A stretch of DNA of 64,000 nt, taken from the IMG/VR virus record IMGVR_UViG_3300021400_000252; one strand, 5' to 3'. A model generated the notes under the pieces. That model saw nothing but the letters and a program-made list of their open reading frames with translations, was not told the origin of the DNA and searched no databases. This DNA is from a virus. Taxonomy: Duplodnaviria > Caudoviricetes. Below, one piece after another: positions 1-64,000 of this stretch (within the stretch, counting starts at the first letter, position 1; each line of letters begins with the position of its first letter). Position numbers and translations under genes: made by a program.

Positions 1-60
1 GAGAATTCAGAGCAAGATATGGAATTTGTAAAAGAATTTTTAAATAGAAATGAGAATTAA
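1..60 (+). CDS. 3' end of a gene truncated by the window edge
   Basis: Open frame 1 (ENSEQDMEFVKEFLNRNEN) ends TAA at 58-60, next ATG at 62. Confidence 0.6.
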   Translation, partial: ENSEQDMEFVKEFLNRNEN

Positions 61-61
61 A

Positions 62-316
62 ATGAATTACGACTTAAATGATAACACAAAAACAGTAGTA
101 ATAAAAGAAGGTGGCATTGGATTAGGTACAATAGGATTTTTTGTATTTATTGCTTTCTTAATTGTTAAACTTACTGCTAATCCAGTTTGGTTAACTTGGT
201 TTTGGGTTTGGTTTCCACTTTGGATTCCATGGGCAATTGCAGGAGCACTTATTATTGTAATACTTATTATTGCATTGATTGTAGGAATAATCGCAGCAAT
301 TACTGGAAATTTATAA
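62..316 (+). CDS. Small membrane protein (Trp-rich WLTWFWVWFPLWIP motif)
   Basis: Two hydrophobic segments; ATG at 62 follows upstream stop. Confidence 0.8.
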   Translation: MNYDLNDNTKTVVIKEGGIGLGTIGFFVFIAFLIVKLTANPVWLTWFWVWFPLWIPWAIAGALIIVILIIALIVGIIAAITGNL

Positions 317-327
317 CGTCTTTTAAA

Positions 328-352
328 AATAGGCAGCTTAGTGCTGCCTATT
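328..352 (+). terminator. Hairpin terminator followed by class A promoter motif (354-362)
   Basis: AATAGGCAGC-ttagt-GCTGCCTATT. Confidence 0.65.
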
Positions 353-387
353 ATTGTATAATATATTAATACAAGAGGTGAACATAT

Positions 388-684
388 GTGAGAAATATAA
401 TTACTTATAGAGCATATGAAAGAGCTCTAAAAGACATTCGTAAGATTAAAGGAACTAAAATTGATAAGGATCTAGACGGAATTATAGAAAAACTTATTAA
501 AGGAGAACATCCTGGAAATAAAGTCCATAACTTACAAAAAACTTCTGTTGCTAAGTCTGGATTAACTGGACTTAAAGAATTACATATCACAGGTGAATTA
601 TTGTTAATTTATAGACATATTAATAATAAACTAGAATTAGTTGATATTTGTAGAAATCATAAAGATTTAATGAAAAGATATTAG
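388..684 (+). CDS. RelE/YafQ-family mRNA interferase-like protein
   Basis: ELHITGELLLIYR...LELVDICRNHKDL matches the YafQ pattern ECHIxxDxLLIY...LxRxGxHxxL; GAGGTG RBS. Confidence 0.7.
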   Translation: MRNIITYRAYERALKDIRKIKGTKIDKDLDGIIEKLIKGEHPGNKVHNLQKTSVAKSGLTGLKELHITGELLLIYRHINNKLELVDICRNHKDLMKRY

Positions 685-693
685 GAGTAAAAT

Positions 694-1224
694 ATGAAGA
701 AAACTGTTATTATAAATTTATTTGCTGGACCTGGTGCTGGTAAGTCTACTGGAGCCACATATATTTTTTCTAAACTAAAGATGGCTGGAATTGATGCTGA
801 ATATATTTCAGAATTTGCCAAAGATAAGGTTTGGGAAGAGAACGATTTAGTATTTAAAAATCAATTTTATATTACTGGAAAACAAGCTTGGAAAATCGCA
901 AGATGTGATGGTAAAGTTGATGTTGCAGTAACAGATTCTCCAATATTATTAGGTGCAATGTATTGTAGTGATAATCCAGCATTAATTCCTGGAATTATGT
1001 ATGAATTTAATAAACACGAAAATATAAATCTTTTTATTAAAAGACGAAAAGAATATAATCCAAATGGTAGAAATCAAACAGAATCAGAAGCTAAATTAAT
1101 TGATACACAAATTATTAAACTTTTAAATGAAAATAATATTCCATTTACTGTTGTTGAAGGTACTGAAGATGGATATAACGAAATAGTTGAGAAGTTAATA
1201 AAAATGTTTAAAGATAAGGAGTAA
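694..1224 (+). CDS. P-loop kinase/ATPase (NadR/AAA_28-like)
   Basis: Walker A GPGAGKST, VTDSP, GRNQTE motifs. Confidence 0.75.
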   Translation: MKKTVIINLFAGPGAGKSTGATYIFSKLKMAGIDAEYISEFAKDKVWEENDLVFKNQFYITGKQAWKIARCDGKVDVAVTDSPILLGAMYCSDNPALIPGIMYEFNKHENINLFIKRRKEYNPNGRNQTESEAKLIDTQIIKLLNENNIPFTVVEGTEDGYNEIVEKLIKMFKDKE

Positions 1225-1227
1225 CTT

Positions 1228-3108
1228 ATGTGTAGTATATTTGGTTATATTTCACAAGACTCGACTAAAAATCTCTGGAGTAAATTAAAAACAGGTTTAG
1301 TTACTTTAGAATATAAAGGCCACGACATGACTGCCGTAGCTCTTTTTAATTCATCTAAGAAAAGAATTAATATTATTAAAGATAAAGGAACTGTTGCTGA
1401 GTTAGAATCAAAAATAGATTTGAAAGATCAAAATTTAATTGGTAATATTGGATTAGGATATGTAACTTGGGCTGATGATGAAAGTATTAGTGAAGCATCA
1501 AATCATTCAGATGATTATCTAGTAACTGGTATTTATAGTGGAAACATTAATAATTTAATAGATATTAAAGAAAGATTGCTTTCATATAATTATGCTTTTT
1601 ATTCAAAGTCTAATAATGAGATAATTTTAAATCTTATAGATTATTTTTATAAAAAATATAAAGATATAAATACTACTATTAGAAAAACATTATTAAGTAT
1701 TAATGGATCAATTGCATTAAGTGTAGTTTTTAAAGATGATTTAACTAAAATTTGGTTTGCTAAAAAAGAATCTTCATTAATTGTTGCATTAAATGAAAAA
1801 ACAAAAGAGTCTTATATATCTTCAGATACAATAGCATTGACTGATGATAATTTATTAGCATATCCATTAAGAACAAACGAATATGGATATATAAGCGCTA
1901 CAGAGACAAAGATATTTGATTTAAATGCTAATGATATAACTTCTGATAGACAACCATTTAATTTTTGTTCAATAAAGAGTGCTACAGGTCGTGGTAAATT
2001 TAAACATTATCTTATTAAAGAAATAGAAGAGACTCCAAAAGCTATTAAAAATACTCTTAATAAATATATAATAAATAAAGATATTGTTTTAGGAATACCT
2101 AATCAAATTTTAGTTAATACTGATGATGTTTATTTTATTGGAAGTGGTTCATCTTACAATGCAGGTTTAGTTGGTGAATATTTAACAAATAGATATTTTC
2201 ATTATTTTAATACTAAAACAATTTTAGCATCAGAGTTTATTTATAAGGCTGATCAATTAAAAAAAGAAAAATCTATTGCTATTTTCTTATCTCAATCTGG
2301 AGAAACTCAAGATACGTTAACTGCATTAGAATATTGTAAGTTATTAGAAATAAAAACACTCGCAATAACAAATGTTAAGACATCAAGATTAGCTTTTGAA
2401 GCTGATTATGTTTTATATACAGAAGCTTTTCCTGAAGTATCTCTTCCTACAACTAAATCATACTCTTGTCAATTAATTTTATTATACTTGATTGGTGCTA
2501 AAGTTAAGCATTTAAAATTATTACAAAAACGAGAATTAGATAAAAATTTTACAAATAAAATTCTAGATGATTATATTCAAGTTTTTAAAAGTATTCCAGC
2601 ATATATTGAAGATATCTTTAAAAATAGACTAGATGTTCAAAAACTTGCAACAACATTATCTGATAAACATGATATATATTTATTAGGTGGTGTAGATTTT
2701 CCAACATGTTGTGAAGGTGCTTTAAAATTAAAAGAAATTTGTGGAATTCATGCTGAAGCAATTCCAGCAGGAGAATTAAAACACGGTAGTTTATCTTTAA
2801 TTGATAAAAATACTTATTGTATTTTAATTAGTACTGGTGACACAAATGTCCATGAAATTTCTGCAGCCTCTGAAATTAAAGCTAGAGGAGGAAAACTAAT
2901 AGTAATTTCATCTAAAACTGAAAGAAATAAAATATTAAAAGAAACAACTGATCTTAATTTATTAATTCCAGAAATTATAAATGGATCACAATTTTTACAA
3001 TCTTTGACTATTATTTATTTACAATTACTTGCATATTATATCGCAATCCAAAAAGGAATCAATCCTGATAAACCAAGAAATCTAGCCAGAAGTGTTATAA
3101 TTGAATAA
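1228..3108 (+). CDS. glmS: GlmS-like glutamine-fructose-6-P aminotransferase homologue, catalytically divergent
   Basis: MCSIFG start, SQSGET, EGALKLKE, GELKHG, NPDKPRNLARSV; several catalytic residues altered (see findings). Confidence 0.85.
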   Translation: MCSIFGYISQDSTKNLWSKLKTGLVTLEYKGHDMTAVALFNSSKKRINIIKDKGTVAELESKIDLKDQNLIGNIGLGYVTWADDESISEASNHSDDYLVTGIYSGNINNLIDIKERLLSYNYAFYSKSNNEIILNLIDYFYKKYKDINTTIRKTLLSINGSIALSVVFKDDLTKIWFAKKESSLIVALNEKTKESYISSDTIALTDDNLLAYPLRTNEYGYISATETKIFDLNANDITSDRQPFNFCSIKSATGRGKFKHYLIKEIEETPKAIKNTLNKYIINKDIVLGIPNQILVNTDDVYFIGSGSSYNAGLVGEYLTNRYFHYFNTKTILASEFIYKADQLKKEKSIAIFLSQSGETQDTLTALEYCKLLEIKTLAITNVKTSRLAFEADYVLYTEAFPEVSLPTTKSYSCQLILLYLIGAKVKHLKLLQKRELDKNFTNKILDDYIQVFKSIPAYIEDIFKNRLDVQKLATTLSDKHDIYLLGGVDFPTCCEGALKLKEICGIHAEAIPAGELKHGSLSLIDKNTYCILISTGDTNVHEISAASEIKARGGKLIVISSKTERNKILKETTDLNLLIPEIINGSQFLQSLTIIYLQLLAYYIAIQKGINPDKPRNLARSVIIE

Positions 3109-3115
3109 TATATTT

Positions 3116-3124
3116 TGCTAAATT
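3116..3124 (+). promoter_or_regulatory. Class B motif TGCTAAATT (putative late promoter)
   Basis: One of 8 intergenic copies; immediately followed by a hairpin at 3125-3162. Confidence 0.55.
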
Positions 3125-3184
3125 AACTGATATATGTTTATAAAAGTATATATCAGTTTTTTGATGTAGGAGAATTTAATAGTT

Positions 3185-4045
3185 ATGACAAACGAACTTA
3201 TTTACACAGGTTGGAAGAGATGGGTTCCAACATTAGATGAATGGGCAGAGTTTTCAGTTAAGGCCTATTCACCTTATGAGTTGAAAGAAAATGAGTATTT
3301 GTTAGTATTCAATGAAGAAGATGGCAAAGAAAAACTTGCATCTCAATGGTGTTATGAAAACGGTAAATTAAGAAAGTTTGGAAGGGGATCAATCAATTTT
3401 AGAAGTAAAAAGAGCGCGGATAAAAATATATGTATAAAACCGAGAAATTCAGAACAAATCTGCGCAATTGATATGCTAAAAGACAGAGATAAAACTGTTA
3501 AATTATTAACTGGTACTTGAGGTACTGGTAAAACAATGTTATTAGTTACTGCTGCTTTAGAAGCATTAGAACAAAATGTTTTTGATAGAATTGTATGGAT
3601 TAGAAATAATGTTGATGTTAAAGATACTAAAGATTTAGGTGCTTTACCTGGTGAAGTTAATGATAAACTTATGCCATTTTTAGGACCTTTTATTGACCAC
3701 TGTGGTGAAGCAGGAGTTGAATGTATGCTTAGTAATGGAAAGCTTGTTATTGAACCATTACAGAGTCTTAGAGGACGTAATTTAGAAAGAACTTTAATTA
3801 TGTGTTCTGAAGCTGAAAACCTAACTAAAGAACATATTCAATTAATTATTGCAAGAGCAGCTGAAGGATCAGAAGTTTGGTTTGATGCAGATGTTCGACA
3901 AAGAGATAAAGCAATTTTTGAAAAATCAAAAGGTATCGAAACTATGATTGAGCGATTAAGTGGAAATCAACTATTTGGATATGTCCATTTAGTACAATCA
4001 GAAAGATCAAAAACCGCAGCATTAGCTGATTTATTAAATGATTAA
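3185..4045 (+). CDS. phoH: PhoH-family ATPase (TGA 3518-3520 read through)
   Basis: Walker A G-T-[TGA]-G-T-G-K-T, LGALPG, LRGR, EAENLT, ERS motifs; the two ORF-track pieces are in frame. Confidence 0.9.
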
Positions 4046-4068
4046 AAGAAGGAATAATAACAAAAATT

Positions 4069-4093
4069 AAACCGCATATTAGCGGTTTTTTTT
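4069..4093 (+). terminator. Rho-independent terminator followed by class A motif (4095-4103)
   Basis: AAACCGC-atatta-GCGGTTT plus T-tract. Confidence 0.8.
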
Positions 4094-4124
4094 GTTGTAT
4101 ATTATATTAATAGGAGATGATAGT

Positions 4125-4379
4125 ATGGCTAAAACTTATACAGAAAAAGAATTACAAACAATCTTAGAAAAAAATGGTAGCGATATTACTGTTAGTGAAT
4201 TAAATAAAAATAAAGTCTATATTTTTAGAATTAACAAAGAAGGCATGCCAATTAATAAAAAACACACTTTAGCAATTAATTTAAAAAACATGCTTGATAA
4301 AATCGGATTAAAAAGTATTATTTTATTAGATGATATAATTCAAGTTACTGAATTAGAGAGAGGTAAAGATAATGATTAA
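4125..4379 (+). CDS. Hypothetical protein
   Basis: AGGAG RBS before ATG 4125. Confidence 0.75.
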   Translation: MAKTYTEKELQTILEKNGSDITVSELNKNKVYIFRINKEGMPINKKHTLAINLKNMLDKIGLKSIILLDDIIQVTELERGKDND

Positions 4380-5337
4380 TATTAGAAGAAATTGTTTTGA
4401 AACAAATTCATCATCAATGCATAGTTTAGTTGTATCTAAGATTATTAAACCTTATACAGAAGATGAATTAGCTTTAGGATATAGCACTTGGGAAAAAGAA
4501 AGAAATAAAGATTTTGATCTATGGCATTGGATAGAACCTAGTGATATGACATATGAGAGAAGTCCATTCCAAGTATTACGAACTCCGTTAGATAAATTAA
4601 GATATTATGCTGCTTATACTTTAGGTACTTATAGAAAACCTAAAAAAGCTGATATAAAGAGAATCCAAGATTTTATTATGAAACAAACTGGAATTACCAA
4701 TAGAAAAAAGATTATTCTTTGTAAGGATGAGCGTGAATTCTATCATTATAAAGGATTTAAAAAGCATATTACTTATGGTGCTGTTTATTCAAATGATTCT
4801 GGCGAGGATCCAATGCATTATGTCGAAGTACACAATATCTCAATGGAAGATTTAATATTAAATCCTAAATACACAATTATTGTAGATGGTGATGAAAGTC
4901 AACTATTTAAATCATTATTTGATGCTGGAATTATTAATGCAGAGGATTTAGAAGATATTTCTTCTGGAACTGATTATTGGAATGATTCTGACATTCATGT
5001 TAGTGAGCATTCTCTTTACAATAGTTCAAAAGAAGAGATTGAAGCTCATATTAAAGAATCTATGCATCCATTAACTAAAACCATAACATTTAGTTTTGAG
5101 TTTTCTGATGATGAAGATAAATCTGGTATTGATAGAGATACTGTGGCAGAGTTTAATAATGATACTAAGTTAATCAAAGAATTAATTGATTATACTAGAA
5201 CATTATGTCCAAATATTAAGTCTGTATTCTGTGCTTACACATATTCAAGAGAAGATAAGATTACTATGAATGATCTAAAGGATTTAGATTTATCTATATT
5301 TGATACAATTAGGATTGATAATCGAGATGAGGAGTAA
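4372..5337 (+). CDS. FETNSSS-motif protein, long type (copy 1)
   Basis: Starts MINIRRNCFETNSSSMHSL. Confidence 0.85.
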   Translation: MINIRRNCFETNSSSMHSLVVSKIIKPYTEDELALGYSTWEKERNKDFDLWHWIEPSDMTYERSPFQVLRTPLDKLRYYAAYTLGTYRKPKKADIKRIQDFIMKQTGITNRKKIILCKDEREFYHYKGFKKHITYGAVYSNDSGEDPMHYVEVHNISMEDLILNPKYTIIVDGDESQLFKSLFDAGIINAEDLEDISSGTDYWNDSDIHVSEHSLYNSSKEEIEAHIKESMHPLTKTITFSFEFSDDEDKSGIDRDTVAEFNNDTKLIKELIDYTRTLCPNIKSVFCAYTYSREDKITMNDLKDLDLSIFDTIRIDNRDEE

Positions 5338-5343
5338 TATTTA

Positions 5344-5715
5344 ATGATAAATATTCGTAAAGGAACTTTTGAAACTAATAGTTCAAGTTCACATTCATTA
5401 GTTGTTTGTAATGAGGAAACTTGGTTAGATTTTGCAAGAGGTAAATTATTTTATAATACTTTACATGAGAGTAATGGTTTACCTGAGTTTTGTACTTTAA
5501 AAGATATTAAACTTCATATTAGAAGAATTTATAATTCTGTAAATAGAACTAAATTTGCAGACTTAGATATTGACGATGAAGCTAGAAAAGATGTATATCA
5601 TGGAATTAATGAGTTGTTATATTTTGAAGAAACATTCTACTCTATTGATGAGTTAGAGGAATATGATTATAATTCTGATAAGCAAGAAGCCTCATTAAGT
5701 TATTATTTTGGCTAG
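5344..5715 (+). CDS. FETNSSS-motif protein, short type (copy 2)
   Basis: Starts MINIRKGTFETNSSSSHSL. Confidence 0.85.
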   Translation: MINIRKGTFETNSSSSHSLVVCNEETWLDFARGKLFYNTLHESNGLPEFCTLKDIKLHIRRIYNSVNRTKFADLDIDDEARKDVYHGINELLYFEETFYSIDELEEYDYNSDKQEASLSYYFG

Positions 5716-5723
5716 GAGCTACT

Positions 5724-6158
5724 ATGATCGGAAAGATTTTACCTTATGAAGGAATATGAACAAGAGCAGAGGTTGAAGCAGATCCAGAGAATATTTATGT
5801 TTTTGGAGATAACTTAGCTGATGCTGAAACAGGATATGTTCCTTCTGTTACACAGGCAGTGATTAGGGGCTTACCAAATGCTTTTGGTATAATAACTAAG
5901 ATAGATAGAAAACTCTCACAAGAAAGTTTTTTAAATGATAGAAATTTTGGACAGTATAGATTCTATCTATACAATATACTTTTTAGTTTAAGAAATAAGT
6001 TAAAGGCTGGAAAAAATGTATATGTTCCAATGAAAGATGGACAAATTCTTTTAGGCACTGGAAAGGCACAAATGCCTGAAAAAGCTCCAATGTGTTTTGA
6101 ACTTTTATGTAAAACTTTTAATGAGTTATTTGATGAATTTGGAGATAAAAATGAATAA
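5724..6158 (+). CDS. Conserved phage protein with YVFGDN...QAxIRGxPNAxGIxTK motif (TGA 5757-5759 read through)
   Basis: AGGAG RBS, ATG 5724; GI[TGA]TRAEVEADPENIYVFGDN is in frame with the 5859 ORF. Confidence 0.8.
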
Positions 6159-7119
6159 AATAGAATTAAGAAAAAAGATCAGAAACAATTTAAATCACAT
6201 TATCGTACTAACAATACATCCTAGAATGGGATATGATTGTGAATTTGTAGATGACAAGCTAAGAGTAAATTATAAAACTATTGATGGTAAATTATATGCT
6301 TCTGATGAATTTACATTAGATGATTTTGGAGAAAAGTGGGATTTCGAGAAACCAGATATAGACGATTCTCTTAATGATGTAGATATAACTGCAGCTGAAT
6401 TAATTGAAATCACTAAGCAAGCTGAAGATGAAAAATATTCTAAACATAAGCAAGCAGTTGATGAATGCGTAAATGATATAAAAAGAGATGTGGCTCAACA
6501 TATTAGATTTGCAGCTATGAGTGGAGCATATTCATATACTCCACAAATTAATATAAAGGTTCGTAAATATATTAGAGAAAGAAGTCTTTGGGAAGAATTT
6601 GAAAAGGATTTTGAAAACACTGTTTACATGAGATTATGTGAATTTTATAATCCAAAAGGATTTACTGTATCACTTAATAAAGGTTATGCAGAAACCACAT
6701 TAGCAGTTTTAAGCTGGGATAGATCAAAAAGTGAAGCAGAAGATGAGTCTATTCAAACACCTACTCCAATTCAAACAAATGAAGATTTAAATAAGATCTT
6801 AAAAGATGCTTGTGGTGGAATTTCAAGAACTCCATTTGATTTACCACGTTATAATTTTCATAAAGCTGAAGGATTACATCCAGATTTAGTTTGTCCATAT
6901 TGTGGTGCTAGACATTATGAAGAAGGTGTAACAATGCAATCATTAGCTTATGTTCCAAGAATTTATAAAGATGGAATTTTACAAGATACTCCAAATCCTA
7001 ATTGGACAATAATACATTATCGTTGTTTAGAATGTGGAAAACAATTTGAAACAAAGAATGGTAAAATTCAAAAGATTGAAAATGTAGTCACAGCACAGGA
7101 TGGTGATATAAATGTATAA
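6151..7119 (+). CDS. Hypothetical protein with C-terminal zinc ribbon
   Basis: CPYC...CLECG; GGAG RBS before ATG 6151. Confidence 0.75.
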   Translation: MNKIELRKKIRNNLNHIIVLTIHPRMGYDCEFVDDKLRVNYKTIDGKLYASDEFTLDDFGEKWDFEKPDIDDSLNDVDITAAELIEITKQAEDEKYSKHKQAVDECVNDIKRDVAQHIRFAAMSGAYSYTPQINIKVRKYIRERSLWEEFEKDFENTVYMRLCEFYNPKGFTVSLNKGYAETTLAVLSWDRSKSEAEDESIQTPTPIQTNEDLNKILKDACGGISRTPFDLPRYNFHKAEGLHPDLVCPYCGARHYEEGVTMQSLAYVPRIYKDGILQDTPNPNWTIIHYRCLECGKQFETKNGKIQKIENVVTAQDGDINV

Positions 7120-7408
7120 AAATGAAATCAAAGAAATTAAAGATGATATTAAAGTTACCAAAATTATGTTTGTAATTCTTTGTATAATTATTTTAATTAC
7201 ACTGATAACATTCTTAATTCTAAATAAGTGTGGCGTTGTTAATGATACTACATTAAATTATGTAAGTACCGGTGCATTGTGTGGACTTATTTTTGGCACA
7301 TCAAATGCATATACAGACATCCAAAATGATAATGAAAAGATCGCTGACATACAACAAAAAGAAATTGAAGAGTTAGAGAATAAATTAAGTGAAAAAGAAG
7401 GAGATTAG
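7112..7408 (+). CDS. Small membrane protein
   Basis: Hydrophobic helix IMFVILCIIILITLITFLIL. Confidence 0.7.
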   Translation: MYKNEIKEIKDDIKVTKIMFVILCIIILITLITFLILNKCGVVNDTTLNYVSTGALCGLIFGTSNAYTDIQNDNEKIADIQQKEIEELENKLSEKEGD

Positions 7409-7409
7409 C

Positions 7410-8054
7410 ATGTTAAAAGTTAGAAATAGTGTATTTGAAACTAATTCAAGTTCATCACATGCTTTAGTTTATTCTCAAACTAACCAGAATAGAATTGAAT
7501 ATAAATTAGAAACTGATAATGGTGTTTTAACTATTCATTTTAGAGATTATGGTTGGTCAGGTCCTGAATCTTTTTATGGATTTGGTACTGATGATATATT
7601 AGCAAGTTCTAATGATAAGTTAGATTATGTCATGACTAGCTTATGTCGTCAGTTGAACTGGGGAGAAGAACACGATACTACTTATGATGAGGCTAAAGTA
7701 ATGATTGCTAATGGTGCTATTTATGAAAATGATGAAGCTAGAGCCTTATTAGAAAAAATTCAAGATTTATGTCCAGAAATTAAAGAAATTAAATTTGAAT
7801 TGAATGTAGATGAGTATGGAGATCCATTTGGAAGTATCGATCATGATAGTCAAGATTTATTAGATGATGAAGATTTAATTAAGGTTATATTTAATAAAGG
7901 ATGTTTGATAGTTATCGATAATGATAATTCAGATTATTATGATGCATTTAATCCAACATTAAAACCAGGACTAAATACTGGAGTGCAAGTATATGTTGGT
8001 AGTGACCATACTTGCTCAAAATATAATATCACAGAAGAGGATTTTGAAGAATAA
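7410..8054 (+). CDS. FETNSSS-motif protein, long type (copy 3)
   Basis: AAGGAG RBS; starts MLKVRNSVFETNSSSSHAL; contains GSIDHDS and VIDNDN. Confidence 0.85.
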   Translation: MLKVRNSVFETNSSSSHALVYSQTNQNRIEYKLETDNGVLTIHFRDYGWSGPESFYGFGTDDILASSNDKLDYVMTSLCRQLNWGEEHDTTYDEAKVMIANGAIYENDEARALLEKIQDLCPEIKEIKFELNVDEYGDPFGSIDHDSQDLLDDEDLIKVIFNKGCLIVIDNDNSDYYDAFNPTLKPGLNTGVQVYVGSDHTCSKYNITEEDFEE

Positions 8055-8560
8055 TGAGTAAACAATATAATGATTATATTATAGAACATGTAGAAAATGT
8101 TAAAAAAGCTTTTAAGTTTTTAAAAGATAATAAGATTATTACAAGCAAAGACTGCAATTTAGCTGCAGCAGAGAAGCAAATAGCACAGCATGATATGTCT
8201 AAGTGGACTGATGCTGAATATGATGCATATGATAAATACTTTTATAGTGAAAAGACTCAAAAAGTTAAAGATGACTTTGATTTAGCTTGGTTGCATCACC
8301 AACATGCAAATCCACATCATTGGCAACATTGGGTCTTAGTTCAAGACGATAATGGTGATAAAGCTTTAGAAATGCCGAGAGAAACAGCAGTAGAAATGCT
8401 TTGTGATTGGATGAGTTTTTCGTTTAAGGTTGATAAGTTAGACGAAGTATTAAGCTGGTATGATAGCCATAAAAAGACTATGATTTTACATAAAGAAACA
8501 AAGAAATTTGTTGAAGAAGTTTTAGACAAGTATAAGAAAGTCATTAAGGAGAAAAAATAA
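8054..8560 (+). CDS. HD-like metal-binding protein (DUF5662-like)
   Basis: HDMSK, HHQHANPHHWQHW, EMLCDW motifs. Confidence 0.75.
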   Translation: MSKQYNDYIIEHVENVKKAFKFLKDNKIITSKDCNLAAAEKQIAQHDMSKWTDAEYDAYDKYFYSEKTQKVKDDFDLAWLHHQHANPHHWQHWVLVQDDNGDKALEMPRETAVEMLCDWMSFSFKVDKLDEVLSWYDSHKKTMILHKETKKFVEEVLDKYKKVIKEKK

Positions 8561-9009
8561 TGTTACAAGTTAGAAAAAATACTTTTGAAACTAATAGTTC
8601 AAGTACTCATTCATTAATTATGTGTGAAGCTAGTGAATATAAGTTATTAGAAGACGAAGAAGCATTCTTAGTTGATGAGAAAGTAGTCTTAAAGGAAAAC
8701 TTATTTGATGCTTTAATCAATAATAGTGATTGGAATAAAGAAAAATGGGATAAGTATTGTACTGCATTAGGAAAAGATCCTGAAAGTCTTGAAGATCTAG
8801 TCGAGATGATTCAGCTTGATCCTAATGACTATTATGAAGAAGACGAAGATGAAGATGAGGATGCTAAACATAGACCATTTGATCGAAATGAAGTTTGTAC
8901 TTTAGATCAATTTTTAGATAACGAATATTTAGAAAGCTTTTCGCAAGAATACGAAACCAAATCCGGAGAAAAAATAATTGCTTTTGGTAATTATGGAGAA
9001 GAATATTAA
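8560..9009 (+). CDS. FETNSSS-motif protein, short type (copy 4)
   Basis: Starts MLQVRKNTFETNSSSTHSL; ends TKSGEKIIAFGNYGEEY. Confidence 0.85.
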   Translation: MLQVRKNTFETNSSSTHSLIMCEASEYKLLEDEEAFLVDEKVVLKENLFDALINNSDWNKEKWDKYCTALGKDPESLEDLVEMIQLDPNDYYEEDEDEDEDAKHRPFDRNEVCTLDQFLDNEYLESFSQEYETKSGEKIIAFGNYGEEY

Positions 9010-9013
9010 AATT

Positions 9014-9035
9014 GAGGCTAAATAGCCTCTTTTTT
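9014..9035 (+). terminator. Terminator followed by class A motif (9037-9045)
   Basis: GAGGCTA-aa-TAGCCTC plus T-tract. Confidence 0.7.
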
Positions 9036-9067
9036 ATTGTATTTTATATTATAAAGAGGTGAAATAG

Positions 9068-9973
9068 ATGAAACCAATTGGAAAAGTAAAAAATGGTAAC
9101 TATTGGAAGGTGCTATTTGATGATGGAACTTTAATTAAATATAATAAAGAGAATGAACTAATTCCCGAGTATCCAGATTCAATGGATGTTAAGATAACTA
9201 ATAGTTGTGATATGGGCTGTCCAATGTGTCATGAAAATTCAAAACCAAATGATAAGCATGGAGATATAATGAATGCAAAGTTTATTGAAACTTTACTTCC
9301 TTATACAGAATTAGCAATTGGTGGTGGAAATCCACTTGAGCATCCAGATCTAGAAGCTTTCTTAGAAAAGTGCAAATCTTTAAAGTTAATTCCTAATATG
9401 ACAGTTAATCAAAAGCACTTTATGAAAGACTATGATAGGATCACAAAATTGGTCCAAAATAAGCTTATTTATGGTTTAGGTGTATCTTTAACCAACCCTG
9501 AGGAAAAAGGCTTTTTAGAGCGAATTAAAGCTATTCCAAACGCAGTTATTCATGTTATTAATGGTTATCATAAACTTGATGAAATTGAAAAGCTTTATGA
9601 TAATAATTTAAAGATGCTAATCTTAGGTTATAAGACTTTTAGGCGTGGCAAAGATTTATTTGAAGGAACTAATCATGATCTTATTTCTAATAGAATGAAA
9701 GATTGGCATGATGCTTTACCTGAAATTACAAAGCATTTTGCAGTAGTATCTTTTGATAATCTAGCTTTAAATCAATTAGATCCAAAAAGATTACTAACTG
9801 ATGAAGCTTGGAATCAATCATATATGGGCGAAGATGGACAAATGACTATGTTTATTGATTTAGTTAAGAATACTTATTCAACTTCTTCAACGACTCCAGA
9901 AGAAGAGAGAAAACCATTATTAGAGGACATCAAGCCAATGTTTGATGATATTAGAAAGATAAATGGTAATTAA
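9068..9973 (+). CDS. Radical SAM enzyme
   Basis: CDMGCPMC (CxxxCxxC), GGGNP; no Cys-rich SPASM tail. Confidence 0.9.
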   Translation: MKPIGKVKNGNYWKVLFDDGTLIKYNKENELIPEYPDSMDVKITNSCDMGCPMCHENSKPNDKHGDIMNAKFIETLLPYTELAIGGGNPLEHPDLEAFLEKCKSLKLIPNMTVNQKHFMKDYDRITKLVQNKLIYGLGVSLTNPEEKGFLERIKAIPNAVIHVINGYHKLDEIEKLYDNNLKMLILGYKTFRRGKDLFEGTNHDLISNRMKDWHDALPEITKHFAVVSFDNLALNQLDPKRLLTDEAWNQSYMGEDGQMTMFIDLVKNTYSTSSTTPEEERKPLLEDIKPMFDDIRKINGN

Positions 9974-9974
9974 T

Positions 9975-10196
9975 ATGAAAAAAGATATCGAAGGAAAAGA
10001 AATTCATGTTGGTGATAAAGTGGTTTTTACACATAATAAATCACAAGGTGTTCAGCTTTTTATCGGAATTGTATTAAAAGAAGATGAAACTAAAATTGGT
10101 AAACCACTAATTATATCATACTATTCTAAGTATGGATCAGAAAATACTGTATATATCACAAGTCCTAGTAAAAGTATTTATGTAATTAAGGAGTAA
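9975..10196 (+). CDS. Small hypothetical protein (YopX/SH3-like KDIEGKEIHVGDKV)
   Basis: Typical phage small beta-protein motif. Confidence 0.65.
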   Translation: MKKDIEGKEIHVGDKVVFTHNKSQGVQLFIGIVLKEDETKIGKPLIISYYSKYGSENTVYITSPSKSIYVIKE

Positions 10197-10199
10197 TTT

Positions 10200-10673
10200 A
10201 TGGAAGAAAAAGTAATTGGATTTTGGCAAGAAAGAGAAAAATATGGCTGTTTTAGTAATTTCTATCCATGTGAATTTACTTGGGAAGGTAGAAAATTTAA
10301 TTGTTCTGAACAAGCTTTCATGTGGTCAAAAGCTAGATGCTTTCATGATGATGAAACAGCTAATCAAATAATGTTAGAAACTGATCCTAAAAAGATTAAG
10401 AAATTAGGAAGACAAGTTAAAGGCTTTGATGAAGAATTTTGGGCTGAAGTACGCTATAAAAATATGCTTTCAATTAATCATGAAAAGTATAGACAAAACC
10501 CTGAACTAAGAAAAATATTAATGAGTACAGGTGATACTAAGATAGTAGAAGATTCACCATTTGACTATGTTTGGGGAATTGGTAGAGATGGAAGTGGTCA
10601 AAATTTATTAGGACAAGTTTTAATGAGTGTTAGACAATATTATAAAGATATTATGAAAGAAGCTAGTCAATAA
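10200..10673 (+). CDS. NADAR-family ADP-ribosyl/N-glycosidase
   Basis: FSNFY, SEQAFM, KKLGRQV, EDSPFDYVWGIG, NLLGQVLM. Confidence 0.9.
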   Translation: MEEKVIGFWQEREKYGCFSNFYPCEFTWEGRKFNCSEQAFMWSKARCFHDDETANQIMLETDPKKIKKLGRQVKGFDEEFWAEVRYKNMLSINHEKYRQNPELRKILMSTGDTKIVEDSPFDYVWGIGRDGSGQNLLGQVLMSVRQYYKDIMKEASQ

Positions 10674-11020
10674 TGAAGTTAATTGTAGCAGGCTCTAGAG
10701 AATTTAATAATTATGATTTATTAAAGAAAAGTATCCAAGAAAACTTTCAAAGATATGAAGTAGAAGAAATAGTTTCCGGAACAGCTAGAGGTGCAGATAC
10801 TTTAGGTGAACAATTTGCGATAGAATATTCTATTCCAATTAAAAAATTTCCAGCTAATTGGGACTTATATGGTAAATCTGCAGGTTATAGGCGTAATGTC
10901 GAAATGGCAGATTACGCAGATGCTTTAATTGCATTTTGGGATGGAAAATCTAAAGGCACTGGACATATGATTAATATCGCAAAAGATAAGAATTTAAGAG
11001 TTATTGTAGTTAATTTTTAG
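10673..11020 (+). CDS. SLOG-superfamily protein (DUF2493/YspA-like)
   Basis: IVAGSR, SGTARGAD, AGYRRN, AFWDGKSKGT. Confidence 0.85.
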   Translation: MKLIVAGSREFNNYDLLKKSIQENFQRYEVEEIVSGTARGADTLGEQFAIEYSIPIKKFPANWDLYGKSAGYRRNVEMADYADALIAFWDGKSKGTGHMINIAKDKNLRVIVVNF

Positions 11021-11090
11021 CACCAAACATTTTGGTGCTTTTATTGTATATTATATTATATAGTATTTTTAGTTTTAAGGAGATGATATT

Positions 11091-11879
11091 TTGTCACTAG
11101 TAATTGCTATTAAAGATAAAAACAGATTTATTCTAGGAGCTGATAAGCAAGTATCACAATGGAATAATAAAGACCATTCTGCAACAAAAGTATGGTATTC
11201 AGAATATGAAGGTTGTTGTATTGGTTCTGTAGGCTATGCAAGAGCTTCTCAAATAATTCAATATATAAAAGGACTATTAGATGGTGCAGGATTTGGAAAA
11301 GAAAATTTAGATGATGCATTCATCCATTTACAACTTCCTAGAACTCTTTATGAAACATTAAAAGCACATGGTATTATTGTAGATGATCCAACACAACCAT
11401 TTAGTTTACCAAATGAATTCTTTATTGCATATAAAGATAAGTGTTGGAAGATTAGTCAAGATTTAACAGTCACTGAGATTGAAGATTATGATGCTATAGG
11501 TTCAGGTCAAGATGTTGCATTAGGTGTTATTGAAACATCGCATATGTATAATGAAAAGAATCCATATAGAATTATTACAAATGCTATTGATGTAGCAGCA
11601 GAAAAAACTCTATATGTTGACCATGAGATAGAATTTGTTGAAACGATTTCAGATAAAAAAGATGTTATTAATAAGATGACTGCTTTAGGATATGATATTC
11701 CGGATGAAGTAAAGAAATCTAAGAATCCAAACGAAGCATTAGCTAAATGGGCATTAGGTATCAATCAAGAACCTAAAGTTGAAGAAGAACAAAAGGTTGA
11801 AGAACCTAAACCAAAAGAAGAATATAAAAAAGAAAAGACTAAAAACAAAAAAGAAAAACTAGTAGAGAAAAAGGACTAA
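11091..11879 (+). CDS. HslV/proteasome-beta-like Ntn hydrolase
   Basis: N-terminal SLVIAI...GAD...K and AIGSG motif; TTG start after AAGGAG; charged tail. Confidence 0.7.
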   Translation: MSLVIAIKDKNRFILGADKQVSQWNNKDHSATKVWYSEYEGCCIGSVGYARASQIIQYIKGLLDGAGFGKENLDDAFIHLQLPRTLYETLKAHGIIVDDPTQPFSLPNEFFIAYKDKCWKISQDLTVTEIEDYDAIGSGQDVALGVIETSHMYNEKNPYRIITNAIDVAAEKTLYVDHEIEFVETISDKKDVINKMTALGYDIPDEVKKSKNPNEALAKWALGINQEPKVEEEQKVEEPKPKEEYKKEKTKNKKEKLVEKKD

Positions 11880-11891
11880 TTAGTCCTTTTT
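11868..11891 (+). terminator. Terminator followed by class B motif (11924-11932)
   Basis: AAAAAGGACTA-at-TAGTCCTTTTT. Confidence 0.7.
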
Positions 11892-11969
11892 CTTTTTATT
11901 TTAGTTTTTAATTACTTTTTAATTGCTAAATTACTTGTATTAAAATTTATTAATAGGAGGTTTTTTATC

Positions 11970-13046
11970 GTGTCAAGCACAACAACAAGATTAGGCTTAA
12001 CATTAATCGATAAAGAACATCTTAATTTAGAAAGATTTGTAGATTTTATAATCAATTTAGCCGGTGAAAACGCTGGTAGTTCACTAGATCCATTATCTTC
12101 ACTACAAAAGATAGATGAATTTGCACAGGAAGTGGACGAACGATTCGAAAGTTTTTCAAATCTTCATTTTGAGATCGTTCAATCATTAAGTGATGTTACA
12201 GAACAAAATATAATATATCTAATAGATAAACGAATTATTGACGACCCAAATTACAATCCTCAACAAGTATCTGAATCTGAGGTTGAACAAACTTCAACTA
12301 GTGCTAATGCATTTTATGAATATATAGTAGTAAATGATGCACCAGAGCAAATTGGTTCAACAGAAATTCCTAAAGAACTTTTTGAAGATATCGAACAGAG
12401 ATTAGCAGAAGTAGAAAATTATATCGAGCTTTATGAAAATAAATTAGCTCAATTAGAAACAAAATCACAAAATTTAGATGATATTGTTAGTCTATTAGCT
12501 TCAGATTTAGGACTTAATTCAGAAACAGAAAAAGAATATCCTACAGAAGAGGTACAAGTTCCAACTTATCAAAAGATACAAACACATAATGATTTATTAA
12601 AAATAATTAGTAATGATCTAGGATTAGATGATTTGGCAGACGGATCTTACCCAACAGAAGAAGTTCGAAAAACAACTAGAGAACTTGCTGAGGAAAAAGG
12701 TTCAGGACCTAGTTCTGAAGATGAAACACAAAATCAAGAAATAAATAATTTAAAAGAAACAATAAATGCATTAAAGAATCATTTAAATTATCTATATTCA
12801 TTACATAATTCAGATCCAAATTGGAATGTTTATGTAGAAGATTCTAGTGGAAATAAAGAAACAGTTGGAATCTCAATAGAAGAAAATACTCAAGAAGCAA
12901 TTATTACTGAGGATGAGAATGGAAATCAAGAACAACTTATTTTAGTTGATGAAGATGGCCAAACAAATGAAATTAGTGCTAATATTGAAGAATCATTTAT
13001 TGAAAATTATATTATAGAATATGACCGTGAAGAGGAGAATAAATAA
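11970..13046 (+). CDS. Acidic coiled-coil protein, probably virion-associated
   Basis: TTRLGLTL N-terminus, internal repeat DLGL..YPTEEV, class B motif upstream, AGGAGG RBS. Confidence 0.6.
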   Translation: MSSTTTRLGLTLIDKEHLNLERFVDFIINLAGENAGSSLDPLSSLQKIDEFAQEVDERFESFSNLHFEIVQSLSDVTEQNIIYLIDKRIIDDPNYNPQQVSESEVEQTSTSANAFYEYIVVNDAPEQIGSTEIPKELFEDIEQRLAEVENYIELYENKLAQLETKSQNLDDIVSLLASDLGLNSETEKEYPTEEVQVPTYQKIQTHNDLLKIISNDLGLDDLADGSYPTEEVRKTTRELAEEKGSGPSSEDETQNQEINNLKETINALKNHLNYLYSLHNSDPNWNVYVEDSSGNKETVGISIEENTQEAIITEDENGNQEQLILVDEDGQTNEISANIEESFIENYIIEYDREEENK

Positions 13047-13047
13047 C

Positions 13048-14358
13048 ATGGCAAAAAATGGTACACTAAAAAATTTAACTGGTGAAATTGTTTATCCAAA
13101 AACAACATCAAATCAAGTTACATACACAAGAAATGGAAAAGAATCAACAGTACAACAAACTCTTAACGAGTTAATTGATGGATCATATGTTCCAGGTGAA
13201 GGTGGAGAACCAATTGGAGTTTTAACATTAGCACAAGAAGCTTATAATCTAGCTAGTGAATCTTATAGTAAAGCAGATGATTCTTATAATAGAGCTGACG
13301 AAGCTTATAATTATGCAGATGAAATTAATAATAGTGTTAATAGTGTTGTAAGCTATACTTGGAATGGGTATGATCATGGTTTAGATCAAAACTATGTTGG
13401 GCTTGAAGGTGCTTACTCTGTAGCTAGTGAAGCATACTCATATGCAAAACAAGCATATAGCATGGGTAGTGAAATGTATCATTATCAGTATTATGATAAA
13501 TTTACTCGAACTTATTACGATGGTCTTAGTGGAGCATATACTCTTGCAACTAACATTTATAATAATATTATTAGATCAAAACTTTATAATGTAGATGAGT
13601 TAATGGAAGCATTTGATGGTTCATATAAAAATGCTACAATTCATACTTATAACAGTTATGCTGATTGTTATAGTGATACAACGACTTTCTATGGTGCAAA
13701 TGATTTATATAGTGCAGTACAAGCATTAGATAGTCTAGCTTATGAGGCTTATTCAAAAGCTCTCACAGCATCAAATGGAATTACAGAGCTTAATGATCCA
13801 TATAATGGTGCAACAGTGGCTATCTATAACCCAGATGAAGAAAGATATAGTGGTAACGAGACTTTCTATGGTACTTCACAAGTTTATTCAGCTATTCAAG
13901 CTACAGCAAACTTAGCTTATGATGCTTATAACCAAGCAGCAACTTACGGTTGGAACAGTGATAATGGTGACTACCCATCACTTGATGGATTCTATTATGG
14001 TGTAAGCGGTGCATACTCTGTAGCTGAAACATCTTATTCTTATGCCGTACAACTAGCTAGAGTACTATTTGGTGATGATGTATCTGGAGATTATTGGTAT
14101 GATAAAGCAAGCGGTACAGATTCAGACGGATACCAAGTTTCAGGTATAGAAGGTGCTTATCGAGTTGCTGAAGGTGCTTTCAATTATGCACAAATCATTA
14201 GAAATGAGGTTAGTGATATTTTCAACGTATCTGGACCTCAATACAACGAACCAACATCTCTAAGTACAAATGGTATCTATGCATTAAGAGCTAGAGTAGA
14301 TCAAGGCAGAGTGACTTTATACTGGGAAAAAGTTGAAGACATTACTAACAATAATTAA
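13048..14358 (+). CDS. Tyr/Ala-repeat protein, probably a fibre or virion protein
   Basis: Recurring GxxGAYxxAxxAYxYA units; IVYPKT N-terminal motif. Confidence 0.6.
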   Translation: MAKNGTLKNLTGEIVYPKTTSNQVTYTRNGKESTVQQTLNELIDGSYVPGEGGEPIGVLTLAQEAYNLASESYSKADDSYNRADEAYNYADEINNSVNSVVSYTWNGYDHGLDQNYVGLEGAYSVASEAYSYAKQAYSMGSEMYHYQYYDKFTRTYYDGLSGAYTLATNIYNNIIRSKLYNVDELMEAFDGSYKNATIHTYNSYADCYSDTTTFYGANDLYSAVQALDSLAYEAYSKALTASNGITELNDPYNGATVAIYNPDEERYSGNETFYGTSQVYSAIQATANLAYDAYNQAATYGWNSDNGDYPSLDGFYYGVSGAYSVAETSYSYAVQLARVLFGDDVSGDYWYDKASGTDSDGYQVSGIEGAYRVAEGAFNYAQIIRNEVSDIFNVSGPQYNEPTSLSTNGIYALRARVDQGRVTLYWEKVEDITNNN

Positions 14359-14380
14359 AAATTTATTATAAGATAAAAAT

Positions 14381-14410
14381 AAAAAGATGAGTTTAAAAGC
14401 TCATCTTTTT
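14381..14410 (+). terminator. Terminator followed by class A motif (14425-14433)
   Basis: AAAAAGATGAG...CTCATCTTTTT. Confidence 0.75.
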
Positions 14411-14467
14411 ATTTTACTGATATTTTGTATATTATATAGATATATACTATAGATTGTGAGAAGATAT

Positions 14468-15466
14468 ATGTTATTACAATTAATCGTAATTCATTATGAC
14501 GAAGATGAGTCATATATTAAAAATTTATTAAATGTTTTAAAATTACAACAATGGTTTGATTTTAGAGATTTAGAAGTTTTAATCGAAAATGATGGAGATA
14601 AAGTTGTTTATGATAAATCACTTTTTGAAAATTATCCATTTAAAATTAGATATCATGTAAATGAGTGGAGTGGACGAAGTGGAGTTAGACAACATGGATT
14701 AAATCGTGCAACAGCTGATTATGTAATGTTTTGTGACTGTGATGATACATTTTTACGTTTTGATGCCTTGGCCACAATTAAACATGCATTAATAAAAGAA
14801 AAACCTGACGTATTATTTACTATATTTAAAACTAACTTTGTAGATGATAATGGATTAACAAAGGGATTTAGAGATTATTATAATGAGAATGTTTGGATCC
14901 ATGGAAAATGTTTTAGAACAAAATTTCTAAAAGATAATGATATTAGTTGGAATAAATCATTAAATAACTTTGAAGATGCTTATTTTGTTCGACTAGTTGA
15001 TGCATTTAGACCGAAGAAATTTGGAATTAATTTAGACCTATATGCATGGAAGTATCGTGCTACAAGTAGTACTCGTGGAGATGGTAAAACTGAAATGTTA
15101 GACTATCTAAATTGTTTAAATTCTCAAAGAGAAGCAATTAAAGCATACATTGAATTAGATAAATTAAAAGATGCTGGCGTTAAATTATTTATAACTATGT
15201 ATGAAGTTTATTTCTTAATAACTTCAATCGATTCAAATATAGATTTAGTTCGAGAATATACTGCACATAGAGAACAAGTTGAAAAAGAGTTTATTGAATT
15301 ATACGAAAAATATAAACAATATTTAGATTATGTTTCTCCAAGACTTGCTTCTACGTTATATACAGCATTAGTAAAGAGATTCTTTGAAGAAAAACAAGTG
15401 TATTTAGTTCCAAAAGATACATTAGAACAATTTATTGAAAATTTAAAACAAAAGTATTTAAAATAA
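14468..15466 (+). CDS. Glycosyltransferase family 2
   Basis: ENDG, RQHGL, YVMFCDCDD, HGK, FED. Confidence 0.9.
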   Translation: MLLQLIVIHYDEDESYIKNLLNVLKLQQWFDFRDLEVLIENDGDKVVYDKSLFENYPFKIRYHVNEWSGRSGVRQHGLNRATADYVMFCDCDDTFLRFDALATIKHALIKEKPDVLFTIFKTNFVDDNGLTKGFRDYYNENVWIHGKCFRTKFLKDNDISWNKSLNNFEDAYFVRLVDAFRPKKFGINLDLYAWKYRATSSTRGDGKTEMLDYLNCLNSQREAIKAYIELDKLKDAGVKLFITMYEVYFLITSIDSNIDLVREYTAHREQVEKEFIELYEKYKQYLDYVSPRLASTLYTALVKRFFEEKQVYLVPKDTLEQFIENLKQKYLK

Positions 15467-15479
15467 TATGGAGTGAGAA

Positions 15480-16460
15480 ATGTTATTACAATTAATAGTT
15501 ACTCATTATAAAGAACATCCTGGATATGTTGAAAGATTTTTAGATAGTGTAAAAGTTCAAGATTATATTGATAAAAACGATTTTGAAGTATTATTAATCA
15601 ACGATGGAAATGAAAAATTAATTAGTGAAAATCTATTATCTAAATATGATTTTAAAATAAAGTATTTAGTTAAAGATTGGTCTGGATTATCAGACTCTAG
15701 ACAATTTGGAATGGATCATGCTACTGCTGATTATATCATGTTCTGCGACTGTGATGATCTGTTCTCAAGGATAGATTCATTATATAAAATCTTAGAATGT
15801 ATTAAGAAAACTAATGCAGATTTTATTATTGGTAGTAGATTTCAAGATGTAAAAGGAAAAGTAGAAATGCTTCAAGCAAAATCTTTGATCGGAAGTTATG
15901 AAATACATGGAAAAGTATATAAACGTGCATTTTTACTTGAAAAGAATATTAAATGGAATAAAGATATTATTATTTGGAATGAAGATTTTTATTTTAATAA
16001 TCTCGTTCTTTGTGAAAAACCGAAGATTAGTTTAATTGATGACGCAATATACATTTATAAATATAGACCTGATTCAATTACAGATTTTAAAAAGAATAAT
16101 TCAATTGAAAAACAATTAGAGATTCGTTTATCACTAATTCAAGCTTATATATTAACATTAAAAGAATTAAAACTTAGAAATAATAAAGAATATTTTAAAA
16201 CAAAGTTAATTGACCTTTTATTTCAATGTTTTGATGTTGAAAAACGATTTAATATTAAAAACCTTGATCAATGGCAAACAATTCGTTCAGAGTTTTCAGA
16301 AGATTTTAAATTAATTAATTATAAAGATCTTATAAATCGTTTAACTTCAACTCCATTAAATCGACCAATTATTAATGATTTAATATTAGTTCAAACGCTT
16401 CCAGATTGGTTAGCTTCAAAACAAATAACTATAAATTTAAAAGAGGTAAAAAATGTTTAA
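15480..16460 (+). CDS. Glycosyltransferase family 2 (tandem paralogue)
   Basis: INDG, RQFGM, YIMFCDCDD, HGK, NED; same MLLQLIV start as the previous gene. Confidence 0.9.
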   Translation: MLLQLIVTHYKEHPGYVERFLDSVKVQDYIDKNDFEVLLINDGNEKLISENLLSKYDFKIKYLVKDWSGLSDSRQFGMDHATADYIMFCDCDDLFSRIDSLYKILECIKKTNADFIIGSRFQDVKGKVEMLQAKSLIGSYEIHGKVYKRAFLLEKNIKWNKDIIIWNEDFYFNNLVLCEKPKISLIDDAIYIYKYRPDSITDFKKNNSIEKQLEIRLSLIQAYILTLKELKLRNNKEYFKTKLIDLLFQCFDVEKRFNIKNLDQWQTIRSEFSEDFKLINYKDLINRLTSTPLNRPIINDLILVQTLPDWLASKQITINLKEVKNV

Positions 16461-16971
16461 TCAAAATTTGTACACAAATAAACTAGACTTAAGTTTAGCA
16501 TCTAAAAATAAAGAAGTATGTCTTTCTAAAGTTTATAGTAAATTCATGTTTAATAAACCATTAGATAGACTTCAAAATCTAGGGTTATATATTTATCCAG
16601 ATGGAAGAATGGTCGACACATTATCTCATGATGAGATTGATAAATTTTTAATCTCAAGTGGAGATATTAAACTTAATGGAGACTTCCAAGAAGTTAAAGA
16701 AGGAAGTCAATTCATGGATTTATGTAATTGTGTTCGTGTTAGATGTGATATAGGATTAACTATGGGTTGGATTATGCTTCCATGTGAAGAACTAACAAAT
16801 GAACAATATGAAAAGATTAGTATAATAATCGATGTGATGCTTTCATCAAATATAAATTTATATGTTTTCACACTCGACCAAACATGAGATAAAACATATT
16901 CTAAGTCATATTATGACTTTTCAGATGATGTATTAAAAGATATTAAGAGATATTATAAAACGCAAAAATAG
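16453..16971 (+). CDS. Hypothetical protein, paralogue of the C-terminal domain of 59621-61228 (TGA 16885-16887 read through)
   Basis: YIYPDG..H..ID..GSQFMD..NCVR; frame stays open to TAG 16969-16971. Confidence 0.75.
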
Positions 16972-17000
16972 ATATATCAGGCGCTTTATAGGAGAATTTT

Positions 17001-17645
17001 ATGATTAAATACTTTGTTAGAACTACTGGAGAACGATCTTTTGATTATTCTCCATTAAATGTTATACCTTTATATGATTATAATCATGATCCAATAAATA
17101 GTTTTATTAGTCAATTAGAGATTATAAGTGAATATGATGCTGTGTTATTAGAAGATGATCTTGTTTTATGTAAAGATTTTCAAAATGAGATTGAAAAAGT
17201 TATAGCTAAATATTCAGATAAAATAATTAACTTTTTCTCACGTCCTAAATATTATTTTCAAACAACTTTAACATTAGAAGATTTTACATATAACCAGTGT
17301 ACTTATTATCCAAAAGGAATCGGAAAAATTTTAGCTGAAGAAATGAAAAAGATTTTAAAGTGGTGGCCATCATCAGCAAGATTGTGGTCTCAAGTTGAAA
17401 GTAGAGCATTAATGAATTTAGGTATACCGCATATAATCTATAGACCTTGCTTAGTTCAACATAGTGATCATTCGTCAATATTACAGCCTGGAAAAGAAGC
17501 AAGAACAACTATTTGGTTTAAAGATTATTTAGATGAGTTAAATCTTGATTATAATAACTTAGATGTTTTAAAATATAGAAAAGAATTAAGTAAACTAAGA
17601 GATAAATACTTTAAAGAAGAGGTAAATAAAGATGTTAATCGATAA
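17001..17645 (+). CDS. GT-A fold glycosyltransferase (GT25-like)
   Basis: VLLEDD, YNQCTYYP, RPCLVQH. Confidence 0.7.
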   Translation: MIKYFVRTTGERSFDYSPLNVIPLYDYNHDPINSFISQLEIISEYDAVLLEDDLVLCKDFQNEIEKVIAKYSDKIINFFSRPKYYFQTTLTLEDFTYNQCTYYPKGIGKILAEEMKKILKWWPSSARLWSQVESRALMNLGIPHIIYRPCLVQHSDHSSILQPGKEARTTIWFKDYLDELNLDYNNLDVLKYRKELSKLRDKYFKEEVNKDVNR

Positions 17646-18294
17646 TAAAGCTGTCTTCTGGCAGGATTCGAATTCTATTATAATAAGTAATCATAGTGAT
17701 TTTAAAAAACAAGAAATAATTCAAACTAATGAAATAGTCTTTAATGGTCCACATATTAAATTTGTAGATAAAAAACCTATTTTTATAAATGAGCCAAGAA
17801 CATATACTTATGAACCTAATACTGTTTTTAGTAATATCAATATTAAGCCATCTATAAATAGATATATTAAAGATATAAAAAAGTTTAATAAAATAGCGGA
17901 GATCGGTGGTAGATATGGAAGCTCATCTATTTGGATACTTGATAATATGAACGAAGATGCATATTTAGATATTTATGAAGTAGATAAAGATTATGCAGAT
18001 ATTATAAAAGATAGATTAAAAGACTATAATAATTATGATTTAATTTACGGCGATGCACGAGAAACAATTAAACAAGATATAATTTATGATTTAATCTTTT
18101 TTGATTGTTCGCACATCTTTGACATAGATAAAGTTATTTTTGATAAATTAAAGAATAATATTGATGAAAATACTATTATTATTTTTGATGACTACTTTAT
18201 GCCTGACGTAAGAAAATTAGTTAGATATGCATTAAAAGATTATAAAAGCACAAATATTATTTATAGACAAAAATTCTTAACTGAAGGAGTTTAA
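17632..18294 (+). CDS. Class I SAM-dependent methyltransferase (Methyltransf_24-like)
   Basis: AEIGGRYGSS, DLIFFDCSH, IIFDDY. Confidence 0.8.
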   Translation: MLIDNKAVFWQDSNSIIISNHSDFKKQEIIQTNEIVFNGPHIKFVDKKPIFINEPRTYTYEPNTVFSNINIKPSINRYIKDIKKFNKIAEIGGRYGSSSIWILDNMNEDAYLDIYEVDKDYADIIKDRLKDYNNYDLIYGDARETIKQDIIYDLIFFDCSHIFDIDKVIFDKLKNNIDENTIIIFDDYFMPDVRKLVRYALKDYKSTNIIYRQKFLTEGV

Positions 18295-18295
18295 A

Positions 18296-19138
18296 ATGTT
18301 TGATGTAGACTTAGTCGTTCCATATGTAGATATGAACGATGAAAATTGGATAGAATTAGCTAAACAAAATAATATAAAAATTCAAAAAGAACGTTTTAGA
18401 GGACAAGGAGATTTTTTTAGATATTTCTTTAGATGTATTGATAAAAATCTTCCTTGGATAAATAACTTATTTTTAATCGTTCAAAGCAATTCACAAGTAC
18501 CAGACTTTATTAATATATCAAAAGTAAAGATAATAAAACATGAGGATTTCATTCCAAAAGAATTTCTACCTGTTTATAGTAGTTGTACTATAGAAATGTT
18601 TTTACAAAACATTCCTGGATTATCAGAACACTTTTTATATTTTAATGATGATGTATTTGTAATTAAACCATTATTAAGAACACAATTTTTCATTGAGGAT
18701 AAAGTTTGTCAAAGCTTCACAGATAGATTTCCAATAGGAATATACGGAAATCACGTTAAAAATGGATGTAAGTTAATTTTTGGAGATGATCATGTTGTTT
18801 CAATGAACCACTCTATTAAAACGTTGTTAAAGAGCAAATGCATCGAGTGTTTTAATATTTATAAAAATGAAATATTAAATTCAATCTCAAAAACTCGCAC
18901 TGAATTTAATTTTAATGTTTATCTATTTAGTTTTTATTTAAAAAAGATTGGAAAAACAATTAAATCTCAAATTCATAATACATTATACTTTAGAAATATG
19001 TCTAAATGTTTAGATAGTAAATTCAATCAAGTTTTATGTGTAAATGATGATGGATCAAATTTTAGTGTTTATGATGATGAAAAATTAAATACCTGGTTTA
19101 AAAATAATTTTAAAGATAAATCTAAATATGAAAAATAA
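18296..19138 (+). CDS. Stealth-family hexose-1-phosphate transferase
   Basis: CR1 DLVVPYVD, CR2 LPWINNLF...IEMFLQNIPGLSEHFLYFNDD, CR4 CVND...KSKYE. Confidence 0.9.
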   Translation: MFDVDLVVPYVDMNDENWIELAKQNNIKIQKERFRGQGDFFRYFFRCIDKNLPWINNLFLIVQSNSQVPDFINISKVKIIKHEDFIPKEFLPVYSSCTIEMFLQNIPGLSEHFLYFNDDVFVIKPLLRTQFFIEDKVCQSFTDRFPIGIYGNHVKNGCKLIFGDDHVVSMNHSIKTLLKSKCIECFNIYKNEILNSISKTRTEFNFNVYLFSFYLKKIGKTIKSQIHNTLYFRNMSKCLDSKFNQVLCVNDDGSNFSVYDDEKLNTWFKNNFKDKSKYEK

Positions 19139-19205
19139 GTCAGATAATGACTTATTTTTATTTGCTAAATTATTTGACTAAAAAATCTGTCTTATAAGGA
19201 GATAA

Positions 19206-19856
19206 ATGATGGCTAAAAATTTAACTACAATTTTTAATGAAGTAGCCGTAGCAATACAAGAAAAAACCGGAAAAACAGCTCCGATTGCAGCTGAAGATTT
19301 TGGAGATCAAATAAGAGCGATCGAAACAAAGAGTAATACTAAAGTAAGAGAAGGCCTTCGTTTTAGCACAAGCAACTTATGTGTACATTTAGATAAACTT
19401 TTAGAATATTTGCCGGATGAGGTTAAAAGCCTACATGTTCGTTCTACAGATTATTCTGGTTCTGCTTTTTCTTTTGGTACTTTAAATATTGCGACTATAA
19501 CTTATTTATGAAATGATGGTACTGATGACCATTCTTCTTCTATGCATGAACCAGACTCATTAAGCATAACAAATCATAGTTGAGGTTCAGGAACTAATGT
19601 TGATATTAATATTAATTGGTATGAAGATGAACTTATTGAAAATTTAAATACAAGCGATTTTAATGCTAATTCAACAGTTGAAGATTTACTTACTGCATTA
19701 ATTCAAAAACACGGTAGTCCAGAAGTAAATATATCTTTTTCGTTTTCAGGTAGAAATATAAGTGAGTATGTTTTTACTGAAACACCTATACATCCTACAT
19801 CTGATAAATGTTTTACTTTAGACGCAATAGCTGAAATTTTAACTGAACAAGAATAA
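19206..19856 (+). CDS. Putative virion/fibre protein (TGA 19509 and 19581 read through)
   Basis: N-terminal VAVAIQEKTG..I...F...I motif typical of phage fibre proteins; class B motif at 19163-19171; frame open to TAA 19854-19856. Confidence 0.7.
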
Positions 19857-19869
19857 ACTTTATAAAAAT

Positions 19870-19895
19870 AAAAAAGCTAGTAATCTAGCTTTTTT
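19870..19895. terminator. Bidirectional terminator between convergent genes
   Basis: A6-GCTAG-taat-CTAGC-T6. Confidence 0.8.
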
Positions 19896-19899
19896 ATTT

Positions 19900-20538
19900 T
19901 TATATTTTAAGATTTAGTTTTTCATTTCTATATTTTAATAATTCTGTTGTTTTAAAAACAATTTCTGGAGAAAAATACTTCAAATTTAAATCTTCTAAAT
20001 AATCAATAAAATATGGAGTTATTCGTTCAGTTCTAGAACGAGATAATGTGCTGTCTTTATCATTATGTTGAACTAAACATGGTCTATAAATTAGATGAGC
20101 TATTTTAAGTTTTCTTAAAGCTTCTCTTAAAGATAATTCGTAAGATTCGTAGTGTTTATCTGTTTTATATCTAAGTCGATCCTCTCTCATTGTTTTTATA
20201 ATATTCTTGATTAATCCTTTTGGAAAATATGTACATTGATTATAACAGAAACAATTCGAATAAGTTGTATTAAAATATTCTAAAGGTGCACTATAAAAGT
20301 TTATAATAGTATTTGGATAAGTACTAATAACTTGTTCTATCCTATTTTTAAAATCTCTACATAATATAATATCATCTTCTAATAAGACTAAATCAAAGTT
20401 AGAATATTTCTCAAGAGCATCTACAAAAGAATCTCATGCACTGTGTTTTGTATCGATAAATAAATCAAAATCGATTTGTTCAAATGATTTATCTAATGTT
20501 CTACTTGGAATAGTTCTAACAACGTATTTAATATTCAT
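19900..20538 (-). CDS. GT25-like glycosyltransferase, paralogue of 17001-17645 (TGA 20434-20436 read through)
   Basis: MNIKYVVRT, VLLEDD, YNQCTYFPKG, RPCLVQH align with the paralogue over its full length. Confidence 0.8.
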
Positions 20539-20540
20539 TA

Positions 20541-21890
20541 TTAAGTCTCCTTATATACTTTATCAAATGCCCATGATGATAAATCTGCAGGAACTGAATG
20601 ATTTTTAATAAAAATTTCATCAAATAATAAAATATAAATTTGATTAATTAATACTCTGATATTTGGATTATAAATTCCTTCTATTTTCTTATTAAATATA
20701 TCGGTTTTTTGAACAACTTTTTTAAATAGAATTAGAGTATCTTTTGGTAAAAAATTCGATTCATCAACCAACCCACCTTGTTCGACAATATTTGATCCAA
20801 GTGCTTGTGGTAATAAATCTAAAACATATTTTTTATAATCTATCGTTTGATTATTTTTTGAATAATTATAAAATTCAGGAGAAATATATGGAATAACATA
20901 ATTTAGATTTGATTCGTGAGCAATCCACTCAATTTGTTTAGTAACAACTCCAAAGAAAAATGCTCGTGGATTAGTTCTTAATAAATCAAGCCTATTTGAT
21001 TTGAACATGCTTCTTTCTAAATCTGTGATTAGATAAAAGTGTGAATTTCTTAATTGGTTTGCTCCATCTCCAGTTACTAAAGTCCAATCATCTTTTTTTA
21101 ACTCTTTGATTTTATTTAATATTGCAAATCTAACAAATAGACCAGGATCCATTAGTTCACCTTCAAACATTTCGACGATAGTAGGTAAAATATTTATTCA
21201 GTGATCTGGTAAATTAACAATAGAACAAGGATAGTTTAACAATAAAGCTGTTTTTTGTGCGATACCGGTTTCAGTTTTATTATAAGTCTCTTTACCGACA
21301 GTAATTGCTAATTTATTTTGTTTATCTTTTAATAAATAAGCTAATAAAGTTGAATCATATCCACCAGACAAAGATAAAATAATATTAGTTAAATCTTTAA
21401 GAGCTAAATTAAGAGCATCAGAATAATTCTCACTAAGATATATATGATTAAGATATTTACTATCAACAACTTTTCCATCAATAAAAGATTTTAATGGTTG
21501 AAGTTTATTAATTCCATCGACTAATGTCTCTTTACTAGTTAAAAATCCTTGTAAAATAAATTTATTGACGGCTACTTTATTTAAAGTTGGATTTTGTTTA
21601 AATTTTATTAAATTTTTTAAATGAATATCTATATAAAAATTATCACCTGTTGAGAAATAATATAGTGAATGACAGTAGCTTAACTGTCCATATTTTGCTG
21701 TTAAAGTGCCAGATAGCTTATCTATTATAATCATAGCATAAAATCCATTATTAGTTATATCAGTATCAACAATATCTGTCACTAATACATTTTTATTTGA
21801 GTCAATTAAATAAATTTTATTATTAATTTCAAAAATATATTTAGCAGAATAAGTTCATTGATTATTTTCTCTGTATGCATATAATTCCAC
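20541..21890 (-). CDS. Asparagine synthetase-like ATP pyrophosphatase/amidotransferase (TGA 21855 and 21198 read through)
   Basis: PP-loop SLSGGYDS and TGDGANQL; GTG start after AAGGAG; the pieces join in frame. Confidence 0.8.
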
Positions 21891-21908
21891 TATAGTATCT
21901 CCTTTATT

Positions 21909-21946
21909 ATAGATTTATTGTATAATATATTATACAATAAATCTAT
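21909..21946. repeat. Perfect 38-bp palindrome carrying the class A motif on both strands
   Basis: ATAGATTTATTGTATAATATATTATACAATAAATCTAT equals its reverse complement. Confidence 0.9.
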
Positions 21947-22018
21947 TTAATAATAGAAATAGAATAAGGAAGAATAAGGAGGCTAAAATAAAAAAACTAA
22001 TTTCTTAGTCTTTTTTAT

Positions 22019-22342
22019 TTATTCAAAATATTCACATGACAATCTAAATGATCTAGCTTCACAACCAGTTTTTTCTTTTATATATTTTTTAACAAGTAAT
22101 TCAGTACTTACATTTGTTAAATCATCAACAGAACGTACATCTATAGCCATTAATAATTCATCAGGCAATATCCTGGTTGGTCCAGGTTTGCGTTTTTCTT
22201 CGACCTTGTTATTTCTTCTATACAACCAATCCGCCGCTATTTTATAAGCATTAGAACGACCAGTGGAATCAGTAAAAGTATCTGGAATTTTTATTTTTTC
22301 TTCTTCTTTTATATAATCGATTTTTGAAATTTTAATTATCAT
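22019..22342 (-). CDS. Hypothetical protein
   Basis: GAGG RBS, class A motif at 22369-22377, terminator at 21990-22016. Confidence 0.7.
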   Translation of the reverse strand: MIIKISKIDYIKEEEKIKIPDTFTDSTGRSNAYKIAADWLYRRNNKVEEKRKPGPTRILPDELLMAIDVRSVDDLTNVSTELLVKKYIKEKTGCEARSFRLSCEYFE

Positions 22343-22474
22343 AAAAATTTAACCTCTCAGTCATATTAAATATACAATGTTTTTTATTATATAATGTTAT
22401 AATTCATTAATAAAATACTTGTAAATAATATTGTATAATAAATTATATATAATAAATAATTAAAGGAAGATTAC

Positions 22475-23812
22475 ATGTCAAAGTTAACCTTTGTTCTACC
22501 AACATGCGAACCGGATACAATTAAAAAATATTTAGTTAAATCATTAAAATACTTATTAAAAATTAAAGATAAAATATCTTTTGGGATTTGTTTTCAACCT
22601 CCATATACTGAACAACAAATTCAAGAGATTATAACTTGGTTTGAACCTTTTGATTTTAAATATATTTTTAAAGATTATAAAATTGAAAAACCTAAAGTAC
22701 CATTAATGAAAATGAGGAATGATTGTGCTATGCTCTATCCAGACTCAGATTATTATGCATTATTAGATGATGACATGGAATTTGAAGAAGGAATAGATAA
22801 ATATTATGATGATGTTATAAAATCTATGGATGAAGATCAAAAATTATGTGTTTGTTCTTTTTCTAAGAGGCCTGTAGCTTTAGAAAATTGTTTTTATACT
22901 AATGCTGGGTTAATTTATAGAGGTGGAAAATATTATGGTTATGAAGGTTTAGTACCACATAGACTACCTAATGAATGTTATACTTTAAAACCTTATGATG
23001 GAGAAGACTTAACAGAATTATTTGGTGGTCATCAAGATGAATTATGTGCAATGATTAGAATTGCTCAAGGTGGTTTAACTAAAAGTTATATAAGTGTTCC
23101 AACAAGACATTGAGAAAATAGAAAAGTTTTTGGATATATTCAACATGGTTGGAAAGGTGCTGAACCAATTGATGGTTCTGTCTGTAGTTTTATTAGAAAA
23201 TATTTTTGTAGCTTATATGATCTAGCTCATCGTAATCCAATTTTTGATGAAAAATTAAAACTAATGTTATCTCATCAAAGACGTGTCTTATTAGTAGAAC
23301 AATTAGCCCATCCAATGAAATTTACTTTAAATTTAAATAAATATACGAAAGTTTATTTCACTAATCACTCGACACCAAGAGATGAAAGATCAGTAAATAG
23401 TAATTCAATTAAGTATTCATTTAAAGTAACTAAAGCAGAAGATTATAAAGAATTTACAGTTTTACAATTACATTCTTTAGATAATGGACATGTTCCAGTA
23501 ATTAGAATTTCTATTATAGATAATAGTATTTATATTACTTATAAAGATAATTGTAATGTAAATCATTATACTAAATTGGATAACTTTGAATTAAATCAAG
23601 ATTATACGATTAGTATTAATATTACATCTGATTCTATTGAAATAAATGATGGTAAATGGAAATACGAAAGATGGTTTAATAAACATGAATTTAGATACGG
23701 AATTTATCCTCAGACTGATTTCGGTAACTATGAATTAGTTGTTCATAAAATTGAAATAGATAAAGTCGTTAATAACTGGGTAATAGATAAATATAGAAAT
23801 GTTAGATTATAA
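22475..23812 (+). CDS. GT-A glycosyltransferase fused to a PL7-like polysaccharide lyase domain (TGA 23111-23113 read through)
   Basis: N-terminal FVLPT...RN...LLDDD; C-terminal PRDER, LQLH, FRYGIYPQ. Confidence 0.65.
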
Positions 23813-23877
23813 GACCTGAATTTAATATTAAAAGAAAATACCTAGATTCTATATAAAATTTTAATAAGGAGATACTT

Positions 23878-25038
23878 GTGAAAACGAAATTTAGATTCCA
23901 TGTACTTGGAGTACCACATACTAAAACTAATTTAAATTATACTCAGTGTGCATATACTCAGAAAATATATAAATTTTGTAAAATGATGACTGAACGAGGT
24001 CATGAAGTTATCCATTATGGAGTTGAAGGAAGTAATCCGATTTGTACTGAAAATGTAATAGTAGTTTCAGATGAAATTTATAAAAAAGTATATGGTAATT
24101 ATGATTATAAGTCTAGTTTTTTTAAATATAACGTTAATGATGAATGTTATCAAACTTTTTATAAAAATGCTATTATTGAAATTAATAAACGAAAGAAACC
24201 TCATGATTTTTTATTACCATTTTGGGGTGCTGGAGTTAGACCAGTCTGTGATGCATTTCCAGATCTAATTGTTGTAGAACCTGGTATCGGATACGGTGAA
24301 GGACTTTGGGCTAAATATAAAATTTTTGAATCTTATGCTATTTATCATGCTTATCGCACATTAAATTCAGTAGCATATTGCCATCAAAATCAATATGAGG
24401 TCGTAATTCCAAACTATTTTGATTTAAATGATTTTGAAACAAATTTTGATAAAGAATCTAGATTAAATAATAAAGATAGATATTTCTTATTTGTTGGACG
24501 CGTCTATGATGGAAAAGGTGTAAATATTGCTATTCAAGTTTGTCAAGTATTAGGTATTAAATTAAAAATTGCTGGACAACTTAGTGATAAGTATAAAAAT
24601 TATAAATGGCCAGATAATATAGAATATGTAGGAAGTGTTAATACAAAACAACGAAGTGACTTAATGAAGAATGCTATTGCTTCATTTTTACCTTCTCAAT
24701 ATGTTGAACCATTTGGAGGCGTACAAATTGAAAATCTCCTTTGTGGTACTCCAACAATAACTAGTGATTGGGGTGGATTTGCAGAGAATAATATTAACGG
24801 ATTGACTGGTTATAGGTGTAGAACATTTGACGATTATTTAAATGCAGCGTTAAATTGTCTAGATGGAAAAATTGATTATAAAGAATGTAGAAAGTTCGGA
24901 GAAAATTTTAGTCTTGAAAACGTTGCATTAAAATATGAAAAGTATTTTAATGATGTATTAACTTTATATACTAATAGGGATGGTTGGTATACTATTTCAA
25001 ATGAAACTCGTAAGAGAATTAATCAAATTAAAAATTAA
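23878..25038 (+). CDS. Glycosyltransferase family 4 (GT-B)
   Basis: FVGR..GKG, EPFGGVQIENLLCGTPTI. Confidence 0.9.
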   Translation: MKTKFRFHVLGVPHTKTNLNYTQCAYTQKIYKFCKMMTERGHEVIHYGVEGSNPICTENVIVVSDEIYKKVYGNYDYKSSFFKYNVNDECYQTFYKNAIIEINKRKKPHDFLLPFWGAGVRPVCDAFPDLIVVEPGIGYGEGLWAKYKIFESYAIYHAYRTLNSVAYCHQNQYEVVIPNYFDLNDFETNFDKESRLNNKDRYFLFVGRVYDGKGVNIAIQVCQVLGIKLKIAGQLSDKYKNYKWPDNIEYVGSVNTKQRSDLMKNAIASFLPSQYVEPFGGVQIENLLCGTPTITSDWGGFAENNINGLTGYRCRTFDDYLNAALNCLDGKIDYKECRKFGENFSLENVALKYEKYFNDVLTLYTNRDGWYTISNETRKRINQIKN

Positions 25039-25063
25039 AATACTTTATTAATTGGAGCTTAAT

Positions 25064-26056
25064 ATGGAAAATATAAAAAATATTAAAGCAATTATAGATC
25101 TAAAAGGAAAATGTCAATCAGTTATTAAGTGGAGATTAACTGATGCTTGCAATTATAGATGTTCATATTGTTTACGATATGCTTGGAGTAAAAAGCCACA
25201 AGATTTAAAATATTTACAAGAAGATATTAAGTTAATAAATGAGGCAGCTCCTGAAGTTGCTAGAATAATAAATGAAATGCCTGGTAAAGTTAAATTAGAT
25301 TTAATCGGTGGAGAGGTCTCTTTATTAGATTTAACTTCAATATTAACTACTTTATTTAAAATTTGTGGAAATAAATTATTTAGAATAAATATTACAACTA
25401 ATATGTCTAATTCGGCTGAATATTATACTAGTCTATGTAATCTTGTGGATAGCTATGGAGCTGAATTGGGAGTAACTTGTAGTTTTCATTCTGAATTTAC
25501 TACATTAGACAAATTTATTTCAAAAATAAAACAAATAAAACATCCAACTGCACAAAAAGAAATCCGTGCTGAATTAGTCTCTCATTTATATAATCAAGAG
25601 TTAGTAAGACAATTTATAGATATTTGTGAAAAAGAAGGTATAACATATTTTGTCGAAAGAGACTTAAGTGCAGATCCAGAGATTAAATCTCAATTATTAA
25701 TTGGTTCTAGTAAGAAAAAATTAGATCGATATAAAGTTATTTCTGATACAAATGAAGAAAAATTATATAAAACAAGAAATGAAGTAATTAGTGGTAATTT
25801 AAGTGATTATAGACATTATTTAGAATTAAATGGATTGTATTGTACAAGAGATTATGATTACGTCTATATCGAAAAAGATGAACATATTGGTAGAATAGGT
25901 GATTCTGACTGTAAACAACGTGAAAATATCTTCTATTTTCACCCACTGGCCGAACCAAAATTATGTATAAAACCTGGTTGTACTTTATGTGGACATATGA
26001 GTGTGAGTAAAGTAAAAGAATTATTAATGTTAGATAAAGAAGGTCAAGAAAAGTAA
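25064..26056 (+). CDS. Radical SAM enzyme
   Basis: CNYRCSYC, IGGE, ITTN, SFH; C-terminal Cys cluster. Confidence 0.85.
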   Translation: MENIKNIKAIIDLKGKCQSVIKWRLTDACNYRCSYCLRYAWSKKPQDLKYLQEDIKLINEAAPEVARIINEMPGKVKLDLIGGEVSLLDLTSILTTLFKICGNKLFRINITTNMSNSAEYYTSLCNLVDSYGAELGVTCSFHSEFTTLDKFISKIKQIKHPTAQKEIRAELVSHLYNQELVRQFIDICEKEGITYFVERDLSADPEIKSQLLIGSSKKKLDRYKVISDTNEEKLYKTRNEVISGNLSDYRHYLELNGLYCTRDYDYVYIEKDEHIGRIGDSDCKQRENIFYFHPLAEPKLCIKPGCTLCGHMSVSKVKELLMLDKEGQEK

Positions 26057-26127
26057 TCTTGACCTTCTTTTATTAATATTGTATAATATATTATAATATA
26101 TTATAGTAATAAATTTAGGAGTTAAAT

Positions 26128-26946
26128 ATGTTAGATAAACGTATTGTCGTTGTTGGGTTTGGAGTTGTAGGTAAACTTGAATATGATATATTATTTGAAA
26201 GATATACTCCGGATATTTTAGATTTAAATGGGAGTATGTTATTTTCTACTGGAAGTTCAGAATTATTAAAATTTGAAGATGCTTTAGAAAAAATAAAAGA
26301 TGTAGAATATGATTTAGCAATAGTTGCAGTTCCAACACCTTATGATAAAGAAAGTGGAGTTTTAGATTGTCATTTAGTTTATGATGCTGTAAAAGAAGTA
26401 AATGCTAAAATTTATTTAATTAAATCCACAGTTAATGTTGGTTATTGTGATTATTTAGTTGCACAAACAGGTAAACATATAATTCATAGTCCAGAACATG
26501 CCGGAGCAACACAACATTGTAATAATTTTAATTATGATTTTACAATTTTAGGTGGAGATACAGAGGATTGCCAAGTTGTTCAAGAAATATATCAAGAAAT
26601 ATTCGATGCGAGACATATATTTAAGTATATAACTAGAAGAGAAGCTGAAACAGCTAAACTTGTAGAGAATTGTTATTTACCAACAGTTGTAAGTTTTTGA
26701 ACAAGTATTTGAGAAAGTTGTAATAAATTAGGTATTTGTTTTGAAAATGTAAGAGAAGCTGTTTTATTGGATCCAAGAATACCGAGACCACACTCCGCAG
26801 TATATCCAAGCCACCCATTCTGAGATAGTCATTGTTTTAATAAAGATGAACCAGCATTTGCAAATCAAACTGGAAATGAATTATTAAAAAATGTATATCA
26901 ATTCAATGATCAAATGAAAGATAAATATAAAAATAATAAAAAATAA
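26128..26946 (+). CDS. UDP-glucose/GDP-mannose dehydrogenase-family protein, short form (TGA 26698, 26710, 26821 read through)
   Basis: GFGVVG, VPTP, IKSTV, SPE, AETAKLVEN, DPRI; the catalytic HCFNKD lies beyond the TGAs. Confidence 0.85.
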
Positions 26947-26983
26947 AAAGAGTTATTAATAACTCTTTTTTTATATATTTATA

Positions 26984-27039
26984 TGCTAAATTATGTGATA
27001 AGTAATTTAAATAAAAGTTATTAAACGATATGCTAAATT
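26984..27039 (+). promoter_or_regulatory. Tandem class B motifs (26984-26992 and 27031-27039) upstream of holin-like genes
   Basis: ATATGCTAAATTAT occurs twice after the terminator at 26945-26972. Confidence 0.6.
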
Positions 27040-27075
27040 ATTTAGTTAATATTTTGTTTTTTGGAGGTGACCAGC

Positions 27076-27576
27076 ATGCCAGTTTGGTTAACAGTATTTT
27101 TAGCTCTGGGCGGATCTGCTCTAATAACTTTAATAGTAAATACAATCTGGCGTCATAGTGCTGCTAAGATTAATAGAATTAAAGAATTAGAAAAGAAAGC
27201 CGAAGACGATGCAAGACATGAAGAAGAAAGACGTCGTCAAGAAGAGTGGGAACAAAAAGTTCTAGATTTAATTCATCCGTTATCAGTAAAATTGGATGAA
27301 ATTCAAGAAGAATTAAAATTAAATAAATCAGCTACCACAACAAGTTTAAGAACAGACTTAATGTTATTAAGAGATAGATATAGAGATTTAGGTTATGCAT
27401 CAAGAAATGATAAAGCAGCTTGGAATCAACTATATAATGACTATAAAGAATTAGGTGGTAATCATTTTAAAGAATATGTTGATCAGTGGAAAGAAGAAGT
27501 TAATAATTTACCAACAATCCCTGATATAGAACATGGTAAAGGCAGAAGAACTGAAGATAAAAAGGAGAACGAATAA
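27076..27576 (+). CDS. Membrane-anchored holin-associated protein
   Basis: N-terminal TM helix, coiled coil, YKELGGN motif; GGAGG RBS. Confidence 0.6.
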   Translation: MPVWLTVFLALGGSALITLIVNTIWRHSAAKINRIKELEKKAEDDARHEEERRRQEEWEQKVLDLIHPLSVKLDEIQEELKLNKSATTTSLRTDLMLLRDRYRDLGYASRNDKAAWNQLYNDYKELGGNHFKEYVDQWKEEVNNLPTIPDIEHGKGRRTEDKKENE

Positions 27577-27920
27577 TGGATTTTGTAGAAAATGCTAATG
27601 CAATCGTTGCATTAATTAGTGCAGTTGTAGGTTTACTATCTGCTGCTATTCCTCTAGGAGTTGTAATTTATAATTTATTTAAAGGTAAGAAAGCAAAAGA
27701 AGTATTTGCAGATTTAAAAGATATGGCTATGGCTGCTATTGTAGAAGCTGAAAAGACAGGTAAAACTGGTGCTGAAAAGAAAGAGATTGCTATTGCTGCT
27801 GTTAAAGCTGCAGCTGCTGCAAAGAACATTGATATTACACCATTCATGGATGCTTTATTAGCAGTTATCGATCAAATAGTTGCTAATAATAATGCATTTA
27901 TTGAAGCTAAGAAAAATTAA
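27576..27920 (+). CDS. Holin-like protein (LL-H type)
   Basis: N-terminal TM segment and AIVEAE..GAEKK motif. Confidence 0.6.
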   Translation: MDFVENANAIVALISAVVGLLSAAIPLGVVIYNLFKGKKAKEVFADLKDMAMAAIVEAEKTGKTGAEKKEIAIAAVKAAAAAKNIDITPFMDALLAVIDQIVANNNAFIEAKKN

Positions 27921-28013
27921 TTATAAATTTTTAAGGTCTAAATTAATTAGACCTTTTTTATTTTACTTTTAATTGCTAAATTGTATGAGTAATTAATTTA
28001 TAGGAGAAAGACT

Positions 28014-28442
28014 ATGGCAAAAATATTTGATTCATACAATAATGGTGATATTAGCCACGAATTTCCAAAAAAATGTCCTAAAAAAATAAAAAGACCTGAA
28101 TATTTAACTTCAGCTAAATTAGTATATAATCTTTCAAATGAATTTATTGGAGTAGAGGCAAAAGAAGATACCGTATTTTCATTATTTTTCACTCTAGTAA
28201 ATGCCGATGAAGATTTATTAACTAATGGTTATTTTTATTTAGAAATCTATGATAGATATCATAAATTATTAAAAGATATAGATTTAGACGTTTGTCTTAC
28301 AAATAGAACTGTTAGTACTCAAATTTATGCAGATGAAGCCGAATTACCATATGGAAATTATTATATAAATTTAAAAGTAGACTATAATGATGTTTGCTAT
28401 GTATTAATTTCAGAAAATGATATGATTTTAAGTATAAAGTAG
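28014..28442 (+). CDS. Hypothetical (probable structural) protein
   Basis: Class B motif at 27974-27982, AGGAG RBS. Confidence 0.7.
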   Translation: MAKIFDSYNNGDISHEFPKKCPKKIKRPEYLTSAKLVYNLSNEFIGVEAKEDTVFSLFFTLVNADEDLLTNGYFYLEIYDRYHKLLKDIDLDVCLTNRTVSTQIYADEAELPYGNYYINLKVDYNDVCYVLISENDMILSIK

Positions 28443-28451
28443 GAGACGTAT

Positions 28452-28931
28452 ATGGATGAATTAAAAATAAAAACTATTGTTGGTGTCTGCCCACCAGATG
28501 CACCAATTATTCCAAGTGATGAATATGTTAGATATATTTCTCGTGGAGCCACAGTTGTCTTTGAATTCGATTTAGATCAAAAAGCTTATACTTTTAATGA
28601 TATTGAACAACTTTCATTTTTATTTAAACAGTATAATAAATTATTAAAATATGATTTATATACTGAAGGAAAAGTTTTAAATCCATTATTTTGTTTTGAC
28701 TATGATGATTATAATGAAGTAATAATCATTAAATTAAGATTACCAGCTGAAGAAACAGTTAAATTTAAGAAAACAACTAAAGAAAATTTAATTCCGTGCG
28801 AAGTAATGATTCACTTAAATTCAAATGAAGATTATAATCAAGATGAAACAACAATTTTAGAGAATTTACCTCCTCTAAATGTAACCGATACTCTTTATGG
28901 AAAGTTCTTAGAACGAAAAGAGGAGAACTAA
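28452..28931 (+). CDS. BppU-like baseplate/tail protein
   Basis: ISRGAT...L..EETxxF pattern; similar to the next gene. Confidence 0.5.
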   Translation: MDELKIKTIVGVCPPDAPIIPSDEYVRYISRGATVVFEFDLDQKAYTFNDIEQLSFLFKQYNKLLKYDLYTEGKVLNPLFCFDYDDYNEVIIIKLRLPAEETVKFKKTTKENLIPCEVMIHLNSNEDYNQDETTILENLPPLNVTDTLYGKFLERKEEN

Positions 28932-29291
28932 ATGGAAAATGCAAAACCAATAACAATTATACGTGGTGATTCATTATCATTTTTATATACTATTTATGAT
29001 CAACAATGTAGTATTTGTGCTGAACCATATACACTAACAGATGATGACATTTTATATTTCGGAGTAATGTTACCACATGGAAGATTTGAAGACGCTTTAA
29101 TTAAAAAGAGCTTTACAAAAGAAGATTTAGTTAATGATAAATATATTAGAATTAAATTAACTAGTGATGAAACTGCTCAAATTGTTCCTGGAGTATATTA
29201 TTATGAAGTTAAATTAGCAAAAAATCTAGGAATGGAAAATGAAGAAGTAATTACAACAACTAGAAAAACTAAGTTTATAATTTTAAATTAA
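28932..29291 (+). CDS. BppU-like baseplate/tail protein
   Basis: IIRGDS...YFGV...LTSDET..I.PGVYYYEVKL. Confidence 0.55.
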   Translation: MENAKPITIIRGDSLSFLYTIYDQQCSICAEPYTLTDDDILYFGVMLPHGRFEDALIKKSFTKEDLVNDKYIRIKLTSDETAQIVPGVYYYEVKLAKNLGMENEEVITTTRKTKFIILN

Positions 29292-29386
29292 AAAGTGACA
29301 TTTTTGTCACTTTATTTTTTTAGATAAACTATCCATTTGCTAAATTAGATGATTTATTGAAATACTTATAATGGAGGTTTTTTACA

Positions 29387-31720
29387 ATGGCTCAAACTAA
29401 AAATAAAACCAATTATGTTAGAAATCTTAAAGGTTTAAGTACTGATACTAAACCTATTTATGATATACGTGGAAATGGTTCGACTTTTACAGAAATTGAT
29501 ACAGGAAATATTTATATATATAATGCTAATACTAAAACTTGGGTTCTAGATAAAGAAAATCCAAAATTACCTGAAGAACAAACATATAAAGGTATTAAGG
29601 AAATTGTAAAAGATCCAAATTATCCAACCGAAGACCATCCATTAACAGATAGATATATTATCAAATATACTAACGGTACTGAATATGACTTTTTCGTTAA
29701 TAACGGTGAAAAAGGTGATATTGGTGAACCTGGTAAAGATATGGATAAAGTTGTATTGCGATACAGCGAAAACGGTAAGGCTGACGGTCCATGAGCTGAT
29801 CAAAAGGTAGTTCAATGGAAACATAATTCATTACCAGATACTGACGAAAATTGGAATGATTTATTCCCAATTGCAACAATCTCTCAAGGATATAGTCCAC
29901 AAATCAATCCAACAACAGGACGTTGGATGATTCAAGAAGGTGGTCAAATAGTTGATTCAGATGTTTCAGCTTATCCACATGATTTAGAAATTAGAAAATC
30001 TGAAAATGAATTACAATATAGAGTAGTCGATCATGATGGAATCGCTATTACAGATTGGGTAACTTTTGCAAATACTCAAGATATTAAAGGTGATAGAGGT
30101 GTCGGTATTGTATCTGTAGAAAAAACAGCAACTGACGGATTAGTTGATACTTATACTATTACTTATTCTGATGAACATACTTCAACATTTAGTATAGTAA
30201 ATGGTGCACAAGGTGAACAAGGTCCTCAAGGTCAAAAAGGTGAAGCAGGTAATGGTATTTATGCTATAGATGTAGATTCTTATGATGAAGAAACAAGAAC
30301 TACAACATATAGAATAGTTTATACAAATCAAGATTATACAACATTTACTATTAAAGATGGTGAACCTGGTCCTAAAGGTGATAAAGGAGAAATTGGTCCT
30401 AAAACCATTTTCAGAGTTGAAGGCAATTATTTACAATACAAAGCTGAAAACGCATCTACGTGGGTTAATTTGATATCTATAGATCAAATTAAAGGTCCTA
30501 AAGGCGAAACAGGGGCGGATGGTAAAGACGGTATAAATGGTATTTCTGGTGTTGGAATCGTCAACATCGAAAAAATTAAGACTGTAGGTAAAATAGATAC
30601 TTATCAAATAAATTATACTGATGGTAGCTCAAATACATTTGATGTAGCTAATGGTGCAGATGGAACTAGTTTAGTTGGTATTAGCTGGTCTGAAGATAAA
30701 AAAACATTAATATTTGAATTATCAAATGAAGAAGAAATTAGAGTCGATTTTACAGATATTTCTAAAAATTTAATTAATGTAGATGATGGAGAAATTGGAC
30801 AAGTCTTAACTATTGTTGATGATGGTGATGGAAATAAAGTTATTGGATTCACAAATAAAACCGCTTATACTGGTACAAATGGAGTTACAGTAAATAATCA
30901 AGAGGTTAGTGCCGACTTAGACTATCTAAATGAACATCTTAAATATAATGGACAAGGTCCTATTAGAACTACTGTTGGTGGATTAACTTATGGTACTGAT
31001 ATTAATAATTGGACATTTAAAAAGTTATTAGATAAGATGTTATATCCTTATCAACCACCTCAAGCATTTAGCATTAAACTTCAACAAAACGTTTATGAGA
31101 TTGGTGAAACTCCTTCTCAAACACTTTCATCAATCCAATTTTCAAAAAGAGATGGAACTGATCCAATTAATAAATTGAAAGTTAAATATCGTAAAACACT
31201 TAATGACGCTTACACATATATTTATGGTGCTAAAAATGATGAAGATGAATATATTGATGATTTTGGTCCATACGCTAATTCTATAACAATTGAACCAATA
31301 ACATTTGAACAAAGACGTGTACCTGGAAATTATGATTGGTTCTATTCAACAGTATCTGATGGAACAAATCAGCTTTCTGCTAGTGTAAATGTTAATGCAT
31401 TTACTGTTTATGACTATTATAAAATAGTTGATACTGGTGAAGAATTCACTCCAACTAGTTTAATAAGAATTAGTACTGATGGTGAGACATCTATTAATAT
31501 TGAAGACGGAAAAACAATTTATTATTTATCAAAAACAAATGGTACTTTAAAAACATATGATGAATTTGCTGGTCAATTCTTAGAATTAGAAGATGATGGA
31601 CAATTTTATCACAAAGTTGGTACTAGTGAAATTACCCTTCAAAGTGGATTAACTAACCAAACTTATTATGTACATAAATTCACTCCATTAGTTGGAGATT
31701 CATTTAAATTTAAGATTTAA
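29387..31720 (+). CDS. Collagen-repeat fibre protein, 777 aa (TGA 29792-29794 read through)
   Basis: Gly-X-Y runs and GLVDTYTI modules; the pieces join in frame; class B motif at 29338-29346. Confidence 0.85.
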
Positions 31721-31745
31721 GATTAATGTAAAGGAGTAAAGCAAT

Positions 31746-34700
31746 ATGGCTATTAAAATAACTCAAAATCTTACAAATAACTCTACAGGTTATGTAGCTG
31801 ACGCAAGAGAAATAAAAGGAACATATGTCGTAGTTGAAAAAAAGACCAACTTAAAGACTCTTTCAAGTAAGGTTTTAGTTGACGGCGTTCTTGCTTATGT
31901 TAGTGAAGAAAAGAAAACTTATAGATATAGCTATAGTAAACAAGATTGGTTTGAAGAACACAATACAGGTGTTAAATCTCTTGAGATTATAACTGAAAAT
32001 GATACACCTATTTTATATTTAACATTAGAAGACGGAAGTCATATTTCTTGTGTTTTAGATCAAATTAAAGGTCCTCAAGGCGAAACAGGAGCAACTGGTC
32101 CACAAGGTGAGACTGGTGCTACTGGTCCACAAGGTGAGACTGGTGCTACTGGTCCTCAAGGCGCTACTGGTCCTCAAGGAGCAACAGGTGCTACAGGTCC
32201 AAGAGGTGAAAACTGGAGAATTGATTTTAAGGTAAGTTCTTATGAAGAATTATCTAAACTTTCTCCACTATTATACCAAAACGCTATTATTTTAACAACA
32301 GATAGAACTGATTCTCATTATGGGGATGTTTATACTTATACTACAACTGGTTGGACATTTGTAGTTAATATGTCTTCAGCAGTTCAAGGTCCTGCTGGTG
32401 CTACTGGTTTAACAGGTGCTACCGGTGATAAAGGTGATAAAGGTATTGGAATTGATAATATAACTTTAAGTGAAATTAAAGTTGACGGATCTGGAAAACA
32501 ATATCAAGACTTAATTATTACATTTACAGAACCTATTGATGGTGAACTTACTAGAACATTAAAAGTATATAGTGGTCCAAAAGGCGATCAAGGTGAACCA
32601 GGTGCCACTGGTTTACGTGGTGATGATGGTCTTAACGGTGTTGGTATTAGCGATATTCAATATGTCGAAGATGTAGAACACCAAGATGGAATATATCGTG
32701 TATATCAAATTATTTTAACAAATAATAAAACTCAAAACATTGAATTAAAACAAGGTACTGATGGTATTGGTGTTAGTTCAATAAGTGAAATAATAAATCA
32801 AGATGGTGATCATGAAGTAACAATTATATTATCTAATGATCATAAAACTACTTTCTTAGTTCATAACGGTAAAGATGGTAAAGATGGTATAAATGGTACT
32901 AATGGTAGGGATGGTATCGATGGTATCACTCCACATATTGGTGAAAATGGTAATTGGTACTTCGGTCAACAGGATACCAATATTCGAGCTGAAGGAACTG
33001 ATGGTGAAACTCCACATATTGACGACGAAACAGGACATTGGTTTATCGGAACTAAAGATACAGGAGTTAGTGCTCAAGGCCCTAAAGGTGATAGTATCTT
33101 AAGAATAGAAGCAGTACAATCTGAAGATAATACTTTATTAAAATATCGTGTTATCTACGGTATAAGAGACGACTCTGGTGAAACTGTTACTGGCTCTGGA
33201 ATTTTTATGCTACCAGCTCCAGTAAGTATCTCTAAAGTTGTAGAAGATATAAATTATCAACATAACTATTCAAAAAAATATGATGGTTATTTTTCAAATA
33301 ATAAGTCACAAATTCCAGACTTCTCATTTATCGTTGAAGATGGACGTAATATTGAATTAAGAATAGGTAATGTTGATGTTAGTGAAAATGGTAATGTTGT
33401 TACTAAGAGAGTAATTCAATGAGCTGTTGTAGCTGATGATGGTGAAGTACAAACTTGGAATGATTTAGTTGCAATAGATGACTTAAAAGGTGATAAAGGT
33501 GAAACAGGAGCAACTGGTCCTCAAGGTGATTCATTCTCTGGTGTTAATGTTACAACTTTACCTGTTGGTTCTGCTTATGATGCATTAGGAATAAGACATA
33601 AATATGTTATTACTCCAAAAATTAAACATGGAGATGGAACAGAAGAACCAGCTCAAAATACGATTACTGTCAACGACGGTGCTTATTTCCTTCCATATGT
33701 TGATACAGATAAAGGAACAATCAAGTTAGCTGAAAACGGATGTAAATCATCTACAGATAAAACATTATATACATTATTTGATCTTAGAGGTCCAGGTTTA
33801 TCTTCTATTGAAGGATTAGAGCAATATACAACTCTATCTCCAGAAGAACTTGAACAAGCAGAGTCTGAAGAAGTATTATTTTATAAGAAAATAAAATTTG
33901 TTTATGATTATGTTGGTTCAGATGGACATCCAGCATATAAAGTAATTAATATTCCAACAATCAAAGGTGAAAAAGGTGCAACCGGTGCAACTGGTGAAAA
34001 AGGTGCAACCGGTGCTACAGGTGCTACTGGTCCTAGAGGTGACGCTCCTCAAGTTTATGTGACTACTCATCATCTTGCTAATTCTAAATATCCAACATTT
34101 GATGATTTAACAAATCAAGTAATTGAAACAGTAACAGCAGATAGAATGTTAAATGCATTAGTTATTAATGAATTAGGTGATTTATTCTCAGTTGTCAAGT
34201 CATTCTACAAATATAATGAGAATAATAAAACTTGGGAAATAGTTGTTACTCAAGATGAATATCAAAATAATCCAGGTAGATATTTAAACTTTATTAAGAA
34301 TTTAGTAGGTGACCGTGGTGATAGTATATTAAGTGTCGATGTTTCAGATATAAATCTTGAAACTATGACTACGACTATTACTGTTAATTATGAACATACA
34401 GATGGAAGTGGTGTTAAGAGAGAAGAATCAGTATCATTCCCAATTCAAAACGTAGTTCCTCCTACTTTTAAAGTTGATCAAGCAACAGATGCTATAGTAT
34501 ATGAATATACTGTTGGTGAAGAGACATCAGGTCCAAAAAAACTTATTTCATTAAGTGAACTTCGTGGTGCTACAGGTCCAAAAGGTAAAGATGGTAGCCA
34601 TTTAATAGAACCTACATATGTAAGTTATGATTCTAAATATGACTATGAACAAGACCCATCTAAACCATATTCAGCTGATTTAATAAATGGTGGTCTTAAA

Positions 34701-37700
34701 GTAAAATTTCAACAACAATCTGGTACTGAAACTCCAACAGATGTCGGTACAATTAATATTCGAAACGGTCGTAGTGTTGCAGCCGTTAGAGAAGATCGTT
34801 CATCTGATGCAACAACAGGAAAATCTTGGAGTAAAGTTAGTTTCGTAGGTAGTGATAATACTGTTATTGGTACTGCAACTATTTATGATGGTGAACCTGG
34901 TAGACCTGGTGATCCAGGTCCTACTGGTTATAGTGTTAAAAAGTTAGATCTTAATGTTGATTATAAATTAGAAGATAATAAATTTAAGACTAAATTTGTT
35001 ATTAATGCTAAGGTTGGTGACCCAAGTATTACTGGTTATGAACAAGATACTGATTATAGTACATCAAGTAATTTTATTTCAATGCCAGAAGTAGAAATCC
35101 AAGATGGTGCAGATATTGAAGTTGAAGGAATCAGTGCTGGTTCTATTTATTGGAGAATTATAACTCATATAGATGGTAGTGCTGATTCAGTAAGTGAATG
35201 GAAAGAATTATGTACTAAAAATGATGTACGTGGATTTAGTGTAAAGAATATTGGTAAACCAACTCAATCTAGTCCATTAGTATTTAGCTTCCCTGTTTAT
35301 AGAGAGGATGTCGATCCAAATGCACAAAAAGAAATCGGAACAATTGACTTAGACTTCTCTCCATATTTAGAATATTTAAGAGGTGTTAAAGGTGATTCAG
35401 TTGTTGGTGTAACAGCTGGTACTGCTACTTATGCAAATGGAATAACTAATACTCCTATTACATTTAAAGTTAATGTTACTAATGCTGATGGTACAACAAC
35501 TCCAAAGACTTTAGATCCAATTAATATTAGTGCTCAAGATGGTAGAAGTATTAAGAGAATTGATGCTGGTAGATTAGATGGAACTAAACAATATTTTGAT
35601 ATTATTTTCGATAGAGCAGATGAACAAGGTTCTACTACTAAGAAAGACGCTTTCTATATTGAAAGTCCAGATCAAATCGAGTTAGCATTTAGAACTATTG
35701 ATGGTCAAGAAGTATTATGTTGGAAATATAAAATGACAGATCCAAATGATCCTGAAAGCTGGCATCAAATTTGTTCAAAAGCATCTTTAAGAGGTGTAGG
35801 TATTCGTGAAATTACTACTGGTACTCCAGTTGATGACGCAAATTATACTACAACTCCATTAATTATAACTTATACAGATTCTACTGTAAACAGAGCTTTA
35901 TCAATTAAAGCTTATAGAGGAAAAGATGGTAGAGGCATCAAATCTATTGAATTAGATGATGACCAAAGTGGATTACTACCAAATCAACATGCATATAAAT
36001 TAATACTAGAAGACGACAGTGAATTAGATGAACGAATCATTGTCACTGATGGTGAAGATGGTGAAGATGGTAGAGAAATCGAATTAGGTATTAATAATGA
36101 ATATATCACTTGGAAGTATACAGATGAAGGAATATTCCGTCAATTAGTATCTCTTGAATCATTAAGAGGAGATAGTATTACAAATATTTCTGTAACTGAT
36201 ACTACTTATGATGAATCAACTCATGATTATACTTATGAAATAACTGTTCAATATTCTAGAAAAGCTGCAGATAAATTCTATATTAAGACTAGACGTGGTG
36301 AAACTGGTAATGGTATTGAATCAATAGAAAAATTAGGTTCTTCTGGATTAGTTGATACATATCAAATTAATTTCACTGACGATCAAGCTCAAAGTGTTAC
36401 ATTTGATATAACTAATGCAAAGAGTATTGTAAGTATAACACCACCACAAGTAATTGATCAAACTTCTGGTGCTGAGAATATTTATACAATTAATTTCAAT
36501 GATGGTACAAATAGACAATTCTCAATTTTTAATGGTAAGAAGGGTGAAAAAGGTTCTAGCATTATTAGCTTCAACTCAGGAACTCCAGTTGAAGAAGAAA
36601 TTGATGGAGATCTTTATACAAAAACTCCAGTAGAAGTTTATTTAAGTGATTCAGACCAACCACTTCCAATGGAAGTATTTGCTAAACGTGGTCTAGATGG
36701 ACGTGGTATTACTAGTGTTACTAAAAATACTGCTAAATCAACAAAATATAATAATGTATATGATATTAATTTCTCAGATGGTCAAATTCAACAAGAAGCT
36801 TTCGAAATTAAAGATGGAAGTGGTATTAAAAAGGTTGAATTAGTTGGTACATTTGATGATGAGTCAGGTGCAACAAATACTTATGAAATTACATATGATG
36901 ATGAAGAAAAAACACCATTCAGATTTGATGTAAAGAATGGTAAAAAAGGTGAGAAAGGTGCATCAGGCACTAAGATCACTGGATTCCAAAATATAAGTAC
37001 AACTCTTAAAGATAATAATACTACTATAGTAAATAATATTAAAGTATTATATGATGATGGTGCTTCTGGAACTCTTCAATTAGAAGCTAAAAACGGTAAA
37101 TCAATTGAGAGAATCTCTGTTAAAGAAGGTTCATCTCAAACAGATTTAACAACAACTTATGAAGCATCATTTACAGATATAAATAATCAAAAAGTTGTAG
37201 TTGGTGAATTCACAGTTAAAAATGGTCTTCCGATTGAAGTATCAGTAAGAACTGAAAATCAAAAGAAGATTTTAACTTATAATTATGCTGGAAAAACTGA
37301 ATATACAAAGATTTGTGATCTAGATGATTTAAGAGGTCGTGGAATCCAAAGTATTACAGCTACAAGCATTTCAACTGAAACTGATGGAAATAGAACATAT
37401 ACAGTTAATAATTATACTATTAATTATAATGATGGTAGTTCTACACCATTTAGTGTAAAAGCTGAAAAAGGTTCAATTGGAGCTACAGGAGCTACCGGAG
37501 CAACTGGTGCTACCGGAGCTACCGGAGCAACAGGTGCTACAGGTGTAAGTATTACAAGCGTTACACTTGATCCAACAACAGCAAATAAACGTGAAAAAGT
37601 TTATAATATTAATTACGATAGTGGTGAACCAGATCAAATAACTATTAAAGATGGTCAAAATGTTGAATTACAAAAATCAGATAATGATATGATTCAATGG

Positions 37701-40373
37701 AGACCAAAACCAGATACTGAAGGAATTACTACAGGTTGGAGAGATTTAATAGATGTATCTGATCTACAAGGTCCTAGAGGTTTTGATTTTATTTATCGAT
37801 GGGATGGAACTAAATTAGCTGTCGGTGATTCAAACACTGGTTTAGGTAATTATGTAGATTTACGTGGTGCAACTGGTGAAACAGGTGCTACTGGTTTAAC
37901 AGGATCTACCGGAGCTACAGGTGCTACAGGTGCTACAGGACCTGCAGGTAAACCATTTACAATTGACCATGTAATCCATATTGCAAAAGCAAATGCAGTT
38001 GATAAAACAATGGCTCAATTTAAACGTTATATCGAAGATTTAATTAGTGGATATGAGGATATAGATACTTACTATAGATCATATATATTAATTACTATTG
38101 ACGATGAAAACGGACAACCAGCAATAGATGTAAATCATAATGCTGAAATTTGGTATATAGATGAAAATGCAAAAGCCTTAATGGTAACAGATTTATCTGG
38201 TGCTCAAGGTATTGAAGGTCCACAAGGTGCTACAGGTGCAACTGGTTTAACTGGTGCAACCGGTGCTACCGGTGCAACAGGAGCAACCGGTTTAACCGGT
38301 GCTACAGGTGCGACTGGTGTTGGAATTAAAGATATTAGAAATCTTGGTCCAGATGCAACTTATCCAAATCAACATAAATATGAATTAATTTTCGATAATA
38401 ATACTACATATACTTACACAGTTTTAGATGGTAGTACTATTGTAGATATTTCAAAAACTAAAACAGAAGGTTTAGTAGACACATATACTATAACACTTAG
38501 TGATGGTGGAACTAAAACATTCACAGTAACTAATGGAGAAAAAGGTGACACAGGTGCTACTGGTGCAACAGGAGCAACTGGTGTAAGTGTTCAAGATATC
38601 ATTGATTATGGTATGGATGAAACAGTTGGAAATAAGCATAATTATGCATTAGAACTAACTGATGGAAATGAATTACCTTATTCTGTTCTAGATGGAACTA
38701 GTATATTAAGTATTACTAAGACAGCAAGTGATCCAGCTACTAGAATTGATACATATACAATTCAATATTCAGATAATACTACTTCAACATTTACTATTAC
38801 AAATGGTTTCGAAATAGAGTTTAGAATTTCAGGTAGTCTTTCTCAAGGAATTGATACTCGAAAATTACAATATAGAGAAGCTAAGTACGGTGTTGGTGAT
38901 GAAGAAATAGGTTGGAAAGATCTATTTAGTTTATCAACATTAAAAGGTGAAACCGGTGCTACAGGTGCTACAGGTCCACAAGGTCATAGTATTACTTCAG
39001 TTGAGTTAACAAGTACTTCTGCAGATGGATTAACTAAGACTTATACTATTAAAAATGATATTGATAATATTATTGGTACATTCAGTGTTAGTGATGGTAA
39101 AATTCCTGAATTAAGAAAAACACAAACTCACGTTCAATGGAAATATTCTAATGAAGGTGAAAATAGTTGGAATAACTTAATTCCATTAACAGATCTTAAG
39201 GGTGATCGTGGTATTGGTATTGCTAGTATAACAAAAACTAGTACTTCAGGATTAGTTGATACTTATACAATTACATTTGATGATTCTTCTACAACAACAT
39301 TTGAAGTTTCAAATGGTAAAAACCCAGAAATAACAATTGATCCAACAACTAAACATTGGATGATTGATGGTGTAGATTCTCAAATTGTTGCTGAAGGTAA
39401 AGATGGTATTGATCCACATATTGATCCAACAACTGGAAATTGGTTTATTGGAAACACTGATACTGGAACTCATGCTCAAGGTCCTCAAGGCGAAACAGGA
39501 GCAACTGGTCCTCAAGGTGATAAAGGTGAGACTGGAGATAACATTGAATTAAGAGTTGATAACGAAAAGTTACAATGGAAAGCTACTTCAGATGATACTT
39601 GGTCTGATTTAGATTATGATTTCAATGCTGATAAGATTTTATATACTTGTGCGATACCTACAACAGAAAAAGTTGGTGGTATTAAAGCAAACACAACATT
39701 TAATAAAACACCAGTTTCAGATATTTTATTTGATATGTTCCATCCATATAAACCATTTACTATTAGTTCTTACGATTTACAAACATCTTCTAATGCTAAT
39801 ATAAATACTAGCGTAGAGATTGGTACTGAACGAATTGCAAGTAAATTAAAGATTACTTGGACAAATGGTTCAAAAGCTGTAACAACCTTAAAATATAAAA
39901 TAGGAAGCGGAAGTGAAATTACTTATGACGGTGATTTAAGTAGTCAAAGTGTTACAATCAATTTTGATGAAGCAATCACATTACCAAATGATCCTTATTC
40001 ATTTACAGTTACATTAAGTGATGGTGAAACAACTCCTACTAATACTAAAACTTATTCTGTTGTGTATAATGTATATTATACAGTTATGAGCGATCCAAGC
40101 GATCTTCCAGATAAAGCTACAAACTTAAGTATTGGTAATGGAACATCAATCACAACTCAAAATAATACCTACATTGTTTACTTTGTTCCAAATGATAAGA
40201 TAGTTTCAACTATTAAAGAAAAAACTCAATTAGATGCTAGTGGTTGGGCTTCACTTGATACAACTTCTCTTGGAAGTATTTCACTTGAAAATAAAGCTGG
40301 ATATGTTTCTACTTATAAAGTATACAGAGGTCCAAAAATGACCGCAAATACTGGAACTTATAAGATAGTATAG
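31746..40373 (+). CDS. Giant collagen-repeat fibre protein, 2875 aa (TGA 33420-33422 read through)
   Basis: Frame open from 33423 to 34059 with collagen content; many (GAT)n runs and repeated QW..W.DL and DTYTI modules. Confidence 0.9.
32068..32210 (+). repeat. Collagen-coding tandem repeat (GPQGETGAT)n; a 34-nt exact copy recurs at 39478-39511
   Basis: aaggtcctcaaggcgaaacaggagcaactggtcc at 32068 and 39478. Confidence 0.85.
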
Positions 40374-40388
40374 TAAAGGAGAATAAAT

Positions 40389-41168
40389 ATGGCAGAAGTT
40401 AAAGTAGGATTTCAACTTGGCTCAAGCTTAGCATCAAAACATTTACTTGATGCTCAATATATTAAAGGTACATACACAGTGGTTAATTCATTGGAAGAGC
40501 GTAATGCTCTTCCTATAGCCACAGTAGATAATGATGGTGTAATCCTTAAAGGTTCATTAGTTTATGTTATAAGCGAAGAAATTTTATATATTTATAATGG
40601 ATCAGAATATGAAGAACTAGAGCTTGGTGGCGGTGGTAATAGTAAATATCTTTATTTTGATAAAACAACAAATAAAGTTTATATACAAGATGAAAATGAA
40701 GAACCTGTTGAATTAAGTGAAGTTTTAAACTTAATTTCCGAAATGGAAACATTAAAAACTAATGTTCAAACTTTAGATAATAAAATTGAATCTGGTATAA
40801 CTAAGTATGAACTATTAGAAAATACTGAAACTTATACATTAAATATGGTTTATAATCATGTATATACTTGTAAAAATGCTATGACTAGTTTTAATATTAT
40901 TCTTCCAAAAGAAATGAAAACTAAAATAGGATTTTTAACAGAAGTTATTTTTAAAGGTATTATTAATCCAAATAATGTAAAAATAAATATTGTTAAAGAC
41001 GATTCAACTGGAGTTGAAGAATTTAAAAATTTAATTTATTATAATTATGGACGCATTGAGAATTCTTTAGATTTTGATGTTAATAGTAATAATACTATTG
41101 ATTTAATTTTTGGATATGATGGAATAAATTATTGTTGTTATATTACTCAATACAATAAAGACTTCTAG
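40389..41168 (+). CDS. Fibre-associated protein sharing its N-terminal module with 31746
   Basis: DAQYIKGTYTVV...GSLVYV versus [12 protein letters not shown]...GVLAYV. Confidence 0.75.
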   Translation: MAEVKVGFQLGSSLASKHLLDAQYIKGTYTVVNSLEERNALPIATVDNDGVILKGSLVYVISEEILYIYNGSEYEELELGGGGNSKYLYFDKTTNKVYIQDENEEPVELSEVLNLISEMETLKTNVQTLDNKIESGITKYELLENTETYTLNMVYNHVYTCKNAMTSFNIILPKEMKTKIGFLTEVIFKGIINPNNVKINIVKDDSTGVEEFKNLIYYNYGRIENSLDFDVNSNNTIDLIFGYDGINYCCYITQYNKDF

Positions 41169-41177
41169 GAGACATCT

Positions 41178-42650
41178 ATGAATGCTCTTGAATTTCGATT
41201 ACTATTATATAAAAAGCAAAATTATAGTTATACATTCTTTAAATTAGGAATGTCTGAGATTTTATCTTTCGTCGAAAAACTTAGAGTTGATGTTTACGAT
41301 GAAGATAAAATTGTAAAAGTTTATTGTGCTGATCAAAACACTTTAGATACTTGTTATCAAGCTGCAATTAGTGTAGTTTCTTATCAACCAATTATTATTG
41401 ATAAAACTAATATAAAATTAGTTTCAAAAAATACTGCTGAACTTGCAACACCATATCCATCTTATATCGATGGTACAAGTAATTGTGATATAAAAACTGC
41501 AGATTTTGTTCAGATATATACTTTAGAAAAATCATTAATAAATCCATTAACAGCTCAAACTTTAAAATTTAATTTTAATTCAGGATTAAGTGCTGGTGGT
41601 GTTATTTTTCCAGAAGATTGTCAAAGTCTAACTCCTGGACTTGTTCTTGGAGCCAAAGATAAATTTACTATGACTTTAGATGATGTTGGTAATATTGCAA
41701 TGTTTTTAGTTGGAAATTTAATTAGTGATATTCAAAGTTCTAATTGTAGTATTCATATAACTGGTGTTACAACATTAAACGGAAACTTACAAATGGATAT
41801 AACTTCAATAGTATCTACAATGAATGTTGTTACACCACGTACGATTGATGCTTGTTATCTTAAAGTTGATGAAAAATTATCAGCAATAATTTCTTGGGCA
41901 AGTGCCGTAAATCCTGAAAAAATTAACGATCCAATAGACACACTTTCAGCAAAATTAATAAACTTAGAACCAATTTTAGTTACAGACGGTGGAAAAACTA
42001 ATTTTAAACCACAAACAAAAACTACTCTTTGTTTAGAAGATTTACAAAAAATTGGTACATTTATTGGAATGCAACCTGTAAGATATACGACTTATGTTAG
42101 AAGTGTTATTGAAGATGGTACTAATTTAATAAAATTATTTAAGAGTCTTATTAATAATACTGTAGTTCAAGCAACATGTTCTTTAGCTGTTATTGGACAA
42201 TTAATAATAAATATTAATCAAAAATTATTAAGTTTTAAATTGAGTTCAAATGTTTCAATTAAAGATCCGATTAAATTAACAGTAAAAGATAAAACACAAG
42301 AAGATTTACAATCTGAATTAATTATTCCAACATTAAATGTATTTTCAGGTAAAGCTATGAATGGAGATTATTTATCCATGTCTCTATTCATTCATGACAA
42401 ACGAGATTCAATTCGAGGAAATATCAATAATGATTTAGGAATATCAGCTAAAATATTTATATCAGATGAAATATATAACACTAAAACAATATTAATGAAA
42501 ACAAAGGTTAAAACTGAGATTTTAAGAGCTAGACCAATGTTTTTAAAAGATTTAGAAAATTATAAGCTAAATTATATAGATAATATGTATGATGAAATCT
42601 ATGAGACTGATTGAACATCTCTCGAAAATTTATCATACTATATATTATAA
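41178..42650 (+). CDS. Hypothetical structural protein (TGA 42612-42614 probably read through)
   Basis: AGGAG RBS; read-through adds WTSLENLSYYIL up to TAA 42648-42650. Confidence 0.7.
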
Positions 42651-42684
42651 TAAATATTATAAAAATATTAGGAGAAAAAATAAA

Positions 42685-43431
42685 ATGATTTGTCGTGCAT
42701 ATTTACAAAAACTAATGAGAACATTATTAGGAAATGGTAGTAGCAGCAGTTTTACACCTTATATCGCATTATTTAAACTTGATCCAACACTTAATTCAAG
42801 TGGATATTATGTAATGAGTGGTGAGCCTGAAACTAGTAAAGGATATCAAAGATACGTTTATTCTTATACATTTGATACTACTGTACAAGATACTATCGTT
42901 GCTTACAATACTAATACTATTTATTTTGATGAAGCAACTGCAGATTGGACAAGCGATGCAGCTTTAAAATATTTCGGTTTATGTGAAAGCAGCACAGCAT
43001 CTAATTGCTTTGCTTATGGTGAATTATTAGATGGTGATGGTAATCCAACAACTATTTTAGTTAACAAAGGACAATTACCTATTATTCGTAAGAATATGTT
43101 AAAAATCCAATTCAGTGAAAATGTAGCTCCAAAATATTCAGTTACATTAAGAGCTGGTGAAAATGAAGGAGCTGTAGAAATTTCAAGAATTGGATTATAT
43201 GCATTCCCATCTTTATCAACATTTGCAGATCCTGGTCAAGCATCTATGCGTGCTAAGATTGCTGAATTAGAAGCTGCATTACCTGAAGGTCAATATGAAG
43301 CTTGGGATGGAACTTGGATTAAGAGTGGAGATTCAAGTGAAACTCCAACAATCTATCATGCTGGTGATGCTTTAGCTGCTGATGGAGTATTCGTTCCATA
43401 CTTTGTTAAAGTACAAGCAGAACAAGAATAA
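42685..43431 (+). CDS. Phage tail protein
   Basis: YIALF...GYQR...FDEATADW..YFGL pattern; AGGAG RBS before ATG 42685. Confidence 0.65.
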   Translation: MICRAYLQKLMRTLLGNGSSSSFTPYIALFKLDPTLNSSGYYVMSGEPETSKGYQRYVYSYTFDTTVQDTIVAYNTNTIYFDEATADWTSDAALKYFGLCESSTASNCFAYGELLDGDGNPTTILVNKGQLPIIRKNMLKIQFSENVAPKYSVTLRAGENEGAVEISRIGLYAFPSLSTFADPGQASMRAKIAELEAALPEGQYEAWDGTWIKSGDSSETPTIYHAGDALAADGVFVPYFVKVQAEQE

Positions 43432-43440
43432 AAAAAAAAT

Positions 43441-43467
43441 AAAAGAGGTCAAATGACCTCTTTTTTT
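43441..43467. terminator. Bidirectional terminator at the convergence of the two gene blocks
   Basis: AAAAGAGGTCA-aa-TGACCTCTTTTTTT. Confidence 0.85.
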
Positions 43468-43468
43468 A

Positions 43469-43666
43469 TTATCTATATTTTTTATTTTTTGTATGACGCA
43501 TTAGCATATCATGCTTGAACTGAGCCATCTCTTTTGATGATCTAAAGAATTCGTGCTTCTTAACTTCATCTAGAACATAACTTCTAAGTACTTCTCTCTT
43601 AAAACGTCTTAATAACATTTCATCAGATTCACCATCACGCTTAATTACCTTAACATTTGTTGCCAT
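43469..43666 (-). CDS. rpsU: Ribosomal protein bS21
   Basis: VKV.RDGES.E.LLRRFKR.V....L.EVKKHEFF matches the bS21 signature; 65 aa, basic. Confidence 0.85.
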   Translation of the reverse strand: MATNVKVIKRDGESDEMLLRRFKREVLRSYVLDEVKKHEFFRSSKEMAQFKHDMLMRHTKNKKYR

Positions 43667-43685
43667 TAATTAATCACCTACATTC

Positions 43686-44717
43686 CTATTTTTTATTTTC
43701 TGACTCACTAGGCAAAACCGGTAAGTCATGTTGCAACCTATATTGATTTAAGATTTTTGGATATTCTTCCAAAGTTGTAAAATTAAATTCTGACCAATTA
43801 GCTGGTCTTTCTCTTGTCCAAACACTTGCATAAGGACATAACCATTTTGATTTATTTGGTGCACTTTCATTTGTTCTACAGAATTCACACCAATGACATA
43901 ATGGTTTTGGAGCTGGTTTAAATTCTTGAGCTAATATTTTTTCAAATAATGACATTAATTTAGCAGTTCCTTTTTCGATGTAATTTTTATGTCCTGCACT
44001 AGCTAGTTCATTCGAGATTGGAAGATAATATTGACAAGAGATATCATCTGTACTTTTTTCCTTCATCTTTGCTAATGCTAACGAATAAACTACAAATTGA
44101 AGTGGAGTAGCTAATTCATCTTTATGTTTTTCGATATTAGGCCAAGATTTTATATCTTCAATTATATATTTATCAGTAGTTTTATCTCTATATAATCTAT
44201 CGATTGATCCTGTAAATGTCCAAGTATCATCAAATTTAAAATTAATCGGAACTTCTGATCCAACTATTTCTAAATTTGGATTATCTTTTAGATATTTTTC
44301 TAAATAAAACATATTTTTATGAATATAATCTTGATATTTTGTTTCATAGTCTTTACCTGAATAATCATCTTTAGTTATCCAATCATTTGAATATCTCTTC
44401 TTTACTTTTATACAATCAATCATGAACTTATTTTTTATTTTTATATAATTAATTGGTTCATTTTTTATTATATAATTTCCAATTGATTCTTCTGCTTTAT
44501 GAATTGCTGTACCAAACTCTGTTGCAATACTTCCACTGTATACAAAGTTCTTGTCTAAATACTTTAATTTAAATTTAAATCCACAGCTTTTAAAACAATC
44601 AATTTTTGAATAAGACCACTTAGACTCAAGTAATTTATCAATAAACTTTTCATATTCAGTTTTTTCGACTACTTCTTCGACTTTTTCTTCGTTCGGACTA
44701 TTATTTTGTGTTTCCAC
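43686..44717 (-). CDS. PD-(D/E)xK nuclease (Cas4/AddB-like)
   Basis: WSYSK..F..C, GTAIH, GSIDR, IEDIKS, QFVVY, CHWCEFC...C. Confidence 0.85.
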   Translation of the reverse strand: METQNNSPNEEKVEEVVEKTEYEKFIDKLLESKWSYSKIDCFKSCGFKFKLKYLDKNFVYSGSIATEFGTAIHKAEESIGNYIIKNEPINYIKIKNKFMIDCIKVKKRYSNDWITKDDYSGKDYETKYQDYIHKNMFYLEKYLKDNPNLEIVGSEVPINFKFDDTWTFTGSIDRLYRDKTTDKYIIEDIKSWPNIEKHKDELATPLQFVVYSLALAKMKEKSTDDISCQYYLPISNELASAGHKNYIEKGTAKLMSLFEKILAQEFKPAPKPLCHWCEFCRTNESAPNKSKWLCPYASVWTRERPANWSEFNFTTLEEYPKILNQYRLQHDLPVLPSESENKK

Positions 44718-44808
44718 TGAATCACCTCGTATAAAATTTAATATAAAATAACGTTTCTAGGAACGTTTTTTAGATTTGATTGGTTTTCTATCAGGTCTAA
44801 AATAAAAC

Positions 44809-45729
44809 TTAATTAGAAATCAAATTACATACAATATAATCTAATAATATTTTAGAATTTCCGTAATCTAATTGTCCTAGATTTAATCTTAAATTAATAC
44901 TAGAAAGAAATTTTAATTGTTTTTCCATTCTCTCTAAATCTACATTTCTATAAAAATTCTTTAATGCCCAAACTTGTTTTGAAGTTAATTTTAAATCTGT
45001 TGGTAATACTCCACTATTTCCTTTAATTAAAATTAGTTGTTTTAATTTGTTAATCATTAAAGTTAAAATAAATATTGGATCGCTATCCCATAGTGTTCTA
45101 TGAGCTATCATATCAGTTAAAATTAATCTATCATTATTTATTAGTGCATCAACGAATTTAAAAGTATTTAATCCATATAAATGAGAATTCTTGTCATTTT
45201 TTAGTTTTAATAAAACTTCATTAGCAAGTTTTGGATCAAATAGATTAACTTTATCTAATTCATTATCGATTGCATAAACATTTCCATTTGTAACTGTATA
45301 TAACCAATCAGTTGCTTCTGGACTTAATGTTGGACATTGAACTTGTTTAATATAATCTTTTATTTGCCAATCAGTTAATTTTGGAACTTCAACAATATAT
45401 TGTTCTAATTTTGTTATCAACTTTTTATCTATTTTTTCACAAACAATTATAGTATTTTCAACTAAATCGAAATCATAATTTTCTTTAAATACGTCTGTTC
45501 TAATAATATTTAAATCTTTTTTAAAATCACCAATTAATGCTATAGCTGAATTCTTATTTACTTCAGCTAAACTATCAATTAGATTATGCTTATAACCATT
45601 TTGGTCACATATCCAATTAATATATTGATCAGCTAACCAAGTTTGTTTATCTTTACATACAAATACTAATAAATCAATAGTTAAAGTATCATCTTCAATA
45701 GAATGTTTTAATTCATCTAAGCTAATCAT
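44809..45729 (-). CDS. holA: Clamp loader delta-like subunit
   Basis: Inactive AAA+ with NELDK and F.FVDAL motifs; adjacent to delta' and DnaX. Confidence 0.65.
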   Translation of the reverse strand: MISLDELKHSIEDDTLTIDLLVFVCKDKQTWLADQYINWICDQNGYKHNLIDSLAEVNKNSAIALIGDFKKDLNIIRTDVFKENYDFDLVENTIIVCEKIDKKLITKLEQYIVEVPKLTDWQIKDYIKQVQCPTLSPEATDWLYTVTNGNVYAIDNELDKVNLFDPKLANEVLLKLKNDKNSHLYGLNTFKFVDALINNDRLILTDMIAHRTLWDSDPIFILTLMINKLKQLILIKGNSGVLPTDLKLTSKQVWALKNFYRNVDLERMEKQLKFLSSINLRLNLGQLDYGNSKILLDYIVCNLISN

Positions 45730-46547
45730 TAATTATCACTTCCTAATACAACTTTATCATATAAAACCATTAGAAAATTTATCATAAATTGTTCTTTAAC
45801 TGGTTTATTTGCTTCAGTATATAAAGACTTATAATTATTAGTAATTTCATAAATCTTTAATGAATCTAAATTATTGGATAATAAATACTCATCAAATGCT
45901 ACATATTCTAATACATTTAAAAATAAATTAAAATCAAATAATTCATAATCTTCTTTATAATTTATTTTTGTAAAAATTCCTAAAAAAGATTCTTTAGTGT
46001 AAGCACGTATTGAACGAACAATTTTAGAACATAAAGTAGAAAGTTTAGTTAATTGGTCATCATCTTTATCTAATAGTTGACCTGGAGTTTTACAAACTTT
46101 ATACATTAAATCACTGAAATGCATATTATTTAATGATGCAATTTCTTTTAATTGATCTGGTGTATATTGAGCAAATCTAAATTTTATACATCTATTTAAT
46201 ATAGTTGGAAGTATAAATGACTCAGAAGTACTTGTTAAAATTACGAAAACATTTTTAGTAGGTTCTTCAATAAACTTTAAAAATTGATTTTGATTTTTCT
46301 GTTTAAATAAATCAAGATTAATCCTATAAATTTTTGGATGAACTCCATATAAATATGAATCTAGCTCTTCATCAGTAACTTCTTCACTTATATCTACAAT
46401 TTCTAAATCGACTTTCTTTGCTAAATAATTACTAATTAATTTCTTTCCACAACCATCTTCACCAATAAATAATATTGATTTTGGAAGTGATTCTCTAGTA
46501 TATTGATTAATTAAATTCATAATTGGTTCTTGTCCAATAATATTCAT
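45729..46547 (-). CDS. holB: Clamp loader delta-prime-like subunit
   Basis: IIGQ, GEDGCGK, FLKFIEEP, ILPTILNRC. Confidence 0.75.
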   Translation of the reverse strand: MNIIGQEPIMNLINQYTRESLPKSILFIGEDGCGKKLISNYLAKKVDLEIVDISEEVTDEELDSYLYGVHPKIYRINLDLFKQKNQNQFLKFIEEPTKNVFVILTSTSESFILPTILNRCIKFRFAQYTPDQLKEIASLNNMHFSDLMYKVCKTPGQLLDKDDDQLTKLSTLCSKIVRSIRAYTKESFLGIFTKINYKEDYELFDFNLFLNVLEYVAFDEYLLSNNLDSLKIYEITNNYKSLYTEANKPVKEQFMINFLMVLYDKVVLGSDN

Positions 46548-46560
46548 AATTAATCACCAC

Positions 46561-47589
46561 CTAACGTCTAATAAAAGATATTAAAGAAATAATAATAGTA
46601 TTTTGATAAGATGAATCGAATCTAACTAATGTTTTTAATTTTAATAATACTTCTGATAAATCATTTAAATAATTTATAGCTTCATTTGGATTACTTCCAC
46701 AATTAAATATAACAGATTGAACATTTTGTTCTAGATACTTTGGAATCGCAGTAACATCAATATTTCTAAATAAAACATATTTTGTTAAATCTAAATTAAA
46801 GCTTAGATAATTAGTTAAGAACGCTTTTAGATCATGTCCACTATTAAATAATGTAGTAATAATTTCAATGATTGTTTTTTGATCCTTTTCAATTAAAGCT
46901 TTAGTTAATCTTAACATATTTAATAAAGTTAAATCACCAACAACTGTTTTAACACTATCTAATGTTAAATTATCTGAATAATCTGAACATTGTTCTAATG
47001 TCATAATAGCATCACGAAGAGAACCATTACTAATCTTTGCAATTAAATCTAATGCATCTTCAGTGATTTTAATATTTTCACTATTACAAATAATTTGTAA
47101 TCTTGATTTAATATCTTCTAAAGAAATTTTACCAAAATTATATCTTTGTAATCTATTTAAAATTGTTTCAGGTATCTTTTCTGGTTCTGTTGTACAGAAG
47201 ATATAAATAGTAAATTCAGACGGTTCTTCAATACTCTTTAAGAATGCATTCCAAGCTGCTGAAGAGAACATGTGACATTCATCTAAAATAAATACCTTAT
47301 ATTCTCCATGCAAAACTCTTTTTCTAGATAATTTTAAAATATCTTTTACATCTTCTACTGAGTTATGTGAAGCACAGTCTAATTCAATTGGAGCTTCTTG
47401 ATCATTGACTTTATTTGCAAAAATCTTTGCTAATGTTGTCTTACCACAACCAGATGCTCCACTAAATAAATAGCCATGTTTAATTTTTTTATTCTTTAAT
47501 TGACTTTGTAGAATATCACAATTAATTGATTGTCCAACAACATGTTCAAATTCAGTTGGACGATATTTTACGGCTAAAGATTGTTCCAC
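46561..47589 (-). CDS. dnaX: Clamp loader gamma/tau-like subunit
   Basis: LAVKYRP..F..VVGQ, GASGCGKTT, ILDECHM, LKSIEEP, GSLRDA; GTG start after GAGGTG. Confidence 0.9.
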   Translation of the reverse strand: MEQSLAVKYRPTEFEHVVGQSINCDILQSQLKNKKIKHGYLFSGASGCGKTTLAKIFANKVNDQEAPIELDCASHNSVEDVKDILKLSRKRVLHGEYKVFILDECHMFSSAAWNAFLKSIEEPSEFTIYIFCTTEPEKIPETILNRLQRYNFGKISLEDIKSRLQIICNSENIKITEDALDLIAKISNGSLRDAIMTLEQCSDYSDNLTLDSVKTVVGDLTLLNMLRLTKALIEKDQKTIIEIITTLFNSGHDLKAFLTNYLSFNLDLTKYVLFRNIDVTAIPKYLEQNVQSVIFNCGSNPNEAINYLNDLSEVLLKLKTLVRFDSSYQNTIIISLISFIRR

Positions 47590-47621
47590 ATTATCACCTC
47601 GATATAATATAATACAACAAA

Positions 47622-47978
47622 TTAAAGTGGTTTTATTTGTTTTATATAGTCTATATTTAACCAACCCTCTCAAATTTTTGTTTGAGTAAATGAATCTCCA
47701 AGGTCAGCTTCAACACCCATAACTTGAATCATTTTAGCAATAGATTGGTTTACAGTTATTTTTAAATATTTTGAACTAGGTTTTCTAGTATTTTCCCATT
47801 CGTAAATTTTATCTGTTAATAATAATTCACTATTTAATTCAATAAGATAGCTTTTACCTACTGAATAAATATCACCAGAGTATTTAGGAATAAAATAAGA
47901 ATTTGTTTCTGGATCGTAAGAAGATGGAATAGCTAATTCTAGAGATAATAATTGTTTTTTAATTATGTCTGAAGGCAT
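47622..47978 (-). CDS. Hypothetical protein (TGA 47670-47672 read through)
   Basis: Read-through gives KI-W-EGWLN...KPL ending TAA just before the class A motif at 47609-47617. Confidence 0.7.
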
Positions 47979-47988
47979 ATTAATCTCC

Positions 47989-48384
47989 TTATTCTTCTGG
48001 ATTATTTTTTAATTCTGCAATATAATCCAATAACATATTAAATAATCTCTCATCAATAATGTAATGATTTTCATTATATGGAGCATCAGGACCAAAATTA
48101 ATTACGATAGCTGAATAGTGTTTACCCATTTGAATACTTTCTTTTAGTTGTTTATCAAACCATTCTTTTTTAATAGAAATTGATTCGGAATTTGATGTTT
48201 TTGTTTTACATTCTAAAGTAAAGTCTTCTAATAAAACATCTGATTTTTGAAATAATGAAGCACCAGAGTTTTTTGTTTGTTTACCACCTGTAGCTTTTGC
48301 TACAGCTTTTTCTTGTTTATCTGAGAAAAATCTGGTGGGTTTACCACCAGAACTCTCGGATTTTATTCTAAACGGATTGGACAT
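47989..48384 (-). CDS. Holliday-junction-resolvase-like PD-(D/E)xK nuclease
   Basis: QEKAVAK..GG....NSGA...KSDV....LECKT. Confidence 0.7.
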   Translation of the reverse strand: MSNPFRIKSESSGGKPTRFFSDKQEKAVAKATGGKQTKNSGASLFQKSDVLLEDFTLECKTKTSNSESISIKKEWFDKQLKESIQMGKHYSAIVINFGPDAPYNENHYIIDERLFNMLLDYIAELKNNPEE

Positions 48385-49633
48385 CTTGTAAATCTTCTTC
48401 AGTAAGTCCATCAGCAGCTAGAGCTGCGGCTTCTGTTGGAATATCTTTCATAATCTGTGCTTCTTGATCCATTAATTCAGCTACGACATTTTGATCTAAT
48501 AAATTTAAGTTTTCTTTCTTACCACATAAGAAATCTAAAACTTGGAAATAGTATTCATCAAAGAAATCTTTATTTTCTTCAAGATAATTTTCTAATTCAG
48601 CATGTTTTGAAAATTGTAAATCTCTTCCTGTAACTTTATCTTTTAAAATTTCACCTGTTACTGGATCAACTAATGCTTCTGTTCTAGGAGATGGATGGAA
48701 TAAAATTTTAGCAGTTTCTATAACCTCTAAGAAGTCATATACTCTATCAATTCCTTTTCCAAATTTAACTGTAATAAATCCACCAGCATTTGTCATAATA
48801 TTAGTTCTATTTTTTACTACAACATAATGGAATTGCATTCCGTTAACCTTATCGGCATAGTCACTTTGAGCTTTAGATGAACTAATATCCGTTTTTAATA
48901 AACCTGTAGCAGTTGGAGCCGTAAATGTACGTGTACCAAATCTAATCTTAACACTTGGGAAGAATCTTAATGAATAACCACCAGATTCAGTATATGTTGT
49001 TGAGAACATTTCTTTTTCAATAGTTACTTGATTTATTACTAATAAAATATTATTTCTCTTAGGAAGATATTGAACCATTGCTCTGACAAATTTACCCATA
49101 GACTTAGCAATAGAAGCTCTTTGACCATTATCTTTAACAAATTCATTATCTAAATCAGCCATTGAAATTAAAGCTTTAGATGAATCTAATACAATCATAC
49201 CAATTTCATCATATCCTTGTAAATCGATAACATCTGAAAAAATTTCCTCAGCAGCTTTACCAGTAGTATCATACCTTAAGAAACAACTTTCATCATAAGA
49301 TAGACCATAATCAGATTTAAAATATGCACCTTGAGTTAATAGAGTATTTTCTCCATCAATCCAAAGACAAACTTTTCCAGGATTTTCTTCTTGATATCTT
49401 GCCATCATTGCTGCAGCGTAAGAAGATTTACCTGAATGTTCTACACCAGAAACAGTAACTAATTGTCCATAAGGTAAACCACCTTTAAATGATAAATCAA
49501 TTGGAAGAGATTTTAAAGGTAATTTCTTTAAATCTCTAGATGGATCACCAAATGAAAGAACTTTTCATTTTTTATTAGCGGAATTTATATTTGCAACCGC
49601 TTCTGCAAATGTTTTTGCTTCCTTTTTAGCCAT
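48368..49633 (-). CDS. recA: RecA/UvsX-like recombinase (TGA 49565-49567 read through)
   Basis: GGLPYG, Walker A GVEHSGKS (upstream of the ORF-track start), IDGE, VLDS, INQ, GGYSLRF, KNR. Confidence 0.9.
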
Positions 49634-50160
49634 TAATTATCTCCATTTTCATCATTATTATAAGGCATTTGATCTAATTCACTACGTGGACTATATTGAT
49701 TCTTAGCTTCAGCAGCTCTTGAGATCAAAATATTACTTAATACACTTACAATTCTATGTGCTTCATCACACTTAGTTTTTAATAAGTTTGTCGAAGTATT
49801 ATACAATATTGAAACAGCTTGTCTATCTAAAGTATCTAGAATAGATTGATTCTTTTTTGCTTCTACAGAACCAGCTGTAGTTGAGAATGAACGTGCGGCT
49901 GCTTCTTTATATAAAGCTGAGGCACAAGCATCTCTAAGAGAATTTTGTTCTTTTAAAATTCCAATAGAATAAGCTTCAACACTGATCTTAGCCATAGTTT
50001 CTCTTATTTCAGCGTTGGTCATTAAATCAACACCAAGAGCAACTTTCTTAATTAAAGCATCTAATCTTGCAGTCATTTCATTAGTAAGATCTGCAACTGA
50101 TTCAGCTAATTGATCTACAACCTTATTTACTTCATCTTTAGCATTAGTAATATCTATCAT
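49633..50160 (-). CDS. Helical hypothetical protein (possible recombination mediator)
   Basis: Coupled between RecU-like and RecA genes; function inferred from position only. Confidence 0.6.
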   Translation of the reverse strand: MIDITNAKDEVNKVVDQLAESVADLTNEMTARLDALIKKVALGVDLMTNAEIRETMAKISVEAYSIGILKEQNSLRDACASALYKEAAARSFSTTAGSVEAKKNQSILDTLDRQAVSILYNTSTNLLKTKCDEAHRIVSVLSNILISRAAEAKNQYSPRSELDQMPYNNDENGDN

Positions 50161-50654
50161 TATATCACCTCTTTATTTAATATTTTATCTTTAATTGATA
50201 AAAAATCACACTTTAAGAATGTTGAAAGTTTCTTAGTAGGTACAATTATATAATTATAATCAGTAGATTTTGAAGTAAATAATTTAACATTGATTGATTT
50301 ATTTCCATCATTCTTTATTCTCATAGCTTCTTGGTCAGAAACCATGACAACTAAATCATGGCTCTTATACCAAATAACTACATATCCCATAACATTTTTA
50401 TAAGTTGTTGATAACTTATACATACGTTCTAATTGAGGAAATTTTTGAAAATTTAAAGTATTTTCTTCAGTAACTTTACATTCTAAATAGATTAATTTAT
50501 CTTCTAAAAATGAATAATAATCGGCAGGGTTTTGAGACACATCTTTATATTTTGTTATTTGATCGTATAAACGAGCAATTAAATATTCCGGAAATGATTT
50601 AGACCAGTAATCTTTAAAGTGCTCTTCCCAAGCTTTACCGTAATTATATGCCAT
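50160..50654 (-). CDS. RecU-like Holliday junction resolvase
   Basis: NYGKAWEE, PADY, LECK, Q motif. Confidence 0.7.
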   Translation of the reverse strand: MAYNYGKAWEEHFKDYWSKSFPEYLIARLYDQITKYKDVSQNPADYYSFLEDKLIYLECKVTEENTLNFQKFPQLERMYKLSTTYKNVMGYVVIWYKSHDLVVMVSDQEAMRIKNDGNKSINVKLFTSKSTDYNYIIVPTKKLSTFLKCDFLSIKDKILNKEVI

Positions 50655-50656
50655 TT

Positions 50657-51799
50657 TTATTCTCCAAATTCAGATCTAGGCCATTCAGGAATTAAGTTAT
50701 ACACATTATTATAAGTAATTAAAATTGGATTTGTTCTAATTACATCAGACTTAATTCCAAACTTAATATTAATTAAATCTGTAGTACAACTATTTAAGAT
50801 TGATTTAATGTCATAAGTATTAATTATAATTGAAATAGGAGCTTCAACCTTAGTTCCAAGTTCTAAGTATTCCATATTCTTATTCTTATCAATAATTGTA
50901 CATTCATTTTCATTTAAAACTAAATTAACTAGAGATGTTGTCTTTTCAAATAAATCGTCTGTTGACTTTCTAAAAGTGTCTAATCTATTTAAAACTTCAT
51001 AAAAAGCTTTAACTGGGAAATCAACATTATGACTATAATCTAAATTAAACATTCTCTTTGAAGATTCATAATTTGATCGAATTCTAGTAATTAAAATATC
51101 ATCAATATTAATATAAGAACATAAATAAACCTTATCTGAAACTAAAGATAACTTAGCTGTTGCATTATCAACTCCATAAGTAGCTTTAACATCCGTAGTA
51201 AATAACTTAAATAGATTTACAAAATGTTCACTTAACATTAATTCAGCATCAGTATTTAATTCAAACTGATTAAAACAGCTACCAATTCCAAATGTAAAAC
51301 ATCCATTCTTTGTTAAATAGAATAAATGATGGATTGGATCATCTGAATCCTTTACTTTCTTTACTTCTTTAGCATTAACATTTAAGATTGATTCCAAATT
51401 AGCTAAAGAAAAATCAAATTCAGAAAGTTTATTTTCAATTACTATCGGTTTAATCTGATTATTTAATTCTCTAACAATATATGGTAATGAATACTTTGAT
51501 TTGCCACTCTTAATTTTTAAAGATGTTTCTTCAAAAATTAATTCAATTTCTTCTGAAGCTAAACTTGAAACTAAAGTTAAGAATGCTTCAGCACCAACTA
51601 CAGCAGATTTATCTTCTGAATTGTCTGTTGGCTCAGCTTCTGCTTTTACAGAAACATAATATTCTTTATTTGTAACGCTTAAATATAATAAATTATCTTT
51701 AGTATTAAGCTTTACATCTTCAATATTCTTAGAATCTACACTACGTGCAGTACTAATTAATGAAACTAATTCTTTAATATTTTCTGTTTTTATTAACAT
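50657..51799 (-). CDS. dnaN: Beta sliding-clamp-like protein
   Basis: 380 aa, beta-clamp-like pattern (L.LSVTN..., LKIKSGKSKYSLP); clamp loader nearby. Confidence 0.65.
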   Translation of the reverse strand: MLIKTENIKELVSLISTARSVDSKNIEDVKLNTKDNLLYLSVTNKEYYVSVKAEAEPTDNSEDKSAVVGAEAFLTLVSSLASEEIELIFEETSLKIKSGKSKYSLPYIVRELNNQIKPIVIENKLSEFDFSLANLESILNVNAKEVKKVKDSDDPIHHLFYLTKNGCFTFGIGSCFNQFELNTDAELMLSEHFVNLFKLFTTDVKATYGVDNATAKLSLVSDKVYLCSYINIDDILITRIRSNYESSKRMFNLDYSHNVDFPVKAFYEVLNRLDTFRKSTDDLFEKTTSLVNLVLNENECTIIDKNKNMEYLELGTKVEAPISIIINTYDIKSILNSCTTDLINIKFGIKSDVIRTNPILITYNNVYNLIPEWPRSEFGE

Positions 51800-51848
51800 T
51801 ATTTCACCATACTTTCAATATTTTTATTATATATTATTATACAATATT

Positions 51849-53036
51849 TTATTGGTCTTCCCAAACTTTAGGGTCATCTGGATCCCATTCAATAACATCT
51901 TTTTTATTAGTTAAAACATCTATTACTGCTTGTTTAGGTAATTCACAATTTTCTTCAAGGATAATATCTTTTGCTTCTTCGAAAGACTTACCTTTAGATT
52001 CTAATTTCTTAAAATCATCTAAAATGTGGTTAGCTAACTCATCACCATACCAACGTTGAACATTATATGGGTCACAACTCATTGGAACTTTCATATAAGG
52101 TTTAGCTGAATCAATCATAATTTGTGGTAATCTTTCTTCTACTTCTTTATTATAGAAGTCTAGACATTCAACTAATATTTCATCATGTACTGAACAAACT
52201 AATCTAGCACCATATTCTTTTAATTTTTCATCAAAATAAATATTTACCATTGCTATCTTTGTTAAAGTAGCAGCACCACCTTGAATTCTTGCATTAAAGC
52301 ATTGTCTTTCACATTGTGCGATAGTTCCAGTATTTGATATTAAAATATAACCATCTTTTCTAGCTTGTTGTTGGAGCTTTTCAAAAGCTTTATCACCTTT
52401 ACATTCTTCAGCTTTAGCTAAATAAGATTTCATTTTATCAGTAACTAATTCTCTATCTTTACAACCTAAAATCGGATTAAAAGTCTCAGTTTTATTTTTA
52501 GTTGGATCCTCATATCGAATTTCAAATCTAGGTAAGAAATATTTTGGTAAATGTCTACGTCTACCAAACCAGTCTTCGACATAACCATACTTTTTTAAAC
52601 TCTCTTTTGAATAATCAATAGCTTCTTTTACTTTACTGAATTCTGCGAAGAAGTTATCAAGTAGTTCTTGACCTTCCTCTTTTGATTTACCCATTGTCAT
52701 ACCAGCTCTTGCAGCACCCATACCATAAGTAGATGCTAATAAAAGTTTTTTACCAATAGTTCTATTAGCTTTACCTTGTAAATTTTTATGTGTTTTATGT
52801 CCAGCAATAATTTTCTTTCCATCTATTTCTATTTCAGTACCTTCAGGATAAAATTCAAGATTATCTTCATAATTATTCTTTAAAGCACCAGCAGAAATAA
52901 CAGCATATAAGTCTTTACCTTCTAAGTATGCATTTAACATTTTTTCCTCACCAGATAAGTGACATGTTAAACGAGGTTCTTGAGCTGAGAAGTCTGAACC
53001 TACGATTTTTCGTCTAATTCTTGTTTTAATCTTCAT
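51849..53036 (-). CDS. polA: Family A DNA polymerase, C-terminal part (motifs A, B, C)
   Basis: DFSAQEPR, RTIGKKLLLASTYG, NARIQG, VHDE; own AGGAGAGG RBS. Confidence 0.92.
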   Translation of the reverse strand: MKIKTRIRRKIVGSDFSAQEPRLTCHLSGEEKMLNAYLEGKDLYAVISAGALKNNYEDNLEFYPEGTEIEIDGKKIIAGHKTHKNLQGKANRTIGKKLLLASTYGMGAARAGMTMGKSKEEGQELLDNFFAEFSKVKEAIDYSKESLKKYGYVEDWFGRRRHLPKYFLPRFEIRYEDPTKNKTETFNPILGCKDRELVTDKMKSYLAKAEECKGDKAFEKLQQQARKDGYILISNTGTIAQCERQCFNARIQGGAATLTKIAMVNIYFDEKLKEYGARLVCSVHDEILVECLDFYNKEVEERLPQIMIDSAKPYMKVPMSCDPYNVQRWYGDELANHILDDFKKLESKGKSFEEAKDIILEENCELPKQAVIDVLTNKKDVIEWDPDDPKVWEDQ

Positions 53037-53046
53037 AATACCTCTC

Positions 53047-54891
53047 CTAAATACTTATAGAATAAGTCTTATTTTGTTCAGAATAGCTTATTTCTTTAAT
53101 CTTGAATAAACCTTCATCTGTAACTAATAAATCATCCTGAGTTAAATCTTTACAATATTTATAACCATTATTTGTTTCTAATTCTTCATATTCATTAATT
53201 TCAAAATTATCTGTAAAATCTTTTTCACCATAAGTAGTTTCACCAACAAATAATGTTCTAATATTTGTACTACCACTTGGAATATTCTGAATATTAATTC
53301 CAGGAACTTCTACTCTTTCCTCTTCATCAGTTCCATAATTATCCACATAAGCAATATCACCACCAGAAGAAAATCTTCCTGTATCAGTTCCTAATTGATT
53401 TAGGTGGAATCTAATACGACCATCTGGCCAATGCTTACATAAGATTGGAATAGTATCAATATAAGTTGAAATTAATTTCATATAACCACGACGTTCTAGA
53501 ATATAACCAATTAATTTTGTAGGTTTTAGTTCATTCATTTCTTCTAGAATATCGCCACCAGTACCACGAGGATTTTCTTTATCAACAACTGGCATTTTTA
53601 AAATATCATATAATAAAATTGACAATTGAACTGGAGAGCTTAATGGAATTGGCCAATTTAATTGTTCAGATTTAGTTGCACCATATTTAAATCTATTACC
53701 TTCTTCATCAACATTTGGATATTTTTTCTTAATATCACTTAACGATAATTTTGTTTTCTTTGGTACATATACAATAGTCTTCTCATTAGCTTCTGGAGTT
53801 AATCTCCATTGATCAATTAGTGGTTTATATTGAGCCATTTCAACTTCAACCTTTTCGTCTAATTGTTCTACTAATCTAGTATATTTCTTCTTTAACATTT
53901 TACCATATACTTCATCAACTTTAATTCCAACTAATTCTTGAGCGGCTGTTGCTAATAAAATATTCATTTCTACTCTTGTAAATAGTTTAAATAGACGTTC
54001 ATTTCCTTCAGCTAATAAAGTTTTTAATTGGAATTCACAAACTTTATTTGTCATTAACGCATCTGTCGCAGCATATAATGCAAAAATATTTGGATCAGAA
54101 TCAGCATAGAAAGTATTTAAATATAAACCTTCTAGATTATATTTAGATTGTGTTTTATCGATAAACTTAGTATATAAGTATTTCAAACCTGCTAAGTCAT
54201 TTTCATCAATTAATCTAGCTGCAAGTTGAGTATCGTAATCAACTGGAACTAGTACTCCACAAGTACAATAAATAACTTCTCTATCGAATTTACCATTAGC
54301 CATAACAATTAATGGACATGGAACATCTTCATTTCTTTTTAATTTATGTTCAATCCAATATTCTAAATATTGTTGTGTTTCAACTTGAGATGGAGCAGTA
54401 AATTCTGGTTGCCATTTAGAACGTAATTCAGCTAAAAAATTAAATTCATCAGCAATATCTTTTTCAGTTAGTTGCCAGTCTAAACGCTTTTTTGTATGTG
54501 GGTCTCTGTGGTTAATAGGAATATATGCTTGTTTACCACCTGGATAATGTAAACATAGACCAATTATTTTACAAGTAATTGGATCCAATGAGTTATTAGT
54601 TTCGGTATCGACAGCTAATACACCAACCTTACAAGCTTCAAGAATATAATTATGAAATTCAGTTTTATCTGAGATAACAACAATATTTTTCTTTTGTTTT
54701 CCTAAAACTTTTAAAACACGTTCATGAATAATTGAAATTCTTTCATCAATAGAGATTTTATTAGATTTTAATACAGTTTTTATATCAGATTCAGTAGCTT
54801 CTTTTGCTTTAATTAAAGCTAATAAATCGTTAATAGATTTTTTCTTATTTTTATTTAGATCTATATCATCAAATAATCCTAAAATATCCAT
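53047..54891 (-). CDS. polA: Family A DNA polymerase, N-terminal part (3'-5' exonuclease and thumb)
   Basis: AVDTET, NGKFD, YAATD, TGRFSS, NIQNIP; ends in an extra ~55-aa domain. Confidence 0.92.
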   Translation of the reverse strand: MDILGLFDDIDLNKNKKKSINDLLALIKAKEATESDIKTVLKSNKISIDERISIIHERVLKVLGKQKKNIVVISDKTEFHNYILEACKVGVLAVDTETNNSLDPITCKIIGLCLHYPGGKQAYIPINHRDPHTKKRLDWQLTEKDIADEFNFLAELRSKWQPEFTAPSQVETQQYLEYWIEHKLKRNEDVPCPLIVMANGKFDREVIYCTCGVLVPVDYDTQLAARLIDENDLAGLKYLYTKFIDKTQSKYNLEGLYLNTFYADSDPNIFALYAATDALMTNKVCEFQLKTLLAEGNERLFKLFTRVEMNILLATAAQELVGIKVDEVYGKMLKKKYTRLVEQLDEKVEVEMAQYKPLIDQWRLTPEANEKTIVYVPKKTKLSLSDIKKKYPNVDEEGNRFKYGATKSEQLNWPIPLSSPVQLSILLYDILKMPVVDKENPRGTGGDILEEMNELKPTKLIGYILERRGYMKLISTYIDTIPILCKHWPDGRIRFHLNQLGTDTGRFSSGGDIAYVDNYGTDEEERVEVPGINIQNIPSGSTNIRTLFVGETTYGEKDFTDNFEINEYEELETNNGYKYCKDLTQDDLLVTDEGLFKIKEISYSEQNKTYSISI

Positions 54892-54972
54892 AAAGTCTCC
54901 TTATTTATAAATTAAGAGTGGACTTAATAACTTATAATCCACTCTTTAAATTAATTTAATATTAAATTTAAA

Positions 54973-55890
54973 TTAGAAACCCCAATTGAAATTATTACGT
55001 CCACTATTATTAGTAGTTACTGTTGGGTTTGTTTGAGCAGGTTGTTGAACAGTTTGAGCTTGTTGAGCTTGTTGAACTTGAGTTTCTGTTTGAACTGCTT
55101 GTTGAGAAGCAGTATTTGGTTGAGAAGCTACATTTTGATTTACATTAGTTTGAGCTGTTTGAACTGTTTGTGGAGTTTGAGTTGCTTGGTTTGTTTGAGC
55201 TGGAGCACTAAACTTACCAGTTGCAATAAACTCTTCCATTTCTTCAGCTGTCTTTTCTACATATGTAAATCCTTTAGTTCTGAAGTTTGCAAATGCACTG
55301 AAATCCTTTGGAATAGATGTGTCTGGGAATACTTGAGGTAAAGCTACATCCATTTGATAAGTTGTCTTATCAGCAGTCTTAACCTTAGTTAATGTAAATA
55401 AGAAACTACTTAATGGAGCATTTCCTAAAGATACACGCTTAGCATCTAATTGATCAATGAATCCTGCATTTCTTTCCCAAATAGTTGGAACTGGTTCTGA
55501 TAAAGCTCCAGTTACTGGATCAATATAAGATACTAACATCTTAATATAAACCTTGATTTCTCTCTTCTTAATTACCTTGTGTCCACCTTCAGCTCTAGCT
55601 GCCTTACAGAATGGACAACCTTCATCTAAACACTTAATACTTGTAAATCTGTTCTTTAAACCTGTATAACCTTGACTTTGGAATACAGTACCATGAACTG
55701 TATTAAACTCAATGTCATCAACAGAATCAAATGCAAATCTTACTAATGCATTCTTAACATTACCTTCAAACTTTAAAAATCTAATACCAGGACCAGCATT
55801 ACCTGAATCACCGTTAGCTTGAGCAGCCTTTCTAGCTTCGTTTTCCTCTACCATTTTCTTGTATTGTGCATAAGTCTTAATTTCTGCCAT
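54973..55890 (-). CDS. Single-stranded DNA-binding protein (gp32-like) with Q/T-rich tail
   Basis: FLK...VRF...H...C....CPFC zinc motif; position in the replication block. Confidence 0.7.
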   Translation of the reverse strand: MAEIKTYAQYKKMVEENEARKAAQANGDSGNAGPGIRFLKFEGNVKNALVRFAFDSVDDIEFNTVHGTVFQSQGYTGLKNRFTSIKCLDEGCPFCKAARAEGGHKVIKKREIKVYIKMLVSYIDPVTGALSEPVPTIWERNAGFIDQLDAKRVSLGNAPLSSFLFTLTKVKTADKTTYQMDVALPQVFPDTSIPKDFSAFANFRTKGFTYVEKTAEEMEEFIATGKFSAPAQTNQATQTPQTVQTAQTNVNQNVASQPNTASQQAVQTETQVQQAQQAQTVQQPAQTNPTVTTNNSGRNNFNWGF

Positions 55891-55933
55891 AATTAATAAA
55901 ATATCTCCTTATAAATTTTTTGTTCACAATTAA

Positions 55934-56905
55934 TTATACAATGATAATTTGTGATTTTTTACGTTTTATCTCATTTGTACAATTATTTATAGCGTTCCAA
56001 AATTCTTCATAGTTTAATTCTCCGACATCTTTTTTGTCAAGAGGTAATTCTGGTTCATAAAAAATTATACTTTTAGATAAATTCTTTTTTAATGTCTCAG
56101 CAAATTCTCTACCATGAACATCATTATCGAACATAATATACAATGTTTTTATTCCTGATTCATTAATTTGTTCAATTTGTGATGGTGATAAATTTCCAAG
56201 TGTTGCACATCCTGGAATTCCAAATTGGCTTGCTTTTAAAGCATCAAATGGACCTTCAGTTATTACTGCTTTAGTTTCACCATCTCTTATAATATTATAT
56301 AATCCAAAAACAGGTTTCGGAACGTCCTTGTCTAGACAAAATGTTTTTCTATCTATCGAACGAGTGTGCAACATAACTAAATTACCTTTAATATCATAAC
56401 ATGGAAAAACTGCAAGTCTGTGTTCAGCATCATATTTAAGATTAAATCTTTTTGCAGTTTCTCTAGTAATACCTCTGGTTTTAAAATATGGTGTCCAATC
56501 CTTAAATTCTTTTAGAATATTTTCATCGATATAAGCTTGATACTTTGAATAATTATAATTTCGTTCAATATCGTCACCTATAATAAACTTCTCACTAGTT
56601 TTTACACCATATTTTTGAATTAACCATTGTTTTGCTTCTTCTTCAGAAGTCTCGAAGCAATGAGCCACAAATGTATAAAATGGTCCTTTACTTGAACAAG
56701 CAAAGCAGTGATACACTCCATCTGATTCTCTTATATAACAAGATGGTTTTTGTTCTCGACCATTATTATGCACTGGACACGTTACTTTAATTCCAGAGCC
56801 TGTTTTACGATATGAAGATAACTTGCCATTGTGAATTAATATTTTTATCTCATCTAATATTTCTATTATTGGTTTATCTATAACATAATTATCTACATAT
56901 ATCAT
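55934..56905 (-). CDS. dnaG: DNA primase
   Basis: CPVH...HCFAC zinc finger; TOPRIM EGPFD and FDND. Confidence 0.9.
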   Translation of the reverse strand: MIYVDNYVIDKPIIEILDEIKILIHNGKLSSYRKTGSGIKVTCPVHNNGREQKPSCYIRESDGVYHCFACSSKGPFYTFVAHCFETSEEEAKQWLIQKYGVKTSEKFIIGDDIERNYNYSKYQAYIDENILKEFKDWTPYFKTRGITRETAKRFNLKYDAEHRLAVFPCYDIKGNLVMLHTRSIDRKTFCLDKDVPKPVFGLYNIIRDGETKAVITEGPFDALKASQFGIPGCATLGNLSPSQIEQINESGIKTLYIMFDNDVHGREFAETLKKNLSKSIIFYEPELPLDKKDVGELNYEEFWNAINNCTNEIKRKKSQIIIV

Positions 56906-56917
56906 AATAACACTCCA

Positions 56918-58255
56918 CTACCAAGGCATATCTTCACTACCGATTTCAAATTTCTCAATAGAAGCCTTTTCAGGAGAATAACTATCTTCAATAGACTGAT
57001 AATCTTCTTCAGTAGCGATAGTATCACCTTCAACTGGAATATAATTAAATGTTCCTACATTGAAATCGATTTGATATTTTAATTTATCTACTAATGCTCC
57101 ATCACGAGCTTTAGAAATATGAATTGTAAGAACTTTATCTTGCTTTTCTAACATTAAAATTGTTGTTCCATATTGACTGATCATATCAGAACCAGCAATT
57201 TGAGTAGTATTAGGGTCAGCTTTCTTACCATTTTCATCAGTAGAACCAGTTCTGTTCATTTGAGAAACTGAAATAATAGGAATTTGAGTTAGTACTTGAA
57301 GATTTTTAATATCTTTTGCAATATTTGCAATAGCTTCATATCTGTTCTTAGTTTTATATTTACTTTCATCTTCCATTAATGAATACTGGTCAATAAATAA
57401 AATATCTAGATTATACTTTTTAATAAATGCTCTTAAATCAGAAACAGTTGGATATCTTCCTAACATATCAGAAGTTAAAACTTTTAAAGTACAATTCATT
57501 CCTGGTAATGATTTAATATATTGTTCATATTCTTTTTGAATAAATAAATCACCACGATTAATACTTGTATTTTGAATATTACCAAACATTGTATCTACAC
57601 GAGCACCGATTTTATCTTGAGACATTTCTCCTTCATAAAATCCAACATTTAAACCTTGTCTAGATGCTTCAACTGCCATTTTAACTAGTAATTGTGTTTT
57701 ACCAATACCTGTTCTGGCTGCAATAACTAGATTTTCATTTTGTCTATCAATACCACCAATTGCTTGATCTAATTCTGGTAGACCAGTTGAAATATAATAT
57801 TTAGATTTATCCTTTGTTTTATCTAAATAATGATCATATCTAGATGTATCTTGGAATAAATCAACACAAGTTATACCAACATTATTTGAAGATAAGCTAT
57901 CATAAGCATTCTTAAATAACTTTTCAGCTTTTTCAGATTGACCACTCTCTAATAATGATTTCATTTCATTGAATTGAACTCTTAAAAACTCTGCTTTATA
58001 TTGTTTTGTTAGTTCAGAAACTAAGAATGAATCTGGTTCAGTTACTTCTGTAAACTGAAAGTCTGTAAAAATATTTTTAAACGTTAATTTATCTGGTACT
58101 CTATTATACTTTTCATAATGGTTTTTGATATACTCAAATTCAGCAGTATAATCAAAGAAATAATCTTTTGTTAAATTATTATTTATGATTATTGAATAAT
58201 CACCAGTCTCTAAAACTTTATTTAATATTTGAAATTGTGCGACAACATTCACCAT
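56918..58255 (-). CDS. dnaB: Replicative helicase
   Basis: ARTGIGKT, EM, FIDQY, SQMNR, GSD, KAR. Confidence 0.9.
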   Translation of the reverse strand: MVNVVAQFQILNKVLETGDYSIIINNNLTKDYFFDYTAEFEYIKNHYEKYNRVPDKLTFKNIFTDFQFTEVTEPDSFLVSELTKQYKAEFLRVQFNEMKSLLESGQSEKAEKLFKNAYDSLSSNNVGITCVDLFQDTSRYDHYLDKTKDKSKYYISTGLPELDQAIGGIDRQNENLVIAARTGIGKTQLLVKMAVEASRQGLNVGFYEGEMSQDKIGARVDTMFGNIQNTSINRGDLFIQKEYEQYIKSLPGMNCTLKVLTSDMLGRYPTVSDLRAFIKKYNLDILFIDQYSLMEDESKYKTKNRYEAIANIAKDIKNLQVLTQIPIISVSQMNRTGSTDENGKKADPNTTQIAGSDMISQYGTTILMLEKQDKVLTIHISKARDGALVDKLKYQIDFNVGTFNYIPVEGDTIATEEDYQSIEDSYSPEKASIEKFEIGSEDMPW

Positions 58256-58261
58256 ATTAAA

Positions 58262-58957
58262 CTATTCTTCTCCTTTCGCTAAAGCTAAATTACGTTTATC
58301 AGTTCCGAATAATTCAATATTTTCACTTAAATTACAAATTCTACTACATAAACGACTTCCTAAAGACACAATAGCTTCTTTAGGTGTTAAATTAGATGTG
58401 TATATATTTGACTTACCGTAAGAAATTCTATTATCAATTAAATTTAATAAATAATTTGCTTCAAAATCTGTACTAGGTTTTGCTGCAATATCATCCCAGA
58501 CAACTAAATCTGCTTCTAGAATGTTCTTTTTAATAAAATCTATATATTCATTTGGTTCATCAAAACTAGCTTTTAATTCGATTAAAAACTTTGGTACACT
58601 AATAAACATTGCACGACATTTAGTATCAGATTTTAACCAAATCTTATTAAAGAAAGATTGAATTAATCTTATAGACCAACTTGTTTTTCCATTACCAGAT
58701 ATTTTAGAATATAAATATAATGAACGTCCATCATTAATAAAATCTAAAATATTGTCTGAAATACTTGCTAAACGTTTGTAAGCATCTAAATCTTTTCTAT
58801 CTAATGGACTATCTCCAATAAGAGTTAATTCAATATGATTCTTTTGTCGTTCTGTTAATAACGAATAGTCATAAAGAACATCTGTCTTAAATTTTCTAAG
58901 ACAGAATTCTTTATCACAATCTTTGTGACTACAGTTATTATATAAATAACACTTCAC
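58262..58957 (-). CDS. DnaC/IstB-like helicase loader ATPase
   Basis: SGNGKTS, LVVWDDI, IYTSN, SRI. Confidence 0.85.
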   Translation of the reverse strand: MKCYLYNNCSHKDCDKEFCLRKFKTDVLYDYSLLTERQKNHIELTLIGDSPLDRKDLDAYKRLASISDNILDFINDGRSLYLYSKISGNGKTSWSIRLIQSFFNKIWLKSDTKCRAMFISVPKFLIELKASFDEPNEYIDFIKKNILEADLVVWDDIAAKPSTDFEANYLLNLIDNRISYGKSNIYTSNLTPKEAIVSLGSRLCSRICNLSENIELFGTDKRNLALAKGEE

Positions 58958-58973
58958 AACAATACCTCCTAAA

Positions 58974-59525
58974 TTAATTTAGTCCAGTACTTCCAAATCC
59001 ACCATCGCCTCTTGAAGACTTTTCAGTAAAGAACTCATCTGGAGTTAATCCAGAATAAACTTTTGCGCCATTACCAATCTTTACTTCTACCATTTGCATG
59101 ATTTTTTCATCACATTTAATTGTTTGATACTCATCTGAAGTATTAATTACATGATAATGAATTATTCCTTGATAAGAATAATCAATAATACAAGCTCCAA
59201 CAACTAATTTCTTCTTAGTTGCGATACCAGACTTATTAAAATCGATTAAAGCTGAATCACTTGGAATCTTCATATATAATCCAGATGGGATTAATAAATC
59301 AGAATGTGGTGCAATAGTAATTTCACCAGTGGCTAAAGTAAAATAAGAAGTATTATCTGGTACTTCACTAGCCTCATTTAGAAATAATTTTGGATTTTTC
59401 TCAAATAACTTTGCTCTAAATTCCTTAGTGTTAGCAGGAATAAAGCCATCTATACCAGCATTAGCTGGAAATTCGAACTTAGGTTCCTTAACTTGATATT
59501 CATTTGTTAATAAAAATTCTACCAT
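58974..59525 (-). CDS. dut: Trimeric dUTPase
   Basis: AGID, KSG, IDYSYQG, RGDGGFGSTG. Confidence 0.92.
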   Translation of the reverse strand: MVEFLLTNEYQVKEPKFEFPANAGIDGFIPANTKEFRAKLFEKNPKLFLNEASEVPDNTSYFTLATGEITIAPHSDLLIPSGLYMKIPSDSALIDFNKSGIATKKKLVVGACIIDYSYQGIIHYHVINTSDEYQTIKCDEKIMQMVEVKIGNGAKVYSGLTPDEFFTEKSSRGDGGFGSTGLN

Positions 59526-59620
59526 ATTAAATCCTTTCATATTTTATTTTAATATACATTAAATAATACAATAAAAAAACCACTACTTAAGAAAATAGTG
59601 GTAATTTTTAATTTAAAATA

Positions 59621-61228
59621 TTAAAATTGATCTAAATAACCTTTGCTTAAATCTTTTTCTAATTCGTAATCTGTATTATCTAAATCTTCATTAATTAAAT
59701 CATCAAAAATAAAATCATAATTAGGTTTTTTACCTAGCTCTTCTAAGAATTTAGAACGATAAAACATTTTAATTGAATCTATAATATCTTGAGCTGTATA
59801 ACCATCTCAAGCTTTATAGACTTTACTTTGTTCTGTTTGAGTACTTACTTGAACTTCTCGTGACTTATTTAAAACTTGTTCTAGCCAATGTTCTAAAACA
59901 TTATATTGAGTAGTTGTTAAATTATTATTAGGAAGTACACAGTAAGGAAGGATCCAAGAATCTTTACCACCACGACGTCTAATACGAACACAATTTATTG
60001 CATCCATAAACTGACTTCCATCACCATAGTCTAATTCATTAAGTTTTTGTCCATCTTTTAAACTAATATATCCAGCTCTAATTAAATATTTATCTATATC
60101 TGTGTGATTTTGTGTTTTAATTATAGTACCATCTGGCATTATATAGAAACCACCAGTAGTAATATCTCCATTATAACCATAGAAAGACTTAATTTTATCA
60201 ATACAATCATCTTGATTTGCTAAAGCTTTAGATATATCTAACTTATTCCAATATTCTTCTGTTAAATCTTCTAAATCATTATTTTTAGAAATATTTTCTT
60301 CAGTTTTACCTTTATATTTAATGTCATAAACATCAGACACTTTATACATTCCTAAAAGGTCTGTATCTTTAACTTCATCTGGGTTTTTTAGTTCAAATTT
60401 TAGAATTGATCTATAGATATTTTCTTTTTCAGCCTCAGCGACCTGTTCAATTTGATTAATTTTTTGTTTTATATCTAAGTCAGGACATTCGAAAAAATTT
60501 TTCCAAGAATAGCCAGTTCCATTTTCATTCTGTAATGCGCATCTTCAAACTAAAGTAAATGGATTACTCTTACTATCTTTTAATATAAATCCTAAAGTAA
60601 CAATTACGTCATTTTTTAAGTTAGTTTTACTACTTAATGCACGTAAATGCATTGGTAATTTAGTTGCTTTGAGGTCGGCTTTATTTCCAACCATCTTAAC
60701 TTCAACTCATAATCTTCTCGTTTCATTTTTTATTGTATCTGTATCAACAAAAACTAGATCTGGAACACCATAAGTTTTTGTGTTTCCAAAAGTTGTATGA
60801 GTATTGTTTTTTGAATCATTATCTAAGTTTGAATCAGAATTTGGATTTGTTAATTGATTATAAACAGCATCTCCATAAAAACATTTTCCTAAAGAACTTA
60901 GTTTAGTTTCAAAAGCATTTAATAATTTTGATTCGACGATATAAGCGTTATATAAAAATTGAAAACGTTTCCACCATTCCATATTATTAAATGGAGGTCT
61001 ATTTGGGATTGTTTGAGCAAGTGTTTTTATCTTTTTTGCTATTTCTTCAGGAACTTGCATTAAATCATGTCCAGATTTTGTTCGAGAAGCTGGATTTTCA
61101 CTCGATCCAGTCCATGCAAATTCGCCATTTTTAAAAATAGCTTCAAATGCATTAAAAACGTCTTCATATTTTAGTAATTGATCATCTAAAAAATCACTTG
61201 TATTTTCTTCTTGTTCTACAAATTTCAT
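59621..61228 (-). CDS. 535-aa fusion: putative PD-(D/E)xK nuclease domain plus paralogue of 16453 (TGA 60707, 60545, 59807 read through)
   Basis: Continuous frame from ATG 61228 to TAA 59621; VPDLVF...L[TGA]VEVK; class B motif at 61267-61275 (-). Confidence 0.75.
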
Positions 61229-61291
61229 AATAGTATCTCGCGATCTATAAAATATAATATGTATATAATTTAGCAAAATAAAAAAGAGGCA

Positions 61292-62380
61292 TTAAGCCTC
61301 TTTAATATGTTCATCGAAGAACTTATGGCAATAAGTACAAGTCTCACCACATACATAATCATCACAATTATGTTCTGTATTAATGAAGAAATCAATAAAA
61401 CCATCTAATTTCTTATTATCGATATAGAATAATGGATCATGTTCAGCCTCAGTCTTTCCATCTGTAATAGATTCAAGTGGCTTCCATAATTCAATCAAAT
61501 TACCTTCAAAGTTCTCAGTAATATATGCTCTTGCAATCTTAGTAATATATTCAGTTGTTCCAGTTCTACCAGTTACTTTAAAGTGATTAATTCCAATTGC
61601 ATGATACTTCTTAATATCTTCTGGTCTAATCCAACGAGAACGAATCCAAGTTACAATATCCTTAGATCTAGATTGAGTACAGAATTTCATTGGATATTCA
61701 TCTAATAACATCGCATCTTCTCTAGTATGGTTAGTTGCATGACACATATAACAAGAATCTCTATAAATACAATGTGTTGTATAACCATTACCAGCAACAG
61801 CACAGAATTCATTTGCCATTAATTCAAAGATAATATTATTCTTATTACAATAGTCTGCAGCAGCCTTTAAGAATTTAAAGTTTCTATTCTTATTTAAATT
61901 ACAACAGAACTTATTTACTTTGTAAACATCATGGTAATACTTAATTTGAGTTACAGCATCAATATGAGCAATTGTAGATAATTCAATTTCAATATTTGAA
62001 TGAGCTTTATTTCTAATAATCTCAAGCATAATTGGATTAGCAATAGTGATTCTATAAACACCAATTCTCTCTAACCAATGTACAAAATCAATAATTTCTT
62101 GTTCATGATAAGCAATTTGAACTTTAGAACCGTAAGGATAAATTGAATTCATAGTATAATTAAAATTAATACCATTTTCCTTTGCTTTCTTTACGAATTC
62201 TTCAAAATATTCAGCTGAAATATCTTGTACTCTAAATTCAGGTCTTGCAGTTAAAGCTGCATGAGCTCTATCACTACCATAAACTTCTGTAATTTGAACT
62301 TCTGGATTAATCTTATTTAATTCAATAATTTCATCTAATAACTTCATGTCGAAGTTGCATCCTAGTTTATATTCTATCAT
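61292..62380 (-). CDS. U32-peptidase-family (Fe-S) protein
   Basis: FNYTMN, LSTIAH, NEFC..C...C, IRPED, FKVTGR; Cys-rich tail. Confidence 0.75.
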   Translation of the reverse strand: MIEYKLGCNFDMKLLDEIIELNKINPEVQITEVYGSDRAHAALTARPEFRVQDISAEYFEEFVKKAKENGINFNYTMNSIYPYGSKVQIAYHEQEIIDFVHWLERIGVYRITIANPIMLEIIRNKAHSNIEIELSTIAHIDAVTQIKYYHDVYKVNKFCCNLNKNRNFKFLKAAADYCNKNNIIFELMANEFCAVAGNGYTTHCIYRDSCYMCHATNHTREDAMLLDEYPMKFCTQSRSKDIVTWIRSRWIRPEDIKKYHAIGINHFKVTGRTGTTEYITKIARAYITENFEGNLIELWKPLESITDGKTEAEHDPLFYIDNKKLDGFIDFFINTEHNCDDYVCGETCTYCHKFFDEHIKEA

Positions 62381-62423
62381 GTTTTACACCTCATTTTAAT
62401 TTATATTATATTATACATTACTT

Positions 62424-63899
62424 TTAAATAGATTTTAAAGCATCTTTTATCATTTTTAATCCAAATTGATAAGAAATATTAACTTTCATAATGTTATCTG
62501 CAATATATGAAGCTAAACAAATCCAAATAACACCAACGACTAATTTATTAAATGGATCTAATGAATAATCAACTAATGGTTTTGGTTTTGAATAATTATT
62601 TTTATCAAAATAAATATAATTTATATTTGCATTAAAATGATCATAACCACTTATACAATAATAAACTTTAGCTAGTTCATAAAATAACGGACCAGAGCCA
62701 ATAGTATGTCCAAAATAAGCTCTTGGATCGATAAACTTGAACGTATCTCCATTAATCATAGTATTTGAACCATTCAAATCTCCGTGGAAAGCTTGATAAT
62801 AATTCTTTGTAGTGTCTTGACTTGAAAAATATCCATTAATTCGGTCGAAACTTTTATTGATTGTATCAATAAAATCTTTTTCATCAAAATCTAATAACAT
62901 ATCTTTAATTGAATTTATTCTTGTTAAAACTTTATCATAAAATTCAACTTTAATATCTTCATAAATAGTTTTTGGAGTTTGAGGACACTTTGGACTAATT
63001 TTATAAATTTGATTTAGTTTATCAATTAAAACATTAACTAAATATTCATTTGATGGATTTAATACTTTGTAAAAATTATTATAACCGTTTAAAAATTCTA
63101 CAGTTAATGAATCATCAGTATTTGAAATTAATTTAGGTGCAATACCATAATCCTTAACTTTATTATACCAAGTAACTTCTTTCTTAATTAAATGAGCATG
63201 AGATTTATCCGAAGTTTTTGTAATAGTATTATTTTCTTTATCTATTGTAAATGTATTAAAATATCTACCTTTAGCTTCAGAATCTTCTTGAGCACCTAAT
63301 TCGTTTAAATAAGTTTCTTTATCTCTTAATTCTAATAAATTAGATTTAATTGGTTTAGCTTTATAATCTAAATCTTTAAATAGCTCAACAAAATCACTAT
63401 ATTCTTTGTTTTCTACAATTGATGATTTATCTTTAATAAAATAAACACCTGGAACATTTCCATCAGTACCACAATTAATTAAGTTATTTGTCTTAGCTAG
63501 ATATCTATAATTACCTTGCTTTGTAAAGATAATATTAGTTGTTAATCTACTAACTTCAATCTTTTCATCTAAGATAATATCGGACCATAAAAATAATAGA
63601 TTAGAATTTGGTAATTGATCTAAGACACTATAAATAGTTTTAAATGAGTTTGTATGGTCAAAACTTTCAATACAAGTAATATTTAGATCATTTGCTTTAA
63701 TATAATTTAAGACTTGTTTATAAAATTTAGTATCAACGATTACATATCGATTATAATCATCAAATAATGAATATGAATTTTTTAAACAAGTTGTTGTTTC
63801 ATTATTTAAAATAAATGGTAAGATAACTTTTGAAAAGTTACTCAATTCTTTATATCGAGTGTTTAGTCCACCAGCAACAATAATTAAATTCTTTTCCAC
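62424..63899 (-). CDS. Nucleotidyltransferase fused to a choline/aminoglycoside-kinase-like domain
   Basis: IVAGGLNTR...SK, WSD; C-terminal HGDLNGSN, FIDPRAYFG. Confidence 0.8.
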   Translation of the reverse strand: MEKNLIIVAGGLNTRYKELSNFSKVILPFILNNETTTCLKNSYSLFDDYNRYVIVDTKFYKQVLNYIKANDLNITCIESFDHTNSFKTIYSVLDQLPNSNLLFLWSDIILDEKIEVSRLTTNIIFTKQGNYRYLAKTNNLINCGTDGNVPGVYFIKDKSSIVENKEYSDFVELFKDLDYKAKPIKSNLLELRDKETYLNELGAQEDSEAKGRYFNTFTIDKENNTITKTSDKSHAHLIKKEVTWYNKVKDYGIAPKLISNTDDSLTVEFLNGYNNFYKVLNPSNEYLVNVLIDKLNQIYKISPKCPQTPKTIYEDIKVEFYDKVLTRINSIKDMLLDFDEKDFIDTINKSFDRINGYFSSQDTTKNYYQAFHGDLNGSNTMINGDTFKFIDPRAYFGHTIGSGPLFYELAKVYYCISGYDHFNANINYIYFDKNNYSKPKPLVDYSLDPFNKLVVGVIWICLASYIADNIMKVNISYQFGLKMIKDALKSI

Positions 63900-63901
63900 T
63901 A

Positions 63902-64000
63902 CTATCGTTCTCCTTTCAATATTTTATTTAATTCTGTAAGTTCTTCTTTAAAAGAACGTTTTGGATTATAAAAGATTGCAGTCTTCATTGTAGTATTAAA
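63902..64000 (-). CDS. 3' end of a gene truncated by the window edge
   Basis: Open frame ending TAG at 63902-63904, containing the RBS of the next gene. Confidence 0.55.
   Translation of the reverse strand, partial: FNTTMKTAIFYNPKRSFKEELTELNKILKGER

Follow-up and report, generated by a model that had tools for sequence, protein, structure and literature searches.

Does this stretch of phage DNA read UGA as tryptophan and, if so, why does it use the codon so sparingly? The stretch analyzed here (64,000 nucleotides; hereafter the window) is part of a ~244-kb T4-like phage from the sheep rumen in which UGA is read as tryptophan. The original prediction, which was made from the sequence letters, listed 20 in-frame TGA codons in 14 genes, and each of these 20 positions proved to be a TGA in the reading frame of the coding strand (Table 1). 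When TGA is read as sense, fragments in this low G+C sequence (28%) join into 14 open reading frames (ORFs), exactly those that had been listed. The expectation that the other genes end in TAA or TAG agrees with the greedy ORF set of the window, in which the stop codons of 66 ORFs are TAA (52) and TAG (14). Coding density is 0.916 under code 11 and increases to 0.967 once TGA is read as sense, and there was no gain in the window from a sense TAG (0.917) or a sense TAA (0.913).

The TGAs are sense codons, situated at Trp positions wherever homologs are informative, although the one at 42612 could be a true stop and the one at 16885 is probably sense. Two others (5757 and 21855) are each codon 12 of their genes, which is a caveat, yet the upstream starts are preceded by good GGAG ribosome-binding sites (RBS). 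A 21st TGA, at 15474, lies within the RBS of the gene starting at 15480 and is not a codon of that gene. We also noted no clear use of TGA as a stop in the window phage.

Table 1. In-frame TGA codons of the window and the gene clusters discussed in the text (strand relative to the window).
Feature	Position	Strand	Evidence
TGA in PhoH Walker A (G-T-TGA-G-T-G-K-T)	3518..3520	+	Gene 3185-4045; homologous codon TGG in 6 relatives, TGA in 9
TGA, codon 12 of DUF7831 gene 5724-6158	5757..5759	+	AGGAG RBS before ATG 5724; Pfam match from residue 8
TGA, codon 145/172 of gene 16453-16971	16885..16887	+	Frame open 28 more codons to TAG, just before RBS of next gene
TGA, gene 19206-19856 (glycan cluster)	19509..19511	+	ORF fusion with TGA as sense
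TGA, gene 19206-19856 (glycan cluster)	19581..19583	+	ORF fusion with TGA as sense
TGA, codon 35 of gene 19900-20538	20434..20436	-	I or V in two relatives; hydrophobic column
TGA, codon 231 of Asn-synthase-like gene 20541-21890	21198..21200	-	W in 5/5 full-length homologs
TGA, codon 12 of gene 20541-21890	21855..21857	-	AAAGGAG RBS before GTG 21890; W, I, L or F in homologs
TGA, codon 213 of gene 22475-23812 (C-terminal alginate-lyase-like domain)	23111..23113	+	ORF fusion; Pfam Alginate_lyase2 at residues 289-419, downstream of TGA
TGA, codon 191 of UDP-glucose-dehydrogenase-like gene 26128-26946	26698..26700	+	W (TGG) in 3 relatives; F or I in PDB homologs
TGA, codon 195 of UDP-glucose-dehydrogenase-like gene 26128-26946	26710..26712	+	W in 3 relatives
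TGA, codon 232 of gene 26128-26946, upstream of catalytic Cys motif	26821..26823	+	W in 3 relatives; aromatic residue or Gly in PDB alignments
TGA, codon 136 of tail-fiber gene 29387-31720	29792..29794	+	ORF fusion; PHROG tail-fiber matches downstream of TGA
TGA, codon 559 of 2875-aa collagen-like fiber 31746-40373	33420..33422	+	I-Q-TGA aligns with I/V/L-Q-W of three other repeat copies
TGA 12 codons before TAA of gene 41178-42650; sense or true stop	42612..42614	+	RBS and ATG of next gene after TAA
TGA, codon 103/118 of gene 47622-47978	47670..47672	-	W in G001 and G002, TGA in G003, F in G004
TGA, codon 23 of RecA 48368-49633, between N-terminal helix and Walker A	49565..49567	-	TGA in same column in G001; D in G002 and G004; G in E. 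coli RecA
TGA, codon 490 of 551-aa gene 59621-61276	59807..59809	-	Same TGA in strains L024 and L025; homolog column variable, uninformative
TGA, codon 244 of gene 59621-61276	60545..60547	-	1656-nt frame open with TGA as sense; conserved in L025
TGA, codon 190 of gene 59621-61276	60707..60709	-	1656-nt frame open with TGA as sense; conserved in L025
Glycan-synthesis cluster: two GT2, methyltransferase, Stealth, Asn-synthase-like, alginate-lyase-like, GT1, radical SAM, UDP-glucose-dehydrogenase-like	14456..26946		Pfam
Core replication genes (clamp, split PolA, primase, DnaB helicase, loader), TGA-free	50657..58957	-	0 TGA also in G001 orthologs

The residue encoded by TGA

Relatives that use TGA provide the most extensive evidence for its meaning. 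In ~220 columns where a relative has TGA, the residue of the window phage or its strains was W in 94, TGA in 33, F in 19, Y in 18 and G in 5, a profile that mirrors that of the TGG columns (W 166, TGA 94, Y 45, F 42). Seven TGA sites of the window, including the one in the PhoH Walker A, are opposite TGG-encoded Trp in homologs or internal repeats. The PhoH column is W in 120 of 120 database homologs and A in the PDB PhoH; as the W of one homolog (P0001) comes from calling its gene with code 4 at this very TGA, and is hence circular, only codons read from DNA were counted at this site. The fiber-repeat argument for Trp is also borne out, since the repeat [ILV]QW...W.DL is real, has four copies (residues 557, 1983, 2463 and 2609) and supports W at 33420. 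Together these columns indicate, as had been proposed, that TGA encodes Trp; they do not point to Gly.

A glycine reading (code 25, as in Gracilibacteria, Absconditabacteria and their phages) was prompted by PDB alignments, in which the RecA TGA is opposite the G conserved in the G-K-G-S motif of E. coli and the PhoH TGA is opposite the small residue A, and it would account for TGG remaining the common Trp codon. It was rejected by the relatives' columns, in which W so greatly exceeds G, by the TGG and W of the PhoH column and by the Trp character of the suppressor tRNA (see below), and we consider it to have almost no chance of being correct. No PDB match was found for the Asn-synthase-like gene 20541-21890. 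Scarcely any probability attaches either to the TGAs being sequencing or assembly errors, or marks of pseudogenes, for which we found no support: identical TGAs are present in independent assemblies from several samples (three in L025, one in L024 and that of PhoH in L033), the frames run cleanly across conserved domains and the same pattern is seen in relatives. Between strains, there was no TGA/TGG polymorphism among 66 shared Trp codons.

Suppressor tRNA and associated genes

A search for tRNA-Trp(UCA), suggested with the original prediction, was successful beyond the window. A strain with 99% identity to the window phage (L032) has a 96-nt tRNA with the anticodon TCA (UCA) at L032:12712-12807 (Rfam tRNA, 57.6 bits), a location 66.2 kb past the window end, along with ~37 other tRNAs. 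Besides a 26-nt extra arm, this tRNA shows the features A1-U72 and G73 that mark Trp identity, and it is similar to the tRNA-Trp(CCA) of the phage itself. Its ARAGORN label, "SeC", is due to the anticodon alone; selenocysteine decoding does not fit its 7-bp acceptor stem and 4-bp D stem, versus 8 bp and 6 bp in tRNA-Sec, or the fact that the TGA sites are Trp columns. As for the companion suggestion, a release factor, there was no tblastn match to RF1, or to a tryptophanyl-tRNA synthetase (TrpRS), in 156 of the ~244 kb of the window phage.

In relatives of the window phage we found the code-change kit known from the literature: a tRNA(UCA), a TrpRS gene without TGA and, once, RF1. The TrpRS is encoded in G001, G003, G004 and G005, RF1 in G001 only among these, and tRNA(UCA) is no more than 2-3 kb from the TrpRS in each TrpRS-bearing relative. 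In G001 the TGA-free TrpRS-RF1 pair lies immediately upstream of its genes for lysis, the window homologs of which are at 27061-29291, and the glycan-synthesis cluster of the window occupies the syntenic place of this operon. The G001 TrpRS is nearest (54-55%) to enzymes of Acholeplasmatales, Anaeroplasma and Onthovivens. A scan of genome contigs with it returned only 30-42% matches and no hint of the host.

Abundance of TGA and its distribution among genes

The claim that TGA is sparse and TGG dominant was upheld, with 192 TGG and 20 TGA codons in the window and 26 TGG and one TGA in the giant fiber. The TGA share of Trp codons is 0.10 in the window and 0.18 in the next 76 kb, while the A-ending share of the Lys, Glu, Gln, Leu and Arg pairs is 0.78-0.98; that is, TGA is under-used ~eight-fold relative to the A-ending codon preference of the genome. 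A purine stands at +4 after each of the 20 window TGAs, versus a proportion of 0.68 for other NNA codons (binomial p ~5e-4, a post hoc test); in the next 76 kb the count was 22 of 27, which is not significant alone (p=0.09). The signal was absent in the closest relative L034, and in G001 a TGA-specific preference (TGA 0.73 vs. TGG 0.58) was rejected because all NNA codons show it, so that the excess over the NNA control is confined to the window phage.

Half of the TGAs (10 of 20) are in the glycan-synthesis cluster, where the TGA share is 0.21 versus 0.06 elsewhere (Fisher p=0.004). Virion genes carry TGA, RecA and PhoH have one each, and the lysis cassette of the window has 0 TGA and 5 TGG. 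The observation that recoding reaches RecA holds, but it is not special to the window phage, as RecA and its neighbors carry TGA in G001 as well. More generally, 15 of 16 TGA-bearing genes of the window phage have a G001 ortholog that also has TGA, and the per-gene TGA patterns of the two phages are correlated (Spearman 0.50, p=2e-4). A candidate site-level inheritance (pooled odds ratio 5.4, p=8e-6) was lost on within-gene label shuffling (P=0.25); the pattern shared with relatives stands at the gene level only. Single TGAs acting as translational gates, one of the two explanations first offered, are plausible in that they are compatible with this gene-level pattern. There was no excess of genes with one TGA (14 genes hit vs. 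15.7 expected in the window) and no 5' bias of TGA position in the window.

Age of the recoding and nature of the host

Recoding is a clade-wide trait, based on the fact that distant relatives at ~40% mean protein identity are all TGA-recoded and carry TGA in the same genes; the window lineage and its closest relative, the fragment G002, are at the low end. The TGA shares of G001, G003 and G004 are 0.48, 0.39 and 0.49, with density gains of 0.17-0.23, and that of G002 is 0.17. Internal TGA is lacking from two standard-code relatives, the fragments L048 and L049; in L048, two ORFs end in TGA with a TAA or TAG 3-7 codons downstream. No close relatives were found in the INPHARED phage records.

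The other explanation first offered was a recent or transitional recoding, in which a suppressor tRNA was lately gained and TGA is accumulating by G-to-A drift, its sparseness a matter of time and not of cost. This is consistent with the proposal of Borges et al. that suppressor gain comes first and TGA build-up after (bioRxiv 10.1101/2021.08.26.457843), with a density gain of just ~5 points, which is at the detection threshold of those authors, and with the lack of TrpRS and RF1 matches noted above. However, we consider it unlikely, as it conflicts with the recoding of the distant relatives and the TGA-bearing genes shared with G001. In addition, the PhoH Walker A TGA is common to 9 relatives at 49-80% identity, neutral drift under an A-bias of 0.8-0.96 would lift the TGA share fast, and the low share of G002 implies that sparse TGA use is a stable condition of the subclade. 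A host that itself uses code 4 (Mycoplasmatales-like, without RF2), which the phage merely follows, with the TGG preference due to the phage tRNA-Trp(CCA) or to weak codon bias, is quite improbable in our estimation. The low G+C content fits such a host, as do the lack of clear stop use of TGA, the absence of a detectable peptidoglycan hydrolase in the lysis region, a papain-like protease in the G001 lysis region and the G001 TrpRS, whose nearest enzymes, from mollicute-like Bacilli, make a mollicute-like host possible. Nevertheless, UGA is a stop in Acholeplasma-type lineages, and there are standard-code relatives in which TGA serves as a stop. The under-use of TGA against all other A/G pairs also counts against this host, since the codon would have no evident cost if RF2 were missing, and the relatives' TrpRS and RF1 and whole 10-kb blocks of their genomes are TGA-free, a signature of genes read before a code change.

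Our best reading, to which we give a fair degree of confidence, is that the phage imposes opal suppression on a standard-code host and that TGA is kept sparse by its cost. In a host with the standard code and RF2, the suppressor tRNA of the phage would have to compete with termination at each UGA, and the cost would hold TGA at ~10-18% of Trp codons despite AT pressure (78-96% A in other NNA/NNG pairs). This cost would be tolerated in certain genes only: the core replication genes, which would be needed before the suppressor accumulates, would stay TGA-free, and recombination, glycan-synthesis, fiber and virion genes would have one to five TGAs each, from which we infer that TGA may delay or attenuate the expression of these classes. 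The TGA load of the window lineage may be low because, in contrast to its TGA-rich relatives with their TrpRS and RF1, it appears to have neither.

A broader, speculative reading, for which we would not claim much probability, is one of gradation: across the clade, the more of the kit a phage has, the heavier its load of sense TGA would be. In L048 and L049 the load is zero; with tRNA(UCA) only (156 of ~244 kb), the window phage has 10-18%; and G003 and G004 (tRNA and TrpRS), like G001 (tRNA, TrpRS and RF1), have 39-49%. Suppression in the window phage would then be weak, with TGA surviving only before a purine, and the extra-arm tRNA would be chargeable by the host TrpRS, which the loop of this arm would enable by imitating the CCA anticodon loop. 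If this is true, the steps of a code change are directly comparable in living relatives.

Comparison with known recoded systems

The contrast drawn at the outset with long-established code 4 was apt. Mycoplasmatales and Entomoplasmatales lack RF2 and encode Trp predominantly by UGA; the window phage resembles them in that UGA is Trp via a tRNA-Trp(UCA) similar to tRNA-Trp(CCA), but its TGG dominates ~9:1 and its decoding tRNA is phage-borne. An organism-wide code 4 does not fit an AT-rich phage in which TGA is not the preferred Trp codon, and the contrast is likely due to phage-imposed suppression rather than a host-wide code. Code 25 of Gracilibacteria and Absconditabacteria is alike in low G+C content and sense UGA and differs in that the homolog columns of the window are Trp. 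Crass-like phages, for which dual coding by blocks has been described (Mgcod; bioRxiv 10.1101/2022.06.29.495998), similarly have some gene classes that are compatible with the standard code and others that need the alternative one, but the window has no sharp blocks, its single TGAs being scattered over several modules.

The nearest counterparts are the TGA-recoded "code 4" phages of gut and rumen with standard-code Firmicutes hosts, especially the Jade clade (~200 kb, Firmicutes hosts), which has an operon of TrpRS, RF1 and suppressor tRNA upstream of the lysis cassette (Borges et al. 2021/2022, bioRxiv 10.1101/2021.08.26.457843). In the published pattern, lysis genes are heavily recoded. Like these phages, the window phage comes from the ruminant gut, has a low-GC genome of jumbo size and a phage-encoded tRNA(UCA), uses TGA where Trp is expected and keeps its replication core in the standard code, and the placement of the TrpRS-RF1 pair in G001 matches that published for Jade. 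Unlike them, the window phage has few TGAs, a density gain at the published threshold, a TGA-free lysis cassette, no match to TrpRS or RF1 over the 156 kb covered, a glycan cluster at the place of the G001 operon and the extra arm of its suppressor tRNA. As its density gain is at the published cut-off, sparse recoders of this sort are probably under-counted, and annotation with code 11 would lose or split 14 of the 66 window genes, including PhoH, RecA, the giant fiber and much of the glycan cluster. With this low-load phage beside TGA-rich relatives that have readable TrpRS, RF1 and suppressor tRNA genes, one can investigate what keeps a reassigned stop from spreading and whether gene expression is timed by single TGAs. 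The established status of TGA-to-Trp recoding in gut phages is unchanged: the window phage is a low-use case of an already known kind of recoded gut phage and not a new genetic code.

The In-frame TGA Codons of the Window

All 20 TGAs that the original prediction placed inside genes were confirmed to be TGA triplets in frame on the coding strand, and reading them as sense fuses the surrounding fragments into 14 ORFs. As had also been proposed, genes stop at TAA or TAG (52 and 14, respectively, of the 66 ORFs in a greedy set), and TGG is still the dominant Trp codon of the window, with 192 occurrences to 20 of TGA. Treating TGA as sense raised the coding density of this 28% G+C sequence from 0.916 (code 11) to 0.967; no gain was obtained in the window with TAG or TAA as sense. 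The same TGAs recur in independent assemblies and are, therefore, not errors. ENA ERZ28612966 scaffold_206 (130.7 kb) opens with a sequence identical to the window, and the window matches a contig of JGI 3300002641 with full identity too. The names of the samples suggest that the data come from sheep rumen. Good RBS-start pairs precede both of the TGAs situated at codon 12 (5757 and 21855). Near the 3′ ends of their genes, TGA 16885 is probably sense and TGA 42612 could be a real stop. A 21st TGA, at 15474, lies inside the RBS of the gene starting at 15480.

The Amino Acid at TGA

Reading of TGA as Gly (code 25) was raised by PDB alignments, in which the RecA TGA falls opposite the second Gly of the E. 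coli G-K-G-S motif and the PhoH TGA opposite an Ala in Walker A, and was ruled out by the corresponding columns of relatives. These relatives were G001 (IMG/VR UViG_3300033463_000007, 232 kb), obtained via RecA, and 19 loci obtained via the PhoH alignment; the recoded relatives G001, G002, G003, and G004 were taken whole for comparison. The in-frame TGAs of the relatives were aligned with W 94 times in the window phage or its strain (a 99%-identical phage on a 243.9-kb scaffold), with TGA 33, F 19, Y 18, and G only 5 times, and the TGG columns of the relatives had the same residue profile. In PhoH, G-x-W-G-x-G-K was found in 120 of 120 database homologs. Since one of these W residues is this very TGA translated with code 4, we judged this column from DNA codons: six relatives have TGG and nine have TGA. 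Five homologs have W at site 21198, sites 26698, 26710, and 26821 are W in three relatives each, and site 47670, near the 3′ end of its gene, is W in two relatives and is thus Trp by homology. The fiber TGA lies within an [ILV]QW repeat, as noted originally in support of Trp. Based on these sequence comparisons, we consider Gly rejected and Trp established at the informative TGA sites.

Abundance and Distribution of TGA

TGA accounts for 0.10 of the Trp codons in the window, 0.18 in the next 76 kb, and 0.17 in fragment G002, the closest relative. These values are far below the A-ending shares of the other A/G codon pairs of the window (0.78–0.96), indicating that TGA is readable but disfavored. 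Half of the window TGAs are in a 12.5-kb glycan-synthesis cluster (share of 0.21 vs. 0.06 elsewhere, p = 0.004). Three genes of this cluster run on the opposite strand. G001 lacks a counterpart of the cluster and has its TrpRS-RF1 operon at that place. TGA is missing from the genes for polymerase, primase, helicase, clamp, loader, and nuclease and from their G001 orthologs. Recoding does reach RecA, as stated originally: RecA and one neighbor carry TGA in both phages.

For 15 of the 16 TGA-bearing genes the G001 ortholog also has TGA, and per-gene TGA shares are correlated between the two phages (rho 0.50, p = 2e-4). Sharing of individual sites was apparent at first and was lost when labels were shuffled within genes; the conserved trait is which genes bear TGA, not which codons. 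There was no excess of genes with a single TGA in the window.

A purine directly follows all 20 window TGAs (12 G, 8 A), as compared with 63% of TGG and about 68% of other NNA codons (binomial p about 5e-4), a signal found post hoc. The next 76 kb had a purine after 22 of 27 TGAs (p = 0.09 alone), the excess was absent in the closest-relative fragment L034, and in G001 there was only a general NNA effect. A 3′ purine favors nonsense suppression in E. coli; the signal, if real, is consistent with a weak suppression that competes with RF2.

The Suppressor tRNA and the Relatives

We read the strain scaffold (scaffold_18, ENA ERZ28612955) for 85 kb onward from the window end. Besides T4-like genes for the portal, Gp23 capsid, sheath, tube, and baseplate, it has a ROOL RNA and about 37 tRNA genes in two arrays. 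It also contains the UCA-anticodon tRNA for which a search had been suggested. This tRNA (Rfam tRNA, 57.6 bits) carries A1-U72 and G73, resembles the phage's own tRNA-Trp(CCA) in its D and anticodon arms, and owes its length of 96 nt to a 26-nt extra arm. The loop of the extra arm contains U-C-C-A-A-A, like the anticodon loop of tRNA-Trp(CCA). No TrpRS or RF1 of the window phage was found in 156 of about 244 kb. The tRNA arrays have YqeY-like, nucleotidyltransferase-like (CTP_transf_like), and tRNA 2′-phosphotransferase-like genes as neighbors.

Features of the window phage, its strain and G001 (unprefixed coordinates, window or, for G001, that genome; L032, L024, and L095, strain scaffold; L016 and L007, pieces of G001)
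Feature	Coordinates	Remarks
Glycan-synthesis cluster	14456-26946	
Family A DNA polymerase	51849-54891, - strand	split into adjacent genes (614 + 395 aa); split kept in G001
Swapped 5′ part of gene 59621-61276	60266-61265; strain L024:11116-12258	
Strain tRNA(UCA)	L032:12712-12807	66.2 kb past window end
ROOL RNA	L032:13735-14352	Rfam RF03087, 248 bits; between suppressor tRNA and first array
tRNA arrays	L032:14794-18831; L095:13942-17490	nearly all amino acids, including tRNA-Trp(CCA)
G001 tRNA(UCA)	L016:14676-15035 (174676-175035)	missed by ARAGORN and Rfam tRNA scans
G001 papain-family cysteine protease	L016:19098-19991 (179098-179991)	9 in-frame TGAs; directly after RF1, before lysis-cassette homologs
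G001 61-nt tRNA-like element	L007:1501-1561 (206885-206945)	acceptor, D, and T arms; no anticodon arm
G001 tmRNA-like ARAGORN call	209640-210045	adjoins tRNA-Pro

TGA is much more frequent in G001, G003, and G004, where it makes up 0.48, 0.39, and 0.49 of the Trp codons and where reading it as sense raises the coding density from 0.70 to 0.93, 0.74 to 0.90, and 0.72 to 0.92, respectively. G001 has adjacent trpS (324 bits) and prfA (472 bits) genes, both without TGA, directly upstream of homologs of the window's lysis genes. A 290-nt insert ending in G splits its tRNA(UCA) after U34; the insert is a weak full-length match to Rfam group I (17.7 bits, E 0.03, 441-base search), and the joined exons form a perfect UCA cloverleaf. 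In G003, G004, and G005, the TrpRS gene is free of TGA and tRNA(UCA) lies nearby; RF1 was not found in these three. In relatives with their own TrpRS the tRNA(UCA) is a normal 75 nt. The window lineage is the low end of this clade, the TGA-rich members having TrpRS as well and one having RF1. No internal TGA occurs in the related fragments L048 and L049, and in L048 two ORFs terminate at a TGA that is followed a few codons later by TAA or TAG; the clade, therefore, includes standard-code members.

The tRNA-like element and tmRNA-like call of G001 are within a 5.7-kb insert of its replication module that the window does not have. In the strain, the sequence substituted in gene 59621-61276 has a weak GIY-YIG match and flanks of 99% and 86% identity, and the exchange looks like a homing-endonuclease-type replacement.

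Discussion

The most likely explanation for these data is opal suppression imposed by the phage in a standard-code host. Trp would be inserted at UGA by the phage tRNA(UCA), competition with termination would be costly and so keep TGA rare, and TGA would be limited to genes that tolerate later or lower-yield production. That the host itself reads UGA as Trp is improbable, yet we regard it as a live rival because the nearest named relatives of the G001 TrpRS are from Acholeplasmatales, Anaeroplasma, and Onthovivens (54–55%) and no peptidoglycan hydrolase was detected in the lysis region of the window phage or G001. Of the two origins initially offered for the sparse TGAs, a recent or transitional recoding is not supported, as G001, G003, and G004 are also recoded and TGA is in the same genes; single TGAs as putative translational gates are plausible at the level of gene class.

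The window phage differs from published recoded phages in that its lysis cassette is without TGA. The trpS and prfA operon of G001 is the one that Borges et al. (bioRxiv 10.1101/2021.08.26.457843) described in two Jade phages. The window phage is a new sparse recoder within an already known kind of phage recoding.

Follow-up and report, generated by a model that had tools for sequence, protein, structure and literature searches.

A phage module of one radical SAM enzyme and variable proteins that share an N-terminal tag, the proposed target of the enzyme

Why should four otherwise divergent proteins begin with the same short motif, and what relation do they have to the radical SAM enzyme encoded beside them? 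The question is raised by a stretch of viral DNA (Duplodnaviria; Caudoviricetes; IMG/VR record IMGVR_UViG_3300021400_000252), here called the window and analyzed over its full 64,000 nucleotides, in which four acidic proteins of 321, 123, 214, and 149 aa (pI 4.1-5.0) open with M-x2-[IV]-R-x3-F-E-T-N-S-S-S-x-H. The proteins are referred to below as clients and the motif as the tag; the features of the locus are as follows.

4372..5337, + strand: tagged client 1, long (L) class, 321 aa; tag at residues 1-19, DKLxY in the body
5344..5715, + strand: tagged client 2, short-class variant (s*), 123 aa; tag, Cys at residue 22, C-terminal YYFG
7410..8054, + strand: tagged client 3, canonical long (L) class, 214 aa; tag and full set of family motifs
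8054-8560: DUF5662 gene (PF18907), described earlier as HD-like; Pfam E 4e-35, PHROG 20637
8560..9009, + strand: tagged client 4, short (s) class, 149 aa; tag, Cys at residue 22, C-terminal ...GEKIIAFGNYGEEY
9014..9035, + strand: terminator-like hairpin and T-run; 6-bp GC-rich stem, 4-nt loop, between the client 4 and radical SAM genes
9068..9973, + strand: radical SAM enzyme, 301 aa; CxxxCxxC at C47, C51, and C54, with profile matches

Each of the four tag reading frames is preceded by a GGAG/GAGG-like ribosome-binding site and is unchanged under genetic code 4. The shared start reported by the first-pass annotation holds at eleven positions in all four copies (M1, R5, F9, E10, T11, N12, S13, S14, S15, H17, and L19), and a degenerate DNA pattern for F-E-T-N-S-S-S-x-H matched these four genes and had no match in 100 shuffles; a fifth copy was searched for within the whole window and not found. 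The codons of the tag vary among the copies, with Ser as TCA or AGT and Arg as AGA or CGT, so selection acts on the peptide and it is as protein that the repeat is kept.

The same annotation had arranged the clients as two long and short pairs, and clustering of the bodies upholds this: both long proteins share a body cluster, the large short cluster contains the 149-aa protein, and a small sister cluster holds the 123-aa protein together with L082 and L162 homologues. The pairing is general across the family, as are the features proposed for each type, namely DKLxY and N-x4-I-x2-D-x-D in the long class and, in the short class, a Cys five residues after the tag His and a C-terminal FG (...VVAFGYYGYDG). 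Client 3 has the full long-class set (DKLDY, GSIDHDS, and VIDNDNS); client 1 has retained DKLxY while its DH and DNDN motifs have decayed (YSNDS and IVDGDES), and it has relatives of 300-350 aa (P0036, P0045, P0133, and P0145). No Pfam or NCBIfam match and no significant PHROG match was found for client 1, and client 2 matched no family in these three libraries. The long class, comprising about 4,000 clusters at 50% identity, has no Pfam or NCBIfam family and no match in a search of solved folds. The AF2 model of client 3 (pLDDT 89, pTM 0.87) likewise matched no solved fold, fold searches being negative evidence only.

Linkage of the motif family to this radical SAM clade had been set beforehand as the test on which the idea of a system depended, and the linkage is tight. 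Among 79 viral (IMG/VR) loci fetched with the tag, 72 encode an enzyme of the clade on the same strand and no more than 10 kb away, in most cases next to the tag gene. Of the other seven, three have full flanks and carry the enzyme elsewhere on the contig (E 1e-100 to 1e-115), and four lie at contig ends. Clustered at 90, 70, and 50% identity, the 72 linked enzymes separate into 40, 33, and 18 groups. Conversely, 79 of 80 loci fetched with the enzyme carry one to four tag genes, the nearest with a gap of less than 30 nt in 67 of the 79, and the sole exception is a 17.7-kb fragment rated 7% complete. Both partners are present in 29 of 41 loci from prokaryote genome records, the remainder being short contigs or second clusters. 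Many of the sampled loci come from one human-gut metagenome and so are not independent; nonetheless, enzyme and tag co-occur almost without exception, at the level of locus or genome, across widely differing phages and no fewer than 18 deep lineages of the enzyme. These include the cultured Microcystis phage Ma-LMM01, with gp130 (tag) and gp129 followed by gp128 (the enzyme), and Lak megaphages, among which Lak-B7 has the enzyme gene followed by four tag genes. The module is almost confined to phages, with hosts among Firmicutes, Bacteroidota, cyanobacteria, and Planctomycetota, and also occurs on methanogen-associated contigs. No name for it was found in the family libraries or literature searched, and the earlier description of a candidate undescribed system is sustained.

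By body, the 414 distinct tag proteins sort into 37 clusters, dominated by the long and short classes, and the motif is a portable tag common to at least 37 unrelated protein bodies. Its consensus, [IV]-R-x3-F-E-T-N-S-S-S-x-H-[SA]-[LI], covers 18-20 N-terminal residues, and R(-5) and H(+7), which lay outside the pattern used in searching for tag proteins, are kept in 99% and 98% of them, respectively, in every body class. Clients range from 95 to 321 aa and number four per module here and from one to about ten elsewhere. Fusions of the partners occur in both orders. In the first, the tag is internal and directly follows the C-terminus of the enzyme (at residue 307 in the 454-aa proteins of L021 and L022 and at residue 392 in P0326); in the second, a tagged domain with the variant tag ETSSSSAS precedes the enzyme (P0340-P0352).

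The enzyme itself, from a clade of more than 6,000 clusters at 90% identity, is placed in the radical SAM superfamily (PF04055) by both its cluster-binding motif and its core profile. The PF04055 match of the window protein (E 3.8e-6, 27.6 bits) is slightly below the 29.5-bit cut-off, and the family has been precomputed for nearly all of its homologues; PHROG 16999, "Fe-S oxidoreductase," matches at 3e-44, and NrdG-type profiles match weakly (PHROG 626 at 4e-4, TIGR02826 at 1e-3). About 35 residues ahead of the barrel form a conserved N-terminal β-hairpin (NGNY...DDGT.I), followed by C47-x3-C51-x2-C54-H-E, the Gly-rich SAM-binding motif GGGNPL conserved in the clade, and the C-terminal SFDNLAL...W...YMG.DG...SST. 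Among 24 diverse members, C47, C51, and C54 are the only invariant cysteines, and the window protein has four cysteines in total. No SPASM or twitch auxiliary Cys domain was found, SPASM-type NCBIfam models matching the N-terminal core only and far below their cut-offs, and no PqqD/RRE domain was matched in Pfam at E <= 1.

The gene order in the window is L-s-L-s followed by the enzyme (R), and L-s-R is the commonest order elsewhere (57 loci, with L-L-s-R in 18 and L-R in 20); as in most loci, the 149-aa client is directly upstream of the enzyme gene. A terminator and a promoter had been thought to split the enzyme from the clients: the terminator was recovered, but promoter-like matches in the region (27) are fewer than in shuffles (40.6) and carry no weight. 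The terminator caveat is outweighed by the conserved adjacency of tag and enzyme elsewhere. The His-rich gene at 8054-8560 had been read as HD-like and part of the module, and neither half of this survives. An HD phosphohydrolase identity was rejected, with no HD-family match at E <= 1 and DUF5662 as the sole family, and the gene recurs in 0 of 79, 3 of 80, and 0 of 41 related loci; it is judged a passenger, outside the module. DUF5662, DUF7831, Zn-ribbon, and TM genes occur in none of the 79 and in 0-3 of the 80 loci and, among the 41, only on the near-identical contig L162. As an internal control, 0-1 of the 79 loci share the other genes of the window, the exception being NADAR, which 7 of them have. 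NADAR and SLOG genes neighbor the module in the window.

Modeling of the enzyme with a tagged protein had been proposed as a check, and association with the 149-aa client was predicted. The enzyme with 4Fe-4S, SAM, and this client, modeled from unpaired, own-built alignments, gave a score of 0.79 (median of three runs), while the best of three controls gave 0.01; 58 of 80 solved complexes pass the mark set for this score, as do 2 of 110 mismatched pairs, counts that are only rough here because own alignments were used and ligands rode along. Agreement of contacts among runs was at least 68%, and partner pLDDT at least 66. On the client side the predicted interface takes in residues 1-27 plus 40, 42, and 119, and the body is not docked; on the enzyme side it takes in residues 19-31 and the strand ends 81-83, 108-112, 135-138, 158-162, 182-186, 221-262, and 273-274, including the invariant E81, T112, H162, K182, D230, and S274. 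No solved complex resembling this pair was found. The prediction supports binding of the tag by the enzyme, with ETNSSSxH across the barrel, though as a model it demonstrates neither this binding nor any catalysis. On its own, the 214-aa client is modeled by AF2 with residues 15-21 as a strand of its core sheet; since they are built into the fold, the enzyme would have to act before folding or extract the strand.

The reading that best joins these results is a phage module of one radical SAM enzyme and variable clients that share only the N-terminal tag, the tag being the proposed modification target of the enzyme (probability roughly 60%). Of the three mechanisms offered by the first-pass annotation, a radical SAM modification site fits best with the unrelated bodies, the fusions in both orders, and the predicted position in the barrel. 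About the first seven residues of the tag would join the enzyme hairpin (residues 19-31) as an added strand, and F-E-T-N-S-S-S-x-H would span the top of a partial TIM barrel lined by the invariant polar residues of the clade. The enzyme would then take a hydrogen from a tag residue and thereby modify it, the likeliest target lying inside the E-T-x-S-S-S core, because this core persists even in the variant ETSSSSAS. Given the single cluster, the chemistry might be, at a guess, oxidation of Ser to an aldehyde, epimerization, elimination, or a cross-link. Once modified, the loop would in canonical long clients lie beside a conserved polar pocket (K70, Y73, D144, H145, S147, and D172-N-D), where it may supply a catalytic or metal-site residue derived from the protein itself. 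The short class, whose gene is almost always between the long and enzyme genes, may act as a second client or else pair with the long class; the conserved L-s-R order keeps alive the idea of a long and short heterodimer. The weakest step concerns role, which is probably that of an infection-stage effector set for host takeover or counter-defense.

A fuller version, in which a residue of E-T-N-S-S-S becomes a reactive or cross-linked residue (such as a Ser aldehyde) that activates unrelated phage effectors, including sponge-type counter-defense domains, so that one maturase serves many tagged clients, is tentative, with the odds somewhat against it. A domain like that of Tad2 (DUF2829, PF11195), the anti-Thoeris sponge, is fused to the canonical tagged domain in some relatives: it was found in 4 of 73 diverse clients and in P0023, and in an Atlas cluster with the tagged domain 97% of members carry PF11195; the four clients of the window have no PF11195 match. 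The fusion shows only that a known counter-defense domain can be a client body. Other hints of counter-defense, besides this fusion, are the variation in copy number and the NADAR and SLOG neighbors in the window.

Among known systems, the module resembles maturases of RiPPs (SuiB/SuiA of streptide, CteB, SkfB, and PqqE/PqqD) in that the radical SAM gene adjoins one or more substrates sharing a conserved recognition segment, which is bound as an added strand while the residues after it occupy the barrel (here predicted only), and SuiB (5v1q) is the best PDB sequence match of the enzyme, at E 3e-5 and over the cluster-binding core only. The phage enzyme differs in having a 25-residue N-terminal hairpin in place of an RRE/PqqD domain (about 85 aa) and three invariant cysteines in place of SPASM or twitch domains; its clients are folded proteins of 95-321 aa rather than short peptides, as modeled for the long class, and a single invariant stretch serves both for recognition and as the presumed site of modification, with no variable core. 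The anaerobic sulfatase maturases (anSME/AtsB), whose clients are Ser/Cys-type sulfatases, likewise work on whole proteins, at a short invariant motif close to the N-terminus, with Ser a plausible target; the catalytic residue that results is derived from the protein, lies next to a metal or polar site, and is made before folding, as is proposed here. However, the tag and client alignments lack (C/S)-x-(P/A)-x-R, the enzyme lacks auxiliary clusters, sequence similarity is confined to the generic radical SAM core, and no sulfatase/alkaline-phosphatase fold was recovered for the clients, again as negative evidence only.

The alternative that survives best, though an improbable one, is that the tag is a shared docking peptide, with the bodies as adaptors that bring their own ligand (a nucleotide, signal molecule, or host protein) to one radical SAM subunit, or with polar residues of the tag completing the active site of the enzyme. 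Service of many different bodies by one enzyme, fusion orders typical of subunits, a long-class pocket that could hold a ligand, and the ligand-sponge domain of some relatives would all suit such an arrangement, but the predicted contacts put the tag in the usual position of a substrate, and invariance of the full E-T-N-S-S-S-x-H over unrelated bodies exceeds the usual needs of docking.

The tag could instead belong to the active site of the client, given the conserved polar residues of the long class itself; FETNSSSxH, DHQS, and DNDNH would then form the active site of one family, and the enzyme would be only a pathway neighbor acting on the same metabolite. About 4,000 clusters do combine the tag with DHQS and a C-terminal IDNDNH, and the AF2 model puts residues 15-21 in the core sheet. 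The tag is, however, no less invariant on bodies that lack DHQS and DNDNH, namely the short class and more than 30 further types, the complex prediction, whose controls were clean, puts it in direct contact with the enzyme, and the fusions have the tag directly after the enzyme; this explanation stands at about one chance in ten.

Still less probable is that the enzyme installs a stable or transient radical on the tag, in the manner of the glycyl-radical activases PflA and NrdG, with which the clients catalyze. These activases are likewise small, single-cluster enzymes without an auxiliary domain that take a conserved loop of a folded protein into the barrel, one activase may serve several clients, as here, and the weak NrdG-type matches point the same way. 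The tag, by contrast, is N-terminal, with neither a conserved Gly nor an RVxG-type loop, where the glycyl-radical loop is C-terminal; the client bodies are unrelated to glycyl-radical barrels and too small, no solved fold, the 10-stranded barrel among them, matched that of the clients, and the short clients lack a plausible catalytic body. A sorting, packaging, or self-processing signal with incidental linkage to the enzyme, suggested by the fixed distance of the tag from Met1 on divergent acidic proteins, as in T4 internal proteins, which bear capsid-targeting leaders, and by the Ser-Ser autoproteolysis once proposed from sequence, is very unlikely and was already disfavored, against near-obligate two-way co-occurrence over distant phages, an internal tag in fusions, and a tag predicted inside the enzyme barrel.

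The preferred reading, modification of the tag by the enzyme, is directly testable because the cultured phage Ma-LMM01 carries a minimal module (gp128 and gp130). If the enzyme modifies the tag, it would represent a new radical SAM reaction on whole proteins and a general phage route to maturing a changing set of effectors. If true, this would assign a function to a large body of viral dark matter, among it a fold that is predicted with confidence and has no solved relative, and if one maturase does serve many clients, the module would be a virus-wide protein-activation system without a described cellular counterpart.

Four clients, as the proteins bearing the N-terminal tag M-x2-[IV]-R-x3-F-E-T-N-S-S-S-x-H are called here, are encoded in the window upstream of a radical-SAM (rSAM) enzyme.

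Tag-bearing genes of the window, with the rSAM gene and the DUF5662 gene
4372-5337, plus strand: client of 321 aa, a decayed form of the long (L) class
5344-5715, plus strand: client of 123 aa, a short-class variant (s*) from a three-member sister cluster of the short (s) class
7410-8054, plus strand: client of 214 aa, canonical L class
8054-8560, plus strand: DUF5662 gene, inside the second client pair
8560-9009, plus strand: client of 149 aa, s class
9068-9973, plus strand: rSAM enzyme of 301 aa

The DNA is phage-like, with a low GC content (about 27%) and co-oriented genes over the first 42 kb. All four client ORFs have a GGAG-like ribosome-binding site upstream and encode acidic proteins (pI 4.1-5.0), which are identical at M1, R5, F9, E10, T11, N12, S13, S14, S15, H17, and L19 and have little else in common. 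A degenerate DNA pattern of the motif matches only these four sites in the window and none in 100 shuffles. The tag codons for Ser (TCA/AGT) and Arg (AGA/CGT) switch between the window copies, and the conservation is therefore at the level of the peptide and not that of a DNA repeat. No significant family was found for any of the four in Pfam, NCBIfam, or PHROGs; weak matches were to Peptidase_C25 (0.028) and phrog_28997 (0.004). The gene order, L-s*-L-s-R (R being the rSAM gene), is a doubled L-s unit with passengers inserted, and agrees with the two long and short pairs described in the first-pass annotation. A terminator-like hairpin at 9014-9035 may, speculatively, keep the enzyme at a lower expression level than the clients. 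A second one (4069-4088) has a 7-bp stem followed by a T-run, and just downstream of it lies a small gene (4128-4379) that overlaps the start of the first client. Together the two hairpins flank the client block 4128-9009.

The L class belongs to a large family. An exhaustive profile search seeded with the 214-aa protein and its relatives retrieved 4,016 representatives (50% clusters) at E <= 1e-3, of which 1,427 passed E <= 1e-10. A typical member has about 165 aa, starts with M-x2-I-R-x2-V-F-E-T-N-S-S-S-x-H-S, and ends with I-I-D-N-D-N-H. Across 150 diverse members R5, E10, T11, N12, S13-S15, H17, and D172 are invariant, and F9, K70, Y73, G141, D144, H145, and S147 nearly so. The model of the 214-aa client built from this 150-member alignment is a confident fold (pLDDT 89, pTM 0.87). 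Foldseek found no match in the PDB at E <= 0.001 for shallow and deep models alike, a wide VIA-align comparison with 48,161 chains gave a best Z of only 2.7, and the client profile, searched against PDB sequences, had no match with E below 0.1. In the ESM Atlas the model recovered nothing beyond its own family, in viral clusters annotated as "hypothetical protein"; in one of these the protein is fused to a Tad2-like domain. A tblastn search of a phage collection with the 214-aa protein returned no match, a false negative, since profile and motif scans detect tag genes adjoining the rSAM gene in Lak-B7 and Ma-LMM01. Literature searches (motif strings; phage radical-SAM maturases or anti-defence) gave nothing relevant, and no paper mentioning the motif was found.

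The pairing of enzyme and tag is almost obligate and widely conserved. When viral loci were fetched by the tag, the rSAM clade was present in 72 of 79, within 10 kb on the same strand and usually adjacent, and these 72 enzymes form 18 clusters at 50% identity. Three of the seven exceptions have full flanks, and in these the enzyme gene lies at another place on the contig; the remaining four loci are truncated at contig ends. In the reverse direction, 79 of 80 loci fetched by the enzyme contain one to four tag genes, with a gap of less than 30 nt in 67 of the 79, and the sole exception is a fragment rated 7% complete. The motif is rare in prokaryote genome records (176 stretches in 185,579 species genomes), where the matches are mostly on MAG contigs from many phyla, archaea included; the enzyme was found in 29 of 41 such loci, the rest being short contigs or second clusters. 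In Ma-LMM01 the order is gp130 (tag), gp129, and gp128 ("Fe-S oxidoreductase"), while in Lak-B7 four tag genes come after the enzyme. As an internal control, other genes of the window recur in 0-1 of the 79 tag-fetched loci, and NADAR in 7. The DUF5662 gene, which had been listed as an HD-like member of the module, recurs in 0/79 tag-fetched, 3/80 enzyme-fetched, and 0/41 prokaryote loci; because of this near-absence it is regarded as a passenger, as are DUF7831, the Zn-ribbon protein, and the small membrane protein between the pairs.

L-s-R is the order found most often (57 loci), followed by L-R (20), L-L-s-R (18), and L-L-s-R-L (11), and client arrays reach ten members. Enzyme and tagged domain also occur as fusions. 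The enzyme comes first in proteins from L021 and L022 (454 aa, tag at residue 307) and in P0326 (tag at residue 392), while a tagged domain of canonical type lies in front in P0340, P0342, P0344, P0345, P0347, P0348, P0351, and P0352 (566-596 aa). The latter have the variant tag I-R-R-x-I-x-E-T-S-S-S-S-A-S, without the Asn and the His, and therefore the minimal shared core is R...E-T-x-S-S-S.

The complex of the enzyme (24-row alignment), 4Fe-4S, SAM, and the 149-aa client (49-row alignment) was folded three times, alongside three controls. The median score was 0.79, and the best control reached 0.01; 58 of 80 solved complexes reached the mark for this score, as against 2 of 110 mismatched pairs, counts that apply only roughly here given the use of our own alignments and the inclusion of small molecules. 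The runs share at least 68% of contacts, with partner pLDDT of at least 66. On the client side the confident interface is residues 1-23 and 25-27, and the tag is predicted to lie in the active-site barrel. The pairs with the lowest error are between client residues 1-7 and enzyme residues 19-26, 28, and 31, a predicted strand addition to the N-terminal hairpin. From F9 onward the tag is predicted to contact the barrel strand ends (81-83, 108-112, 135-138, 158-162, and 182-186), as well as 221-262 and 273-274; these regions contain the clade-invariant E81, T112, H162, K182, D230, and S274. The client body makes hardly any contact with the enzyme in the prediction. No solved complex of a similar kind was found, and the nearest PDB sequence, SuiB, matches in the cluster core only, so the prediction is unlikely to reproduce a known structure. 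The tag could alternatively be a docking peptide and the client a docking subunit; this reading is judged unlikely, although it is the best placed of the alternatives.

The tag is portable. From 202 fetched loci and the window, 414 distinct tag-bearing ORFs were collected, and their bodies without the tag form 37 clusters. The L class has 235 members, including the 214-aa and, decayed, the 321-aa protein of the window; the s class has 106, including the 149-aa protein, and is marked by a Cys five residues past the His (80%) and a C-terminal (Y/F)-T-T-P-x-G-(D/E)-x-V-V-A-F-G-Y-Y-G-Y-D-G. The remaining body types fall into more than 30 small clusters. Although neither was part of the collecting pattern, R(-5) occurs in 99% of sequences and H(+7) in 98%, in every class. 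A Pfam domain was found in only 4 of 73 diverse non-short clients and was Tad2-like (PF11195, an anti-Thoeris sponge) in all four, the only known domain detected in any client. It is fused to the C-terminus of the canonical tagged domain in one lineage with the order rSAM-L-L-L (L005:10001-10786; L007:9229-10014; L003:9992-10777; L019:8796-9581; also P0023 and P0043).

A first reading, in which the motif forms the active site of an enzyme and its linkage to the rSAM gene is incidental, was rejected in view of the two-way linkage, the 37 body clusters, and the complex prediction. A segment preserved unchanged on wholly different bodies cannot simply belong to the active site of the body, and an active-site motif with the rSAM enzyme as a pathway neighbour is improbable.

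The enzyme has C47-x3-C51-x2-C54, GGGNPL, and a conserved N-terminal hairpin, with no further conserved Cys; its clade comprises 6,320 clusters (90% identity) at E <= 1e-10. A related-locus search with a single rSAM sequence found none, whereas an alignment query did retrieve loci. Inteins (LAGLIDADG/Hint domains) are inserted in about 45 longer homologues (among P0294-P0354). Two catalytic sites are affected: in CxxxCxxC the insertion separates the second Cys from the third, which is the +1 residue, and the other insertion immediately precedes GGGN(P/V)L. Since inteins usually lie in indispensable motifs, their position here suggests that the enzyme is important to these phages.

Directly 3' of the enzyme (10200-11020) a gene with a NADAR domain (E 2e-49) is found together with a YAcAr/SLOG gene, and upstream (694-3108) an AAA_28 kinase-like gene is accompanied by one for a GlmS-like amidotransferase that has two SIS domains; the set resembles a metabolic island for NAD/ADP-ribose and nucleotide sugars. 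NADAR lies near the module in 2/80 enzyme-fetched and 1/41 prokaryote loci, besides the 7/79. The 262-aa product of 11091-11879 has a Lys/Glu-rich tail and an N-terminal half weakly like a proteasome subunit or Ntn-hydrolase (PF00227, E 1.6e-4, below the cut-off). Two repeat-rich, probably fibre-like proteins (11970-14358) precede tandem paralogous family-2 glycosyltransferase genes (14456-15466 and 15480-16460). TGA is a rare sense codon in the window, for Trp (code 4) or Gly (code 25). PhoH (3185-4045) forms a single ORF only if TGA 3518-3520 is a sense codon; this TGA falls within the Walker A motif (GT-x-GTGKT). Under code 4 DUF7831 (5724-6158) is 45 residues longer at its N-terminus and scores better in Pfam. 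About 15 long ORFs have one to three in-frame TGA, including these two, a 2,875-aa ORF, and others such as 29387-31720, 31746-40373, 22475-23812, and 59621-61228 (minus strand); TGG totals 171. No tRNA gene was found within the 64-kb window. The closest public relative found, L162 (DJXM01000094.1, 4.7 kb, binned as "Bacillales bacterium UBA7004"), matches the window in gene content (L, s*, DUF7831, Zn-ribbon, TM, L), with 78% identity between its L gene and the 214-aa protein. Probably it is a piece of phage DNA that was placed in a MAG bin, and the bin assignment may hint at the host lineage.

We infer that the tag is the substrate of the enzyme. The single cluster and the lack of an auxiliary domain favour redox-neutral or self-contained reactions on the E-T-x-S-S-S core; candidates would be Ser oxidation with the electron returned to the cluster, epimerisation, elimination, or a cross-link. 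In the L class the modified loop would adjoin K/Y, D-H-x-S, and D-N-D residues, which look like a metal or ligand pocket, an arrangement similar to sulfatase maturation in logic, but not in sequence or fold. The alternative that the enzyme serves as an activase has a slim chance of being correct. A tag that is a signal unrelated to the enzyme is scarcely credible beside linkage in both directions. Four circumstantial observations would fit a possible counter-defence role in infection: the variable copy number, the hypervariable bodies, the Tad2-like client in relatives, and the NADAR, SLOG (YAcAr), AAA_28, and PhoH genes around the module in the window.
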